Notes under the pieces: model-generated
The model's input: only the letters and a program-made list of their open reading frames with translations
What the model was told of the DNA's origin: nothing
The model's database searches: none
Part shown: in pieces, positions 1 through 64,000 of the stretch
Position numbering within the stretch: position 1 is the first letter of the stretch
Layout: each line of letters opens with the position of its first letter
Position numbers and translations under genes: made by a program
Origin: a virus
Lineage: Duplodnaviria; Caudoviricetes
Length of the DNA stretch: 64,000 nt
Strand: one strand, 5' to 3'
IMG/VR virus record: IMGVR_UViG_3300020352_000805
Coordinates: 2,616-66,615 of that record

Positions 1-67
1 AAAAGCTGATAAAGATATGGCAGACGAAGTTCGAAAAAGAGGTCAAGATAAAAACTTAAAAAGTTAA
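1..67 (+). CDS. 3' end of an upstream ORF (partial)
   Basis: Frame 2 reads KADKDMADEVRKRGQDKNLKS then TAA at 65-67; truncated by the window edge. Confidence 0.5.
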   Translation, partial: KADKDMADEVRKRGQDKNLKS

Positions 68-85
68 AAATAGTTGTCTTAAAAG

Positions 86-114
86 TTGCAATTGTAAAAA
101 GCATTGCGTATATT
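86..114 (+). promoter_or_regulatory. Putative early promoter TTGCAA-N17-TATATT, copy 1
   Basis: Same two boxes with an exact 17-nt spacer recur at 15630, 16365 and 48924, each upstream of an accessory gene. Confidence 0.75.
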
Positions 115-120
115 GTAATT

Positions 121-138
121 GTTGATGAGGTCATCAAC
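121..138 (+). promoter_or_regulatory. 5'-leader hairpin GTTGATGA-GG-TCATCAAC
   Basis: Perfect 8-bp inverted repeat 6 nt after the -10 box; G.U-compatible variants at 15665 and 16400. Confidence 0.65.
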
Positions 139-167
139 TTATTGTTTAACTTTTAAAATTACTAAAA

Positions 168-563
168 ATGGCATTTACAAGAACAGAATTAAACAGTTTC
201 AGAGAAGATTTTGCTAGTGCAGTTGCTAAACTTGAAAAGCAATACAAAGTTGAAATAGGAATAGGTAACATATCTTATACCGACCAATCTTTCACTTCTA
301 AACTAAAGGTAACAAAAACGATAACAAGTACTGGTAAAAGAATCAGTGGTGCAGAAGTTGAATTTGGTAACTTTTGTAAAAGGTTCGGTTTAGAATCTAA
401 AGATTTCAAGAAAAAGTTTTCTTTCAACGGAAGTGAATTTGAACTTACTGGTTTTAAACCAAGAAGTCCTAAGTTTCCTATAATAGCAACGAAAGTTTCT
501 GATGGAGTTTCTTACAAGTTACCAAGAAGAGCAATTCAAACTAGAGAATTTACTTTAAGTTAA
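168..563 (+). CDS. Hypothetical early phage protein
   Basis: 131-aa ORF directly downstream of the promoter and leader; no recognised function. Confidence 0.8.
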   Translation: MAFTRTELNSFREDFASAVAKLEKQYKVEIGIGNISYTDQSFTSKLKVTKTITSTGKRISGAEVEFGNFCKRFGLESKDFKKKFSFNGSEFELTGFKPRSPKFPIIATKVSDGVSYKLPRRAIQTREFTLS

Positions 564-670
564 AATAAGAACAAATATGGCGGTTCTATGGCAAAACTAT
601 GGAATCGTTTCCGTATCTTGTTATTGTTGGTTCGGGGAGAAAGAGTTGTTTAACTATAAAATACTAAAAA

Positions 671-1174
671 ATGAAAAGATACATTGCATACTACGAAGGA
701 GAAAATAACTACTATCACGATTCCGATTTCTACACGATGTTGGTAGATACCAAAGAAAAAAAAGTTATCAAGCACGTTTGGGGTTCAACCAGATTTGCTG
801 GTTCAGTAGATTTTGCACATGAATACGATGATGTAAGGTCTGACCTTAAAGAAGTAGAAAAATACGAAAAGTTGGCAACTGAATATGCAGTCAACGAAGT
901 TCCAAGAAGATTAGGAAGTTTCGACCTTGAAGAAGGTGATGTTGTTAAAGTTACTAATCCAAGAGTAAGAAAGTTCAAAGGTGAAACTTTCAAAATCGAA
1001 GAAATCAAAAAGTTTAAAAGATTCGGAAGAGTTGTTTCAGAAACTTTAATCGGAATCAACGAGACTGGAGAAACAATTCAAACTTCTGCTTCAAATGTAG
1101 AAATCGTAAAACACGGTCTTTACAAAACTTTAAGAGTAGCAAGAAGAATTGTAGTAGGATTGAGTATTAACTAA
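671..1174 (+). CDS. Hypothetical protein, possible KOW/SH3-like segment
   Basis: 167-aa ORF; segment EEGDVVKVTNPRVRKFKGETFKIEEI; leader TTGTTTAACT..TACTAAAAAATG shared with the ORFs at 168 and 16444. Confidence 0.75.
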   Translation: MKRYIAYYEGENNYYHDSDFYTMLVDTKEKKVIKHVWGSTRFAGSVDFAHEYDDVRSDLKEVEKYEKLATEYAVNEVPRRLGSFDLEEGDVVKVTNPRVRKFKGETFKIEEIKKFKRFGRVVSETLIGINETGETIQTSASNVEIVKHGLYKTLRVARRIVVGLSIN

Positions 1175-1184
1175 AAATAAAATT

Positions 1185-1358
1185 ATGACTACATTAAAAA
1201 TATTTACCAAACGTTTAATGCAATTGATAATTTCTGCACTTGCAATGATATCAATAATGACTAATTTCTTTAGTAAATTAGAAGATGTTGATTTTATTTC
1301 TTTGTATATTGTAGGTTCATTTACGATTTGGACACTATTAATGACATTTGAAAAATAA
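1185..1358 (+). CDS. Small membrane protein, 57 aa (not in the ORF track)
   Basis: Hand translation MTTLKIFTKRLMQLIISALAMISIMTNFFSKLEDVDFISLYIVGSFTIWTLLMTFEK, two hydrophobic stretches; fills the gap before a terminator. Confidence 0.6.
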   Translation: MTTLKIFTKRLMQLIISALAMISIMTNFFSKLEDVDFISLYIVGSFTIWTLLMTFEK

Positions 1359-1380
1359 GTAAAATACTGATTATCAAATT

Positions 1381-1404
1381 AAAGGGACTTATGGTCTCTT
1401 TTTT
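1381..1404 (+). terminator. Putative intrinsic terminator
   Basis: AAAGGGAC-TTATG-GTCTCTTT stem followed by a T run. Confidence 0.55.
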
Positions 1405-1434
1405 GTATATTAAATAGTACAGATACTATTTATT

Positions 1435-2022
1435 ATGAAAGATAAAGACAAAGATTATTTAAAAGATGAAATTGCTGGTTTGATTAACGACCAAGATTCT
1501 GGTGTAGGATTTCCAGCATTAGAAATAGACCCAATAGAACCTTTAAACATTGCAGAAGTTGACAACAAAACAAAAATGAAAGCACAGAAAATTGTTCTTT
1601 CTTGTATGAAACTTTATTTCGATGCAAAAATTCTATCTCAAAATGAATTTATGCAAGCCAAAGCTGCAGTAACTACATCTAATATCAAAACTCTTTTTAG
1701 ACAAATAAAAATTGCAGAACATATGGTTGATAAGATTGTCAACGGAATTGATGCTGGAGATATGAATCCAAGATTGTTTGAAGTTGCGGGTCAATTGCAA
1801 GGAAATATTATTGATATGTTAAAGAATGTTCAATTGCACGTTATTTCGATGCAAGAAGAATTTAGACGTATGCAAGGAGAATTACCTCAAGCACAAGTAC
1901 TAGACAATAGTATTGATATTTCAGGGGATAAAGAAACAAAAGTTTATACAAATGCAAAGGCACTATTACAAGATTTAGATACAGAAGAAGATGATAATAT
2001 AGAAGACCCGGACAACGATTAA
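1435..2022 (+). CDS. Putative terminase small subunit (T4 gp16-like)
   Basis: NPRLFEVAGQL resembles the PRxYEVAGQL motif of T4-like small terminases; helical core, acidic tail; large terminase about 5 kb away. Confidence 0.5.
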   Translation: MKDKDKDYLKDEIAGLINDQDSGVGFPALEIDPIEPLNIAEVDNKTKMKAQKIVLSCMKLYFDAKILSQNEFMQAKAAVTTSNIKTLFRQIKIAEHMVDKIVNGIDAGDMNPRLFEVAGQLQGNIIDMLKNVQLHVISMQEEFRRMQGELPQAQVLDNSIDISGDKETKVYTNAKALLQDLDTEEDDNIEDPDND

Positions 2023-2047
2023 ATATATTATAAAAAATAAATAAGTT

Positions 2048-2524
2048 ATGAAATCATTAAACGAATTTTTAGACGAAGAAAAATTAGAAAAACTTTTAGA
2101 GTTTACTGCTGAGGATTTTGATTCCGCAAATAATTTAAGGAAAAACGGAAAAAAATTATCACTTAGTATTTTGAAAAGTATTATGCCTCGTGTTTCTAAA
2201 ACGGCAAAAGCTGCAGAAAAAAGAATCAAGACTTTCGATGGTCAAGATGTTAATGTTCATGTTAAATATGGATTTTTCGTTGTGAAAGATATAGTATATT
2301 ACGTAAATTATGAGCAATATTCTATTAGAAGAGCAATTGAAGAAATAGATGTTTCTAAAATAGCAATTTCTAAACAAGGTGGAACTGATGATAGTGATGA
2401 TGATGTTTATTTAGGAGTTGGATATGTTAATACAGAAGTCTTTTTAGATTTCTTACAAGATAATGAGATAGATAAAGACGAATTGGCTAGGTTACAACCA
2501 GATAATAAACATTTACATTATTAA
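2048..2524 (+). CDS. Putative packaged internal head protein (CTS-like N-terminus)
   Basis: Starts MKSLNEFLDE; remainder unrecognised. Confidence 0.6.
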   Translation: MKSLNEFLDEEKLEKLLEFTAEDFDSANNLRKNGKKLSLSILKSIMPRVSKTAKAAEKRIKTFDGQDVNVHVKYGFFVVKDIVYYVNYEQYSIRRAIEEIDVSKIAISKQGGTDDSDDDVYLGVGYVNTEVFLDFLQDNEIDKDELARLQPDNKHLHY

Positions 2525-2539
2525 AAATAAAATATAATT

Positions 2540-2929
2540 ATGAAATCTTTAAACGAATTTTTATATGAATCTGATGAAAAGGAAGACGATGAAAACGAAA
2601 TCGAAATTACAGTCGATTTAGATATTCCTGATGAAGATGATATTGATGATGAAGATATCGAAGAAGATTTAAACGAAAGACGAATTAAACAAACTAAAAA
2701 AATGAAAAATAGTGCAAAAGTTGTACGAGAAACAACTGAAGAACTATTTGGAAAAGATGGAAAAGCAAGACCACTTGCAGACAAAGTTTTTAAGGTTTTC
2801 AAAAGAGAAATGAGAAGAAAATCTAAAGAATTAGGTGTCCCATTAGGTCAAGTTCGGTCATGGAAAATAACATTAAGAGATTACGACAATCCAAAAACAG
2901 GAACAACAATAGCAGGAAAAAGAAAATAA
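2540..2929 (+). CDS. Putative packaged internal head protein, acidic N-half and basic C-half
   Basis: Starts MKSLNEFLYE; D/E-rich tract followed by a K/R-rich tract. Confidence 0.6.
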   Translation: MKSLNEFLYESDEKEDDENEIEITVDLDIPDEDDIDDEDIEEDLNERRIKQTKKMKNSAKVVRETTEELFGKDGKARPLADKVFKVFKREMRRKSKELGVPLGQVRSWKITLRDYDNPKTGTTIAGKRK

Positions 2930-2933
2930 TATT

Positions 2934-4286
2934 ATGAAACCATTCAACGAATTTTTAAACGAAAAAAGTTATAAAGATACTTTCCGTGTCAAAAAAGATG
3001 GAAAATTTCTTACAGTTGGTTGGAAAATGGGCAAAGTATCATTTACACCTAACAAACAAATATCTTATCCTTTTCAAGATGAAAAGTCTGCAGAAAAGGC
3101 TGCCAAAGAATATGGCGGTGAAGTATTTTCTTATTCAGAAATTTTCGAAGACTTGAAAACAAAAGAAATTGACCCAAGTAAGTTTTCAAACGATGGCCCA
3201 ATGAAAGATGATAATTTTTTCAAAAAAGGTAAAAAAGATGGTGATTTCAACGATGATGTAATTGAAACTAAAAGATTTAGTATTCCAGCAAAAGCATTGA
3301 AACCTAGTCAAGATGCAATTTATTTAAGTAAGGCATTAGATATGGCAATCAACAATATAGTTGGTGGTGATTTGAATGCAATGGTATCTAGAGATAATTA
3401 TATTTTAGATGGTCATCATAGATGGGCTGCAACTATGTTTGGAAATCCAAATGCAAAAGTACAAGGTATGCAATCTAACTTAACAATAGGAGATTTAGTT
3501 CCTGTTTTAAGAAAAGCTGGTGATGCATTAGGAAACGAAAGAGGTGTAGAACCTAAAGGTGGTGATACTAATATTTACAAAGCAACTATTCAAGATATCG
3601 AAGATGCTGTTTATACAGGTAAAAATATGAATCCGAAATATTACAATAAAGATGCTTCAATTGCTTGGTATGAAACTTTAGGAAAAGATTTAGTTGAAAA
3701 AAGACTGAAAGCAATTCAATCTAAGAAACTACCAGCAGGAGCACCGGCAAGAAAAGATATGCCAAAAATTGAACCTGAGCAAGTAGCTAAAATTGCATCC
3801 GATTTAAACGGAGGTAAAATAGATGCAATGTTTCCTTATGTAAAAGAACAAAAATCAAATAGAACTATAAAAGGATTAAACGAATTTTTAAACGAAAAGA
3901 AATCAAATATCCAAACTGGTGATGTAGTAAAATGGAAAAAAGGATATGCCGATAGTAAAGCTGAAGCGGCAAAGGTTTATGATGTACTATCTGACCCAGA
4001 TTCTGATGATAGGGTAAAAATTAGAGATAGAAATTCTAAAATAACGGGTACAATCGAAAGTGCTAAAATTAATTTTCTTGAAAAAATAGAAAGTTTAGGC
4101 CAAGAGGAATCTGACAGACTTAAAGAATTAGAAAAAGAAATTGATGATATCAAAAAAGGAAAAAAAGAAGGTAAAATAATTCCTTTGGATAGAGAACGTA
4201 AAAGTTTATTAAGAAAACTTAAAACAGGAACTTCTAGTTATATGCATAAACATGGGCCCAATAAAGGTAATCCTATTCAAAAATAA
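2934..4286 (+). CDS. Multidomain protein with ParB/Srx-like domain, N-terminal and internal CTS-like peptides
   Basis: MKPFNEFLNE start; LKPSQ...NYILDGHHRWAA ParB-like motif; internal IKGLNEFLNE followed by KOW-like IQTGDVVKWKKG. Confidence 0.65.
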   Translation: MKPFNEFLNEKSYKDTFRVKKDGKFLTVGWKMGKVSFTPNKQISYPFQDEKSAEKAAKEYGGEVFSYSEIFEDLKTKEIDPSKFSNDGPMKDDNFFKKGKKDGDFNDDVIETKRFSIPAKALKPSQDAIYLSKALDMAINNIVGGDLNAMVSRDNYILDGHHRWAATMFGNPNAKVQGMQSNLTIGDLVPVLRKAGDALGNERGVEPKGGDTNIYKATIQDIEDAVYTGKNMNPKYYNKDASIAWYETLGKDLVEKRLKAIQSKKLPAGAPARKDMPKIEPEQVAKIASDLNGGKIDAMFPYVKEQKSNRTIKGLNEFLNEKKSNIQTGDVVKWKKGYADSKAEAAKVYDVLSDPDSDDRVKIRDRNSKITGTIESAKINFLEKIESLGQEESDRLKELEKEIDDIKKGKKEGKIIPLDRERKSLLRKLKTGTSSYMHKHGPNKGNPIQK

Positions 4287-4296
4287 ATAAATAACA

Positions 4297-4590
4297 TTGT
4301 CAAAAGATAAAGAAAACATATTTAAAAGATTTTTCAATTGGTACACAGGAGCCTTTCACAAAGATTCTAATGTAAGTAGCAAACGAATTAGTGGAATACT
4401 AATGATAAAGTGGTCTCTTCTTGCGGCAACTTATTATGTATATAAATCTTTTGATGGTTATTCAGATTCAAATGCTGAATCTTTAATACAATTTATAATT
4501 ATAACAGGGGCTGGATTATTAGGAGCTGGAACATTAGTTGAAGGATTAGGTAAAAAGAACAAAAAAGAAAATAAAGATGAAGAATTATAG
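4297..4590 (+). CDS. Two-TM membrane protein, possible holin
   Basis: 97 aa, two hydrophobic segments, SSKRI before the first helix, highly charged C-terminus (GKKNKKENKDEEL). Confidence 0.4.
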   Translation: MSKDKENIFKRFFNWYTGAFHKDSNVSSKRISGILMIKWSLLAATYYVYKSFDGYSDSNAESLIQFIIITGAGLLGAGTLVEGLGKKNKKENKDEEL

Positions 4591-4840
4591 AACATTTTTA
4601 ACAGAAAGTACCATGTTTCAAAATAATTATGGTTCAGAGGATACAGACAAAATTGCAGCATATAGTGATATGAGTCCAGAGCAAAGAAAAGAATTGGATG
4701 ATTATTGCAAAATGAAATTCGGTAATCAATTTATAAATTGCTCTTATGAAGAACAAAGTACAGCAAGAAGTACAATATGGGCATCTAAAGAAGACCCAGA
4801 AGAAATAAAGCAACAGCAAGATAGAAACGCTAATTTTTAA
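4577..4840 (+). CDS. Small protein with CTS-like N-terminus
   Basis: Starts MKNYRTFLTE, similar to the T4 IPII/IPIII leader MKTYQEFIAE. Confidence 0.6.
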   Translation: MKNYRTFLTESTMFQNNYGSEDTDKIAAYSDMSPEQRKELDDYCKMKFGNQFINCSYEEQSTARSTIWASKEDPEEIKQQQDRNANF

Positions 4841-4842
4841 AT

Positions 4843-4877
4843 AAAAATTCTTAGGACTTGTTTTTCTAAGAATTTTT
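4843..4877 (+). terminator. Putative intrinsic (possibly bidirectional) terminator
   Basis: AAAAATTCTTAGGA...TTCTAAGAATTTTT 14-bp stem. Confidence 0.7.
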
Positions 4878-4924
4878 GTGTATATTTAAAAATAAGTATT
4901 AAATATTAAAATGAATCAATAGAT

Positions 4925-5455
4925 ATGAAAGGTTACAAAGAATTTTATAAACGAATACTAGAACAACAAATAAACGAAGAAGAGGAAGAAAAAGAAACTG
5001 AAGACGTTGATGTTGAAACTGAAGAAACTGAAGAAACTGAAGAAAAAGAATCGAAAGAAGAACCAGAAGAAGATGAAGAATCTTCTAATGAAGAAAGTTT
5101 GATAAAAATTTTCGAAGATGAATCATTTGTCGATGCATTTAAAAATTCAACTAAACAATACGTTTCTGAAAAAATATTAGATGAAGAATATAATTCTTTT
5201 ACGATAATTCCATTAATAGAAACAGATTATAAAGATGAAACTTACGCATTAAGCATAGAATTTAGTTCTTCTGTATCTATTAACGTAAGTGAAGATGGTG
5301 AAGTAGTAGATAAAAATATTCCTAACGTAGAGACTATAAAGTTTAAAACCCCATTGATGGATAATATGGCAATACTAGAAGACGAAACGGCTAAAGGATT
5401 AGTTGAATTGTCAGTTGTAGAAGCATTAGATAACATCAAAAAAGTACCTAGATAA
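4925..5455 (+). CDS. Highly acidic protein with CTS-like N-terminus (prohead core-like or DNA mimic)
   Basis: MKGYKEFYKRILEQQINE followed by a long poly-E/D/T tract. Confidence 0.55.
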   Translation: MKGYKEFYKRILEQQINEEEEEKETEDVDVETEETEETEEKESKEEPEEDEESSNEESLIKIFEDESFVDAFKNSTKQYVSEKILDEEYNSFTIIPLIETDYKDETYALSIEFSSSVSINVSEDGEVVDKNIPNVETIKFKTPLMDNMAILEDETAKGLVELSVVEALDNIKKVPR

Positions 5456-6834
5456 TGAAAGATTATAGACAATTTTTATATGAAAACCTCAACGAATCCA
5501 AGGCATATAATTTAGCAATAAATGATGAATCTGACTTGAATAGAATTAAATTAAAATCAGATAAAGAAATAGTAAGACAATTACTAGCATTGATAAAGGG
5601 TTTAGGTTTTAATGAGATTCCGTTGGTTGCAAATTCAAGTGGTCTTTTGAAAATAAGAGCTAAAAATTTAGAAGAAGAAATTTCAAAATGGTTTGCCGAT
5701 AATAATTACAGTAAGAAAAATATTATGTTCGGTTTGGGTTCCATCGGAAAAGACGGTAATAAAATAAGTACATCTACACAAGAATTAATGGTGGCATCAT
5801 TAGTTTTGATAGGTAAAAAATATCCTAATAATTTATCTATTGAGCAAGCTAATGAAATAATAAAAGAGGCAAAAGAAAATTTTGTTACTATTGTAGGTGT
5901 TTCAGGACAAGGTAAACTATTAGAACAATACGATAAAAATTACAATGACTTGGCAACAGCAATAAGTTCTTCAAATAGTATATTAGAACTTACAACACCT
6001 AAAACCGTTTTTTGGACGGGTCAAAGTTGGGACAAAAGAATAGAAAAATTTAATCCAAAAGTTTCAAATATTAGAGATTACAATTCATCCGATATAGTTA
6101 TTGAAGGAATTGATGGTAAATTTTTAGGTATTTCTTTAAAAAAGAAAGGTAAAAGTCAAGATGTTGACCCAACACTAATAAATAAACCAATCACAGGAGA
6201 AAAATCGGTACTTAAAGATGTTTTAGATGATTTATTTATTGCAAAAATTGAACAACAAAAAGAAATATTCTTTGATAATGTAATTAAAAAACATTATAAA
6301 ATAAAAGATTTACAAATAAACAAATTTTCTGTAAAAGAAAAAAAGAAAATGATTTCAGATATTTCCCAAGCGAAAATGGGTGGTTATATAAAATCTAAAG
6401 ACAATAATTTCTTTAAGTATATTGGCGAAAATTTACCTAGTTATACCGAAAAGTTTACAACTAGATTCTTAGAATTATTATTTAGAACTAATTTAAGTAA
6501 AATGTTGAATGCTGATGAATTTACTTTTTATCTATCAACAGGAATTGGTCGTTTTAATGGTAAGAATCTTATTATTGAAGATTCGGATACTAAAGATTTG
6601 AATTCCATTGTAGAAGTTCTAAGTAAGATATTCAATTCTAATTTAGAGATGTCAAAAACCAAAGGTAAAAAGAATGCATGGGAAGATGGCACGAGTGCTG
6701 CAAAAGTATTTTTTACTATTACTTCTGATAATGTGCCCATTATCAATATAGAAATAAGATATAAAGGTAGTTATACAGCAAATCCACAATTTCAAGCCGT
6801 AGCAACACCTAATTTTAAAAATTTATTTAAGTAA
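5455..6834 (+). CDS. PD-(D/E)xK restriction-endonuclease-like protein with CTS-like N-terminus
   Basis: YNSSDIVIEGIDGKFLGISLKK matches the D...(D/E/S)xK core; starts MKDYRQFLYENLNE. Confidence 0.55.
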   Translation: MKDYRQFLYENLNESKAYNLAINDESDLNRIKLKSDKEIVRQLLALIKGLGFNEIPLVANSSGLLKIRAKNLEEEISKWFADNNYSKKNIMFGLGSIGKDGNKISTSTQELMVASLVLIGKKYPNNLSIEQANEIIKEAKENFVTIVGVSGQGKLLEQYDKNYNDLATAISSSNSILELTTPKTVFWTGQSWDKRIEKFNPKVSNIRDYNSSDIVIEGIDGKFLGISLKKKGKSQDVDPTLINKPITGEKSVLKDVLDDLFIAKIEQQKEIFFDNVIKKHYKIKDLQINKFSVKEKKKMISDISQAKMGGYIKSKDNNFFKYIGENLPSYTEKFTTRFLELLFRTNLSKMLNADEFTFYLSTGIGRFNGKNLIIEDSDTKDLNSIVEVLSKIFNSNLEMSKTKGKKNAWEDGTSAAKVFFTITSDNVPIINIEIRYKGSYTANPQFQAVATPNFKNLFK

Positions 6835-6839
6835 TAAAA

Positions 6840-8753
6840 TTAGAACCAATCAGTTCCTACTGAAAAGTCATCATCGGACATTCCTTTTGTATTAAAGTTT
6901 TCTGCAAGAAAATCTGTACTACTATCTAAGGAATTGCCGGTTTTCATTAACGAATTTATATGAATTTTAGTATTTGATTCTTGAATTTCAAAACATTCTG
7001 CAACCATATCTACGTATAACGAATCTCTGAAAATTTCAACAATGTTAACACAAGTCATAACCGTATCATCGTGTCCCGTACTTGCTTCATATGAACCTTT
7101 TTTGGTTCTGTTGAAATGGTTGAATTCTTGTACAGTCCATTTATCGTGTATTACTATTATTTGATTTGAAATTAAGTTTTTAACTTCTGCACAATTTCTT
7201 GGTTTAGTAACTTTATCTTGTCGCAATCCTATTCTTTTCCTTTTTGCACCTTTTCTATGAAAAGTTTTTAAGTAAACAGAATCATCATATAAATCACCAC
7301 CATACAAATGTTTTAATTTTTCATCAAAGAAAGAACCGTATGTATTCCATTCTAAAACAACTTTGATGTTATCAATATTAACAAACTTTCCAGAAAATAG
7401 TAAATTATAAGTTAGTTTTGCAAAATCTTCTATACTTATTAGATTATCTCTAAAAATACCTATTTGGTCTAAGTAAAAATGTTTTTCTAATTGAAACACT
7501 TCATTGTCGGATACTTTGATATCTCTTTCAATCTTAGGTGCTAATTTAAAAATTTGCATTACAGTATAATCTCTACCAACACCTTCTGCTAAATCTATAC
7601 TAAAGAACAAAGAATCTTTTTTAAGGTTTTCAATATCATAATCTTTTCTAAACAATAGATTTTCGTATAATATATTATATTTATCTAAATGTTCAAATTC
7701 GTGATGTACAAATGCTTCAACATTACCTTTCATACTATTCAATTCCTTTGCTGAAAGTAATAGCAAATCACTTCTTTGAAAGGCACAAGCAAATTGTTCA
7801 TTGAAAGCATCTTCTCCAAGAATTGCTTTTTGTTGGTCTGCCCAACTATCATCTCTTCCTGGAACATCCCACCAAGGGATTTTCATATGCATAAATCCGT
7901 TACTTTTACCTTCAGGTAATTCAGATGCACTATGATATAATTCTTGAAATAATTCATAACCGTTTGGTGTACTAGTCATAATCATTTTAGATTTGGGGTC
8001 GGCTGCCATTACAGGATAAATGTTATCCCAAAAACTTCTTTGAATACCTTCTCTAACGTGAGCAAATTCATCTAAGAAAAGTAAATGAATAGTAAAACCA
8101 ATTGCAGCTTTGTCCGTAGTAGTTGTTGCTAGTATTCTTGAATTTGCATCAGTCATTATACTAAACATATTCCAAGAAAACAATCCAGGTTTCAACCAAA
8201 AAGGTAAGAAAGATATTATAGACTTAACTTTGTCTAATATTTCTTTTGCTGTATCTCCTTTGTTGGCTGCTAACATTATATTTTTGTCAGGATGAAATAT
8301 TAAAAACCAAGTTAAAAATATACCAGCAACTACGGTTTTACCAATTTGCCTAGAACCTACTACTATATTGTTTTTACCATTTTTGTAGTTCAATAACATT
8401 TGTTCTTGATAAGGATACAAAGTGATGTGCCCTATTCCTTCAGGTGTCATTAATTGTACATACTTATTTGCAAAATATATTATGTCTTTTCTACATCTTT
8501 TGAATTCACCCTTTTCTTGTAAAGTCATTTGAAATGCAACCCTACCTTTTCTTAAAGTTGGGTTTTTATCAAAGAAAGGATTCTTTGCTTTGTTTAAATC
8601 TAATCCGTAATTTTCTACCTTATCAATAAGAGCATCTACCAGTTCAGTTGTCCATATTTCAGAATCAAACTCTGGTGTTGCAATGTTACTGAATTCTTCT
8701 CCAAAGGTAGGTACGAATGACTTTTCTATAAATCTAGGTGAGTTGTTGCCCAT
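6840..8753 (-). CDS. terL: Terminase large subunit (T4 gp17-like)
   Basis: Walker A GSRQIGKT, Walker B LFLDEFAH, MTSTPNG coupling motif, nuclease motifs IDLAEGVGRDY and GHDDTVM. Confidence 0.95.
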   Translation of the reverse strand: MGNNSPRFIEKSFVPTFGEEFSNIATPEFDSEIWTTELVDALIDKVENYGLDLNKAKNPFFDKNPTLRKGRVAFQMTLQEKGEFKRCRKDIIYFANKYVQLMTPEGIGHITLYPYQEQMLLNYKNGKNNIVVGSRQIGKTVVAGIFLTWFLIFHPDKNIMLAANKGDTAKEILDKVKSIISFLPFWLKPGLFSWNMFSIMTDANSRILATTTTDKAAIGFTIHLLFLDEFAHVREGIQRSFWDNIYPVMAADPKSKMIMTSTPNGYELFQELYHSASELPEGKSNGFMHMKIPWWDVPGRDDSWADQQKAILGEDAFNEQFACAFQRSDLLLLSAKELNSMKGNVEAFVHHEFEHLDKYNILYENLLFRKDYDIENLKKDSLFFSIDLAEGVGRDYTVMQIFKLAPKIERDIKVSDNEVFQLEKHFYLDQIGIFRDNLISIEDFAKLTYNLLFSGKFVNIDNIKVVLEWNTYGSFFDEKLKHLYGGDLYDDSVYLKTFHRKGAKRKRIGLRQDKVTKPRNCAEVKNLISNQIIVIHDKWTVQEFNHFNRTKKGSYEASTGHDDTVMTCVNIVEIFRDSLYVDMVAECFEIQESNTKIHINSLMKTGNSLDSSTDFLAENFNTKGMSDDDFSVGTDWF

Positions 8754-8848
8754 ACAGTATTTACTTAAATTAAATAAATCAATAAGTACTTTAAAATATT
8801 CTAACCGTATTTATTCTTTAATAAGTATAGCAAAAAAACTTAACTAAA

Positions 8849-9181
8849 TTGAGCAAAAATAAAAAATCTCTAGTAAAAGAATATTTAGAAAATGTAGTTT
8901 CTAAAAGACCACTAACAGAAGCCATCGAAAAGATATCTTTCAAGATACAAATTTTCGAAGAAGATGGAAAAACAAATTTAATTGAGGCTGTAAAGAAAGA
9001 AAAACTAGATTATATAATTTTAGTTACTAAACTTACTACTATGATAGAAATGTTTAATTTGATAAAAAATGATGACAATATTGTTATGATAGATAAAATG
9101 CAATTAGACATAGAAAATTTTATGGAAACAATTTCATCAACAATAGATAAATCTAAAAAGGAATTTGCAAATGAAAAATAA
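8849..9181 (+). CDS. Hypothetical protein
   Basis: 110-aa ORF with TTG start, divergent from terL. Confidence 0.65.
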   Translation: MSKNKKSLVKEYLENVVSKRPLTEAIEKISFKIQIFEEDGKTNLIEAVKKEKLDYIILVTKLTTMIEMFNLIKNDDNIVMIDKMQLDIENFMETISSTIDKSKKEFANEK

Positions 9182-9389
9182 AGAAAAGAAAGAAGAAAGT
9201 ATAATAGAATTTCTTACAAACGAAGGTGTTGAAATAAAAATGATTAAGAAAAATAGAAAGTACAATATCTTTGTAACAGAATCAAAGAAAAATGCTAAAA
9301 ACAAAAAAGTTTATGCATCTTTGAGTACTGATAAATCAATGCAAGAATTTTTTAAATTCTGCAATCACTTTACTAAAAAAATAAAATAA
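9171..9389 (+). CDS. Hypothetical basic protein
   Basis: ORF track 9165..9389; ATG at 9171 preferred; its stop overlaps the next start. Confidence 0.6.
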   Translation: MKNKEKKEESIIEFLTNEGVEIKMIKKNRKYNIFVTESKKNAKNKKVYASLSTDKSMQEFFKFCNHFTKKIK

Positions 9390-10252
9390 TGAGTAACGCA
9401 TTACCCAACAGGGACTTAGACTTGCGAGAGCGAGGAGGACTAGTATTCTACGAAAATGAACATGCATATTACAATGCTGATGGTGTAAAATATACCGGAA
9501 TGACAACTTTTCTTAAAGATTATTGTGCTCCGTTTAATGCTGATGAAACAGCTAAATATAAAGCAATCAAAAATTGTTTACCTGAACAAAAGTTAAAAGA
9601 CTTAAAAAAGATTATTGTATCAAAATTAAACGAAAGTAATTTTACGGCTTGGTCTAAGGTGCATTTATTTTATGAAAAGATTTGTGAATCAAATTCAACA
9701 TTAGGTGCAAAAATAGTAAAAGAAAAAGAAAACATTTTAGCTGATTGGGCAAACTCTACGAATGAAGGTTCAATTGAGCACGATAAAAGAGAAAAAGATG
9801 TTATAGAAAATGGAATTACTTGGAAGGGTAAATACTATCCATATATGAATAAAACAATATTAGATGTTACTAAAGATGATGTTTGTGTAATACCAGAAAT
9901 TATGGTCTGGGACCACGAAAGTCAACTATGCGGTCTTATTGATTTACCTATTTTCGATAAAGGAGTTGTTCATATTTTAGATTACAAAACAAACAGAAAA
10001 ATAGAAAAAACTTCTTTTATGGATAAGATTATGAGTGGTCCATTTAGAAAGTTCAAAGATTGTAACTTTTCAAAGTATTCTGCACAACTATCTGGTTATC
10101 AAAAAATGGCTTGTGATATAACAGGATTTGAACGAGGGGAGAAATGGATAATTCATACTGCAAATGAAAAGTATAAAAGAAAAAAAGATGTATTCATAGA
10201 ATGTATTGATATGAATAAAGAAATAGAAATAGCATTTAAAACATTTAGATAA
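9389..10252 (+). CDS. PD-(D/E)xK exonuclease (RecB/lambda-exonuclease-like family)
   Basis: YTGMTTFL, EGSIEH, PEIMV...LCGLIDL...ILDYKT, YSAQLSGY motifs. Confidence 0.8.
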   Translation: MSNALPNRDLDLRERGGLVFYENEHAYYNADGVKYTGMTTFLKDYCAPFNADETAKYKAIKNCLPEQKLKDLKKIIVSKLNESNFTAWSKVHLFYEKICESNSTLGAKIVKEKENILADWANSTNEGSIEHDKREKDVIENGITWKGKYYPYMNKTILDVTKDDVCVIPEIMVWDHESQLCGLIDLPIFDKGVVHILDYKTNRKIEKTSFMDKIMSGPFRKFKDCNFSKYSAQLSGYQKMACDITGFERGEKWIIHTANEKYKRKKDVFIECIDMNKEIEIAFKTFR

Positions 10253-10253
10253 T

Positions 10254-10502
10254 ATGATTAGTAAAGAAGATGAACAGAAAGTTTTAGATTTTGCAAAAAA
10301 CTACAAGAAACGGGCGAACAAGGTATCAGGGTATAAAGATGAATTAACAATTCTTCAAACAAAAATTCAAGAAGAATTGAAAACTATGGAAAAACTTAGG
10401 ACTAAAGAGTTAAAGTTTTTAGATGAATTGCGATTGAAATACGATACTACACCAGATGTTGTTGTTCAATTGATACAAAAAATAATACTTGCTAATGGAT
10501 AA
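10254..10502 (+). CDS. Small coiled-coil hypothetical protein
   Basis: 82-aa helical, charged ORF tightly coupled to its neighbours. Confidence 0.65.
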   Translation: MISKEDEQKVLDFAKNYKKRANKVSGYKDELTILQTKIQEELKTMEKLRTKELKFLDELRLKYDTTPDVVVQLIQKIILANG

Positions 10503-13035
10503 TATAATGATTATTAAAAGAGATGGTTCGAAAGAACCTCTTAATATCGAAAAGATAAACAAAGTTCTACTTTGGGCAACTGCTAATATTTCAGATGTTA
10601 GTGCATCGGAAATTGCTATGAATGCCAATCTACAATTTTACGATGATATAAAGAGTTCGGATATTCAACAAGTTCTTATAAGTTCTTGTGTTGATTTGAT
10701 TAGTGAAGAAACACCTAACTACGATTTAGTAGCAGGTAAACTTTACAATATGTATTTGAGAAAGAAAGTTTTCAATACGTTTAAATACCTACCTACTTTG
10801 TATGACCATTTAAAAAGTATGATAGGTAGAAATTGGTATACAAAAGAAATTTTAGAAAATTATACTAAAGAAGAAATTCAAGACATAGGTAATAAAATAT
10901 TAAATCACAAAAAAGATTGGGATTATACCTATGCAAGTATAAGACAAATGTCTGATAAGTACTTGATAAAAAATAGAAAAACAGATGAAATATTCGAAAC
11001 CCCTCAATTTATGTATATCGCAATTGCGATGTGTGTTTCGGCTGGTATTCAAGATAAAAAGAAAAGATTTCAAGATATCAAATCAAAATATAATGATTAT
11101 TCAGAATTTTATATTTCATTGTCAACACCGGTTGTATCTGGGATTAGAACGAATACGACACAATATAGTTCGTGTACTCTCATCGAATGTGATGATTCGA
11201 TTAAATCAATCAATTCGACTTCTAATGCAATTGTAAGTTATACAGCAAAACGTGCTGGAATTGGTATGAATGTTGGTAGAATTAGAGCAGTAGGAGATGA
11301 AATTAGAAATGGTGATGTTGTTCATACAGGATTAATTCCTTTCTTAAAAACATTCGAAACTAACACAAAGGCCGTTCATCAAAATGGACTACGAGGTGGT
11401 GGTGGAACTGCTCATATTCCAATTTGGCATAAACAAATAAAAGATATTATTGTTTTAAAAAACAACAAAGGTTCAGATGAAAAAAGAGTTAGAAAATTAG
11501 ATTATAGTATTCAATTTTCTAAGATATTTTGGCAACGTTTTGTTGAAAATGATTTGATTAGTTTATTTTCTCCTAATGATGTTCCGGATTTGTATGACAA
11601 TTTCGGTCTTGAAAGGTTTGATGACTTGTATAAGAAATATGAATTAGACCCCGAAATTCCTTGTGAGTATGTTAGTGCTAGAGAATTGATAGGTGATATT
11701 ATTCAAGAGCGATTCGAAACAGGAAGAATCTATATTATGAATATAGACAATGCTAATTCACATACTACTTTTGATACAGAAAATGGCAATAGAATTACAA
11801 TGAGTAATTTATGCCAAGAAATTAATTTACCTACAAGTCCACTAAATCACGAAGATGATGGTAGATTAGTTGATAGATACTTAATTGTTGATGCTAACAA
11901 AAGAGAAGAATTAGAAACCTGGTTAAAAACAAATGATGTTTATATTACCGGACAATCTTTTGGTTCTGAAAATGAAATTATTCACAAATCAACAGGAAGG
12001 GATGATTTACATTTATCTTATGTAAAAGAAGATGCATCATTAAGAGATTACATTAAAATAAAAGCTGAATTAGTTTATGGTAATAAACCAGCTGAAATTG
12101 CATTATGTACACTTGCAGCTGTAAACTTAGGTAAAATTAGAGATTATAAAGAATTAGAAAGAGTTACTAAAAATATTGTTGATACATTAGAATGGGTTAT
12201 TGATAAACAAGAATACCCTATGTTTGCAGCACTAAAAATGTTAAAACGTAGAAGTATAGGAATTGGTGTTACTAACTTTGCATATTGGATGGCAAAGAAA
12301 GGTTTTGATTATGAAGACCCGAATGCATTAGGAGAAATTGATAGACTATTCGAACACTTTACTTACTATTGCATAAAAGCAAGTAATGAAATGGCAAAGG
12401 AAAAAGGAGTTTGTGATTACTATCATAAAACAAGATTTGCAAAAGGTGAATTAATAATTGATAATTACAATAAAAATGTAGATAAACTTGTAAAGAGAAA
12501 TTATGATTTAGATTGGGAATCGTTAAGAGAAAGTATTGAAGAACACGGAATGCGACATAGTACATTGAATGCATATATGCCAGTAGAAAGTTCTTCTGTA
12601 ATTTCTAATAGTACAAACGGATTTGAACCACCAAGAACACCTATTCAAGTTAAAACAAGTAAAGCCGGTGCAATCAAGATGGTTATTCCAGGATATTCAA
12701 AGTACAAGAACAAATATACTTATGCATTTGATATGGAAACTAACGAAGGTATTATAAATATTCATTCAATTATTCAAAAATGGACTGACCAAGCATTAAG
12801 TTGTAATCATTATTATGACCCACAGGATTGGGAAGATGGTAGAGTTCCTATGGATGTTTTAGCGGATGACTTACTTAGATTTTATGCTTATGGTGGAAAA
12901 CAAGTATATTATGCAAATACTTTTGATAATAAAACTGAAGATTTCACTAATCAATTAAATGAAACTTTAAAAGATTTACCAAAAGAAGACGACCCGATGG
13001 AAAGTGGTTGTGATGGTGGAGCTTGTACACTGTAA
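10495..13035 (+). CDS. nrdA: Ribonucleoside-diphosphate reductase class Ia, alpha subunit with ATP cone
   Basis: IIKRDG ATP cone, SSCTLI, SNLCQEI, ALCTL, PVESSS..SNSTNGFEP, QVYY, C-terminal CDGGACTL; start uncertain (10489/10495/10507). Confidence 0.97.
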   Translation: MDNIMIIKRDGSKEPLNIEKINKVLLWATANISDVSASEIAMNANLQFYDDIKSSDIQQVLISSCVDLISEETPNYDLVAGKLYNMYLRKKVFNTFKYLPTLYDHLKSMIGRNWYTKEILENYTKEEIQDIGNKILNHKKDWDYTYASIRQMSDKYLIKNRKTDEIFETPQFMYIAIAMCVSAGIQDKKKRFQDIKSKYNDYSEFYISLSTPVVSGIRTNTTQYSSCTLIECDDSIKSINSTSNAIVSYTAKRAGIGMNVGRIRAVGDEIRNGDVVHTGLIPFLKTFETNTKAVHQNGLRGGGGTAHIPIWHKQIKDIIVLKNNKGSDEKRVRKLDYSIQFSKIFWQRFVENDLISLFSPNDVPDLYDNFGLERFDDLYKKYELDPEIPCEYVSARELIGDIIQERFETGRIYIMNIDNANSHTTFDTENGNRITMSNLCQEINLPTSPLNHEDDGRLVDRYLIVDANKREELETWLKTNDVYITGQSFGSENEIIHKSTGRDDLHLSYVKEDASLRDYIKIKAELVYGNKPAEIALCTLAAVNLGKIRDYKELERVTKNIVDTLEWVIDKQEYPMFAALKMLKRRSIGIGVTNFAYWMAKKGFDYEDPNALGEIDRLFEHFTYYCIKASNEMAKEKGVCDYYHKTRFAKGELIIDNYNKNVDKLVKRNYDLDWESLRESIEEHGMRHSTLNAYMPVESSSVISNSTNGFEPPRTPIQVKTSKAGAIKMVIPGYSKYKNKYTYAFDMETNEGIINIHSIIQKWTDQALSCNHYYDPQDWEDGRVPMDVLADDLLRFYAYGGKQVYYANTFDNKTEDFTNQLNETLKDLPKEDDPMESGCDGGACTL

Positions 13036-13052
13036 ACAAAAACAAATCATTG

Positions 13053-13083
13053 AACCCTATCATTTACTTGGTAGGGTTTTTTT
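13053..13083 (+). terminator. Intrinsic terminator after nrdA
   Basis: AACCCTATCA-loop-TGGTAGGGTT followed by a T run. Confidence 0.8.
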
Positions 13084-13138
13084 ATGTTTTTAAAATATTT
13101 CTTAGGTTTTTTACCTTTAATTTGTAGAAAGTAATACT

Positions 13139-13912
13139 ATGAGCGATATAAAAAATAATACAATACTTGGTAACGATTTATTCAAAGATGAATTCAAAGA
13201 AACTTTAATTATGCACATTCCACACGCAAGTGTGTCTATTCCTGATAGAAGTGAATTTTTATTGAACGATGAAGAAATAAATGATGAAATCTTAAAATTG
13301 ACTGATATTGGAACAGATGTTATATTCGATTTAGGAAGTGATATTACACAACACAAATTCAAATATAATAGAATTTATTGTGATGTAGAAAGATTACCTG
13401 ACGAACAAGAAGAAATGTTTCAATTTGGTAGAGGTTTCTATTATACAAAAACAGATGATGGTAGAGATTTAAGAAATGAAAAAAAATTCAAAGATAATGT
13501 TAAGTATTTTTATGATAGACATCATACTGTACTTGAAAATGAAGTGTTTGATAAAATATACAAACGTGGATTTGCAACTATAATTGATTGTCATTCTTTT
13601 AGTGATACCCCATTTGAAACCGATTTGATTAAAGAACCTAATAGACCAGATATTTGTTTAGGTACAGATGATTTTCATACACCAAAATGGTTATCTGACC
13701 AAGTAAGGATATATTTTGAAAATTTAGGATATAATGTTAAAATAAACAATCCTTATGGTGGAACTATTGTACCTTTGAAATGTTATAAAAAAGATAAAAA
13801 TGTTCATAGTATAATGATTGAAGTTAATAGAAAATTGTTTATCGAAAATGACAAAGTTGATTACAAGAAATTGTTAGAATTAAATAATGTAATGAAAAAA
13901 ATATTTGATTAA
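13139..13912 (+). CDS. N-formylglutamate amidohydrolase family protein (HutG/FGase-like)
   Basis: HIPHAS, LTDIGTD, RIYCDVER, IIDCHSF, PDICLGTD, NNPYGG, SIMIEVNR motifs. Confidence 0.85.
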   Translation: MSDIKNNTILGNDLFKDEFKETLIMHIPHASVSIPDRSEFLLNDEEINDEILKLTDIGTDVIFDLGSDITQHKFKYNRIYCDVERLPDEQEEMFQFGRGFYYTKTDDGRDLRNEKKFKDNVKYFYDRHHTVLENEVFDKIYKRGFATIIDCHSFSDTPFETDLIKEPNRPDICLGTDDFHTPKWLSDQVRIYFENLGYNVKINNPYGGTIVPLKCYKKDKNVHSIMIEVNRKLFIENDKVDYKKLLELNNVMKKIFD

Positions 13913-14454
13913 TGAAAACAATAAACGAATTAAAAGAATACAACGAATACAAAAATAAAATGGCTCTTCATACAATTATGGAAAGCTTTTTTAGTTTAGA
14001 TGAAGGTAAGGCAGACCCAGAAGTTTTAGAATTAATTCAAAACGATGAATTTGATACTAATCCCGCAGAATTTAAAAAATCTTTAAGTAAATCTAAACAT
14101 CAAGAAATGTTAACCGATTATGATACTAAAGAGTTAAAGAAAATGAAACTTTTTAAGCTTAAAGGATACAACATTGGATTTGCATTAAAAAAGAAAGATG
14201 GCAAACATCAAGAAATTGTTGCTGTTCACAATAATGAACCTAATGTTAAAGGTATAGGAAAAGATTTAATGAAAGCTGCAATAAAAAACGGAGGTGTTTA
14301 CTTAGACCATTTTTCTGGTTATTTAGATAATTTTTATTCTAGTTTAGGTTTCGTTGAATACGACAGGGATAAATTTGACCCACAGTATGATGAAGACGGT
14401 TCTTTCAGAGCAAAGTACGGTGAAGCTGATGTAGTTTACAGAAAATTAAAGTAA
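13912..14454 (+). CDS. GNAT-like acetyltransferase with CTS-like N-terminus
   Basis: VAVHNN..VKGIGKDLMKAA...LDHFSGYLDNFYSSLGF motif; starts MKTINELKEYNE. Confidence 0.7.
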   Translation: MKTINELKEYNEYKNKMALHTIMESFFSLDEGKADPEVLELIQNDEFDTNPAEFKKSLSKSKHQEMLTDYDTKELKKMKLFKLKGYNIGFALKKKDGKHQEIVAVHNNEPNVKGIGKDLMKAAIKNGGVYLDHFSGYLDNFYSSLGFVEYDRDKFDPQYDEDGSFRAKYGEADVVYRKLK

Positions 14455-14457
14455 CGA

Positions 14458-14793
14458 ATGAAAGGATTAGAAGAATATTTAAACGAATCTAAACCTAAGA
14501 TTGAATACAGAGTTGAACATTTAGATTCTTACGGAGGTCAAAATAACTATGAGTTAGGTATGTATATTAACGGAGATATTGTAGGTATGGTAGAGTATGT
14601 TATTTTCGAAAAAGAATTGACCGTAAGTGATATTGTTGTTGTTCCTAAATATAGAAGAAAAGGTTTCGGTTCAAGAATGATGCAATACCTTAAAGACTAT
14701 CACAAAGATGCAACTTATAAACCATCTATGCAAACAGACTTAGGTGCTAAATTTAAACATAAGAAAATTAAAGATTTATATAGTCTTGATTAA
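14458..14793 (+). CDS. GNAT acetyltransferase with CTS-like N-terminus
   Basis: IVVVPKYRRKGFGSRMM acetyl-CoA-binding motif A; starts MKGLEEYLNE. Confidence 0.8.
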   Translation: MKGLEEYLNESKPKIEYRVEHLDSYGGQNNYELGMYINGDIVGMVEYVIFEKELTVSDIVVVPKYRRKGFGSRMMQYLKDYHKDATYKPSMQTDLGAKFKHKKIKDLYSLD

Positions 14794-14810
14794 ATAAATT
14801 AAAGTAATGA

Positions 14811-15296
14811 ATGAGAGGATTAGACGAATATCTAAACGAGGGTTCAAAATTAGATAAAACTTTTTTCGAATGGTTCAAGGATTCTAAAGTGCTAGACCAC
14901 GATGGTAAACCGTTGATTGTATATCACGGAACAAATGTACATTTTAATACTTTCAGTTATAATGATTTTGGAAAAACTGATTGGGGAATGTATGGTAAAG
15001 GTTTCTATTTTACACCTGATAGACTACTTGCATTGGAATACGCAAAACAATCTGTAGAAATACAAGGAAAAGGAAAACCAGTTGTTCTTAGTTGTTATCT
15101 ATCAATACAAAATCCACTAATAAGAGATAGTGATTGGTTCAGTAGACAACTACCTGGCAGACAAACGGATAAAGAACTTGAAAAGTGGACAAATATGGTA
15201 AAAGGAAAAGGTTTCGATGGTATTCAAGTAGGAAAACAAATGTATAAAGCAGAGTATGTTGCGTTTGAACCCAAACAAATTATGCTGATTAAATAA
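14811..15296 (+). CDS. ADP-ribosyltransferase-like domain (polyvalent-protein type) with CTS-like N-terminus
   Basis: FFEWFKDSKVLDHDGKPLIVYHGT, GKGFYFT, YLSIQNP, GFDGI, EYVAF; starts MRGLDEYLNE. Confidence 0.7.
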   Translation: MRGLDEYLNEGSKLDKTFFEWFKDSKVLDHDGKPLIVYHGTNVHFNTFSYNDFGKTDWGMYGKGFYFTPDRLLALEYAKQSVEIQGKGKPVVLSCYLSIQNPLIRDSDWFSRQLPGRQTDKELEKWTNMVKGKGFDGIQVGKQMYKAEYVAFEPKQIMLIK

Positions 15297-15310
15297 AATA
15301 AATATCAAAA

Positions 15311-15565
15311 ATGAAAACGATAAAGGAAATAAACGAAGGAAAACTAAACGAAGCATCAAAAGAAGCTGCTGAAGCTATCAAACTTATAGGTAACTTGGCA
15401 AAAGCTTTCAAAGACCTTGCAATTGATATCACAGATGCTTATGGTGATAGTCCATATGAAGATACAATAGAAAAAGATTATCCTTTTGGTGAATCATTCG
15501 ATGACTTGAATATAAAGGTTCAAAAGTGGGCAACACAATCTATCAAGAACATTAAAAAAATGTAA
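15311..15565 (+). CDS. Small protein with CTS-like N-terminus
   Basis: Starts MKTIKEINEGKLNE. Confidence 0.6.
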   Translation: MKTIKEINEGKLNEASKEAAEAIKLIGNLAKAFKDLAIDITDAYGDSPYEDTIEKDYPFGESFDDLNIKVQKWATQSIKNIKKM

Positions 15566-15582
15566 CTTAAAAAAGTTAAAAT

Positions 15583-15617
15583 GAGAACCGATATTTCTTT
15601 GATTTATCGGTTTTCTT
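15583..15617 (+). terminator. Putative intrinsic terminator
   Basis: GAGAACCGATA...TATCGGTTTTC stem. Confidence 0.65.
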
Positions 15618-15629
15618 ATGCCTAAAAAG

Positions 15630-15682
15630 TTGCAATTGTCAATATTTATGCGTATATTGTAATTGTTGGTGAGGTTATCAAC
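15630..15682 (+). promoter_or_regulatory. Early promoter copy 2 plus leader hairpin
   Basis: TTGCAA-N17-TATATT, then GTTGGTGA-GG-TTATCAAC. Confidence 0.75.
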
Positions 15683-15701
15683 AAAGATAAAAACAAGATA
15701 T

Positions 15702-16346
15702 ATGGATTATACAGTTATTAGAGAAACAGAAAAAGCTTTTTTGATAGAGTTCGATACATATAAAGGTGTAAAAGAAGTGATAGTAAAGTTGAACACTTGG
15801 ATTCCTAAAATCTGGGTAGAACTTAATAAAGACCATTCTATACAAAAAAACATAGAAACAGCAACAAAAAAACACTACGATAAACTTAATGCCTGGTTAA
15901 AAAGTAAACATTACAATCAAGTAAAATATTCTTTTACTAAAGCAGAAGTTGTAAAACCTACTCATAAAAGAGTTAACTATTACATTGATGCAAGTTTTTT
16001 CCAATTTGAATCTAACGGTGCTACAAATGGATATACCGGAATATGGCCAAGTGTTAGTAATGCTTCAGAATATGATAACAAAAGCATAATGGACTTGGTT
16101 TTAGAAGGAAAAGGATTCTTTTACAAAGAAGCAAGAGTAGGATGGGTATCGGATAAAAATAAATTTTTCAATAGAATTGATTTCTGTGATGACATAAATG
16201 TTTATTATGAAAACAAAGATAAGGATATAATTAAAGAAAGAAATATAGAAATTTTACTTGTTAAGGATATTAAGATTTATAAAAAATGTACTAAAGGAAT
16301 AAAAAACAACTTTTTGCAAGGCGAAAAAGTAGTAAAAATAGATTAA
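15702..16346 (+). CDS. Hypothetical early protein
   Basis: The track start at 15663 (TTG) lies inside the promoter leader; ATG 15702 (MDYTV) preferred. Confidence 0.7.
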   Translation: MDYTVIRETEKAFLIEFDTYKGVKEVIVKLNTWIPKIWVELNKDHSIQKNIETATKKHYDKLNAWLKSKHYNQVKYSFTKAEVVKPTHKRVNYYIDASFFQFESNGATNGYTGIWPSVSNASEYDNKSIMDLVLEGKGFFYKEARVGWVSDKNKFFNRIDFCDDINVYYENKDKDIIKERNIEILLVKDIKIYKKCTKGIKNNFLQGEKVVKID

Positions 16347-16364
16347 AGATAATTGCTCTAAAAG

Positions 16365-16417
16365 TTGCAAATGTCAAATAATATTCGTACATTGTAATTG
16401 TTGATGAGGTTATCAAC
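16365..16417 (+). promoter_or_regulatory. Early promoter copy 3 plus leader hairpin
   Basis: TTGCAA-N17-TACATT, then GTTGATGA-GG-TTATCAAC and TTATTGTTTAACTTT as in copy 1. Confidence 0.75.
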
Positions 16418-16443
16418 TTATTGTTTAACTTTAATACTACAAA

Positions 16444-16653
16444 ATGACAGAACTAGATTACGAAAACTTAAAAGAATATCAAAGGTATGAAAATTTAGTT
16501 AATACTAAAGAATTTGTAAGTGAAAAAGATTACAAATTTATCATAGGTTATGACCCATTAGAAAAAGAAAACTGGGTCAAAGAATCCTGGCATTACAAAG
16601 AAGGAGAACGCTACCTAAACTTGAAACTTTACTATCAAAAACTTAAAAAATAA
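16444..16653 (+). CDS. Hypothetical early protein
   Basis: 69-aa ORF after promoter copy 3. Confidence 0.7.
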   Translation: MTELDYENLKEYQRYENLVNTKEFVSEKDYKFIIGYDPLEKENWVKESWHYKEGERYLNLKLYYQKLKK

Positions 16654-16674
16654 CTAAACTTAAAACTTACTACT

Positions 16675-16938
16675 ATGGCATATTGTGTATTATCAAAAGA
16701 TGGAGATTTCTTTGCAGTTAAAGGAACTAAAACTAAAATTCAAAGTTTAGTAAAGAAAGGTTATGTTGGAATTGCAGTTTCCGAATCAAAGGAAAAAGCA
16801 GAAGGTATAATTATGGGAATCAAAGCTCACAGTGTTGTTGAGAAATTTGCCGGTCATTTACCTCAAGATATGAAAGTGGCCTTTAAATCAGAAATTGCTC
16901 AATTGGCAACTCAAATGTATAATGAGATAGTTAAATAG
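16675..16938 (+). CDS. Hypothetical protein
   Basis: 87-aa ORF in an operon-like array. Confidence 0.7.
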   Translation: MAYCVLSKDGDFFAVKGTKTKIQSLVKKGYVGIAVSESKEKAEGIIMGIKAHSVVEKFAGHLPQDMKVAFKSEIAQLATQMYNEIVK

Positions 16939-16941
16939 TAT

Positions 16942-17262
16942 ATGAAAAACTTAAATGAATTTGTAAACGAAGGGAAAAAAAGAGATATCGGAACACCGAA
17001 AGAATTAAAAAAATTTTTATACTCTAAACAATCACAAATCGTAAAGTGGGTAAAAGAAGCAATAGATGACAAGGGTGAAGAAAATATATCAGAAGAGGAT
17101 ATTAAACAATGGATATCAGATGATGCTGGTGAAATTACACCTAATAGATTTAATTTAACTTCAGATGATTTTAATAATAGAGGATATGATGAATATATGT
17201 TTGAAGATGTATATGAAGAATTTGTTAAATCTACCTATGAAAAATTCTTTAAAAATAAATAA
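16942..17262 (+). CDS. Protein with CTS-like N-terminus
   Basis: Starts MKNLNEFVNE. Confidence 0.6.
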   Translation: MKNLNEFVNEGKKRDIGTPKELKKFLYSKQSQIVKWVKEAIDDKGEENISEEDIKQWISDDAGEITPNRFNLTSDDFNNRGYDEYMFEDVYEEFVKSTYEKFFKNK

Positions 17263-17267
17263 TAGAT

Positions 17268-17468
17268 ATGAATAAGATTAAAAAAGTAGTTAATTCGGGT
17301 TGGTTCAACTCGATTTTTGCATTTGCAGTTGCGGCTGGATTTGCATTTTATGGAAATTGGTTTCCTTTTGGAATTGCACTTGGATTTGGTGTTCAAAGAT
17401 TAATTAGTAGTTTTAAAACTGTTGATTGTGATTGTGACTGTGAAGCTTGCGAAGATTGTGAAAAATAA
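17268..17468 (+). CDS. Small membrane protein with Cys-rich acidic tail
   Basis: Two hydrophobic segments followed by VDCDCDCEACEDCEK. Confidence 0.65.
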   Translation: MNKIKKVVNSGWFNSIFAFAVAAGFAFYGNWFPFGIALGFGVQRLISSFKTVDCDCDCEACEDCEK

Positions 17469-17475
17469 ATAAGTT

Positions 17476-17688
17476 ATGAAAAGAATAAATGAATTTTTGA
17501 ATGAACAAACAACATCAAAACTAGATATAAGCACTCTTATTGTACTAGCACAATCTAAAATTGATAGAATCAATAGAAAAAAAAGTCAAACTACAAAGTC
17601 TCATCCATATAAAATGAAACTAAAAAAAGCAATAGAATCAAAAGATATAGATGAACTTTTTAGATTACTGACAACACTTGAAATGTAA
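17476..17688 (+). CDS. Small protein with CTS-like N-terminus
   Basis: Starts MKRINEFLNE. Confidence 0.6.
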   Translation: MKRINEFLNEQTTSKLDISTLIVLAQSKIDRINRKKSQTTKSHPYKMKLKKAIESKDIDELFRLLTTLEM

Positions 17689-17689
17689 T

Positions 17690-18091
17690 ATGAAAAGACT
17701 AAACGAATTTTTGAATGAGAAAAAAGGTACTCGATTTGTTGGTCTAACATTAGACAAAGATTCACACGAAAAATTGATAAAAGAAACAAAAGAATATATT
17801 CCAAAAGACTGGAAAATATTTGCACACCATATGACCATAAGTTTAAATAAAGGTTTGCCTCAAAACCTACAAGGTGATATTGGTAAAACTAAAGTTATCA
17901 AAGCAACAGAAATCGGAATATCGGATATGGCAATTGCTGTAAAAGTTGAAGGTTATTATTCTGACAAAGATATACCACATGTAACTATTGCTGTAAATGT
18001 TGATAAAGGTGGTAAACCGGTTATGTCTAATGATATAACGAATTGGAAAAAATTAAAATCTAGTATTCAGTTATCTGGTACAATAGAATAA
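17690..18091 (+). CDS. 2H phosphoesterase (two HxT motifs) with CTS-like N-terminus
   Basis: AHHMTI and PHVTIA motifs; true start ATG 17690 (MKRLNEFLNE) rather than TTG 17678. Confidence 0.75.
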   Translation: MKRLNEFLNEKKGTRFVGLTLDKDSHEKLIKETKEYIPKDWKIFAHHMTISLNKGLPQNLQGDIGKTKVIKATEIGISDMAIAVKVEGYYSDKDIPHVTIAVNVDKGGKPVMSNDITNWKKLKSSIQLSGTIE

Positions 18092-18102
18092 GATTAAAAT
18101 AT

Positions 18103-18180
18103 TTTTACGTTTAGGACCGTAAAAGTTACTTGCTTCGGTAGGTGTTTAAAGAGAACAGTGTCGCTACGGTTCTCTTTTTT
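18103..18180 (+). terminator. Three-hairpin structured segment ending in a terminator-like stem
   Basis: TTTTACG/CGTAAAA; ACTTGC-TTCG-GTAGGT; AAAGAGAAC/GTTCTCTTT followed by a T run. Confidence 0.55.
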
Positions 18181-18196
18181 TTACATTAAATATATT

Positions 18197-18445
18197 ATGG
18201 TAGGAACTACAAAGAAATTAACAATATACGATAGATTAGGAACATCCGAAATTATTATAGAAGGTGAAATCGTTGAAAAATATACAGGAACAGTTTCATC
18301 TTTTAGAGAAATTGCAATAAACGACATAGGAGGTCTAAAATCAGTAAAAACAAAATATAGTGTAGATTATTACCTAATAAAATTAACAAGTGGTGACGCC
18401 AAACACGTTCTATGTTCAGATATAATAAAAATAGAAACACCATAA
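18197..18445 (+). CDS. Hypothetical protein
   Basis: The track start at 18158 lies inside the hairpin; ATG 18197 (MVGTTKK) preferred. Confidence 0.6.
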   Translation: MVGTTKKLTIYDRLGTSEIIIEGEIVEKYTGTVSSFREIAINDIGGLKSVKTKYSVDYYLIKLTSGDAKHVLCSDIIKIETP

Positions 18446-18513
18446 AATAATTATTCAAATTATAAAATATTTACAAATACAAAAACATTTAATTACTAAA
18501 GAAATAAATTACT

Positions 18514-19620
18514 ATGATAGAAGACACAAAAGAATACGTAAAATCAGTTATTAACAAACTTAACATTGACCATACTAAAGAACCTATGTTTTTTGGAAAA
18601 GGATTGAATTTACAAAGATATGATAAAACAAGATACAAATCTAATCTTGAATTTTTTAAACAACAATTAAGTTTCTTTTGGAGACCGGAAGAGGTTTCCT
18701 TAGATAACGAAACTTCTGATTGGAATAAAATGTCAGATGCTCAGAAACATATATTTGTTAAAAATCTTTCATATCAAATTCTTTTAGATTCTGTACAAGG
18801 TAGAGGTATTCACAATATTATTGATTATGCATCTAATCCAGAAATAGAAGCATTCGGTAAAGCATGGGAATTTCAAGAAACAATTCATAGTTATAGTTAC
18901 AGTTGGATTATTATGAATCTTTTCAGCAAACCAAGTGAAGTATTTGATGAAATATTGAATGATGAAGAAATTTTAAAAAGAGCATCTTCCGTAACTAAGT
19001 ACTACGATGAATTGATAGAAAAAACTGCAGACAAAGATGCAACAGAAGATGAAATCAAAAAACAATTTTATCTAACATTAGTATCAATAAATATTTTAGA
19101 AGGAATTAGATTTTATGTTTCTTTTGCTTGTGCATATGGATTTGCAGAAAGAAAATTGATGGAAGGGAATGCTAAGATTATTCAATTAATTCAAAGAGAT
19201 GAAAATCTACATTTAGGATTTACTCAATCTGTCATTAAAAAGTTAAGAAACGAACCAAGTGAAGGATTTCAACATATAGTAGAAGAATGTGAAGAAACTG
19301 TTATACAAATGTATAAAGATGCAGCACAAGAAGAAATCGAATGGGCAAATTACTTATTCAAAGATGGTGAAATGATAGGATTGAATTCTGAAATTCTTAA
19401 AAAGTATATGATGTTCTTGACTAATCAAAGAATGAAAATAATCGGTTTAGAACCAATCTTTGAAAGAACAAAGAATCCTATTCCGTGGATTAAGAATTGG
19501 ACAGATTCAAAAGCAATTCAAGTTGCACCGCAAGAAACTGAAATTAGTTCGTATGTAATAGGTTCAATCAATAACAATATAGGAAAAGCAGATTTTAATG
19601 ATTATAAAAAGTTATTTTAA
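18514..19620 (+). CDS. nrdB: Ribonucleoside-diphosphate reductase class Ia, beta subunit
   Basis: FFWRPEEV, QILLDSVQGR, ETIHSYSY, ILEGIRFYVSFAC, RDENLH, QVAPQETEISSY. Confidence 0.97.
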   Translation: MIEDTKEYVKSVINKLNIDHTKEPMFFGKGLNLQRYDKTRYKSNLEFFKQQLSFFWRPEEVSLDNETSDWNKMSDAQKHIFVKNLSYQILLDSVQGRGIHNIIDYASNPEIEAFGKAWEFQETIHSYSYSWIIMNLFSKPSEVFDEILNDEEILKRASSVTKYYDELIEKTADKDATEDEIKKQFYLTLVSINILEGIRFYVSFACAYGFAERKLMEGNAKIIQLIQRDENLHLGFTQSVIKKLRNEPSEGFQHIVEECEETVIQMYKDAAQEEIEWANYLFKDGEMIGLNSEILKKYMMFLTNQRMKIIGLEPIFERTKNPIPWIKNWTDSKAIQVAPQETEISSYVIGSINNNIGKADFNDYKKLF

Positions 19621-20303
19621 TGATACCAAAAATTATACATCAGGTCTGGATAGGTGATAAACCTATTCCAGACCATCAATTAGAATGGATAGAAAAGTGG
19701 AAAGAACTATATCCAGACTTTGAATATAAATTATGGACGTCTAATGAATTTGGGGAAAATAAGTTTTCTAAAACTGTTTTAGACTTAAAAGAATATGCAT
19801 ACTATTCTGATTGGATAAGAACAAATGTTTTATATAAGTATGGTGGTATTTACATAGATACTGATGTTTTACCAATTAAAAAAATTCCTATTGAATATTT
19901 TAGTAAAAATTTAGTTCTACCTAAAGTTTCTGAATTTAAACTTTCCAACTATTTTATGATGTCATCTAAAGGAAATAGATTTATGAAAAACCTAATCGAA
20001 TTTTATAAAAACTACAACGACAATGAATTTATTTGGAAAAAATGGGTTGCACCTGAACCGTTAGAATTGTCTATTATTAAAACCTTTGGTAAATATTCGG
20101 TTAAAAATTCTAAAGATGGTTCATTTAAACAAGAAAATAATAATTATAAATTACTGGAACCGTTAGAAACAGCCCCATATCATCCATTTAAAGGAACATT
20201 CAGAATACCAGATGAAATTCCAACCGAATCCTTTTGCATTCACTATTGGAATGCATATAAAACAGAAAACAATTTAGATAAAACAGATTTTAGTTCAATA
20301 TGA
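19620..20303 (+). CDS. DXD glycosyltransferase (GT32/OCH1-like)
   Basis: IPKIIHQVW, SDWIRTNVLYKYGGIYIDTDV. Confidence 0.9.
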   Translation: MIPKIIHQVWIGDKPIPDHQLEWIEKWKELYPDFEYKLWTSNEFGENKFSKTVLDLKEYAYYSDWIRTNVLYKYGGIYIDTDVLPIKKIPIEYFSKNLVLPKVSEFKLSNYFMMSSKGNRFMKNLIEFYKNYNDNEFIWKKWVAPEPLELSIIKTFGKYSVKNSKDGSFKQENNNYKLLEPLETAPYHPFKGTFRIPDEIPTESFCIHYWNAYKTENNLDKTDFSSI

Positions 20304-20989
20304 ATAAAGTTAGTTGCATAACAGTTACAAGAAATAGGGTACCTCACTTAAAAAAGTGTATCAAATATTTTAATGAACAAACACACAAAGATAAAGAGTT
20401 AATTATTGTTTATTATAGTAGTGATAAGGAAACTGAATCTTATTTGAAAGAAAATAGAAATTCTTTTATTGACAATAATATTTATTTTTATAAATTCGTT
20501 GAACAAGAAGGATTATATTTAGGCGCAATCAGAAACTTTGCAATTTCAAAATCACAAGGTGATTGGATTTGTATTTGGGATGATGATGATTATTATGATG
20601 AAAAAAGAATAAAAAATCAATTAAAGTTTTGTTTGAAAGAAAAAATTGATGCTTGCACTTTGCGTTCTATTCTAATTTATTCTAATAAATATCAAGAATT
20701 GAAATTGACATTCGAAAGACAAGAAATGGGTTGGGAAGGTTCTTTATTGTGTAAAAAGAATTCAATGCCTAAATATGTAAACAAGTCAAAAGGAGAAGAT
20801 ACCCCTGTTTTAGAAAGATTATACAACGAACATAAATTATTAAGTTATTTTGACCCTGAATTATATGTTTATATTTTTCATGACCAAAATGTTTCAGGAA
20901 ACGTACATAAAGAAAGAATATTTGATAGTTCTATGTCACTAGACGCAAATAAAATAAGAGAATTCAAAAAAAAGTTAGATTGGATATGA
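20300..20989 (+). CDS. Glycosyltransferase family 2 (GT-A fold)
   Basis: VSCITVTRNR, LGAIRNFAI, WICIWDDDDY, GEDT motifs. Confidence 0.88.
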   Translation: MNKVSCITVTRNRVPHLKKCIKYFNEQTHKDKELIIVYYSSDKETESYLKENRNSFIDNNIYFYKFVEQEGLYLGAIRNFAISKSQGDWICIWDDDDYYDEKRIKNQLKFCLKEKIDACTLRSILIYSNKYQELKLTFERQEMGWEGSLLCKKNSMPKYVNKSKGEDTPVLERLYNEHKLLSYFDPELYVYIFHDQNVSGNVHKERIFDSSMSLDANKIREFKKKLDWI

Positions 20990-21186
20990 TACTAAAAAAC
21001 TCAGAACACATAACAAGATATACTATATTTGATGAAGGTAATTCTTATATAAGATTGGTAGAAAAATCTATTGATGGAGAAAACAAAGTAACGTGGATGC
21101 TATTAGAAGATAAAGGTAGTATATATGCAATAGATGAAATAGAAACAAATCTATTAGAAAAGAAATTTCAAACTATAATTCAATGA
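20986..21186 (+). CDS. Hypothetical protein
   Basis: Short ORF (track start 20980) overlapping the GT2 stop. Confidence 0.55.
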   Translation: MILKNSEHITRYTIFDEGNSYIRLVEKSIDGENKVTWMLLEDKGSIYAIDEIETNLLEKKFQTIIQ

Positions 21187-21205
21187 TAACAAAATAATGT
21201 TTTTT

Positions 21206-21240
21206 AAAAACCCTAGATATTCTCTAGGGTTTTTCTTTTT
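21206..21240 (+). terminator. Intrinsic terminator
   Basis: AAAAACCCTAGA-loop-TCTAGGGTTTTT followed by a T run. Confidence 0.8.
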
Positions 21241-21249
21241 GATTAAATA
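21241..21249 (+). promoter_or_regulatory. Candidate late promoter GATTAAATA
   Basis: Directly after a terminator and before a gene; same 9-mer in the same context at 40346, 49605 and 55933. Confidence 0.5.
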
Positions 21250-21265
21250 ATAAAAAAGTTTTCAT

Positions 21266-21793
21266 GTGCAAGATATAACTCTAATAGAAAATATTTACAA
21301 CTTTTTGATAAATTTAGAAAAAGATGGATTTATTTGTAAAGATATCAATCTAAAAGTTGTTAAAAAGTTAAGAAATGGAACTTATTTCAAAAAATATAAA
21401 ACACTTAACGATTTATATCTAGATAACAAAACAAATTTAGACAATTTAAAACCTAATAGATATTGTGTCGTTGGTGATTATTGTTTTATAGAAAATATTA
21501 AATTTGAAAATAGTGTTACTAATTACCTTTCAGAATATTTTTATTACAATATAACTAGTAGAAAACCTATCAAAAGAAACAAAACTAAATTTGACTACAA
21601 TAGAAACGAATTCTATGATTCTGATAAAAGTAAATATATAAAGTACTTAGAAGAATCTTTGTTATCTAATTTTGATAGAAATGTGATATTAGCAAATACA
21701 AGACTTAGTACATATGTTGATGCTTGTTATGTTGATTCAAATTATGTTGATAGTGTACCAAGAATAACGGATTCGATAGAGAATGACTTATAA
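21266..21793 (+). CDS. Hypothetical protein
   Basis: 175-aa ORF with GTG start. Confidence 0.65.
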   Translation: MQDITLIENIYNFLINLEKDGFICKDINLKVVKKLRNGTYFKKYKTLNDLYLDNKTNLDNLKPNRYCVVGDYCFIENIKFENSVTNYLSEYFYYNITSRKPIKRNKTKFDYNRNEFYDSDKSKYIKYLEESLLSNFDRNVILANTRLSTYVDACYVDSNYVDSVPRITDSIENDL

Positions 21794-21810
21794 AAAATTA
21801 TAATTGAAAT

Positions 21811-24800
21811 ATGTCCGATAAAATTAATTTTAGAGGTGATAAGAATAGACCACTAACACAAACCGAATTAGATAATAATTTTCGTTATTCAAACGAATGG
21901 AAATCAGGTACATCATATACTCAAGATATGGTTGTATTATATGATGACGGAAATGGACCATATTTCTACAAATCAAAAAATGACCATCAATCAACTACTT
22001 TTAACCCTCTTCAATGGGATAAAATTGGTGTTGGAGGTTCAGGAGTTCCAGGAGTTCAAGGGGCAACCGGAGCAACAGGAATTCAAGGTGCAACAGGAAC
22101 AACGGGTCCGATTGGTGTAACCGGAGCAACCTCAACGATTGCTGGTGCAACAGGAACAACTGGTGCAACAGGGTCACAAGGTATTCAAGGTATTCAAGGT
22201 ATTCAAGGACCGGCATCAACGGTTCAAGGTCCACAAGGTGCAACTGGGGCAACTGGATTTGGTGTGACCGGAGCAACTGGGGCAACTGGAGCACAAGGTG
22301 CAACCGGAGCAACATCAACTGTTCAAGGACCACAAGGAATACAAGGAATTCAAGGTTCGGATGGAAAAGGATTGAGAGGTTTTAGTACAACAGCATTTGC
22401 ATTAAACAATACCGGAAGTATAATTATAACAGTAAGACCAAACATAAGTGCAGATAATAAAACATTGGCATTTATGCCAGATGGATATATACACATTGCA
22501 AAAACATCAGCAACTTCACAATATCAAATTTCAAAAATTGTAAATTACGATGAGGTTTCTGGACAAATGACTATAACATCACCGGTTTATTTATCACCAA
22601 GTGCAAATACAACTGCTGACAATGATTGGATATTAAATGCATCTTCTTTACAAGGTCCAACAGGACCACAAGGTGCAACCGGAGTCACTGGTGCAACTGG
22701 GTCAACCGGACAACAAGGAATTCAAGGTGCAACAGGACCTGGAGTTGGAGCAACAGGAGCACAAGGGCCAATTGGACCGACAGGAGCCGATGGATTGCCA
22801 GGAAATGATGGAGCAACAGGACCAACGGGAGCAGATTCTACGGTTGTAGGACCAACAGGAGCAACAGGAGCAACAGGAGCAAACGGTTTAAATGGTGGAA
22901 TTGGAGCAACAGGACCGATAGGACCAACAGGAGTAACAGGACCAACAGGACCCGTATCATCATTGAGTATAAATTATTTTGATATTACATCAACAAATGG
23001 AATTTCAGGTTATTTTGATATACTTGAAGATTATCCTTCAACCGCAACGACTACCGATATAACGGTTGCAACAACGGCTGCATTAAGTCCAGTTCTAATT
23101 AAAAGTTTTGCTTATGCAAAATCATTCGGTGATTTGAATTTAACAACTTTACAATCTGGAATTTTTAAAGCATTATTATTTGGTAAAACAAGTAATGCGG
23201 CAGTGGTAAACAATTTTAAAATAGAAGTAGGAATTATAACAGCTGCATTGGCAAAAACTATTATTGCAACTGGAAATAGTTCTTTTATAACGGGCACAAC
23301 TGTTCCGCAACAAACAACAGCAGAACTTGTACATCCATTAGATTATGCAGTATCTACTACCGATAGATTATATGTAGATATTTATGCTGTAACAACAGAC
23401 ACTAATAGTGTTAACTTAACTCTTAGTTTTGATAGTACTTTGGCACCATCAAGAATAGGAACACCGATTCCAATTTCAGAAAAAGGTGCAACAGGACCAC
23501 AGGGTTCAACTGGGGCAACAGGAAGTGTAGGTTCAATTGGTGCAACTGGAGCACAAGGTATTCAAGGATTACAAGGACCAATAGGTTCAACCGGTCTTAC
23601 TGGTGTAACAGGGCCAATAGGAGTAACAGGAGCACAAGGATTAATAGGAGTTACGGGACCAATAGGTTCAACAGGAGTAACTGGTTCACAAGGAATTCAA
23701 GGTGTAACCGGAGCAACTGGAGGTGTTCAAAATTGGCAAAATGTCGTAAATCAAACTTTTCAAGGTGCAACCGGAGCAAGTGCTGGTTCTTCAACAATTT
23801 TTGTTAACGACCCAAATATTTCCGGAGCAACGGGACCGAATCCTAATAGAATTCAAATTAAAGGTGGACCAATAAGTGTAGTTGGTGCAACGGGAGTAAC
23901 CGGTGCAACGGCTAATGGATATTTTAAAACTGGATTTGAAACAAACATAAACGGAGTAACAGGAAATCATTTTACTTTAGATGCATATTCACAAGACAAT
24001 TTAGGTGTTCAAAAAAGAATTTATTTAGGTACAAATTTCAAAAATACATCACCTCCGACACATACTGATATAAATCGTGGACCTTATCTTTCGAATTATA
24101 ATGCAGACCTTTCTAGTGTAGCCGGTGGTGGAATAGCGGGATTAAGAGAATTTGATTTGGGTACTTATGACCAAGACGGTTTAGAAGCACAAGAAAGAAC
24201 AAGATGGCAATACTATAATTCAACAAATAATTATAGAAGAATTGAAATGACTAGACCGGGAGGAACTGGTGGTGCCGGAATTAAATTAGTAAACACAGAA
24301 TCTCAATATCTATTTAGTAAATTAATGTTAAATAATTTACTTTCTGGTGTAGGTTCGTTTGGTATATATGGTCAAAGTGGCATTTCAAGAAAAGGTGAAA
24401 TAACTTACGATGCAACAGCGGGAATCAAGTTAACTCAATATACACATTCAAATAGTTCATCATTTGCTAATGAAAGAACATCAATTAGTGTAGATTCTTT
24501 GTATGTAAGTGCAACAGTAAAACCAGAATTAGGTTCTGCTGGATATTATAGTGGAATTTCTGCATCGTTTCAGTTGACTGATAATAATGTTAGTTTAAAA
24601 GCTAGAAGTGCATCTGACCAAATACAATTTACTATGGTTGGGGCATCAGGTGCAATTAGTAATATTGCACAATTTACTGGGGCAACAGCAAATGCACAAG
24701 TTAAAACAAATGGTAACTATTGGGCATCAAATGTTCCGGCTGGTGCAACAACTGATTCAAGAGTTTTGGTTGTTGATTCATCAACAGGAGAATTCAAATA

Positions 24801-25224
24801 TAGAACCGATATATCAGGTGGTAGTAGTACACCAACTTTAAATAATGGACAAATATATGTAGGTGATGCTTCAAATGCTGCTACTTCAGTAGCAATGAGT
24901 GGAGATACTACAATAAGTAATACAGGAGTAGTTACTATTGGAACTGATAAAGTTACTTACGATAAAATGCAAGATACAACTCAAGCTTGTATGTTAGGTA
25001 ATCAAACTGGTGCTGGAACGGTAGGAGAAATTCCTATGGTTGAAGCATATATACCAGCAGGAACAGCAAGAACTTTATTAGAAACAACTACTAATTGGGA
25101 TGTAAACGGAAACTATACAGGAGCTTCAATATCTGGAACTTTTCAAGGACAAGCACATTACAATGGAAATTATTGGTTTACAGCGGTAGATGATAATGTT
25201 TGGATAAGATTAATTAGAGGATAA
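21811..25224 (+). CDS. Collagen-like tail fibre/virion fibre protein
   Basis: [13 protein letters not shown]-terminal anchor-type motif, three Gly-X-Y tracts rich in GAT/GPT/GxQ, beta-rich C-terminal region. Confidence 0.8.
22042..23724 (+). repeat. Three collagen-coding 9-bp-period repeat tracts (about 22042-22380, 22654-22956, 23485-23724)
   Basis: Imperfect GGN-GCA-ACN and GGN-NNN-CAA units encoding Gly-X-Y. Confidence 0.85.
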
Positions 25225-25240
25225 TAAATAAGATAAAACT

Positions 25241-26962
25241 ATGGCTGTTATATTAAATAAAGGAAGAATAACATCAACACCGAGTATAGTTGATAGGTCA
25301 ACATATACACGACCAAGCGATTGGACAGATTTACCAGCATTATCTCAAGGAGATGAGAAAGTATATCTACTTGTTAATGTTGGTGAAAAGGGTGGGGACT
25401 ATATGCAATTAAAATTTGCTGGTGATTATACGGTAGATTGGGGAGATGGTACAGCAAATACAAACCATTCTTCAGGTACAGAAGCAGACCATGAATTTTT
25501 ATGGGCAAATGCTCCTTCAAGTTCATTAACAAGTCAAGGATTCAGACAAGTAGTAGTTACTATTACAGCTCAATCAGGTTCACAATTAACTATTTGGAGT
25601 TTAAACACTTCACCTTATGTTCCAACTGGAACAACATATAATGGAAGTGTAAATCATGGTGTTTGTAGAGTTAAAATGGCTGGAACTAATTTTACAGATA
25701 TATCAAGTGCCTTACGTTTTTATAAAGGACTTAAAGAGTTTGAATACATTGGTACAAATAATGTAACAAATGTAAGTCATATGTTTAACACTTGCTCATC
25801 TTTAGTTAAGGTTGGTTCTTTTGATACTTCAAATATTCAAAACCTCACTAATTTGTTTAATGGTTGTACTAACTTGATAGAAGTTCCTCAATTCGACTTA
25901 TCTAGCGCTACAGATATCACATACATGTTTAATAATTGTGCTAATCTTTACAAAGTACCGAAAATGACATTGCCAAGTACGGTAACGAGTTTACAATATA
26001 CCTTTAAAAGTTGTTCTAACTTACAGGAAGTCCCATTTACAAACTTAAACCACGTAACAAACTTTTACGCAGCATTTTCAGCTACAAGTATCAGAGAGTT
26101 TAACTTTTCGTTGGATAGTGCTACTAATATAGACCAAATGTTTTATCAAGCCTTTTCGTTACAAACGGTAAAATTCCACAACATACCAGTAGGGCAACTT
26201 ACAAATATTGGCTATGTTTTTGGTCATTGTTATTCATTAACTCATATAAAACCATTTGATACTTCAAATGTATCTAACTTTAGGAATTGTTATTCTTACT
26301 TAAAATTTGATTTAGATTTAAGTTGGACAGACACCTCAAATGGAGCAAACTTCGAATCTATGTTTGAAGGTAATAAGGCTATAACGGATGCAAGTTGGTT
26401 AGATATTACATCTTCAGCAACAAATGTAATTGAGCTGTTTAATGGTTGCAATAGACTAGAAAAATACCCTACATTAGATTTTACAAACATTACAAATCTT
26501 CAAGCAACATTTGCTGGTAATAGGCTAATGGTTACACTTCCGACTATTAATAACACTAATAGCATAACTGCTTGTCAGAGGACTTTTCAGAGTTGTTATT
26601 TATTACAAGAAGCACTTCCTTTAAGTGGAGCATTGACTACTGTTAGGGAAATGTACTTATCGTGCTATAGTTTAATAAGTATTCCGGCTTATGATTTAAG
26701 TTCAATAGTTGCATATCCAAACTCTTATAGAATGGCTTATCAAGCTCATGGTTTAAAAGAGTCATTAATAACAACTCATAAATCTCAAGTTAGTTATGCT
26801 AATTGCGGTTTAAGTAGAAGTGCAATAGTTGATATATTTAATAACTTAGCAACTAATGCAGACGGTAGGACTATCTATGTTGCAGCAAATCCTGAATCAA
26901 ACTTATTAACGGCAAGTGATTTGTTAATTGCTACAAACAAAGGTTGGACAGTATCAAGTTAA
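25241..26962 (+). CDS. Receptor-binding-like protein with BspA/DUF285-type repeats
   Basis: YTVDWGDG PKD-like motif; repeats such as TNNVTNVSHMFNTCSSL and ATDITYMFNNCANL; C-terminal IATNKGWTV. Confidence 0.7.
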   Translation: MAVILNKGRITSTPSIVDRSTYTRPSDWTDLPALSQGDEKVYLLVNVGEKGGDYMQLKFAGDYTVDWGDGTANTNHSSGTEADHEFLWANAPSSSLTSQGFRQVVVTITAQSGSQLTIWSLNTSPYVPTGTTYNGSVNHGVCRVKMAGTNFTDISSALRFYKGLKEFEYIGTNNVTNVSHMFNTCSSLVKVGSFDTSNIQNLTNLFNGCTNLIEVPQFDLSSATDITYMFNNCANLYKVPKMTLPSTVTSLQYTFKSCSNLQEVPFTNLNHVTNFYAAFSATSIREFNFSLDSATNIDQMFYQAFSLQTVKFHNIPVGQLTNIGYVFGHCYSLTHIKPFDTSNVSNFRNCYSYLKFDLDLSWTDTSNGANFESMFEGNKAITDASWLDITSSATNVIELFNGCNRLEKYPTLDFTNITNLQATFAGNRLMVTLPTINNTNSITACQRTFQSCYLLQEALPLSGALTTVREMYLSCYSLISIPAYDLSSIVAYPNSYRMAYQAHGLKESLITTHKSQVSYANCGLSRSAIVDIFNNLATNADGRTIYVAANPESNLLTASDLLIATNKGWTVSS

Positions 26963-26976
26963 AAATTTAAAAGATT

Positions 26977-27153
26977 ATGTTTTATAAATACGAAGAAGAA
27001 GTTAACGAATGGCAATCAGGAAATAAAATATCATTTCCTGACGGTGTTACATTATCAGTAGATAATAAGATTGAACATAAAGGTTGGTTTTGGAGTGATG
27101 AACCACCTACGGAATACACAGAATGGTTAGAATCACAAGAAGAAAATAATTAA
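26977..27153 (+). CDS. Small fibre-associated protein, 58 aa (not in the ORF track)
   Basis: Hand translation MFYKYEEEVNEWQSGNKISFPDGVTLSVDNKIEHKGWFWSDEPPTEYTEWLESQEENN; fills the gap between fibre genes. Confidence 0.65.
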   Translation: MFYKYEEEVNEWQSGNKISFPDGVTLSVDNKIEHKGWFWSDEPPTEYTEWLESQEENN

Positions 27154-27160
27154 ATAATAT

Positions 27161-29509
27161 ATGAGTGCTACACCAAATATAAATCTTTTAAAGATACTAG
27201 GAAATAAATTCGATGCAACTGCAGCACCGACTGTAAATGATGATAGTTCTGCTGGTTATCAAGTAGGTTCAAAATGGATAGATGTTACAAATGATAAAGC
27301 ATATAATTGTGTTGATGCAACAGCCGGAGCAGCCGTATGGAATGAAGCCGGTGGTGGAGGTTCTAGTATTTATACCGCGGACGGTACTTTATCAGGCGCA
27401 AGAACTGTTGATTTAGATGCTAATACATTAACTTTTGACACTGATACCGGTGGACAAATAAGGTTAAATAGAAGCGATTTTAGTTCAACAGATATATTTA
27501 AAGTAATTGGATATACCGCAGGTGGTAATTTACCGTTTTTTAAAATTGGAACTTACGGGCAAATTGAACTAATGGGGCGATTAAATGCAAGTGCATTTAA
27601 AGTTTACAAATCGGGTTCAACAAGTGAAGTTTGCTTTGATACCGGTGGAAATAATGGCGGTGGATTTATAGGAAAAGGAATAGTAACTATCGGCGAAAGC
27701 ACAAGTTCTTATGCGTACCGAAATCAATCGACATCATCGTATTCATTTAATCGTTGGTACAGAGGCGGTAACATTGAACATTGTTTTAATTTTGATTCAA
27801 GCAATCCTTTATCATTTACAGGCTTTTATATTAATGGAATTGGAAGTGATTTTTTTGTAGTTGGTAGTGATTCACAAATAGGAAGTGAAAACATATCATT
27901 ACAAGGTAACACTCTTATTAAAGGTTCTGACAATTCAGCAAGTACAAGTGGGTTTAAGTTTATTGATTCAAATAATGATTCTAAATGGGATTTTAGAAAT
28001 AACGGAGATGTACTAGTAGGTCAAAATGTTAATATCGTAGGTGATTCTAATACACCAGCTACTTTTACATTTTGCAGACCAGCAAACCCATCTGGCTACG
28101 GAGCAGGCTTCAATATTGATATGCATAACTCAAATAGTGCTCAGACAACTTATGGGAGATTTGTATCAATAATTGAAAGTAATACAGCTGGTAGTGAAAC
28201 AGGGCGAATGGAATTAAGAGTTGCAAATAGTGGAACAGTAACTACAAAATTAACCGTTAATACTGGTGGAATTGTAGTAGCTGGAAATACTACTAGTGAA
28301 TCTACAAGTTCTATTGCAGCTTTTATTGCAAAAGGAGATGGTTCATCACAAGATGGTTATATTCAGCTAAATTGTTGGAATAATAATCACGGTATAAAAC
28401 TTAAATCACCACCACATTCTGCAGCCGCAAGTTATACTTTAACATTTCCAAACGATACCGGTTCTAACGGACAATTTTTGAAAACTGATGGTTCAGGAGT
28501 TCTTTCTTGGGGAGCAGCTGGTAGTTCAAGTCCATTAACAACAAAAGGAGATTTATATACATATGATACTGCCGATACAAGATTACCTCTTGGAACTAAT
28601 GGTCAAGCTTTAGTAGTTGATACTACGGAAGCAACAGGATTGAAATATGTAAACATATCAGAAACACCAGCCGTAGGTGGTGGGTTACTTGTTGACTTAG
28701 GAATGGCAAATACCAACCAAGCTATTACCGTGGCTGCAGGAGCAACTATTATTAATTTTGATGATACTGTAACAGGAGCTATAGATAAGAACGGTGATTG
28801 GGATAATACAAATAAAAAGTTTGTTGTTAGTTCAACAAGTGGTAATGGAACTTATCAATTTGAAGTTAATTTATTTAGTCAAAATAGTACTGCTGCATAT
28901 TATAATTTACAAGCATTTGTTAATGGAAGTATAAAAACACCAAATGGTGCTTTTGCTATGACAGATGCTGTTGATGATTCAGGTTTTGACGGAGTAGCTG
29001 GAACTATTTCACTTGATTTAGTAGTAGGTGATGAAGTTGAAATCAAATTACAATCTTATCAAGCAACAACAACTATTTTAGGAAATGGTACTTGGAACTT
29101 TACACAAGGTATGAGAATATCTAAGGCTTCAGGTATTAAAGGAGATAAAGGAGACCCAGGAACAGGAGCCCCAGTTTCTTTAAGTAAAACATTTACTTTA
29201 CAAGAACCAACAGCTTCTGATGATATTACAGTTTTTAGAACGGATGTTGCTATAACAGTACAAGAAGTAATTGCATGTTCAACTGGAAGTTCTCCAAGTA
29301 CAACTTATCAATTAAAACATCATACTGACAGAAGTAATGCCGGAAATGCTTTAACAACAAGTGCTGCAACAACAAGTACAACAACAGGAGACACTGCTTC
29401 ATTAGACGATGCTACTATTCCAGCAAATAGTTGGGTTTGGATAGAAACAAGTGCCGCAAGTGGAACAAGTGTTTATTTAAGTATTGACATAAGATATACA
29501 GAAGATTAG
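27161..29509 (+). CDS. Mosaic tail fibre/spike-like protein with C1q-like domain
   Basis: [19 protein letters not shown]-terminal motif, S/T/G-rich beta regions, [25 protein letters not shown]1q-like segment, short collagen [10 protein letters not shown]. Confidence 0.6.
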
Positions 29510-29528
29510 TAAATAAGATAAATTAGAT

Positions 29529-29924
29529 ATGATAACTATAACTTTAACAGAAGATTGTGAAATTGAGGCCGGAGGTCTTAATATTTACGCAGCCGGAATA
29601 AGAAAAATTTCTTGTCCCGGAAACATAGGAACAGGAAGAGAAACAATTCAAAATTTTAATGTACCTTTTAATTGGTGTTACGGAGAAGCTAACGAATGGG
29701 ATTCTAATAACACTGTTCAATTAAAAATTGCAGATTCAGAAAAGAATATTATGGGACAAGACTTTGAAATGGAAAACGAAGATGGGTCTGACAAATATAC
29801 ATATTCTGATGGTGAAAAAACTGGACTAAGTGCTCTTCATTACACAATGAGCAATTACGGTAAACAAATCATTGAAGAATTTTTTCCTAGTGTCGGTAGT
29901 GTTGAAGTAACTTATTTAGATTAA
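29529..29924 (+). CDS. Hypothetical protein in the fibre module
   Basis: 131-aa ORF, operonic. Confidence 0.65.
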   Translation: MITITLTEDCEIEAGGLNIYAAGIRKISCPGNIGTGRETIQNFNVPFNWCYGEANEWDSNNTVQLKIADSEKNIMGQDFEMENEDGSDKYTYSDGEKTGLSALHYTMSNYGKQIIEEFFPSVGSVEVTYLD

Positions 29925-29947
29925 TTTAAAATAATAATCGACACAAA

Positions 29948-30232
29948 ATGAAATATTATATAATCAGCAAAATAGAATTGGAAGGAACCGATTCTCTTAA
30001 ATATACCGATGTCGGATATACCGAAGATGTTAATATAACAAACGAAATAAATGAACAATATGATATAACTTTAGGAGTTTTTTTAGGAGAAAACAGAACC
30101 AAATTAGAACTAGGAGAAGTATCAATAAGTACATTTTTTAATGATATTGATTCAGTAAATGAGGCAAGAACCGAAGTAGAAAACGTAGAAGAATTAAATA
30201 TTGTTCATATAACTAACCTAAACCAATTATAA
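29948..30232 (+). CDS. Hypothetical acidic protein in the fibre module
   Basis: 94-aa ORF, operonic. Confidence 0.65.
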   Translation: MKYYIISKIELEGTDSLKYTDVGYTEDVNITNEINEQYDITLGVFLGENRTKLELGEVSISTFFNDIDSVNEARTEVENVEELNIVHITNLNQL

Positions 30233-30233
30233 T

Positions 30234-30893
30234 ATGGCGGTACCAACTAAAGGAAATGTGACTAATGCAAATCCCACACCGGGAGCTAATTCAAAAACAC
30301 AAGCACATACTCAAAATACTGGAAGTAATAGATTATTAGTTGTTCAATTAACAATGGCAAATACTGTTAATTATTCCGGTGTTACTTATGGTGGAGTTGC
30401 AATGACACAATTGCATAGTACAAACAGAAGTGGTCTTTCTCAAAGAATGGGATTTTTCTATCTAGTAGACCCACCAACGGGAAACAATAACTGTGTAATA
30501 AGTTTTACTGGAAGTCAATGGAATCCAATAAGTATTCACATAAGAAGTTTTACTGATTGTGGTGGGGTTGGGGCATACGAAAGAAGTGGTGCATCATCAA
30601 CACCAAATACTAAAAATATAGTAGTTGAGGAAGATTCGTTGATTATGACTACATCCTGTTCAGCTAATGTTATATCAACTCAACAGATACCACAAGGAAC
30701 AAACAGAACATTTGTTACACATAATACTAACAAACAAGTAGGAACGGGTGCAATTAGTGCTGATGCTGGACATAGTGCTGGCACAATAAGTTTAAGAGCA
30801 ACATCTACGAGTGGTAGTGTATCTTTAGATAGAGTTGAAATAAAAGGTCTAAGTGGTGGAGGTTCTTCAAGAAGACGAATAATAATTTGTTAG
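30234..30893 (+). CDS. S/T/G-rich beta-sandwich virion-type protein
   Basis: TGSNRLLVVQL..SGVTYGGVAMT segments typical of fibre accessory domains. Confidence 0.55.
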   Translation: MAVPTKGNVTNANPTPGANSKTQAHTQNTGSNRLLVVQLTMANTVNYSGVTYGGVAMTQLHSTNRSGLSQRMGFFYLVDPPTGNNNCVISFTGSQWNPISIHIRSFTDCGGVGAYERSGASSTPNTKNIVVEEDSLIMTTSCSANVISTQQIPQGTNRTFVTHNTNKQVGTGAISADAGHSAGTISLRATSTSGSVSLDRVEIKGLSGGGSSRRRIIIC

Positions 30894-30949
30894 TATAAAA
30901 TATTTCACATTTAATTCACATTTAATTAATATATATAAAATTTTTAAAA

Positions 30950-31522
30950 ATGATAAAATTAGAAGATATTTGCCCTTTAACAGTACTACAATGGATAAAA
31001 GGCGATAAAGAAGGTCAAATTGAAATTGTAGATACTATTGAAACCGCTGGTGATTTTGTTTGGATAAATTTCGTAGGTGGAGGAAGAATCAACGGACATG
31101 TTGTTAATGAAATGATGGTTCATTCCGGAATTGCCGATGAAAAAGCTGTAGAAAAACAAAACCTTAGTAAACAAGCAGACGATAGTGGTTTACTAGATGC
31201 ACCTTATCAATTATCAACACCACCCCCGGTTGTACAAAAAGTAGAACCTAAAAATGAATTCGGATTTGATATTTTAGATAAAGCAAAAAGAGATTCTAAA
31301 ATGCAATTAGATGTTGCTATTGATTTCTATTTTATTTCAGAAGACAAGTTAAAAATGTTGATAGAATTATATGGTAGTGAATTATTAGATTCAGTCAGAG
31401 ACTATATAAGAAATCAAATTACAGAAGAACATATCAATAATTGTATAGATAAAATAGTAGAAGAAAAGTTTTCAAATGTCGATTCATCAAAATCAGATTC
31501 ATTTCCTGGAACCTTATATTAA
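30950..31522 (+). CDS. Hypothetical protein
   Basis: 190-aa ORF. Confidence 0.7.
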   Translation: MIKLEDICPLTVLQWIKGDKEGQIEIVDTIETAGDFVWINFVGGGRINGHVVNEMMVHSGIADEKAVEKQNLSKQADDSGLLDAPYQLSTPPPVVQKVEPKNEFGFDILDKAKRDSKMQLDVAIDFYFISEDKLKMLIELYGSELLDSVRDYIRNQITEEHINNCIDKIVEEKFSNVDSSKSDSFPGTLY

Positions 31523-31556
31523 TACGTAGTAAATATCATATATTAAAATTTAGAGT

Positions 31557-31820
31557 ATGCAAATCACTAGAGAACAAAGAAAATCATTTGTAAAGAATGC
31601 AAGAAAAAAAGTCAAAAAAGGATTGATGACTAATGCAGAATTTCAAGAAATCAAAAAGCAAATGGCTGAATTAGGAAAAGAACAACACGAAAATCTACAA
31701 CAGCAACTAAAAGAAAATAATGGCGTTTCTAGTCAAAAAATTCATTCGATAGATACAGAAACCGAAATAGATATTGATGCTGAATTATCGGAAGAAGACT
31801 TTACACCAGACGATTTATAA
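31557..31820 (+). CDS. Hypothetical protein, basic N-half and acidic tail
   Basis: 87-aa ORF. Confidence 0.65.
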   Translation: MQITREQRKSFVKNARKKVKKGLMTNAEFQEIKKQMAELGKEQHENLQQQLKENNGVSSQKIHSIDTETEIDIDAELSEEDFTPDDL

Positions 31821-32254
31821 TGAATAATTTTTTTATAATTCATACAAAAGAACATTCAGGATTCAAGGATTTTATTAAAAAGAAACCGGGTAGTATTACA
31901 GTATCTTATGTTGATATATTAAATCAACAAGAAAAATACTTATTATTCGGTGAAAGTAAAAACAATAGTGTTCTAAGTTGTGAACTATTCAATAAATTAT
32001 ATGATTCAATTACAAACTTACACAATCTAAAGTATCATACTATATTTTATTATACAGATACTTTAGATTCTGTTATTCTTGAAAACTTTATCGGAACTAT
32101 TGAAAGTTATAGAAAAAAGTTGCAAGTTGTAATGGAAATTCAGATATGCGACTTAGATGAACCTACTGAAATAAATACAGAATGCCTAAATCAAATAACA
32201 ACGATAAAAAATATAAACCAAGTAAACAAGGAATATATTCTTCAGATATTCTAA
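31820..32254 (+). CDS. Hypothetical protein
   Basis: 144-aa ORF with stop/start overlap. Confidence 0.6.
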   Translation: MNNFFIIHTKEHSGFKDFIKKKPGSITVSYVDILNQQEKYLLFGESKNNSVLSCELFNKLYDSITNLHNLKYHTIFYYTDTLDSVILENFIGTIESYRKKLQVVMEIQICDLDEPTEINTECLNQITTIKNINQVNKEYILQIF

Positions 32255-33006
32255 GAGATAAAGTTTACAAAAAAGGTGATACGGTTTATTTTTTACTTTT
32301 TTCATACAACAATCCGGATACTATAAAAGCCTTTTCTGGTGAAATCCTACGACACAAAACAAATGCTGACCATACATTAGAATACGTTATTAGAATAAAA
32401 AATGCATTCGAAAAAAGAGAAATGCTTAAAGATTTCTTTCATAACAATTGGTTCAAAACTGCAATCAAATCACACGATATTCAAGATTCTGTACTAAACG
32501 AAGGAGTTAAGATGTTTTCGTTTGTTGATTCTGAATTGGTACAAGAAATTGAAAATAAAGATTTTAGTTACGGAAAATACAAAACATTCTTTAAAAATCA
32601 ATCTGATAAATTTGTTTTTTGGGTAAACGAAGCATTTGTTTTTGATAGACATTACGATTCTATGACTTATCTTAGTAAATTAAACTTTATGTCGGCTTGT
32701 AAGTGTTTAAAACAATTGCACGATATTGTAGTTTCGAAACATAATGTTCAAAGTGCAAGTAAAATATATACAAATTCTACACAAAAATTTATTCAAGAAA
32801 ATAAACCTATGATATTAAAAATCATAGATGATATGGGCCCTGAATATGAACATTATAAGAAAACAAACAAAACTATTTATGATTTTTTTGATGAATATAT
32901 CTTAGGTAGACCAGCAAGAAGAATCGAATTTAGTAAAAGTAGAAAGAAAAATGTTTTGTATTATACGAATCGAGACCTATATAGAGAAAAGGAAAATCGA
33001 GATTGA
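32182..33006 (+). CDS. Hypothetical protein
   Basis: 274-aa ORF overlapping the previous gene by 73 nt; start uncertain. Confidence 0.65.
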   Translation: MPKSNNNDKKYKPSKQGIYSSDILRDKVYKKGDTVYFLLFSYNNPDTIKAFSGEILRHKTNADHTLEYVIRIKNAFEKREMLKDFFHNNWFKTAIKSHDIQDSVLNEGVKMFSFVDSELVQEIENKDFSYGKYKTFFKNQSDKFVFWVNEAFVFDRHYDSMTYLSKLNFMSACKCLKQLHDIVVSKHNVQSASKIYTNSTQKFIQENKPMILKIIDDMGPEYEHYKKTNKTIYDFFDEYILGRPARRIEFSKSRKKNVLYYTNRDLYREKENRD

Positions 33007-33050
33007 CCTAATTTAGAAAAAGATTAAATAATATAAATCTTAGGTCTTTT

Positions 33051-34616
33051 ATGAGTGCTGGCGAAACCCCAAAAAGTGAAACAACGAAATATATTGAAAG
33101 TTCAATTAAAGGAGATACTATCAATCTACCTGAAGGACCGATGTATGATGAAAAAGGCAAAAAGACAAGTAAAAACTTTCCTGCATTAGAAGGTAAGCAA
33201 TCTATGTTGCACTCTCTTTCTGTTATTCATTATAATGATATGTTTGAACAAGGAGCAAAATTATCAGCCGATTCTTTTAACATAAAAGAAAGTAGATATT
33301 TTAATGGAAAAACTGCTAAAGGATATAGAAATCCATCAGGTTCTAATATTGTTTCGGCATTTAATGAAGCACAAGTAAATCACGCAATGCAATATAAATG
33401 GGGTGACTTTTTATTTGTAGATGATTACGGAAAAGTACCTAATAACCACTTAATTACACTTAGAAGATTTCCACAACCAAGTAACGATAACTTACTTAAT
33501 AATTTACAAAATCCAAATAGAGATGTTTCTAGGTTATTGACTTATATAGATGGGGAATCAAATGCATTTGATAGTGTTTTTTCTTTTAGTGCTGGGTTTA
33601 ATTGGAAAGAATTTCAAAGTGAAATTCAAACAATGGATAAATCAAAAACTGGATTCGGTAAATTAGATTTTTTAGGATATGCAGATACTAGTGGCAGTTT
33701 TGCAAAAGAAAAATTAAGAGGAGAAGCAGCAACTAATTTTGACCCGTATTCATCTCATGCCGCAAACTATACTTTTGGGCCAATAGATGTTATTGATAAA
33801 ATAATGACTAGAGATAAAGGTATAAACTTTACACAAGACATAACTTTAAAATTTAGATATGCTGTTCGTTCTTACGATGGTATAACTACAAAAGTTGCAT
33901 TTTTAGATATTATAGGTAACATGTTGAATATGGTTACAAATAAAGCACCTTTTTGGGGAGGAGCCGTTAGATTTACTGGTGGTGGTGGACATTCAGGACC
34001 ACTAGGAGATTCTAAAATGCTAAAAAATGGCGACGTAAGTGGGTTCTTAAAATCTTTCATGGGAGATATTACTGATAAATTATCTAAACCTTTTGAAGGT
34101 GGAATAATGAAAGGTATAAAAACATTAGCCGGAAATGCAGCTGCATCTATGTTAGGTGGGGGAATGGATAAATTAGGTAGACCAGAAATGTTTTCTTTGC
34201 ATTCGTTACTAACAGCTAATCCAACAGGAGAATGGCATTTAACGGTTGGAAACCCTTTCAATCCAGCTATGATGTATGGAAATTTGATTATGGAAGATGC
34301 ATCTTTCAGTATGGAAGGACCATTTACAGCAGACGATGTTCCTAGTTATGTAAATTTAGAAGTTAAATTAAAACATGCAATGCCTAGAGATAAATATGGA
34401 ATAGAAAGAATGTTCAATTTCGGAGGTAGTAGATTTTATGGTAGTAATGCCGATTTCGAAAACAAATCTTATTATAGAAATAAGGATGGAAATAGTTCCG
34501 GAACAAAAGGAAATAATGTTGCACTTAAAATAGCAAATCAGGCCGAGAGTGCTGCAGTTTCTTTAGTAAAAAGTGGTAGATTTCAAAGCCCTAATGCCGG
34601 TAAAGTAATAGCATAA
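33051..34616 (+). CDS. Putative baseplate/tail-tube-initiator-type structural protein
   Basis: First gene of the gp53-hub-gp5 block, preceded by GATTAAATA; function inferred from position only. Confidence 0.4.
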   Translation: MSAGETPKSETTKYIESSIKGDTINLPEGPMYDEKGKKTSKNFPALEGKQSMLHSLSVIHYNDMFEQGAKLSADSFNIKESRYFNGKTAKGYRNPSGSNIVSAFNEAQVNHAMQYKWGDFLFVDDYGKVPNNHLITLRRFPQPSNDNLLNNLQNPNRDVSRLLTYIDGESNAFDSVFSFSAGFNWKEFQSEIQTMDKSKTGFGKLDFLGYADTSGSFAKEKLRGEAATNFDPYSSHAANYTFGPIDVIDKIMTRDKGINFTQDITLKFRYAVRSYDGITTKVAFLDIIGNMLNMVTNKAPFWGGAVRFTGGGGHSGPLGDSKMLKNGDVSGFLKSFMGDITDKLSKPFEGGIMKGIKTLAGNAAASMLGGGMDKLGRPEMFSLHSLLTANPTGEWHLTVGNPFNPAMMYGNLIMEDASFSMEGPFTADDVPSYVNLEVKLKHAMPRDKYGIERMFNFGGSRFYGSNADFENKSYYRNKDGNSSGTKGNNVALKIANQAESAAVSLVKSGRFQSPNAGKVIA

Positions 34617-35119
34617 TGGAAAATTTAAACAGTAAAATACAAATAAGTAAAGACGAAATAACTAATATAGTTGATTTTGCAGAACCTACGTTTGTTCCAG
34701 AATATAATAGCGTACATTTTCTTGTAAAGAAATTGATAAAGGTTTCGGAAGAATATGACCGTAGAGTTGATTTAATATCTTTAGCCGTTTATAATTCAGA
34801 TGATTACGTTGATATAATTTTAAAATGTAATGAAATATCAGACCCTTTGAGTGTAAGAACTGGTGATATTATTCTTATTCCGGAATTAGATAATGCTAAG
34901 AATTTTTATAAAAACCCAAATAAAGAATCTAAGGAATCTAAACAAAAATATATTGATTCTACTAAGAAAAGTAAAGTTGATACTAAACGCTTAGAAACAC
35001 TTGCAAAAATTAGTAGTAGTGTTAAAAATGGTTCGAAAGTAAACGTAAAACCTAATGAACTTAAACCAGGAGAATCTAATATTGATATAAATAAAGAAAC
35101 TAACAGTATTAGTGTATAA
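34616..35119 (+). CDS. Baseplate wedge protein, gp53-like (LysM-like)
   Basis: RRVDLISLAVYNSDDYVDIILKCNEISDPLSVRTGDIILIP. Confidence 0.7.
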   Translation: MENLNSKIQISKDEITNIVDFAEPTFVPEYNSVHFLVKKLIKVSEEYDRRVDLISLAVYNSDDYVDIILKCNEISDPLSVRTGDIILIPELDNAKNFYKNPNKESKESKQKYIDSTKKSKVDTKRLETLAKISSSVKNGSKVNVKPNELKPGESNIDINKETNSISV

Positions 35120-36594
35120 TGGTAACAGGAAGCAAGAACTCAGACATATTGACAATCAAAGAACCGGCTGTTGTTTTAGAACAAATAGAAGTAGGTAACT
35201 TTGAAGACGAAAGACAAACAACCGCAAATAAAGAAAAATATATGGGGAATAGTACACCTCATATAAAGATTAATGGGTATGAAATGGATTCTAATACCAT
35301 TATCAAATTTAAAATTCATTCTAAAGATTTTGTACCTACAATAGATTTAGCATTCAATGATGTTTCTAAACAATTTCAAAACGATTTTCCTAAAGATGGT
35401 GATTTAATAGAATTGTATATTAGAAGTAGAAACAATAATGCAAAAAAGAAAATAAGAATAAATTTTGATATTCTTTCTATAAAAGGTCAACCATCTAAAA
35501 ATAAAAATATTTATAGTTTAACGGGTATAATGAAAGTACCTAATTTATTCAGCGAAAAACAACTATCTTTTTTAGAAGACACTTCGTACAATCATTTATT
35601 ATCAGTTTGTGATGAAACCGAATTAGGTTTTGCATCTAACGAAACGGTTACAAATGATAAAATGCCACGTTTTAATCCGAACAATACTATAAAAGATTTC
35701 ATAATGAAAACAGTTGATTATTCATATAAAGATGAAAATAGTTTTTTTACCTCTTATATCGACTTATATTATTACCTTACACTTGTAAATGTAAATACTC
35801 TTTTTTCTATGGATGAAACTTTAGAAGATGGAATTGCCGATATAGTATCATCCGTAACCGAAGATAAAGATTCACAAAGTGAAGGTGTTAAGGGAGATGA
35901 TACTAAAATTATTTTATCTAATCACGATAATTTTAGTAATACAACTAACTATATAAAAAGTTATAATCTTTTTAATAATTCAGGTCAAATATGGATGACA
36001 AATGGATATAAAAGGTATAGTCAATATTTAGATATGGATACTTATGAATTTCAATCTTTCTTTGTTGACCCTTTAACAACGGATGGTGCAGAAAATAATT
36101 TAGTTATCTTAAAAGGTAAAGCTGGAGATGAATCGTATCAATTACAAAATAAATTTTTATATCAAGGTAGGCAATTTAGTACTTTAAATGAAGGAAACTT
36201 ACATCCAAATTATCATTATGCTAAAATTTTGAACTATCAAAACAACGAAGAATTAAATAAAATGGGACTAAGTATAACTTTACAAGATATATCTAGTTCT
36301 ATATCAAGGTATAAAAGAATTCCGGTTGCAATTTACGAAAGAGAAGTTGGATTGATAGCAAATGCTGGAATGAAATACGGAGATGCAGAAAGAGATACAC
36401 AACCAGAACAAGGTAGTGATACATACGATAGACCTGAAAACTTTATTGCAAATAGTTTTATCAGTGGATTTTATGTTGTTCGTGATTTTTCTATTAATTG
36501 GGATAAAACTAATGGTTTTACACAAACAGTTAATTTGATAAGAAGAGAATGGCCAATGCCGTATAGTGCTGGAGTTGCAAAAAATAAAAATTAG
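35119..36594 (+). CDS. Putative baseplate hub protein (gp27-like position)
   Basis: Between the gp53-like and gp5-like genes; C-terminal SGFYVVRDFSINW..FTQTVNLIRREW resembles hub C-termini. Confidence 0.45.
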   Translation: MVTGSKNSDILTIKEPAVVLEQIEVGNFEDERQTTANKEKYMGNSTPHIKINGYEMDSNTIIKFKIHSKDFVPTIDLAFNDVSKQFQNDFPKDGDLIELYIRSRNNNAKKKIRINFDILSIKGQPSKNKNIYSLTGIMKVPNLFSEKQLSFLEDTSYNHLLSVCDETELGFASNETVTNDKMPRFNPNNTIKDFIMKTVDYSYKDENSFFTSYIDLYYYLTLVNVNTLFSMDETLEDGIADIVSSVTEDKDSQSEGVKGDDTKIILSNHDNFSNTTNYIKSYNLFNNSGQIWMTNGYKRYSQYLDMDTYEFQSFFVDPLTTDGAENNLVILKGKAGDESYQLQNKFLYQGRQFSTLNEGNLHPNYHYAKILNYQNNEELNKMGLSITLQDISSSISRYKRIPVAIYEREVGLIANAGMKYGDAERDTQPEQGSDTYDRPENFIANSFISGFYVVRDFSINWDKTNGFTQTVNLIRREWPMPYSAGVAKNKN

Positions 36595-36596
36595 AA

Positions 36597-37856
36597 ATGG
36601 CTGATAAATTGAACGAACTGACAGAAGACGCAAGTAAATTTGCAGATAGACTACCTAAAAACGAAAATAATGTTTTTAGGAGACAAGCAAGAAACGATGA
36701 TTTTTTATCTATGTTTCAGGACCCTACTACTTTAGGTTTTAAACTTTTTTTCATAAATATAGGTAGTGCAACGGCCACAGGAACACTAAATTTTAAAGAT
36801 TTAAAAAATCTAATTAAACCGGGAGGGTTAGAAAGTTTTTTAGAAGATTCAAATGTAGAAACTTTAAATGTTACGAACTCAACCGGACTTTTCGGTAATA
36901 TAGACAATCCGAATTCAGCACTGTACTACTTAAAAAAAATGGGAGATGTTGCTCGTGTCACAATGCTTGTTGATTTTATAGAAACTTTAAGTAGATTAAA
37001 TTCAGAATTTCCATGGTACTTTCAATCAATAGATGGTTTGTCGGATGCTTGGGCAAGAGATTTTAACAAACCAAAATTTAAAAAAGAAGTAACAATTTCT
37101 TGTTTAGAATCCATTGATTTAAGAATAACAGCATTAATGGATTTATATAGAAAAATTGCATATGATTGGAAAAATAGAAGATGTATATTACCTGAAAATC
37201 TTAGAAAATTTGAAATGACAATAAAGGTTTATGATATTAGAAATTTTAAAAAAAGTCCTAAAAATTTAATGGGCGTTCCTACCGAATTCAATTCTAATAA
37301 GTATAAAATAAATTCAGAATTTTTAGGAGAAGATTATACTGATACTACACAAATTACATTCAATTTATCACATTGTGAATTTTTACCCGATGAAAGTGGA
37401 GCAATGTTGGGTACAGTTTCTAATTCTTCATATGAAAATGCAAGTCAATCTATTAAGATTTCATATGAAAATATAGAAGAAGATAGTATTTATAGGATTT
37501 TAGCAACTTTAAGTAAAACAGAAAAATATTATAAAGTAAAAGATTACTTAAATGCAGAAATGGATTTTCTTAAAGGTAAAGACGGATTAAACGATTTGGC
37601 ATTTCAACCACCCGAAATGCAAGGTATTTTTGGTTCACTAATAGATGATATTACACAAAATGTTTCTAGTCAAGCTGCTAATTTAGTTAAAAATAAGTTA
37701 TCATCTCTTTTTATTGGTAATGTTTACGGATTTAGTGCAAGTAATATTTTAGGAAATGCAAGAAATGCTATTGTAAATGCACCCGGTAGAGTATTGAAAG
37801 GTGCCGATAAAAAACTAAAAGATTTAGGTAATACATTCGGTAAAGATAAAAAATAA
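36597..37856 (+). CDS. Structural protein, possibly tail-tube-fold (gp48/gp54-like)
   Basis: Position in the baseplate block; no decisive motif. Confidence 0.35.
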   Translation: MADKLNELTEDASKFADRLPKNENNVFRRQARNDDFLSMFQDPTTLGFKLFFINIGSATATGTLNFKDLKNLIKPGGLESFLEDSNVETLNVTNSTGLFGNIDNPNSALYYLKKMGDVARVTMLVDFIETLSRLNSEFPWYFQSIDGLSDAWARDFNKPKFKKEVTISCLESIDLRITALMDLYRKIAYDWKNRRCILPENLRKFEMTIKVYDIRNFKKSPKNLMGVPTEFNSNKYKINSEFLGEDYTDTTQITFNLSHCEFLPDESGAMLGTVSNSSYENASQSIKISYENIEEDSIYRILATLSKTEKYYKVKDYLNAEMDFLKGKDGLNDLAFQPPEMQGIFGSLIDDITQNVSSQAANLVKNKLSSLFIGNVYGFSASNILGNARNAIVNAPGRVLKGADKKLKDLGNTFGKDKK

Positions 37857-37858
37857 CT

Positions 37859-38590
37859 ATGTTTAAAGATATTACATTAGGAACTATATGGGTTGGAGAA
37901 GTCATAAATACAGGAGACCCTTTACAACTTGGAAGAGTTAAGATAAAAGTATTCGGTAAATACGATGAACTTGAAGAAGAAGTTATTCCATGGGCAATTC
38001 CTTATAATCAACTTTCATCAGGAACAGTTTATATACCAAAAGTAGGAGAAATTTGTAATGTTTTTTTCGAAAACGGAGATGAAAATATTCCTTTCTTTAT
38101 GGGAATATCTAAAACAAATGATGACCTTTTAGGTGAATATGCCGAAGATTATCCAAAAGTTTGGTCAATAGTTTATGACAAAAGAGCCGGAGAAGATGCA
38201 ACAGGAGAAGTATCCGATGAAAGAACACTTGAAATATTTTATACAGAAACACAAGGATTAATTATTAGAAAAAATGATTCTTTTATTCAATTCAAAAATG
38301 AAGACGAAAGCATTTTACTTACCAATGGTTCAACAGGAAAAGTTGTTCATATTTCAGATGATGGAATTAGTTTAGGTACAGAAGGAACAAGTTTAGAGCC
38401 AGCAGTTTTGGGAGATACTTTAGAAAAACTACTTACTGAATTGATAAATGAAATAGGTCTTTTAGTAATACCTACACCAGCAGGACCCGCACCCGTAAGT
38501 AGTGCACCAAATTGGTCAAAGATACAAGGACTTAATCAAAAATGGGTAGATTTTAAATCCTTATTAGTAACCTTAGATAAAGAAAAATAA
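37859..38590 (+). CDS. Baseplate central spike, gp5 OB-fold domain
   Basis: GEVINTGDPLQLGRVKIKVFG, PWAIP, IPKVGEICNVFFENGD. Confidence 0.85.
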   Translation: MFKDITLGTIWVGEVINTGDPLQLGRVKIKVFGKYDELEEEVIPWAIPYNQLSSGTVYIPKVGEICNVFFENGDENIPFFMGISKTNDDLLGEYAEDYPKVWSIVYDKRAGEDATGEVSDERTLEIFYTETQGLIIRKNDSFIQFKNEDESILLTNGSTGKVVHISDDGISLGTEGTSLEPAVLGDTLEKLLTELINEIGLLVIPTPAGPAPVSSAPNWSKIQGLNQKWVDFKSLLVTLDKEK

Positions 38591-38592
38591 TA

Positions 38593-39132
38593 ATGGGACT
38601 CAAAGAAGACTTAGAAATTGCATTTCAAGATACAATAGACAATAGATTAGAAAGTAATGACCTTGCTACGGCAATAACGGCTGCATATAAAGATGCTTGC
38701 AAGTCCGGTTCGGATAGTATAGGTAATAGTTATGGAGGACAATTATTTCCATTAGTAGAAACTGCAATAAAAGCTGCATTTGATTTGTGTTTTGCTTTAG
38801 GAAAAACCGGAGCACCAGTACCTTTAGACCTTAATCTTGTTTCGGCATCATTAGTTGCATGTTGGACACCGGCATTATTAAAATTGCCGGCAACACATCC
38901 AGGGTTTTCATCAGTTATATCAGGAAATGTTACTGTTTCGATACCTGTTCCTGTACCACCAATTCCAGACCCAGACCCAGAAAACCCAACTACTGAAGAA
39001 ATAGTTAATGCATTTTTCAATATGTTTACTGGTCATGCAAAATCAATACAATTCTTATATTCAGGGTTGGCACTTGTCGGCTCACCACCCCCACCAATAA
39101 CAATTCCGGCAACAATTTTTAACATCAAGTAA
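38593..39132 (+). CDS. Pro-rich hypothetical protein downstream of gp5
   Basis: 179-aa ORF with PVPVPPIPDPDP and SPPPP tracts. Confidence 0.65.
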   Translation: MGLKEDLEIAFQDTIDNRLESNDLATAITAAYKDACKSGSDSIGNSYGGQLFPLVETAIKAAFDLCFALGKTGAPVPLDLNLVSASLVACWTPALLKLPATHPGFSSVISGNVTVSIPVPVPPIPDPDPENPTTEEIVNAFFNMFTGHAKSIQFLYSGLALVGSPPPPITIPATIFNIK

Positions 39133-39170
39133 TAGATTAAATAACGTATAACTTTTAAAACAAATAAAAA

Positions 39171-40289
39171 ATGAATGAGCAAAGAGTAACCTATGGTGAC
39201 CCAACAAATATTTCTGTATTTGAACAAACATCAAAAAAACCAACATTATTAGAAAACGGCAAACTACTTTCAAATGAATCATATGCCGAAGAAATGTTAA
39301 ACCTTTATAACGAATCTTTTAACAAACTACCTAAAAATCTTAAATATGAAATTGGACAAACTATTGTAGGTACAATTTCACAAATTTCTAAAACTGATAT
39401 ACTATTAGACATTGGTTCAAAAGACTTTGCTTACATTTCATTAGAAAAAGACAAATTAAATCCAGAATCTTATAAAATAGGAGAAGAAGTTGAAGCTTCT
39501 ATTGTCGATACTAAAGATTATTTAAAAGCTAGCATTGTAGAATTCATAAAAACGAATTTATACAATGAAATGAAATATTCAGAAGAAGAAATTGTATATG
39601 ATGCAGAGGTTTTAAGTTTAACAGAAAATGGATACGTTCTTAACATAGAAGGTGTTCAAGTATTTATGCCCGGTAGTTTAGGTGGAATAAACAAATTATT
39701 AGATTTTCAAACTTTAATAGGTAAAACAATAAAAGTTATGCCAATTAAAAATGAAAATATGTATTCTAAATTTAAAGACCAATTAATTGTTTCCCATAGA
39801 GCATACTTAGAAACTTTAATTCCGTCCGAAATAGAAAAATTAGAAATAGGTGCAGTTTATACAGGAACTATAACAGGAACTAAACCTTTTGGTGTTTTTA
39901 TAGAATTTAATAATGTTTTAACCGGAATGATTCACAAAGATGATTACGATGAAGTTCTACTTGAACATCTCAGTAAAGGGGAAGTTGTTCCTGGAAAAGA
40001 AATTGATTTTTATTTAAAAGAAATTGTTACCAATAGAAAAATAATTTTATCTAGGTTAGTAGTTGACCCAAATGAAATTGCAAAACCTAAATTTGAAAAA
40101 GGAGATGTTGTTGAAGGTAGAGTTGTTAAGACTGTAAAATATGGTAGTTTTATTTCTTTAGGTAAAAATGCAACCGGATTGCTTCACGTAAGTAAACTAA
40201 AAGATGGTATAGAATTAAAAAAAGGAGATAGACACAACGTAAAAATACTTGACAATAAAGATAACAAATACGTTTTAGAATTAACTTAA
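39171..40289 (+). CDS. Ribosomal protein S1-like RNA-binding protein (about 4 S1 domains)
   Basis: GQTIVGTISQI, EGVQVFMPGS, GTKPFGVFIEF..LTGMIH, VKYGSFISL..TGLLHVSKL. Confidence 0.85.
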   Translation: MNEQRVTYGDPTNISVFEQTSKKPTLLENGKLLSNESYAEEMLNLYNESFNKLPKNLKYEIGQTIVGTISQISKTDILLDIGSKDFAYISLEKDKLNPESYKIGEEVEASIVDTKDYLKASIVEFIKTNLYNEMKYSEEEIVYDAEVLSLTENGYVLNIEGVQVFMPGSLGGINKLLDFQTLIGKTIKVMPIKNENMYSKFKDQLIVSHRAYLETLIPSEIEKLEIGAVYTGTITGTKPFGVFIEFNNVLTGMIHKDDYDEVLLEHLSKGEVVPGKEIDFYLKEIVTNRKIILSRLVVDPNEIAKPKFEKGDVVEGRVVKTVKYGSFISLGKNATGLLHVSKLKDGIELKKGDRHNVKILDNKDNKYVLELT

Positions 40290-40314
40290 AATATAATTAT
40301 CATAAAATCGTTAC

Positions 40315-40345
40315 AAAAGGCAATCGAAAATGGTTGCCTTTTTTT
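40315..40345 (+). terminator. Intrinsic terminator after the S1 gene
   Basis: AAAAGGCAATC-loop-GGTTGCCTTTT followed by a T run. Confidence 0.8.
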
Positions 40346-40372
40346 GATTAAATAAGAAAACTAACGCATTTT

Positions 40373-41683
40373 ATGAACCAAGAAAGAGATATGGAATTAC
40401 ACAATACTAAAGTTGGTTTAGAAATTGAATTTGTAAGAAAACCTACCTTTAATTTAGGAGAAATTAAGAAACAATTTTCAAAACTTTTAAAGGTAAAAAT
40501 TAATATAGAAAAGGAGCATCATTCTGAATTCGTTCCTACCGATAACCACTATAAAATAGAACCGGACTTTTCTTTAGGAGACCATTCTGTTGAATTAGTA
40601 ACCGGACCACTTGATTATAATCACGCAAAAATAGTATTAATAAAAGTACTGAGGTGGATTAGAGAAACACCAGAAGTAAAAACCACTGATAGATGTGGTG
40701 TTCATTTGAATTTGAATTTTCCTGATACTGATTACATACAGCAAATTGACATTCTTAATTTTATTTTGAATTTTGATGAAGAAGAAGTTTATAGTAGATT
40801 TCCTAAAAGGAGAGATAATATATACACAAAATCAATAAAAGAAATAGTTCCATTACATAGTAACTTTGATTTCAAAACAATAAGTACTAATAGAACTAGT
40901 TTTGTTTATCCTATTAGCAAGTACTATGGTGTTAATTTTGAAAAGTTAAAAAGTAATTATTTAGAATTTAGATATATAGGTGGTAGAAAATACGAAGAAC
41001 AACAATCTGATATCTTATATCTTTTAGATTATTTTTTATTGAGCATCAAAGAATCTTACGAAAAAGACGATAGTGAAATAAAAGAAAAACTAATTAAATT
41101 ATTAGAACCTAAGAAAAATGTATTTTTGGCAGGACAAAATTATTTTAATTTCAACAATATATTCAAAAATATAGAATTCAAAGTAGATACCAGAAATGAT
41201 GAAGAAACACTAAAATTATTTTTTCCTTTGATGTGGAAAGATTTTTTTCCTATCCTTATTAGAATGAAAGAAGTTAAATTCAACATGAAAGGAATAATAA
41301 ATTATGATACCGATAATTCTTGTATTGAATTTGCTGGATTTATATTTAGAAAAACAATAGTAGAGAATCCTAGAATTCTTTTTTATAATTGTAGATTATT
41401 GAATGTTGTTATGATTCAAACACCCGTACACGATTGTGTAATATCTGGTTCGGATTTAGATAGATGCGAAACTGGTAATTCTAAATTCAAAGATAGTAGA
41501 ATAAAAAATGGTAAAAACACATATGCAGAATTTAAAAATTGTTATTTAGATGGTGTTGAAGTATTAGATTCCTATGTAGATGGTGGTATTTTTAGGAAAG
41601 GTTCATATTCTAATACCGAAATTACAGAAAATACTATTGTAATTGATAAAGATGTTGAAAACCTGGACGAAAAGGAAGATTAA
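40373..41683 (+). CDS. Putative amidoligase (COOH-NH2 ligase, GCS/GS-like fold) with C-terminal extension
   Basis: VGLEIEF, IEPDFSL, VELVT, DRCGVHLN, KYYGVNF, LEFRY motifs; C-terminal pentapeptide/beta-helix-like region. Confidence 0.75.
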   Translation: MNQERDMELHNTKVGLEIEFVRKPTFNLGEIKKQFSKLLKVKINIEKEHHSEFVPTDNHYKIEPDFSLGDHSVELVTGPLDYNHAKIVLIKVLRWIRETPEVKTTDRCGVHLNLNFPDTDYIQQIDILNFILNFDEEEVYSRFPKRRDNIYTKSIKEIVPLHSNFDFKTISTNRTSFVYPISKYYGVNFEKLKSNYLEFRYIGGRKYEEQQSDILYLLDYFLLSIKESYEKDDSEIKEKLIKLLEPKKNVFLAGQNYFNFNNIFKNIEFKVDTRNDEETLKLFFPLMWKDFFPILIRMKEVKFNMKGIINYDTDNSCIEFAGFIFRKTIVENPRILFYNCRLLNVVMIQTPVHDCVISGSDLDRCETGNSKFKDSRIKNGKNTYAEFKNCYLDGVEVLDSYVDGGIFRKGSYSNTEITENTIVIDKDVENLDEKED

Positions 41684-41700
41684 AAGAAATTAAATAAAAT

Positions 41701-42474
41701 ATGACTAAACAAGAATTTTACGATGAACTTAATACAGCAATAACTGTTGGATGTAGTTTACCATTTTCTGTTCCAGAAAAAGCAATAGACAATTTAGTAA
41801 AATATTCAGCTCAATGGTTTCATAGAAATTGGGATGATGGTGTAGAAAATATTTACCTATCAATTCCAGCATCCGTATGGAGTACAAGTGAAGAATTTAA
41901 ACAAACTAGGAAATTAACATTACCCAAGTGTGTTTATTCAGTAAATGCAGTTGCAAAAGACCGGTCTTCAAAAAATAGAATGGGAGGTGGAAGTGCTGAT
42001 TTTTCTTTTGATAAATATATGAGTTCTAATTGGGGAGTGAATGGTGGAATGTCAGGAACCGAAGATTTGATGGGTACAGATGCTGTTTTAGGATACGTAA
42101 TTGCATCTAGTTGGGGAGATTTGACCGACCTTATTTTAAAATACCCTATAACATATACATACAGTAGACAATCAAATAAATTATTTTTAAAAGGTTCTTT
42201 AGAGCATTCACCAGATTTTTTATTAGATTGCGAAGTAAGAGCACCTTTAGAATCGCTTTATAATTTAGATTTATTTTTTCATTATTGTTTAGGTCAAACT
42301 AAGATGCAACTTGCAAATATATTAGGTACATTTTCTATGGACTTACCGGGAGGAGCTTCTATAAATTTTGATAGGTTTTATGACCAAGGAAAAGAAAGTG
42401 TAGATGAAGTAAAAGAAGAAGTTAAAAGTATGAGAGGAGGTAGTGATTTTATCTTTCATACTAATGGATTATAA
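41701..42474 (+). CDS. Neck protein (T4 gp13-like)
   Basis: C-terminal TKMQLANILGTFSMDLPGGASINFDRFYDQGKE resembles the gp13 LPGG motif. Confidence 0.7.
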   Translation: MTKQEFYDELNTAITVGCSLPFSVPEKAIDNLVKYSAQWFHRNWDDGVENIYLSIPASVWSTSEEFKQTRKLTLPKCVYSVNAVAKDRSSKNRMGGGSADFSFDKYMSSNWGVNGGMSGTEDLMGTDAVLGYVIASSWGDLTDLILKYPITYTYSRQSNKLFLKGSLEHSPDFLLDCEVRAPLESLYNLDLFFHYCLGQTKMQLANILGTFSMDLPGGASINFDRFYDQGKESVDEVKEEVKSMRGGSDFIFHTNGL

Positions 42475-42488
42475 AAATAAAGGAATAA

Positions 42489-42854
42489 ATGGGCGCAACC
42501 GATATATACATAAGAAGACCACAACGTTCTTTATATAGTGAAAAAGATATAGAAATCAACGATATGTTAACTATGTTTTTGCAACAAATAGAAATGGTTT
42601 TATCAACACCACCTTCAACAGTTTTAGGTAGAGCAGATTTCGGAGTTGGATTGCGTTCTTATTTATGGGATTTTAATGTAGGTGAAAGTGAATTAAAACA
42701 AGCTATAAATGAACAAATAGGATTAAATTGCTCATTATCAGGGGAATTTAGTTATAAAATAGATGTTCAATTCTATGAAGTAGGTAATAGTGATTCTGCA
42801 ATTATTGATATAACCGTAGAAGATGACAATTTAGTTAGAATGGTCATCAATTAA
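42489..42854 (+). CDS. Baseplate wedge protein gp25-like
   Basis: QIEMVLSTPPSTVLGRADFGVGLRSYLWD; immediately upstream of gp6. Confidence 0.75.
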   Translation: MGATDIYIRRPQRSLYSEKDIEINDMLTMFLQQIEMVLSTPPSTVLGRADFGVGLRSYLWDFNVGESELKQAINEQIGLNCSLSGEFSYKIDVQFYEVGNSDSAIIDITVEDDNLVRMVIN

Positions 42855-42876
42855 ATACAAAAAGAATTGTTCGTAG

Positions 42877-44685
42877 ATGTCAAAGAAAGCAAAAGACCAA
42901 GTTAATAAGATTATAGACAAAAGTAGACTGTTTGATGGTCAATTAAAAGAGCAAATAGAACTATACTTAATCAAGGAATATGAAAAAAGAGATTTAAACT
43001 TTTCTCCTTCAAGTCCGTATGGTCAAATTATTGATGTACTTAACGAATTAAACAAATTACAATACTTTTATTTAGAGGATTCTTTAAATGAAAGAAATCT
43101 TTTAACAGCATTCAAAGAAAATTCTATTTTAGGATTATCAAGATTAACGGGTCACAACCCCAGTAGACCGGTTAGTGCAAAAGGTGAATTATCATTAAAG
43201 ATAAAACCTGGAATGGCAAATGAAATACCAGGCGCTAATATACAAATTCAAAATTACAGTAAAATATTGTGTAAAAACAATCAAAAAAATTATGTAATCA
43301 TTTTAGATTCAGATTCTGTTTATATACCTAAAACAAGTTCAAAACTATTTAAGTTTCAAGTTGTTGAAGGAGAATTGAACACTTCAAATTTTACAGGGGA
43401 CAATACTGATTTACAATCTTTTAATATTCCGACTAGATTTGCACAAATAGAAAATGATATAATTACTGTTTTAGTAAATGGTCAAGAATTTAAAAATTTC
43501 GAATCTCTTTATGATATTAAGAAAAACGAAAAAGGGGTAATAATAAAAACAGGAATTAATGGTGGGGTTGATATATATTTTGGCAATAAAGATTATGGTT
43601 ATATACCAGATTCTGGAGAAAAAATCCAAGTGGAGTGGATTGCTTCAAATGGTTCGGGTGGTAATATTGGGGAATCATCATCTTCTATTTTGCTTGAATT
43701 TGTCGATGAGGTTTCTGATGGATTTGGTGGTGAGTTGGATTTGAATGAAATTTTCGATATTAGCGTATCTAAGAAAATAACAATGGGTGCTGATGCAGAA
43801 GATAAAGAACTTACAAGATTTTTACTTAATAAAAATAGTAGAGGATTAGTTCTTGCAAATCCTACAAATTATACAGCATTCTTATCTAAATATAATCAAT
43901 TTAGTTATATTGATGCATTCAATACCTTTGGAGATGAATATTTAGATGATGATAATATAGTTTATCTTTTCTTGTTACCAGATATCACTAGAAAGGTACA
44001 AAGTAATTCTGATTACTTTAGTACCGATATTAACAACTTCTATCTTTCTAAAGAAGATAAAGATGCTGTTTATGATGTAATCAACAAAAGTGGTAGACAA
44101 TTAATTTCAACAGAATTAGAAATAATTGACCCAGTTATTACAAATTATGCATTGAATGTTTTCATTAGAGTTTACGATGACATTATTAGTGAAGATACTA
44201 TAAAAGCAGAAATAACAAATGCATTAGGAGAATACTTTTTATCTTTACAAAGAAGGGATAAAATACCTCGTTCAGATATTATTAAAATGATAGAAAAGAT
44301 TGATGGTATTGATTCAGTTTATGTTGATTTTATTTCTAAGGCCAACGAAGAAGCTATTTTTAATGGTTATTATTTCAAGAAAATTGATTATAATAACACA
44401 GATGCAACTAGTGCTTTAATAGAAGCAGTTAGAAAAAATAATGATGTACCTAACTTAAATGCAAGTAATTCAATAGAAACAACTGAAAAAATTACTCTTA
44501 AATCAGGAGAAAATCCGAATTTAGGTTTAGATGAATTCGGTGACATTACAATAGGAAACAAAGAATTGCCAATTATTAGAGGTGGATTTACTGACAGGAA
44601 CGGTGTTGAATACGCTGATGGAATAAATGGGACTAATTTATCGGCACTAAATATTGTAATTAGAGAATCTATACCGAGAAAATAA
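42877..44685 (+). CDS. Baseplate wedge subunit gp6-like (baseplate J family)
   Basis: ENSILGLSRLTGHNPSRPVSAKG, WIASNGSGGNIG, GADAED, VLANPTNY motifs. Confidence 0.8.
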   Translation: MSKKAKDQVNKIIDKSRLFDGQLKEQIELYLIKEYEKRDLNFSPSSPYGQIIDVLNELNKLQYFYLEDSLNERNLLTAFKENSILGLSRLTGHNPSRPVSAKGELSLKIKPGMANEIPGANIQIQNYSKILCKNNQKNYVIILDSDSVYIPKTSSKLFKFQVVEGELNTSNFTGDNTDLQSFNIPTRFAQIENDIITVLVNGQEFKNFESLYDIKKNEKGVIIKTGINGGVDIYFGNKDYGYIPDSGEKIQVEWIASNGSGGNIGESSSSILLEFVDEVSDGFGGELDLNEIFDISVSKKITMGADAEDKELTRFLLNKNSRGLVLANPTNYTAFLSKYNQFSYIDAFNTFGDEYLDDDNIVYLFLLPDITRKVQSNSDYFSTDINNFYLSKEDKDAVYDVINKSGRQLISTELEIIDPVITNYALNVFIRVYDDIISEDTIKAEITNALGEYFLSLQRRDKIPRSDIIKMIEKIDGIDSVYVDFISKANEEAIFNGYYFKKIDYNNTDATSALIEAVRKNNDVPNLNASNSIETTEKITLKSGENPNLGLDEFGDITIGNKELPIIRGGFTDRNGVEYADGINGTNLSALNIVIRESIPRK

Positions 44686-44694
44686 TATATAAAT

Positions 44695-44916
44695 ATGTCA
44701 ATTAAAAAATCTCAAATAAAACAAGCGTATGAACCAGCGGTTCAAGAAGAATTAGACATATTCAAAAAAACTATGTCTCCGTATTTGACTGGAACTGAAA
44801 ATGAAATTATGCAAGGATTTTTAAAAAGATTGGAAATGATTAAAATGAATAATTATTATTCAGTTAAACTTATTGAAAATTTATATAACTATACAGAAGA
44901 AAATCCAAATAAATAA
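44695..44916 (+). CDS. Small baseplate-region protein
   Basis: 73-aa ORF between the gp6-like and gp7-like genes. Confidence 0.6.
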   Translation: MSIKKSQIKQAYEPAVQEELDIFKKTMSPYLTGTENEIMQGFLKRLEMIKMNNYYSVKLIENLYNYTEENPNK

Positions 44917-44922
44917 TATCAG

Positions 44923-47900
44923 ATGTCAATTAAAAAAGAAAACTTACATTTCTTTAATAAAAAAGGAAACAACCTAAACTTATTTTATGATTCTGTTTCT
45001 GGATTGTACAGAGGAAACTATGTTCTTAGTGAAAATGCCATTTCGGTAGATTTAATTGAATCGGAACAAATAATTATATTAGAAAAAGTTTATAGTGCAG
45101 AATATCAAAAATTTATGTACGTAAAACCTACGAATGTAGATAACGATGCACAAGAAATATTATTTGAAATAGATAAAACTTCAACAGACGAATTCTTTAC
45201 GTTTGACATCACTTTAGATGATAAAACATACTATATAGACAAAGGAACTAATCAGTCCGTAGAAGCGACCTATGATGCCTCATTTACGAATGTTTCAATA
45301 GCAGGGACTACCTATACAAATATACCGAATTCTTTTGAAATAAACAAATTACAAGAGAACTATTCAACGGCAAATATAGGGTTTTCATCGAAAGTTGAAA
45401 ATTCATTTGTAGGTAAAGTAAACATGTATTTCAAAACAGGGGCAACTAAAGTTCAGATAGGAGAATTATTTTTATTTGTAGATACAGTAGCGGAAGATAC
45501 AAGATTACCCCTGATGTTAGAAACACTAGGACATACTTTGAATACCAAAGATTTCTTGATATTTGATTCTACGAATGTAAATGAAGAAGATATTGATTTT
45601 GCAATTGTTAACAAAAAAAGAAAAGAACTTTTACTTGAATTTCATAATATTTTTCCGTATCTTGGTTCATATAAAGCACTCATTAATATAATTAAATATT
45701 TCGGTTATGAATCGGTTGCCATAAAAGAGTATTGGAAAAATGTAAAAGTTGATTCAGCCAATTTTGGTAAACTAAGACCGGTTGATATAGAAAGTGTATT
45801 ATTGAATTCTAATAATACAAAAGAACTTTCTGACTTATTCCCATCAAAAGTATATTCAAAGACTAATAAATTTGGTATGTACTATCAAATCACAGAAGAA
45901 ACTGGACAATATGATGAGGATGGTTTACCTATAACTAAAGAATCTTTCGAATTTACAATTGATGAAATATTAGTTAAATTATATGCACTTAAAGATAAGT
46001 TAAAGAAATATTTCTTACCACTAAACAGTAGAATAATTGATATTGTAGGGGAAGCACTTTATTATACAAAGGTAGAATTGAATTATTGGAATTCAGTTAA
46101 TAGAGTTGATGATGTAGATATAAATATAAATCCGACCTTTGAAGTGTTTCCACGTAAACATGGATTCATAGAAGATTTGAGACCACTACAATGGTTAGGT
46201 GTAAAAATAAGCCCTGACTTATTATTAGATGGTTCAGCAAATTTAAAAGTACGAGAATTTACTCTTACTAATTCATTTTTTCGAAATAAATTAAAAATAT
46301 TTGATAGTGTTTCTGGAGTAGGTTTCGAAATAGAAGCTGACTATAAAAGTACAAATAAATCAAACGCACTAAAATTATACGAAGGTCTTATTAAATTAGG
46401 AGCACCTTTCGATGAATTTTATATAACAGTAGATGACAATAAAATACTTTTTGTTGAAAAAGAAAATACTGGTGCCGTTTTAACATCTTATGTAGAACAA
46501 GGTGCATATGCATCATCTATACCTGTACTTTCTTTTCAAGATTACCTAAACGGAGCTCAACCAATAAGTACGTATCAAAAAGCATATTTACAATTCTTTT
46601 TTGATAGAGATTTTAAATTGTCTGAATTAGACAATAATGAAAATATTCCTGTTGGATATCCTATAATTTTAAAAAATACAAGTTTTGATATTACTTGGTC
46701 AGATGCAAATCTTACTTGGAATAGTGTAGATGAAAAAAGAAATTACAATGATTTCAATTTTTCAAGTGCATCAGGATTTCCAACATCGGCATATAATAGT
46801 GGCGTTGACCCATTTAGTGGAGTTTCTTGGGATGATATAGGTAATGCTAATTTCTACGAAATACAATGGTATATTTACAAAGAAGCAAATTCAGTTTCAC
46901 CTTTTTGGTCAAGTACTGTAAAAGGGTCACTATCTGATTTTAAAGAATGGGCGGTTAATTTACCTCATCCAGGAGATTATACGGTTGAATTGACTTTATT
47001 TGATATGTACGGTTCATATAGTAAAAATACTGAAATAAATCATATTACAGTTGAACAAAAGAATCCTAACTTTACGGCTTGGAAAATAAAAGATTTAAGT
47101 GATGTTAAATGGGATGACTTAGAAGATTTAACTTGGGATGAAATGGGCAGTTCTTGGGAATTACCTTTCTTACCGAATACAAATACAGACGATGCTATTT
47201 TAGCATGGCATAGTATAGATAGAGTAGAATTTTATCAAAACTTAGTTAAACAAAATGCTGTTTTACGAAGTAAAGGAGATATAAATTCAAAAACTTGGAA
47301 AAACATTGGAGATAATGTTACTTGGGATGATGTTGACCACTTATATTGGGATGATTTAAGTAGTACTTATACTAAATTCTATATCAAAGATTTGAATTTA
47401 TTAAGTGCTGGAAATGATATTACAGTAAAAGATAGTGCTGGAAACACATTAGAAAATTGGAGTGAATTTACATTGAATCTGACGGGAAATAAATACGTTG
47501 ATTTAGTTCAACAATTAAGTTCTTTAAGTGAAACTACAAATCCTATTTTATCAAGTTTTATTTATGAATACAGACCAATAATAAAATACGGAGTTCCGAC
47601 TATTCATCAAATAATTGCAGTATCTAAGAATTTTGAAAAACCTAAAAAATATTTCTTTAGTAGTTCTTCTATTAACGATATTTCAAATTTCAATACACCA
47701 ATGAATGGATTCGGTGCTGTTGGTGATGCCGGTTCTAGTTTTGATATTTACGGATTCAATAATTTTTATGCAATAGGTGGAACAGGAGCTACAGACCAAT
47801 CTATAACTATTGATAATATATCTTATACTATTCCATCAAGTATTCAAACTTTATCAGCATTGGCTACTGATTTGAATACGAATTCTCCATTTGATGAATG

Positions 47901-48345
47901 GGGATTTAATATAGTACAATCTTATCAAGGTGCAACAGCACCATATAACGATGAAAAAATATTGGCATTTAAAAAATTGTTGTCGAGTAACGAAATTAAT
48001 ATTATTAAATACAATAAGGTTTATGGAACTAAATACGCAAGAAGCATTACAACTAATGCAACTTGGAATAGTTTAGATGTTCTTTACTATCAAAGAGATG
48101 TAAAGCCATTTACTCAAATTTATTTTAATTACGACATTTCGTGGATGCCTGGATTTAAAAATCCTAAATGGAAAATAACGAAAGTTGGAACAGGAGAAGA
48201 AGTATTTAGTTGGTTGAATAAATATATGGTATACCTTTTTACTGATGAAGGAGAATATAATATTTCTTTAGAATTAGAAGATACCAACGGAAATAAAAAA
48301 ACTATAACAAAAAACGGATTGATTAGAGTAAAATCATACGAATAA
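44923..48345 (+). CDS. Large baseplate wedge protein (gp7-like position) with PKD-like domains
   Basis: YLGSYKALINIIKYFGY motif; HPGDYTVELTL and DEGEYNISLEL PKD-like ends; W-D-rich repeats (xTWDDL). Confidence 0.55.
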   Translation: MSIKKENLHFFNKKGNNLNLFYDSVSGLYRGNYVLSENAISVDLIESEQIIILEKVYSAEYQKFMYVKPTNVDNDAQEILFEIDKTSTDEFFTFDITLDDKTYYIDKGTNQSVEATYDASFTNVSIAGTTYTNIPNSFEINKLQENYSTANIGFSSKVENSFVGKVNMYFKTGATKVQIGELFLFVDTVAEDTRLPLMLETLGHTLNTKDFLIFDSTNVNEEDIDFAIVNKKRKELLLEFHNIFPYLGSYKALINIIKYFGYESVAIKEYWKNVKVDSANFGKLRPVDIESVLLNSNNTKELSDLFPSKVYSKTNKFGMYYQITEETGQYDEDGLPITKESFEFTIDEILVKLYALKDKLKKYFLPLNSRIIDIVGEALYYTKVELNYWNSVNRVDDVDININPTFEVFPRKHGFIEDLRPLQWLGVKISPDLLLDGSANLKVREFTLTNSFFRNKLKIFDSVSGVGFEIEADYKSTNKSNALKLYEGLIKLGAPFDEFYITVDDNKILFVEKENTGAVLTSYVEQGAYASSIPVLSFQDYLNGAQPISTYQKAYLQFFFDRDFKLSELDNNENIPVGYPIILKNTSFDITWSDANLTWNSVDEKRNYNDFNFSSASGFPTSAYNSGVDPFSGVSWDDIGNANFYEIQWYIYKEANSVSPFWSSTVKGSLSDFKEWAVNLPHPGDYTVELTLFDMYGSYSKNTEINHITVEQKNPNFTAWKIKDLSDVKWDDLEDLTWDEMGSSWELPFLPNTNTDDAILAWHSIDRVEFYQNLVKQNAVLRSKGDINSKTWKNIGDNVTWDDVDHLYWDDLSSTYTKFYIKDLNLLSAGNDITVKDSAGNTLENWSEFTLNLTGNKYVDLVQQLSSLSETTNPILSSFIYEYRPIIKYGVPTIHQIIAVSKNFEKPKKYFFSSSSINDISNFNTPMNGFGAVGDAGSSFDIYGFNNFYAIGGTGATDQSITIDNISYTIPSSIQTLSALATDLNTNSPFDEWGFNIVQSYQGATAPYNDEKILAFKKLLSSNEINIIKYNKVYGTKYARSITTNATWNSLDVLYYQRDVKPFTQIYFNYDISWMPGFKNPKWKITKVGTGEEVFSWLNKYMVYLFTDEGEYNISLELEDTNGNKKTITKNGLIRVKSYE

Positions 48346-48363
48346 AAATTAAAATTAAAAAAG

Positions 48364-48888
48364 ATGGCGATAACAATTACAACATTACAAGGTACAAATT
48401 CATTATCAGCAGATAGAATAACTATTAATGATAATTTTAAGATAAATACCGATGCTATCAATAATATTTTAGGTGTTGTTGATACAACGATTGGTTTGAT
48501 TGACAATACTGGATTAGGTGGTTCAAATCAAACTATTAAAACTGAAGGTATTGTTCTTACTACTTCAGGAGTTGATGTTCAAGGTGGAAATGTAAGTATT
48601 TCATCGGGAAGTTTTAAAGCAACAACCAATGGTTCTTTTTTACAACTAGGTGCAGACAATTCTAAAATTATTGATACAATTATTACTGTTGGTGCTGTAA
48701 ATAAACACTTTATTGGTGCGACTGGATTTGATGGAATTCAAATTTCAGAAATGACAACTGCAGAAATTACTGCAATAACAAGTTTATTAACAACAACTAG
48801 TCCAAAAATACTTACTTTCGATTCAACACTTAAAAAATTGAAGTTCTGGAATGGTACTGCTTTTGAAACTATTACAAGTGCTGTTTAG
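48364..48888 (+). CDS. Small virion structural protein
   Basis: TLQGTNSLSADRITINDNF N-terminal motif typical of T4-like baseplate/fibre anchors. Confidence 0.55.
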   Translation: MAITITTLQGTNSLSADRITINDNFKINTDAINNILGVVDTTIGLIDNTGLGGSNQTIKTEGIVLTTSGVDVQGGNVSISSGSFKATTNGSFLQLGADNSKIIDTIITVGAVNKHFIGATGFDGIQISEMTTAEITAITSLLTTTSPKILTFDSTLKKLKFWNGTAFETITSAV

Positions 48889-48923
48889 AATGATTATAAA
48901 TAACGACCTATTTTTAAAATAAC

Positions 48924-48952
48924 TTGCAATTGTCGAATATTATTCGTATATT
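48924..48952 (+). promoter_or_regulatory. Early promoter copy 4 (no leader hairpin)
   Basis: TTGCAA-N17-TATATT. Confidence 0.7.
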
Positions 48953-48999
48953 GTATAATGGGGGTTTAAAATATTAAATATAGAAAATAAAAAATAAAA

Positions 49000-49500
49000 A
49001 TGAAAAACTTAGAAGAATTTACAAGTCTTAACGAAAGTGGATATAACCCTGAAAAGGAAAGACCTAAAAATAGAGAAGAAGCTATCGCTATTTTGGTAAA
49101 GTATTTTAATAAAGATGAAAGGTCTTATAATAATTCACCTACTAATAAGCAAACGGAGAAAAAATGGACTTATAATAAATTAAAAAATTACATAGCTGAT
49201 TTACATAGTGGAAAAACATTCTATATAAAAGAAGAATTTACAGTAGATATAGGAGGTGGAATTGCTACATCAAATCCATTTTACGATGAATCTGGTAGAC
49301 AGTATTCAGAAAAATTATCTCCTAAAGCAATGAGAGCACTAAAAGGAACTGAATTAGGTAGAGCAATTCTTGCTTTTGAAGATATAGTAGATGAATATAT
49401 AAATTGGAAACAATCAGCTCCAGGTGGAGAAGAAGATGATTACTTAGATGTAAGAATAAAAGGATTAAAAGATTCAATCAAATATCTTAATAGTATTTAA
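49000..49500 (+). CDS. Moron-like gene with CTS-like N-terminus
   Basis: Starts MKNLEEFTSLNE; has its own promoter and terminator inside the structural cluster. Confidence 0.65.
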   Translation: MKNLEEFTSLNESGYNPEKERPKNREEAIAILVKYFNKDERSYNNSPTNKQTEKKWTYNKLKNYIADLHSGKTFYIKEEFTVDIGGGIATSNPFYDESGRQYSEKLSPKAMRALKGTELGRAILAFEDIVDEYINWKQSAPGGEEDDYLDVRIKGLKDSIKYLNSI

Positions 49501-49571
49501 GTAAAGCTATTTTTTACATTAATGACACTTTTTGTAAATTATAGTTTACAAAAACAACTAATTTTAATTTT

Positions 49572-49600
49572 AAAACCTACTACAATTAGTAGGTTTTTTT
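49572..49600 (+). terminator. Intrinsic terminator
   Basis: AAAACCTACTA-CAAT-TAGTAGGTTTT; the stem is identical to that at 55902. Confidence 0.85.
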
Positions 49601-49635
49601 CTTTGATTAAATAAATAAAACTAATATAAAATAAT

Positions 49636-51729
49636 ATGGCTACACCACTATTAAGACCTTTACGCACACAAGGTGGAACAATTTATGTTTTTAACAGTGC
49701 AGCAAATGATATTGCAAAAACTTTTAGTGATGATAATGTTAGATTTACATTTAGTAAATTTGCAGCTTTAGATTTACCTAAAGTTAATATTCCAAGTAGT
49801 AATTCTAACAATATAGTTTGGCAAGCATTAGGAAACAGAGCAAATACTACCGGAGCAACTGCTTGGAGTAGTAATACGGTTATTACCGATTTACTTGGTG
49901 TTAATCAACAACAAAATACATATATTGCAAATAGTTTTCAAAATTATGTTTTGAACTGGGAAAACATAGTTCTTAACAAACAAAATTCTCTTGGTAATTT
50001 ATACGATACAACTACTAATCAATCAGTAACAGAAAGAATATTTTGGAAATGGTTGGCTGATTTAGGTGCAATAAGATTTGATAATGCAACTTTGAATGTA
50101 GATTCAAATGTTGCTAATATGTTTGTAGAAGAAGGACAAAATACTACCGATTCTAGCAAAGATACTTATAATAGGGTAGTAAAATATTTAGGTGATATTG
50201 ATTTGATTAACAATGTCAATAGAGGTGGAGAAGCATATACACAAGTTTACTTACATATGCCATCAGAACACGGAAACACACCTACGGTTTTGTTTAATAC
50301 TCTTTCTGATGCTAATTACAATACTAATATACAATGGTCAGGTACAAATGGAGATGACATCGAAGGTAGAACTGCAGCCGCAGACCCGAGAATGTCAATC
50401 AATGCATATTTTGCCAATAGTACAAGTGATTATTATACAACAGAAAATACATTTGGTGCAACAGCAAATACGACTATAAAAGTTGCAACCGATTTAAGTT
50501 TTACTAATCAATTTAATGTAAAGGTATCCAATATGGATGGTGCAATCATTGATTGGGATAGTGCAAAATATACTAAAGTAACAAGTAATGCAAGTGTAAA
50601 TTCTATTGCAGAATTAAATGCAACAGCAGAAGCTGAAAATTTTGCTTTCAATACCGTATTACTTTATTATGATATTTTTAATGAATCGGATGGTTCTCTT
50701 GTAAAAAGAAACCTTTATGGTGTTTTGTTTATTGATGATTTCGAAGAAACTATAAGTGCAGGTTCAGAATTAAAATCGTTTTCTAAATTTAAACCTAATC
50801 CAATAACTAAATTAAACGGAAATGCATATTCATTAAAAACAAATATAAAATTTGATACTAGTGCTGATAATGTAGGTGTAGAAAGAAGTATAAATGAATA
50901 TTCAACATTTTCTATGGATTTGTTTTCGGACGCAATGGTTCAATTACAAGATGCAACAGAAAATTTTGTTACTCAACAACTTTCAATATTAGATATAACT
51001 ACTAAAGTAGATAATTTAGAAAAGTTTTATTTCAATCAAGCAACTATTGATGAATTGAATGCTAAAATTACTGCACTACAAACCTCTGTACAAAATTCAT
51101 TAATTGCATTAGAAAGTCCTACTACTATAATTGAATTAATTAGAAATAATAGTACAAGGTTAAACAAATTGGCAGCTGGGGAATTAACAAGTGATTTATC
51201 TTATGATTTAAGTCCTTTCGTACAAGGACCTGGATTGAAATTAGATAAATCCGTTCCTGATAAAGTAATACTTAGTAACGTAGTTCAAAAATATAACTAT
51301 TTCCCTGTATGTTATAATGTTTCAAAAAATTTGAATTATACATCCGGAAATGGGATAACAGATACAACTTCAGTTTCTTATAGTACAAAAAACAATATAA
51401 TTAATTTAGGTCAATTTACGAATTACTTTAAGAATGATTCGACTGAAAGTTTAAATATAGACAATGATGTTATTATAAATATAGATGATACGGTTGAAAA
51501 ATTTCAAACCGGTCAAGTTTATAGAATTGTTTTTGATAAAGGTTTCTCATTAGCAAGCACTAGAAATCTGTACATATATACAGATGCCGAAAATAAAAGA
51601 AACTTAGGTTCATACAAATGGTTAATGACTAAATTAAGTAATGTTGATTTATCAGGAACTAGACCTATAATTGAAATAATTTGTACAAATGCCAATACGT
51701 ATTCATTTACAATTGACATTTTAAGATAA
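49636..51729 (+). CDS. Virion structural protein (baseplate/tail region)
   Basis: 697 aa, N/T/S-rich, central coiled coil; position. Confidence 0.55.
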   Translation: MATPLLRPLRTQGGTIYVFNSAANDIAKTFSDDNVRFTFSKFAALDLPKVNIPSSNSNNIVWQALGNRANTTGATAWSSNTVITDLLGVNQQQNTYIANSFQNYVLNWENIVLNKQNSLGNLYDTTTNQSVTERIFWKWLADLGAIRFDNATLNVDSNVANMFVEEGQNTTDSSKDTYNRVVKYLGDIDLINNVNRGGEAYTQVYLHMPSEHGNTPTVLFNTLSDANYNTNIQWSGTNGDDIEGRTAAADPRMSINAYFANSTSDYYTTENTFGATANTTIKVATDLSFTNQFNVKVSNMDGAIIDWDSAKYTKVTSNASVNSIAELNATAEAENFAFNTVLLYYDIFNESDGSLVKRNLYGVLFIDDFEETISAGSELKSFSKFKPNPITKLNGNAYSLKTNIKFDTSADNVGVERSINEYSTFSMDLFSDAMVQLQDATENFVTQQLSILDITTKVDNLEKFYFNQATIDELNAKITALQTSVQNSLIALESPTTIIELIRNNSTRLNKLAAGELTSDLSYDLSPFVQGPGLKLDKSVPDKVILSNVVQKYNYFPVCYNVSKNLNYTSGNGITDTTSVSYSTKNNIINLGQFTNYFKNDSTESLNIDNDVIINIDDTVEKFQTGQVYRIVFDKGFSLASTRNLYIYTDAENKRNLGSYKWLMTKLSNVDLSGTRPIIEIICTNANTYSFTIDILR

Positions 51730-51762
51730 TATTAAATACATAAAGAAAATACAATAAGCGAT

Positions 51763-54700
51763 ATGTCAGACGTAAAGAATAGTTTAAGTTCAATTGTGGA
51801 CAATCTTATAAAACTACAAAGAAACAACACCGAAATTTTAACAAAACTTTCTGCGGTTGTTAATAGTGATGCAGATGTAGTAACATTAACTTTAGAAGAT
51901 ATTGCAAATGACAATATCAAAACAGTAACTATTCCAAGTTTCGGTGCCTTAAAAAAAGATATCGAAAGACTTGATGAAAACATAACGCAAATATCAGCAT
52001 TGAATAATAAAGATGCTAGTGTTCAATTACCGGACGGAACTTTTAGAACTATTGTAAAATCTACACTAAAGAAAAGTGCTGATGATATAGTAAAAGTTCA
52101 AACACCTACTGGTTTTAAATCTAAAAGTAATTGGTTCTTTGAATCTTTCTTGAATCCTTTATTGTATGTTGGATTAAATTTTCCAACCCAGTTAGACCCT
52201 GATACAACAAAGGTTAAAATGCAAAAGTTTATTTTGAATCTAGATACCGAAGCAAAATTAAATATTTTCAATTTGCAAATCAAGAATAATCCTGATTTGT
52301 CTTATGCAGACTTTTTAGACCTTATCAATACAAATGGTATTTTATATACAATTGATGATGATGTTTTAGACTTACCACCCGTAGAACCTAGATTTTACGG
52401 AAACTTTTCTGTATTAAGAGTATTTGAATCAACAGAAAATATAGTAGTTGATGGTGTTGATACTACCAAGAAAACGCAAAAGTTTCAATTAGATAAAATA
52501 ACCTACAATGATAAAAATTCTAGTACTTTAGAAACTCAACAATTAAAAGTTGGTGATTCTTTACTAGTTAATAAAAATGATAAAAGTACAAGATATAAAG
52601 TTACGGGAATAGATTTCGAAACATTTACGATTTCTGTTATTCTTGCAGAAGGTTATGATTCAGTTAATATAGGGGCTGATAATTTATCTTTTTATCCTGT
52701 TGAAGCAATATCACCAGAAATTAGAGTTGGAATTGGATTCAACGAATACCTTTCTGTATTTTTAAAACCTATAAATCCGGATTCAAATAGACCAGCTGAT
52801 AACTATTCTCCTGGAATTAGTTTTTATTCTAATGAATTGACAATAAAAGACACGGATAGTGTAGTTAAAACATTAGATACTTACTATCAAGAAAAAGTAG
52901 TAGATTTTGGTGCCGTTTTATTTTCTATGACACAAGAAAATATTCCACCAGTTTCAAAAGCAATCGTTCCAAATGTTCCACAAGCAGTAGTAAACGATTT
53001 TAAAGTTGTTCAAATTAACAAACATGCAACTGACGGACAATCTAACGAAGATATTAAATCACTTAATAAAGAAAAGTTATCATTAAAAAGTGAACTAGGA
53101 GATTTAGACAAAGCAATTTCTACGAAAAGACAACAAATTTCTACTAAGAATTATAAGTCAGACATTGAAAGAGATTCGGATAACAACCAACTACAAACTT
53201 TAATAGAAAAAAGAGCTGCAACCGAATCACTTTATAATTCAGTAGTTTCTGATATTCTAACAAAAGCAGAAGATAAAACAACTTCAACTGCCAATGCAAA
53301 ATATAGAGTTAGAGGTTTTTGGCCTTTACCTGAAAATAGAATTGCAACCGATGGTTCGGAACAAAGTGTAATTCAATTTAAGATTCAATATAGATATCTT
53401 ACAAAAGGAGGTGCTGCAAATAATTTACAAGAATTTGACTTTTCGGATGCAGATGGAAATACTCAAAAGGGAGTTTATTCTAATTGGGTTTCTATGAAAT
53501 CGCCTTTAAGAGAAAGATATTTCGATGCTGATACCGGTAGGTATTATTGGAAAGAACAAGATACTGAAAACGGAGAACAAGTTAATATAAATCAACTTGA
53601 TATTCCAATTAGACCAAATGAAACAGTAGAAATAAAAATAAAATCACTTTCGGAAGCTGGTTATCCAGCAAATCCTATTGAATCTGAATTTTGTAATATT
53701 ATATCTATTGAATTTCCAGACGATTTGGGTATTTCTAAAGATATTTTATCAATTATTGATGAAACTAACAACGAAAAAGTAAAAGTTAGGTTAAATGAAG
53801 ATTTAACTGAAAGAGGAGTTTATACTCATATCAATGACCAATTTGTTCAAAATAGTATAACTTGGAAACACCAATCGGCAAATATTGCTTCTGGTTTTCT
53901 TTCCGAAGAAAGAAATGTAATTAGTTTATTAGATTACTTGAAAAGTTTAGAAGATAAAATTTCATCTTTAGAAGCACAAATAAATAAGACCGTTGGTATT
54001 TTACTTATTAAAGTAGAGGATGAAAGTGGTAATCAAAAAATTGTTCAAAATAATACAACAGTTCCGATTTTTGCCGGAAACTATAAAGATGAAGTTTCTT
54101 CTTTGGATGAACCTAAAGGAACTATAATAACTAAAAACTATTTTATTAGAATAGAAAATGATGCTGCAACACCTATTCAATTATCGGCTGCTTTAAAAAG
54201 TAATGTTTCATCATTGGCTTTTGATAATGATGGGAGTAAATTTGAACAAGCTTCAACTCAATATAGTACTTTACCATCTTTGGGATTAAGTAATCCAGCA
54301 AATGAAGATATTACTAATCCCAATCATACTGCTTATAATTTACCTTATCAGAGTGCACAAGTAAAAGGTCAATTTATATATTCAAGGGGTAGTGATATTA
54401 CTACTACCAAAGACCTTTTTGAAGCACCTAATACTATTTTAGGTAATATGCATAGATTTGAAAATAATATTTCGACAACAACTATTAATAACTATAAAGT
54501 AAATAGTAATTTCTTTATTTGGGATGGTGTTCAAACAACATCGGGCGTTGTTAATGGTCACGAAGCAAGTACTGTAACCTTTGACCCTAATCAAGTATAT
54601 GTACATTGTCAACATCCGGATTTATTCAATACAAATACAATAGTAAATGATGAATGGATAGATAAAAACACTTCTATTTCAAGAGCTAGCAATCTAAATG

Positions 54701-55218
54701 TTTTTGCCAACCCAACAGATTTTTATAAACAAACTGCCTTTGGTCAAGGTTCGATAGGTGCTATTACAGATACTACAAATAAAATATCTTTTCAAGAAAA
54801 TGATAAATATTTATTAGGTGAACGTTCTTGTGGTTGTTATTTATACCTAAGTCCTTTAGGATACGAAAATATTAGAGTTGAAGGAAACGATAAGATAAGT
54901 AAAAAAGAATTATCACTTGGGAGTTCAAATGCAATTGTTTTACAAGTTGTATATCAATATAGAATGACAGATTATTTTGGTGCTGGTAAATTAGGTATAG
55001 GTAAAATATCAGGAAAAGATGGTATTACTCAATTAGAATATAGAAAAATTTTAGGATTAGATTTATATTATGATGAAAGTAAATTTTCTTTTGATATCGA
55101 AATAACATCAAGATACAAATCTAATTCTATTAGTGCATCAGATGTTCCGAGTTCGACATTTCAAAATACTATAAATCAAACTACAAATAACGTAAATCAA
55201 ATTACACCTAACATATAG
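51763..55218 (+). CDS. Large virion structural protein with coiled coils and FN3/Ig-like segments
   Basis: 1151 aa; heptad regions; ETVEIKIKSLSEAGYP FN3-like strand. Confidence 0.5.
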   Translation: MSDVKNSLSSIVDNLIKLQRNNTEILTKLSAVVNSDADVVTLTLEDIANDNIKTVTIPSFGALKKDIERLDENITQISALNNKDASVQLPDGTFRTIVKSTLKKSADDIVKVQTPTGFKSKSNWFFESFLNPLLYVGLNFPTQLDPDTTKVKMQKFILNLDTEAKLNIFNLQIKNNPDLSYADFLDLINTNGILYTIDDDVLDLPPVEPRFYGNFSVLRVFESTENIVVDGVDTTKKTQKFQLDKITYNDKNSSTLETQQLKVGDSLLVNKNDKSTRYKVTGIDFETFTISVILAEGYDSVNIGADNLSFYPVEAISPEIRVGIGFNEYLSVFLKPINPDSNRPADNYSPGISFYSNELTIKDTDSVVKTLDTYYQEKVVDFGAVLFSMTQENIPPVSKAIVPNVPQAVVNDFKVVQINKHATDGQSNEDIKSLNKEKLSLKSELGDLDKAISTKRQQISTKNYKSDIERDSDNNQLQTLIEKRAATESLYNSVVSDILTKAEDKTTSTANAKYRVRGFWPLPENRIATDGSEQSVIQFKIQYRYLTKGGAANNLQEFDFSDADGNTQKGVYSNWVSMKSPLRERYFDADTGRYYWKEQDTENGEQVNINQLDIPIRPNETVEIKIKSLSEAGYPANPIESEFCNIISIEFPDDLGISKDILSIIDETNNEKVKVRLNEDLTERGVYTHINDQFVQNSITWKHQSANIASGFLSEERNVISLLDYLKSLEDKISSLEAQINKTVGILLIKVEDESGNQKIVQNNTTVPIFAGNYKDEVSSLDEPKGTIITKNYFIRIENDAATPIQLSAALKSNVSSLAFDNDGSKFEQASTQYSTLPSLGLSNPANEDITNPNHTAYNLPYQSAQVKGQFIYSRGSDITTTKDLFEAPNTILGNMHRFENNISTTTINNYKVNSNFFIWDGVQTTSGVVNGHEASTVTFDPNQVYVHCQHPDLFNTNTIVNDEWIDKNTSISRASNLNVFANPTDFYKQTAFGQGSIGAITDTTNKISFQENDKYLLGERSCGCYLYLSPLGYENIRVEGNDKISKKELSLGSSNAIVLQVVYQYRMTDYFGAGKLGIGKISGKDGITQLEYRKILGLDLYYDESKFSFDIEITSRYKSNSISASDVPSSTFQNTINQTTNNVNQITPNI

Positions 55219-55300
55219 GTAGTAACTAATATACGAAAATAAATTAAAATAAACAACTTTATTTTTTACTTTAATATACATATATTAACTCAATTTATTA

Positions 55301-55897
55301 ATGAAAAAAACTGTAACTAATCACGGCAACTTTATATTGAGTGCTGAACTAGTATCAAAAAAAGATTGCAAAGATATAATTAAATTTATAGATACGTACG
55401 AAAAGGAACATAGTACAATAAGAAATTATTCGGAAAAAAATAGAAATACAAAATCTAAAGAAATAATACTTTCAAGGGTAATGAATTTACCTAAAGCAAA
55501 GGAAATTGATGATATCATATTTAAAAGAGTAGGTGAAGCCATAAAGAAATTTATAGTACAAAATGTTCCTAATTTCGAAGATTTAACTAATAACCTAGCT
55601 GATACTGGTTATCAATTAAGAAAAATAGTTGGACCTACTTTAGAACATCAAGATGGAATAGAGGTAGATGTTTTTAAACATAGTTATCAATATAGAGTAG
55701 GAACAATTATAATTTCACTTAAAGATACTGGTGATGAAATAGTATTTCCACATCTAGACGTAACCGTTCCTTTGAAACAAGGGACTATTCTTTTCTTTCC
55801 ACCTTATTGGACCCACGTACATTATAGTAATTGGGCTGAACAGGAAGGATATAGGATTCAAACTTGGCTTACAAATAAAAAATCTTTACGAAAATGA
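55301..55897 (+). CDS. 2OG-Fe(II) oxygenase (prolyl-4-hydroxylase-like)
   Basis: EHQD (HxD) ... GTIIISL ... GTILFFPPYWTHVH ... YRIQTW. Confidence 0.8.
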   Translation: MKKTVTNHGNFILSAELVSKKDCKDIIKFIDTYEKEHSTIRNYSEKNRNTKSKEIILSRVMNLPKAKEIDDIIFKRVGEAIKKFIVQNVPNFEDLTNNLADTGYQLRKIVGPTLEHQDGIEVDVFKHSYQYRVGTIIISLKDTGDEIVFPHLDVTVPLKQGTILFFPPYWTHVHYSNWAEQEGYRIQTWLTNKKSLRK

Positions 55898-55901
55898 TTA
55901 C

Positions 55902-55928
55902 AAAACCTACTATTTTAGTAGGTTTTTT
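55902..55928 (+). terminator. Intrinsic terminator
   Basis: AAAACCTACTA-TTT-TAGTAGGTTTT followed by Ts. Confidence 0.85.
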
Positions 55929-55961
55929 GTTTGATTAAATATTGAAAATAGTTATATCGGA

Positions 55962-58900
55962 ATGGCGAAGGTATTTACAAACAAAACATCATATTCTTTA
56001 TTAAAAACTAATCCTAAACTTACAGGAAATATCAAAATGGTAGTTGATAGTAAAGGAGATATTTTTATTGAAACTATTGATGCTAGTCCAGAACTTACAA
56101 GAAACAAATACAAAAAGGTTAAATTAGACTTAGAAAATAGTTGGTCTAGTTCAATTTATAATTTTTTCAATAAAGGTTCTATACCTAAAACACTTTTATA
56201 TGCATTAAAAGATGTTGAAGATTTCTATTCTATAAAAACAGATTTTAGTAAACAATACTATACTGATTATCAACAAGGAATAAAACCAAAGATTTCTAAA
56301 TTATATGATGAACAAATTTCTTATTTTGCACCGATATGGTTAGAACCGAATGACATTCCTGAACATTTTGCAATTTTCAAGATACCCGAACCAGTTTCAG
56401 TTTCTACGAAAAACGAAGAAAATTCTTTCAATGCTGATATTGAAAAACAAATTTACGATGCTAACTATTTTGATACTTTTTCAGGAGCAACTGCTAGTGA
56501 TTATTTTTTCAATACTGTACTTTCTAAGGCAAAATTACATAAAGTTTTTGACTTAGGAGCTGATTCTACACTAGGTAAGTATTTAAGAAATCATATAAAT
56601 GATGTAGAAATGCCAGAAAGTTCTTTGACTATTGATTGGAATATAAATTCTAATAGTACAGTCAACGGTATTTCATTAGAAAAAAGTGGGTTTACAAAAG
56701 AAGCAATGGATATGTTTAGTGAAGCATTTCCGGTAGATAGAACAGTAACTGAATTTGATAATTATATTACAAATCAATTTCAAAATAAAGGAGTTGTACA
56801 CCCTAATATCATAAATTTAGAATTTTTATTTGATGATGAAGAAGATGCTGATTTTACGGTCAATAGATATTTCGGAATATATTTCAATAAAAATGATATA
56901 TCTAAGTTCAATTTAGATAGTAAAGCATTTTATGATAAAAAATACGATAATATAAAACAAAACAAGGATATTGAATCTGTTTCTTCCGTAGATGTTCTTT
57001 CCGATTCTAATATTGTATTAGAAAATAAAGATGGAATAAAATTATTTGTAGATTACGGAACAGAATATAATGTACCTAGTTCTGATATAAAAGGAAGTAA
57101 CTTTTTACCTTATGTTTATTCAACAGATAGAAAATTTTACGATTTAGAAAATAATTTAGATTGGCAAAGTAATGAATTAATTCTAAAAGATACTATTATA
57201 AACACAAGAGATTTCAAAGGGTTTACAAAAGATAGTGTAGGTATAATTCCTTCGACCAAAACAAATAAGTCAGGTAGGTCTTATTTCGAATTTAAAATTA
57301 CAGGAACTACAAATTCATTTGAATTAAGAATAAAAGATGTAGATGAATATAAAACTGATTTTAATCTCAATCAAGTTTTTGTAGGAAATACGGGACTTAC
57401 AAGAGGAACTTTTGATGGAAACCAATTTTCTTTACAAGGAACACCGGATGAAGTTGCAAATGCAATAGTTTCTGCAATAAATTCATATTCGCAAATAGAT
57501 GAAGACTTCAATATTAATGCAATTGCTAAATTTGATAAAGTTGTTGTATTTACCAGAGGTATTAATGAATATTGGAACAAATACAAATACTTAATTTATA
57601 GTGATGATATTAATTTTCCTAATACAATTGATGTTCCTTATAAAACTTTTGATAATCTTGTAGATTTCAATACAAAAAGAGGAACAGGGTTTTCATTTTT
57701 AGATTATAATTCAGTTGTTGCTGGTGCAACATCTATGTTTATTAGTTCAGATTTTAGTATATTAGAAAGTAATTTAACGAATGGAAATAATGAAAGTAAA
57801 AATAAGATAAGAATTCCTATTGAATTTACTAGTTATTTTAATACATCTTTATTTCTAAAAACACAAACTTGGTATTCTAAAATTGTTTCGATTGATGCAT
57901 ATTTAGATGAACCCGTTTATGAAAATGGTAGAATCGTAGATTTTACAAATTTCGATAGTTATAAAACTATAAATTGTACAGGAGATGTTTGGGTATCACC
58001 GGGTGCTTATTCTGAATTATATGAAATAGAAACTAACAAAGTTGGATTGATGTCTATGTATCCAATTAAACAATTTGATTATGACCAATTTAGAAGTGAA
58101 TACGGAAAGGATGGTGATGGTTATATTGAAAAATTAGATAAACAATATTGGCAAAAAGGTGGAACAAGTACGAATACTTCAGGAAATCCAATCTATCCAG
58201 ATGCAAATAATATTCAATTTTCAATAAAAAATTTTAGAGACACAGGATTTAAAAGACTAACAGGAAAAATAGATGAAGTAACTGGTGACATTCCGACTAT
58301 TACTAATGAATATGATAGACTTTCGGAAAATGGGTTACCGGAATTATCCATAAAGGGTAGAATTATACCTTATATCAATAAGTGGGTTTATGATGACGAT
58401 GGGAAAGATGTTAGAGAAAATAATTATAGAATGACTAGTAATAGTGCATTTAGTTATGATAATTTTTCTCCTTCATCCAAAAATGTTTTACCTGATTTTA
58501 GATTCTTTACACACGAATGGTACTATCTACAAAAATATCCATATTACTTAACTACAAAAGAAAAAATTGAATCATTTTCATATTTTGAAAATGCAATAGA
58601 AAAGGGTAGTTATGCAATAGGTGCTACAAATAATTTAGGAGTAAAAGATATAACAGAAGATAAATTTTTAGAATACTTTACGGAATATAAAGTAGGAAAT
58701 TACTATTTTCCAGCAAAAAGAAAATATTCTATAATAAGTGGAGGTAACGAAGATTCTTTTGGGGAAACTTTTTTTAGAGGAACTAAAATAAAATTCAAAA
58801 GAAGGGTTGAAAGTGATACACCACTAAATTCTAATATAGAAAACATAGGAGTTTTTAAAAGTGATGAATTCAACGGATATAAATTTAGTGCTATCTTAAC

Positions 58901-60629
58901 TAACAATACCGATAATGCATTGAATTATTCTATAATTGAAAACAAGAAATATAAAACTATAACTATGATTATAGAAGCTCAGTTGCAAGATTATTACTTG
59001 AACTATGATAATTCAGGAGCAACCGGAGCAACGGCTTTACATTTAGATAGAAGTTCATTATATGTTTTAGAAGATAAATTTGATAGTACAGGAAATTATG
59101 ATGATGTTGAATTAAGTGGTTCAATATCTCCGTTTATAGAAGATGGAAGTATTAATATTGCTAATTTTACAAATGATGGTACTTTTTATACAATAAATGG
59201 TACTCAAAATACTGCAAATAATTCTATACCTAATTTCATAAATCAAATTGTACCGACTACAAACGGTAAATACGAAAAAATATTAATAGTAGTTCCTGGA
59301 GGAACATTAGAAATAGATGAAATAGGTTCTGTAACTAAAAATACAATAAAAGCTAAAGAATTTAATTTTATAACAGGAACGGGTTCTACACCGATACCAA
59401 ATATACATGATTCTACTTTACCTTTTCCAAATCAATGTTTGGATAAAATACCTATATATCAAAAAGGTGGGTATAATGCATATAAAGGTTTAATAAATGA
59501 TATAAGTTTTGCAACTATATTTGACAAGGTTAATTCAGGAAGTCCTGATATTAATTATATTACGGTAGATGAAGTAGGTGGAACGGCAATAGGTGCTACA
59601 AATACATTCCTAATAGAATTCGAAGATTATTCTACGAATGTAAAAGCTGATTACATAACCACTGAACCGATTATATTTAACGGGTTAGCAAATACTAATT
59701 TTGAACCAATAGGTTCTAAAACAATAGGTTTGAATAGTACTTATTTTTCAACTATGTTTAGATTCAATGGAAACTACAATCCAAAGGTTAATGATGTAAT
59801 ATACTTTAGTGAAGATTTTGATACAAAATTTACAGATGCAATAAGAAAACAATTAAGGTTTACTAATACAAATTTCTTTAGTACTTATCCAGGTTTTGGA
59901 TTGTATAAACAATTATACATAAATAAAATTAACGAACAAAACCCTTTAACTATATTAGATTTAAACAAAGAAAGTGCGTTAAGACCGGAGTTTTGGAAAG
60001 TAGGAGAAATTTCTATTGATAAACAAGATTCTTATATTTTTAGAAGTTGTTGGGACCATAATTTTCATAAAAGATACGAAAGTAAAACCGATTTTACAAG
60101 TTTTCCGGGATATATTGAACCTAAAGAAGTAGGAAGTTTTTTAGCATCTACAATTATGAATATACCTGATGATGTAAAAATTGAAAAGTACGGTTCTTCA
60201 AATATTGTTATTGATACAAATTCTAACAATGTTATTTCAGGTCAAATAAAAAATACACAAGAATTGATTGATAAAATTAATCCAAGTTTAAAACCATTAT
60301 TTGATAAGTATGTAAATAGTTCTTATAACTTTCAAAAACTAGATACCTTAGATGATGATATCGAAAGATACATAAAAACAAATATTTTACCTAGATATTT
60401 TTCAAGGGAAATATATGCCTATGTAAAGTATAGTTCTAAATTATCAAATGAACCAGTTTTAGAAACAAGTAAAACCGAACAAGAATTAATATTAGATGGA
60501 TTTATTAGATTGGAAAACATAAGTTTTGTTCAACAAAAATTTAATGATTTTGATTTCAACTTTACTTATAATAAACCAAGTGATAAAAATGTAACTCTCG
60601 CTTTCATTACTAAAGTAACTACGGTTTAG
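55962..60629 (+). CDS. Very large virion structural protein (baseplate-associated)
   Basis: 1555 aa; N-terminal SYSLLKTNPKLTGNIK; position among structural genes. Confidence 0.55.
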   Translation: MAKVFTNKTSYSLLKTNPKLTGNIKMVVDSKGDIFIETIDASPELTRNKYKKVKLDLENSWSSSIYNFFNKGSIPKTLLYALKDVEDFYSIKTDFSKQYYTDYQQGIKPKISKLYDEQISYFAPIWLEPNDIPEHFAIFKIPEPVSVSTKNEENSFNADIEKQIYDANYFDTFSGATASDYFFNTVLSKAKLHKVFDLGADSTLGKYLRNHINDVEMPESSLTIDWNINSNSTVNGISLEKSGFTKEAMDMFSEAFPVDRTVTEFDNYITNQFQNKGVVHPNIINLEFLFDDEEDADFTVNRYFGIYFNKNDISKFNLDSKAFYDKKYDNIKQNKDIESVSSVDVLSDSNIVLENKDGIKLFVDYGTEYNVPSSDIKGSNFLPYVYSTDRKFYDLENNLDWQSNELILKDTIINTRDFKGFTKDSVGIIPSTKTNKSGRSYFEFKITGTTNSFELRIKDVDEYKTDFNLNQVFVGNTGLTRGTFDGNQFSLQGTPDEVANAIVSAINSYSQIDEDFNINAIAKFDKVVVFTRGINEYWNKYKYLIYSDDINFPNTIDVPYKTFDNLVDFNTKRGTGFSFLDYNSVVAGATSMFISSDFSILESNLTNGNNESKNKIRIPIEFTSYFNTSLFLKTQTWYSKIVSIDAYLDEPVYENGRIVDFTNFDSYKTINCTGDVWVSPGAYSELYEIETNKVGLMSMYPIKQFDYDQFRSEYGKDGDGYIEKLDKQYWQKGGTSTNTSGNPIYPDANNIQFSIKNFRDTGFKRLTGKIDEVTGDIPTITNEYDRLSENGLPELSIKGRIIPYINKWVYDDDGKDVRENNYRMTSNSAFSYDNFSPSSKNVLPDFRFFTHEWYYLQKYPYYLTTKEKIESFSYFENAIEKGSYAIGATNNLGVKDITEDKFLEYFTEYKVGNYYFPAKRKYSIISGGNEDSFGETFFRGTKIKFKRRVESDTPLNSNIENIGVFKSDEFNGYKFSAILTNNTDNALNYSIIENKKYKTITMIIEAQLQDYYLNYDNSGATGATALHLDRSSLYVLEDKFDSTGNYDDVELSGSISPFIEDGSINIANFTNDGTFYTINGTQNTANNSIPNFINQIVPTTNGKYEKILIVVPGGTLEIDEIGSVTKNTIKAKEFNFITGTGSTPIPNIHDSTLPFPNQCLDKIPIYQKGGYNAYKGLINDISFATIFDKVNSGSPDINYITVDEVGGTAIGATNTFLIEFEDYSTNVKADYITTEPIIFNGLANTNFEPIGSKTIGLNSTYFSTMFRFNGNYNPKVNDVIYFSEDFDTKFTDAIRKQLRFTNTNFFSTYPGFGLYKQLYINKINEQNPLTILDLNKESALRPEFWKVGEISIDKQDSYIFRSCWDHNFHKRYESKTDFTSFPGYIEPKEVGSFLASTIMNIPDDVKIEKYGSSNIVIDTNSNNVISGQIKNTQELIDKINPSLKPLFDKYVNSSYNFQKLDTLDDDIERYIKTNILPRYFSREIYAYVKYSSKLSNEPVLETSKTEQELILDGFIRLENISFVQQKFNDFDFNFTYNKPSDKNVTLAFITKVTTV

Positions 60630-60686
60630 TTATTGATTAAATATTCTAAGTTCGGATATTATATCCTTTAAAATAAAGTTGATTGC

Positions 60687-63600
60687 ATGGCAAATATACA
60701 CATAAAAGAATTATTCGGTTCTGATAACATCACAGATTTAACAGAAAAAGTTAATTTTAATTTTGACCAATTAATATTGGCCGGAGGTGGACCCGAAGGT
60801 CCGATTGGACCAACGGGAAATAATGGAGTTTCTGGACCTGAAGGAGTAAGAGGTTCGCAATGGGTAGCCGGAAGTGGGGCAACTACGATTAATTTACCAA
60901 CAGACGGAGTTTATAGAAAAAATGACTTTTTATTGAATGATGGTGGTAGTTTTGTCGGTGGTGCAACTGGTCAAGTATGGTACTACGGAGCAACCCAATG
61001 GTTTGATACCGGAATTAACTTAATAGGACCACAAGGACCACAAGGTGATGTTGGTGATGGTTCTATTAATATATTAGGTGGATATTTACAACAAGTAACA
61101 AATATAGATTCACCATTTAATGCATTTGTACCTAATTTTGGTTCTACAAATCCAACACCTACCGGTGACACTTATACACTTGGTACATATTTATCACAAA
61201 CGTTTTCTAAAGACAAAGATGACTATTCTACTAATGGAAATTTTATAAACGCTGGATTAGATTTTATAGGAATAGGAAGGGGAAATAATTCACTTGTTTT
61301 AGGTAGATATGCAACACTTTTTCAATCAGGTTCTGCTGGAGCAACATATTCACCACCTGGAAGTAATAAAGTAATGAAGAATTTTCCTCAACTAGAGGCT
61401 GATGTTCCTATGCTTTTAATTTCTCAAAATGATTACAAAAATCCTTCAACTGGTTCCCCAACTTATTCTAATGGAATTTCAATAGGTTTAACAAAAACAC
61501 ATCCAGATGCTTCTTATGGTTCTGGAGACCCATATAGTGGTCAAGAAATGGATTATTTTAAAAATGCAAACATAAGTATAGAAAATAAATATCACGATTT
61601 AAAAATTAGTTCATCTAATTTACTTTCTCTACAATCTGTTTCTGGTGCTGGTGGATTTTTTAGATTAGGTTCATCTACGGTTAGAACCGGTTATAATAGT
61701 GTTGATTTTCGTTCTACTAAATTACAAACGGTTGCATATACTAATTTCAAAATTAGTGATAGTTTTTTTATAGATTTATCGGATTCTACTGGAAGTGTTA
61801 GTACTAATGAATTAATACATAATGCCCAATCTACTTTCTTTCAAAATTCTAAATTTTACGTATCGGATGCGTCTACTACCGATAACGATACTCGACAAGA
61901 AACTGCAAAAACTTTTATCGGAACAAGAAATGATACTAGTGGAAAAATAGGTGCTAACGAATTAGTGTTTTTTAATGGTGATTCGCTTACAACCGATGCT
62001 GATGATAAAACCATTTCCAAAACACTTGACCCAACTACATCTGGGTCTACACCTTCCGATTTTAATACACGTTCTATATTCGATTCAGATAATAAAAATT
62101 TTGTATTTAGAATCGGTCAAACTACTGTACAACCGGGATATATGGAAGGTGGTACTACTGGTGAACCTATTTTAAAAAGTGGATATAGTAATAAAATAAA
62201 TATAACTTATCAAGGTCAAGGATATGATACGCCTTTTATACAATATTCTGGTATAGATATATTTAACACATATAACAATTCTATAAATAGTGGCACATAT
62301 GACCATTATTCTCCATATGCGACTATTCCTAATAATTCTACTTTATCACAAGCATTAGGTTACGATATAAGAGAACCGTTGCAATGGAATAATACTAATA
62401 ATAAAGAAGGTTCAATATCAATGACTAGAATGGGTATTTATCCAGGATTTTTTAGAAAAGATAAATCAAGTAATACCTATATCGGTGATTCTAATGCAAG
62501 ACAAAAGAAATTCTTTGATGTTGCGCATAGAATGATGCCAACTGGTTCATTGGATGTTTTCGGAACAGTAAGAATAAGAGAACAAGAAACAACAGATAAT
62601 GGTGCAAAAGATGGATGGATTGCTGTAAACAAAAAAGATGGTATTATAGGATTCCAAGAACCATCACAAGCAAGTTCAACACCTACATTTTCTATTATTA
62701 TGTTTCCAGAAATGGCATCAAATAAATTTAGTTTCTATATAGAATCAAGTAAACAATTTGGAGCATCTTCTGCACAAGTTGGAGACGGAAAAGCATATAA
62801 CTATGTACCACCAATAGGAGGTACATCAAGACCACCTTTTGCAGCATTTCCAGGAAAAGGTTCTGATGAATTAAAAGATTACTATATTTGTAATGGTGCT
62901 GTACTTGCCGATTCTAGAGATTGTATTGCAACAGGACCATTTTCAAAGATGAAAGGAATGAATGTTTCTGCTGATAATGGAAATAGTAAAGTTCAAAATG
63001 GAACATTGGTATCATCAGGAACACCTAGTGATTATGATTATGAACCTAATCCAGATTTTATAGGAATTAATGGTGCAACACATGGTTCGTCTCCACAAAT
63101 ACCAGCAAGTGCTGGAAACTGGACTGATTATGTATGTGATTTTTTTAATGGTATGGGTTCTATGAGCAATTCATTAGGTTCTTGGGGTTGTAGTGTTTTA
63201 GCTGGTGAACTTGCGGATTCAAAATTTAGAATTATTTTACCTAATTATTTTGGTAGAGTTGCAAAAATGCAATTCCCAGATTCTGATTTGATGGTAAGGG
63301 CAATTTCGGGTCATAAATTAGATAAAAATCAACATTTACAAGGTGCATATACTGCTTCTGGTTATCCAAATGGAGAAGAAAGAGATAGTGGATATATTTA
63401 TCATAAAGCAAATGGAAAATATAATGCTTCTTGGATGATGAAAGGAATGTTTGATTCGGCTGGATTTCCTTATCTAAGTGGTTCACAAACCCCTAAGATG
63501 GCAATGCCTAAACATAGACACAAATCTGGTGCTTTGATTACTGATTCACATGTTCAAGGAGACCATAATCACTCAGTATCTATTGATACTAATGATGATT

Positions 63601-64000
63601 CTAATGGAGGTTCTAATACTTCTGAAGGTGCAACTACCTCGCAAGGTTCTTTTAATTCCGGACAAGCTGGTGGATTTACACATTCTCACGTTGTTACCGG
63701 TACTACTGACTATACTGGAGATTTTGCTATATCTAGTAATCCGAATCCTGACAATGACTATGATATAGAACATTATTATGTTACAGGAACTGGATTTAGT
63801 AATAATCAATTTCTCGTAGTAGGACATTTCGGATATGATATTTTCGGTAATGATGGATTTAATGTTAGTCCATCAATTCAATATTCTAATTTTAGTAACT
63901 GGCTAAATTACAAGAAAAGTGAACTTGTAGATAGTGATGAACAAGCAAAGGCTGATTCATCAGGACAAAAATTTATTACAGCACCATTTAAAGGTACTAT
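60687..64000 (+). CDS. Tail fibre/baseplate fibre protein, over 1100 aa, runs off the window (absent from the ORF track)
   Basis: ATG 60687 MANIHIKELFGSDNITDLTEKVNFNF; short collagen tracts; collar-like YYICNG...LPNYFGR and MPKHRH; frame spot-checked open through ...SGQKFITAPFKGT at the end. Confidence 0.75.
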   Translation, partial: MANIHIKELFGSDNITDLTEKVNFNFDQLILAGGGPEGPIGPTGNNGVSGPEGVRGSQWVAGSGATTINLPTDGVYRKNDFLLNDGGSFVGGATGQVWYYGATQWFDTGINLIGPQGPQGDVGDGSINILGGYLQQVTNIDSPFNAFVPNFGSTNPTPTGDTYTLGTYLSQTFSKDKDDYSTNGNFINAGLDFIGIGRGNNSLVLGRYATLFQSGSAGATYSPPGSNKVMKNFPQLEADVPMLLISQNDYKNPSTGSPTYSNGISIGLTKTHPDASYGSGDPYSGQEMDYFKNANISIENKYHDLKISSSNLLSLQSVSGAGGFFRLGSSTVRTGYNSVDFRSTKLQTVAYTNFKISDSFFIDLSDSTGSVSTNELIHNAQSTFFQNSKFYVSDASTTDNDTRQETAKTFIGTRNDTSGKIGANELVFFNGDSLTTDADDKTISKTLDPTTSGSTPSDFNTRSIFDSDNKNFVFRIGQTTVQPGYMEGGTTGEPILKSGYSNKINITYQGQGYDTPFIQYSGIDIFNTYNNSINSGTYDHYSPYATIPNNSTLSQALGYDIREPLQWNNTNNKEGSISMTRMGIYPGFFRKDKSSNTYIGDSNARQKKFFDVAHRMMPTGSLDVFGTVRIREQETTDNGAKDGWIAVNKKDGIIGFQEPSQASSTPTFSIIMFPEMASNKFSFYIESSKQFGASSAQVGDGKAYNYVPPIGGTSRPPFAAFPGKGSDELKDYYICNGAVLADSRDCIATGPFSKMKGMNVSADNGNSKVQNGTLVSSGTPSDYDYEPNPDFIGINGATHGSSPQIPASAGNWTDYVCDFFNGMGSMSNSLGSWGCSVLAGELADSKFRIILPNYFGRVAKMQFPDSDLMVRAISGHKLDKNQHLQGAYTASGYPNGEERDSGYIYHKANGKYNASWMMKGMFDSAGFPYLSGSQTPKMAMPKHRHKSGALITDSHVQGDHNHSVSIDTNDDSNGGSNTSEGATTSQGSFNSGQAGGFTHSHVVTGTTDYTGDFAISSNPNPDNDYDIEHYYVTGTGFSNNQFLVVGHFGYDIFGNDGFNVSPSIQYSNFSNWLNYKKSELVDSDEQAKADSSGQKFITAPFKGT

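Follow-up and report, generated by a model that had tools for sequence, protein, structure and literature searches.

Introduction

The closest described counterparts of the system considered here are the collagen-like spore proteins BclA3 of Clostridioides difficile and BclA of Bacillus anthracis, in which the threonine of Gly-X-Thr triplets is O-glycosylated (PMC7157674). In C. difficile, the glycosyltransferase (GT) SgtA is encoded immediately upstream of bclA3 and transfers O-GlcNAc onto the threonine of Gly-Pro-Thr in short peptides (PMC7157674). Since these peptides are synthetic and short, the enzyme evidently does not need a triple helix, and in principle an isolated triplet could serve as its acceptor. 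The phage DNA analysed here (the window; 64,000 nucleotides, with all features described lying on the plus strand) resembles this system in encoding a collagen-like candidate acceptor rich in Gly-X-Thr, a 1137-aa tail fibre (21811..25224), and in carrying GT genes (19620-20989) upstream of it. It differs in that the triplet is Gly-Ala-Thr (GAT) rather than Gly-Pro-Thr, and in that single triplets are scattered through non-collagen virion proteins; these are not uninterrupted Gly-X-Y runs, and isolated GAT was rejected as a collagen-like triple helix. Whereas SgtA is a GT-A enzyme fused to TPR repeats, Pfam finds GT domains only in the window GTs, and it returned no TPR match for a GT2-family protein of about 400 aa in relatives of the phage. 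Unlike the SgtA pairing, moreover, the window GTs do not co-vary with the excess of isolated GAT, and the window system is known from sequence alone.

Among phages, the mycobacteriophages encode GTs that O-glycosylate virion proteins, with glycans placed at the C-termini of capsid and tail-tube subunits (Freeman et al. 2023, as cited in PMC12619734). Unlike the arrangement cited there, the window motif is scattered over the outer baseplate and fibre proteins, in loops internal to the chain; the window does not extend to the capsid and tube genes. A further parallel comes from viruses of eukaryotes. The N-glycosylation sequons of viral envelope proteins evolve, and chlorovirus capsid glycoproteins have atypical sequons. 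As in those viruses, the window presents a short over-represented motif whose sites turn over in variable, indel-rich loops while their number is kept; in contrast to their Asn-linked systems, it concerns a tailed phage, a Thr-containing tripeptide, and a putative writer. The Bacteroidota O-glycosylation sequon, D-(S/T)-(A/I/L/V/M/T), was also considered and rejected, since it needs Asp before Ser/Thr and GAT has Ala there. General O-glycosylation in Bacteroidota acts in the periplasm, and assembling virions do not pass through it.

Size and distribution of the GAT excess

Before counting, every run of at least four Gly-X-Y triplets was masked as collagen. In the late ORFs (25241-64000; 12,306 aa), collagen tracts aside, we observed 20 GAT as compared to 3.6-3.8 expected. 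The composition-based expectation, 3.6 per 12,306 aa or 0.29 per 1000 aa, agrees with the value of well under 1 per 1000 aa guessed in an earlier sequence-only reading of this DNA. GAT ranked first among 4,524 tripeptides (Poisson p = 2e-9; Bonferroni-corrected p ~1.6e-5 for the window alone) and was also in excess of a first-order Markov expectation of 8.5 (p = 5e-4). Comparison with shuffled controls, the check proposed in that reading, bore out the enrichment: block shuffles (20-100 aa) gave a mean of 3.7-3.8 and a maximum of 10 among 400 shuffles. The order of residues matters as well. The five permutations of GAT occurred only 3-9 times each; GAS, SAT, and other G-x-T tripeptides were at the expected level, with no enrichment left in the G-x-T class once GAT was taken out, and DAT was found 6 times against 3.1 expected. 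When sites with Gly at -3 or +3 were also removed, 12 GAT remained against 3.4 expected (shuffle maximum 8), so that the 12 of 19 isolated sites without such a neighbour are still 3.5x enriched. Gly comes next after about a quarter of isolated sites, and a frequent context is [Ser/Thr]-Gly-Ala-Thr-[Ala/Gly]; the flanks otherwise hold low information, Ala or Gly at +1 being the sole flanking specificity. The GAT excess is confirmed as real and specific to the ordered tripeptide. Chance or a composition artefact might be suspected on the grounds that the tripeptide was chosen after looking and that local Gly/Ala/Thr-rich patches exist (across 150 representatives of the gp7-like family described below, GAT permutations average 64 against 42 expected). 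It is refuted, with a probability close to nil, by the corrected p value, by local shuffles that never reach the observed count, and by replication of rank-1 GAT in at least nine other loci.

The excess is unevenly spread over the late proteins. Six isolated GAT (56484, 57723, 58620, 59016, 59025, 59592) occur in a 1555-aa outer virion protein with a phrog_31887 match at its N-terminus (55962..60629; 0.22 expected). Another six (60876, 60960, 60987, 61338, 63072, 63627; 0.54 expected) occur in the terminal fibre-like ORF (60687..63998), which is truncated by the contig end, matches phrog_26654 and phrog_1658 at its N-terminus, and has a short Pro-rich collagen tract near that terminus. The gp7-like outer baseplate protein (44923..48345), encoded directly 3' of the gp6-like wedge gene, contains three (45439, 47785, 47929; 0.17 expected), a 697-aa structural ORF (49636..51729) two (49852, 50455; 0.22 expected), and a 174-aa protein (48364..48888) one, at 48715 (residues 118-120). 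All of the GAT codon positions listed in the earlier reading proved to be correct. Its description of the tripeptide as virion-wide did not survive the counts. Core tail and baseplate ORFs (29529-44685) carry one GAT against about 0.8 expected, the sole instance being residue 2 (42492) of a 121-aa ORF that starts Met-Gly-Ala-Thr (42489..42854); a 782-aa ORF (27161..29509) carries one (28739) against 0.9 expected. A conserved 1151-aa ORF (51763..55218; phrog_29329) has none and can be set against the other large late proteins as an internal contrast; its homologues have 0-1 each. Early ORFs pooled contain 1 GAT per 5,925 aa, the chance level, and that one (16017, within an ORF at 15663..16346) is the only one upstream of the fibre gene; NrdA, NrdB, TerL, the GTs, and the amidoligase have zero, as the earlier reading had it. 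The counts support an excess that only outer structural proteins show, namely the gp7-like, 48364, 49636, and 1555-aa proteins and the product of the terminal ORF.

The signal is also located at the protein level. In the late region, GGN-GCN-ACN occurs 20 times in frame 0, with zero occurrences in other frames and on the minus strand, and all three codons of the sites vary synonymously. Because of this in-frame-only pattern and the synonymous variation at all three codons, a protein-level signal is supported, which upholds the earlier claim. The collagen-like fibre could nevertheless have been a source of DNA. Its 109 Gly-X-Y triplets include 24 GAT, the commonest and dominant triplet, along with 9 GIQ, 8 GVT, 7 GPI, 7 GPT, and 4 GST, and six more GAT lie in its non-collagen C-terminal half (23764, 23824, 23884, 23902, 24679, 24742); the earlier fibre counts were reproduced. 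If pieces of the repeated GGN-GCA-ACN collagen DNA had been copied or slipped into late genes and tolerated in loops, GAT would be a mutational by-product. Several sites do lie in small insertions or tandem copies (locus L001 has G-A-T-G-A-T at the position of the window's single copy, and also a 4-residue G-A-T-G insertion), and GCA is the Ala codon at 16 of 20 window sites as compared to a 57% background. However, that codon bias is common to all Ala-Thr pairs (47/65 overall; 31/45 without GAT), and the sites of relatives use GCT, GCC, or GCG in 29 of 82 cases. The 9-mer turns up neither in another frame nor on the opposite strand, though a 9-base insertion keeps frame in any phase; the other abundant collagen triplets (isolated GIQ, GVT, GPI, GPT, GPQ) are not enriched (O/E 0-0.9); many gains occurred by substitution, as in alignment column 625 (A-G-A-T-S against S-S-S-A-S); and one relative, G008, has a similar collagen gene yet little excess. 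The frame test largely refutes this explanation, and we consider it very improbable.

Occurrence in relatives and turnover of sites

Outer baseplate and fibre proteins of this uncultured jumbo phage and its clade contain GAT at roughly 5-10 times chance, and relatives as distant as 30% identity again have it as their leading tripeptide. GAT ranks first in L003, L005, L008, L009, L011, L099, L101, L102, and L104 and second in L110, giving independent rank-1 results in at least nine other loci, mostly at different positions. Relatives with a different signature tripeptide, which the sequence-only reading had suggested looking for, were not encountered: GAT was top in the GAT-rich relatives tested, apart from its second rank in L110. 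In G007, a 294-kb relative (91% complete), the structural bins yielded 46 GAT as compared to 13.4 expected (rank 1; p = 3e-12) and the non-structural bins 4 as compared to 7.2, the same division between structural and non-structural proteins that the earlier reading had noted in the window. No excess was found in the sister clade (13 against 10.2 expected), in 80 unrelated phage loci (O/E 1.15), or in the complete genome LR756500 (23 against 16.8), which has no long collagen-like ORF. The G008 and P0001 subclades are enriched by only about 2.2x, and in far subclades G-[P/S/G]-T is 2-3x enriched as well.

The gp7-like family, with 724 members at E <= 0.001 among 1.84 billion representatives, includes members with GAT as top tripeptide (P0011, 11 against 0.8 expected; P0061, 9 against 0.46); the nearest 50% representatives, P0001 and P0002, have no GAT. 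Homologues of the 48364 protein in L099, L104, L110, and L105, whose gp7 N-domains are identical or nearly so, contain 4, 3, 2, and 1 GAT, respectively. The excess characterises one clade of jumbo phages with genomes of ~300 kb, whose relatives include Tenacibaculum phage PTm1 and the Lak phages; a Bacteroidota host is inferred from these relatives. The tree is compatible with one origin of the excess, so co-occurrence with collagen fibres or GTs at the clade level counts as one evolutionary contrast; a strict GAT-positive label requires at least three changes.

Individual sites are short-lived compared with the excess itself. About 25 alignment columns contain GAT in the near clade and about 30 in the far clade, with essentially no exact overlap. 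In the 1555-aa family, none of 24 GAT columns is exactly common to near and far subclades, and five of ten columns in the terminal ORF family are private to the window. The GAT near residue 73 of the 49636 product is found again in the equivalent loop of relatives at 40% identity. Sites fall in less conserved regions (0.43 as compared to 0.50, p = 6e-6) that are also more gapped, and residues aligned to GAT in relatives are frequently G-x-T. Since two subclades rarely have a site in the same column, and since the stretches that hold the sites are poorly conserved and rich in gaps, something keeps renewing the excess: it is maintained by continual gain and loss of sites, not by site conservation. 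The placement in loops that had been expected was also found: within the outermost baseplate and fibre proteins, GAT keeps to loop-like parts that are variable and rich in indels. Many sites come just before or after predicted strands. In an AlphaFold2 model of residues 801-1300 of the 1555-aa protein, which is poor (pLDDT 45), each of the four GATs is in coil or in a stretch of low confidence; in that of the 48364 protein (21 sequences; pLDDT 71), where a beta domain follows an N-terminal helix, GAT is in coil right after strand 112-116. The latter model matched nothing in the PDB at E <= 0.001 (Foldseek).

Possible functions of the tripeptide

Possibly, GAT is a selected short protein-level tag, perhaps a site of sugar attachment. 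Of the interpretation offered in the earlier reading, a recognised tag, the general part is favoured by clade-wide maintenance with site turnover in outer proteins only, and the simple version with two encoded GTs is disfavoured. Our best guess, held tentatively, is that GAT is a Thr-modification sequon: a modification directed at Thr would use it as acceptor or recognition site, in the collagen-like tracts as well. A shared acceptor site suggests itself because no triplet is commoner than GAT in the Thr-rich collagen-like fibres of the clade. Of the conceivable modifications, O-glycosylation in the cytoplasm by a candidate phage GT would be the most plausible, and the tail periphery would thereby gain a modifiable coat. 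More doubtful is the fuller proposal that one cytoplasmic phage Thr O-glycosyltransferase decorates collagen-like fibres together with dozens of outer baseplate and fibre loops, with a sugar coat that evolves by sequon gain and loss, as the glycan shield of an enveloped animal virus does, clade-wide in aquatic jumbo phages.

The tripeptide could instead be a favoured turn or strand start in beta-rich folds that selection keeps for the sake of folding or trimer assembly; it would then be neither modified nor read. Such a preference would account for the many sites that adjoin predicted strands, for the spacing seen in G007 (some GAT every 10-13 residues, between strand-like stretches) and the clustering of neighbouring sites in its subclade (8 gaps of at most 15 aa as compared to 2.5 expected), and for G-x-T so often aligned to GAT. 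It would also fit the choice of Thr over Ser, with GAS not enriched in the window, the raised G-[P/S/G]-T of far subclades, and flanks that carry little information. A turn preference ought to be general, however, and homologous proteins of the sister clade, LR756500, and the P0001 subclade (2.2x) are without the excess; mean hydrophobicity around 152 non-redundant sites is flat; sites are no more conserved than their surroundings and wander within loops; and the window G-x-T class without GAT is not enriched. We regard a purely structural role as unlikely. Less probable again is a docking motif for a non-enzymatic partner. That partner might be a decoration protein, a chaperone of fibre assembly, or a ligand on the host surface to which many loops bind weakly. 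Docking draws on the same distribution as the tag (outer proteins only, clade-specific, turnover at a kept number), and a conserved 175-aa ORF without a family match (21266..21793, immediately upstream of the collagen fibre gene) accompanies the fibre in the window, G007, and G008; three small residues give little binding energy, though, and flanking specificity is nil beyond Ala or Gly at +1.

Should GAT prove to be modified, no acceptor sequon for the glycosylation of phage tail proteins would have been defined before it, and such sites would be predictable from sequence alone in uncultured phages. The motif would then also matter for how phages recognise their hosts, for the stability of their particles, and for how they escape being bound or degraded in the environment. 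Mechanism aside, the pattern is a rare one for phages: the clade-wide most over-represented tripeptide of the outer virion, renewed at new positions and missing in the sister clade. Such a pattern suggests that some specific factor, open to testing, reads Gly-Ala-Thr.

Glycosyltransferase genes

Among the GTs compared across the clade and huge phages, no enzyme tracks the GAT excess. The window pair had been proposed as the GAT reader and is a poor correlate: neither GT was found in GAT-rich G007, and both are present in G008 (47% and 50% identity), whose subclade has GAT enriched only about 2x. In G006, a homologue of the 19620 GT occurs at 34% identity and the pair is without an adjacent collagen gene. 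GT2-family genes are present in every genome checked, GAT-free ones included. The GT2 of about 400 aa, which is GmaR/SunS-like, occurs in all large clade contigs checked (G001, G006, G007, G008). This second candidate does not track the excess either: full-length homologues (31-33% identity) occur also in the huge phages LR756501, LR756502, and LR745206. The 40 kb around the 1555-aa homologue in those genomes shows no GAT excess (3 against 1.9, 0 against 1.2, and 2 against 1.1 expected, respectively).

The window pair ends 0.8 kb upstream of the fibre gene and consists of two proteins of 227-229 aa, the closest solved relatives of both being protein-glycosylating enzymes. The first (19620..20303) is a small DXD glycosyltransferase whose N-terminus resembles the protein-glucosylating TcdA/TcdB/SetA family. 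It matches PF04488 (DXD sugar-binding region) at 48.2 bits and PF12919 at 49.6 bits (cut-off 23.6), the best stretch of the latter covering only positions 1-50 of 382; PDB matches to SetA, TcdA, and TcdB span 50-75 residues only (E = 2e-8 to 2e-5). The second (20300..20989) belongs to the GT2 family, and its closest solved relative by sequence, at a weak E of 7e-5, is GmaR of Listeria, the flagellin O-GlcNAc transferase. The 19620 GT is a candidate writer for the collagen fibre. G008 is syntenic with the window from 19.6 to 64 kb and has a collagen fibre; there about 8 kb separate the GT pair from the fibre gene within one syntenic block. In both G007 and G008, the Y position of the collagen-like ORFs is likewise rich in Thr.

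Gene order and relatives

The window takes in 64 kb of a viral contig 66.6 kb long and has a G+C content of ~29%. The early region encodes TerL, the large and small RNR subunits, an N-formylglutamate amidohydrolase, a GNAT protein and an ART-PolyVal ADP-ribosyltransferase. Downstream lie two glycosyltransferase (GT) genes (19620-20303 and 20300-20989), followed by a 175-aa ORF and the gene for a 1137-aa collagen-like tail fibre, then a baseplate block (hub-like protein, gp6-like wedge and amidoligase) and a last row of large outer proteins: the gp7-like protein (44923), the ORFs at 48364 (174 aa), 49636 (697 aa) and 51763, a 1555-aa ORF (55962) and a terminal ORF interrupted by the contig end.

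The closest relatives are IMG/VR fragments, whose completeness of 17-26% (CheckV) implies genomes of ~300 kb; farther relatives include LR756500, Tenacibaculum phages PTm1 and PTm5, Sphingomonas phage PAU and the Lak phages. This set of relatives is compatible with the aquatic Bacteroidota jumbo phages of PMC12619734. Searches of IMG/VR returned no close relative of the window GT or of the 25241 ORF, and no relative of P0061 or P0057, two gp7 homologues rich in the tripeptide Gly-Ala-Thr.

The amidoligase (PF12224) is fused to a pentapeptide-repeat region (40373-41683) within the baseplate cluster; it and the early amidohydrolase (13139-13912) might work as a pair in peptide ligation or tagging. 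In the family of the terminal ORF (window 60687-60860, homologues L001-L012), a conserved N-terminal segment is followed by a Pro-rich Gly-X-Y tract of ~12 triplets; the tract is retained even in LR756500, so the protein is a trimeric fibre with a collagen stalk of a non-GAT type. The N-termini of the 48364 and terminal ORFs look alike by eye, a likeness for which BLASTP gave no support.

Excess of Gly-Ala-Thr in late proteins

The excess of the tripeptide Gly-Ala-Thr (GAT) is real, strong and replicated. The sites listed in the sequence-only reading were all correctly placed, and the enrichment it proposed stood up to shuffled controls: the late ORFs without the collagen fibre hold 20 GAT in 12,306 aa, where composition predicts 3.6 and block shuffles (20-100 residues, 400 shuffles) gave a mean of 3.7-3.8 and a maximum of 10. 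Among the 4,524 tripeptides present, GAT ranks first by enrichment (p = 2e-9), and it exceeds a Markov expectation that already includes the excess of GA and AT (8.5; p = 5e-4). Thr follows GA in 20 of 67 cases, the five permutations of GAT occur 3-9 times each, and the early ORFs hold one GAT in 5,925 aa. Extended forms are also over-represented ([S/T]-GAT, 7 observed vs 0.7 expected; GAT-[A/G], 8 vs 0.6). Looser patterns in the window are not, neither [ST]-[GA]-x-T with GAT excluded (23 vs 20.5) nor G-[PSG]-T (13 vs 12.8).

The carriers are particular outer proteins. Observed and expected counts are 3 vs 0.17 in the gp7-like protein, 2 vs 0.22 in the 49636 ORF, 6 vs 0.22 in the 1555-aa protein and 6 vs 0.54 in the terminal ORF, and the 48364 ORF shares the excess, as does the collagen-like fibre in its non-collagen half. 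The proposal that the tripeptide is virion-wide is refuted by the core tail and baseplate block (29529-44685), which has a single GAT, beginning at the second residue of a small ORF, and by the 1151-aa ORF at 51763, which has none.

Distribution across the clade

Outside collagen tracts, GAT is the top tripeptide in relatives of the 1555-aa protein from 84% down to 30% identity, with observed counts of 12 vs 1.4 expected in L003, 7 vs 0.8 in L005, 20 vs 2.6 in L008, 19 vs 3.8 in L009 and 11 vs 1.6 in L011. In a second panel of loci, built around gp7-like homologues, GAT ranked first in L099, L101/L108, L102/L107 and L104 and second in L110, was intermediate in L096, L100, L103 and L116, and showed no excess in L109, L111-L115, L117 and L118. 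A tree of the gp7 N-domain unites most of the GAT-free loci (L012, L109, L111-L114, L117) in a separate clade with good support and places L115 and L118 on long branches; the P0001 subclade (L096-L098), in which GAT is enriched just 2.2-fold, is sister to the group containing the window.

The relative contig G007 (294 kb, 91% complete) repeats the pattern within one genome: GAT ranks first in its structural-gene bins (46 vs 13.4, p = 3e-12) and numbers 4 vs 7.2 in the non-structural part at 60-180 kb. In 80 loci of unrelated phages, obtained by probing with the RNR small subunit and taken as a negative control, the observed/expected ratio was 1.15, and LR756500 (complete, 462 kb), which lacks a long collagen-like ORF, had 23 vs 16.8. 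In the window GAT alone is enriched among the related triplets; in the far subclades enrichment of 2-3.5-fold extends to G-P-T, G-S-T and G-G-T (G-[PSG]-T together 2.2-2.6-fold). Enrichment of GAV was seen in the window only.

Nature of the signal

All 20 copies of the 9-mer GGN-GCN-ACN are in frame, and the two alternative frames and the opposite strand have none; because the pattern is restricted to the reading frame, GAT is not a DNA signal, and a DNA-level motif is ruled out. A mild preference for GCA at GAT sites (16 of 20) is common to Ala-Thr pairs generally (47 of 65, or 31 of 45 with GAT removed). Neutral copying of collagen DNA can be rejected on the absence of out-of-frame copies, the lack of enrichment of other collagen triplets and the variety of Ala codons. 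Vestigial or degenerate collagen likewise fails, as other collagen triplets are unenriched and sites without Gly at -3 or +3 are still in excess (12 vs 3.4 expected), and a shared repeated domain fails because the flanks of 152 non-redundant sites have no common profile.

At 82 non-redundant sites the following residue is often Ala (5-fold) or Gly (3.6-fold) and Ala is favoured 4-fold two residues before; flanks further out are uninformative, and the hydrophobicity profile around the 152 sites is flat. Compared with the remainder of the proteins that carry them, the stretches holding GAT sites are less conserved (0.43 vs 0.50, p = 6e-6) and more gapped. The sites fall in coil in both AlphaFold2 models (one poor, one moderate); that of residues 801-1300 of the 1555-aa protein had a pLDDT of 45, and a Foldseek search with the model of the 174-aa protein gave no match at E <= 0.001.

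Alignments of six families place GAT in ~25 columns in the near subclade and ~30 in the far one, with virtually no exact overlap. A few loops carry GAT in both subclades at shifted positions, in the 1555-aa family (columns 943/948, 985/989 and 1111-1115) and the 697-aa family (columns 71-75). Homologues of the 174-aa protein from four genomes with identical or nearly identical gp7 N-domains contain 4, 3, 2 and 1 GAT, and gains arose in some cases by substitution and in others within small insertions. An inherited tripeptide would rarely survive at 30% identity and the excess is equal in both subclades; a continuing force is therefore needed. The reading best supported is that GAT has been selected as a short tag for outer proteins of the virion. 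A clade-specific structural preference for the tripeptide is a serious rival.

Candidate modifying enzymes

The sequence-only reading most simply explained GAT as a site of Thr O-glycosylation by the encoded GTs. Both enzymes beside the fibre resemble protein-glycosylating enzymes: the 19620 GT matches SetA, TcdA and TcdB over 50-75 residues, and the best solved relative of the 20300 GT, by a weak match, is GmaR. In Clostridioides difficile, sgtA-bclA3 places O-GlcNAc on Thr of Gly-Pro-Thr triplets, short peptides included (PMC7157674). The window GT genes and adjoining collagen-like fibre gene are arranged similarly, and by analogy this arrangement and the GT resemblance make glycosylation of the collagen fibre plausible. 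A link between the GAT excess and the encoded GTs is not supported, and the idea that an SgtA-like GT co-varies with the excess did not hold: contig G008, whose synteny with the window runs from the GTs through the terminal ORF, has both GTs and only a small excess, and G007 has the excess and neither GT. In G006, the pair lies within an apparent sugar-gene cluster distant from any collagen gene.

A conserved GT2 of ~400 aa, with GmaR, a glycocin-type transferase (7msk) and SunS as best solved relatives, occurs in four of four large clade contigs checked (L093:1477-2700; L131:1995-3212 (-); L138:8152-9348 (-); L147:1260-2438) and is not found in LR756500; its C-terminal ~250 aa matched no Pfam family. 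We rejected it as the writer, given full-length homologues (31-33% identity) in the huge phages LR756501, LR756502 and LR745206, which lack a GAT excess in the corresponding regions. Also rejected was the 198-aa ORF at 55301-55897, between two large outer-protein genes: neither G007 nor G008 has a homologue of it, and its matches are a weak one to phrog_61, a family of phage 2OG-Fe(II) oxygenases (E = 4e-11), and a sub-threshold one to Pfam DUF7952. Since the GT pair and the ~400-aa GT2 fail to track the excess, and GT2 genes occur in every genome checked, no writer was identified.

Associated observations

The cassette at 19620-25224 (DXD glycosyltransferase, GT2, 175-aa ORF and Thr-rich collagen-like fibre) has homologues of all four parts in G008 (47%, 50%, 37% and 39% identity) and is a candidate unit for glycosylating or assembling this fibre specifically. 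The 175-aa ORF also adjoins a collagen-like fibre gene in G007, where the GTs are absent. Three collagen-like ORFs of that 294-kb contig (L122-L136), at 27898-30855, 52373-55351 and 95725-96879, have Thr at Y in 42-59 of 71-84 triplets, and in two of them Gly-Met-Thr is unusually common (10-18 copies).

Other tripeptides stand out elsewhere. Leu-Asn-Glu is the most over-represented in early proteins (window 1-21800; 14 vs 2.3) and also in non-structural proteins of G007 at 60-180 kb (34 vs 9.8). Thr-Trp-Asp leads in ten of the top 150 gp7-like representatives (P0009, P0016, P0076, P0079 and others; up to 9 vs 0.2), as it does in loci L097 and L109; a repeated domain with this tripeptide as a conserved motif is the probable source.
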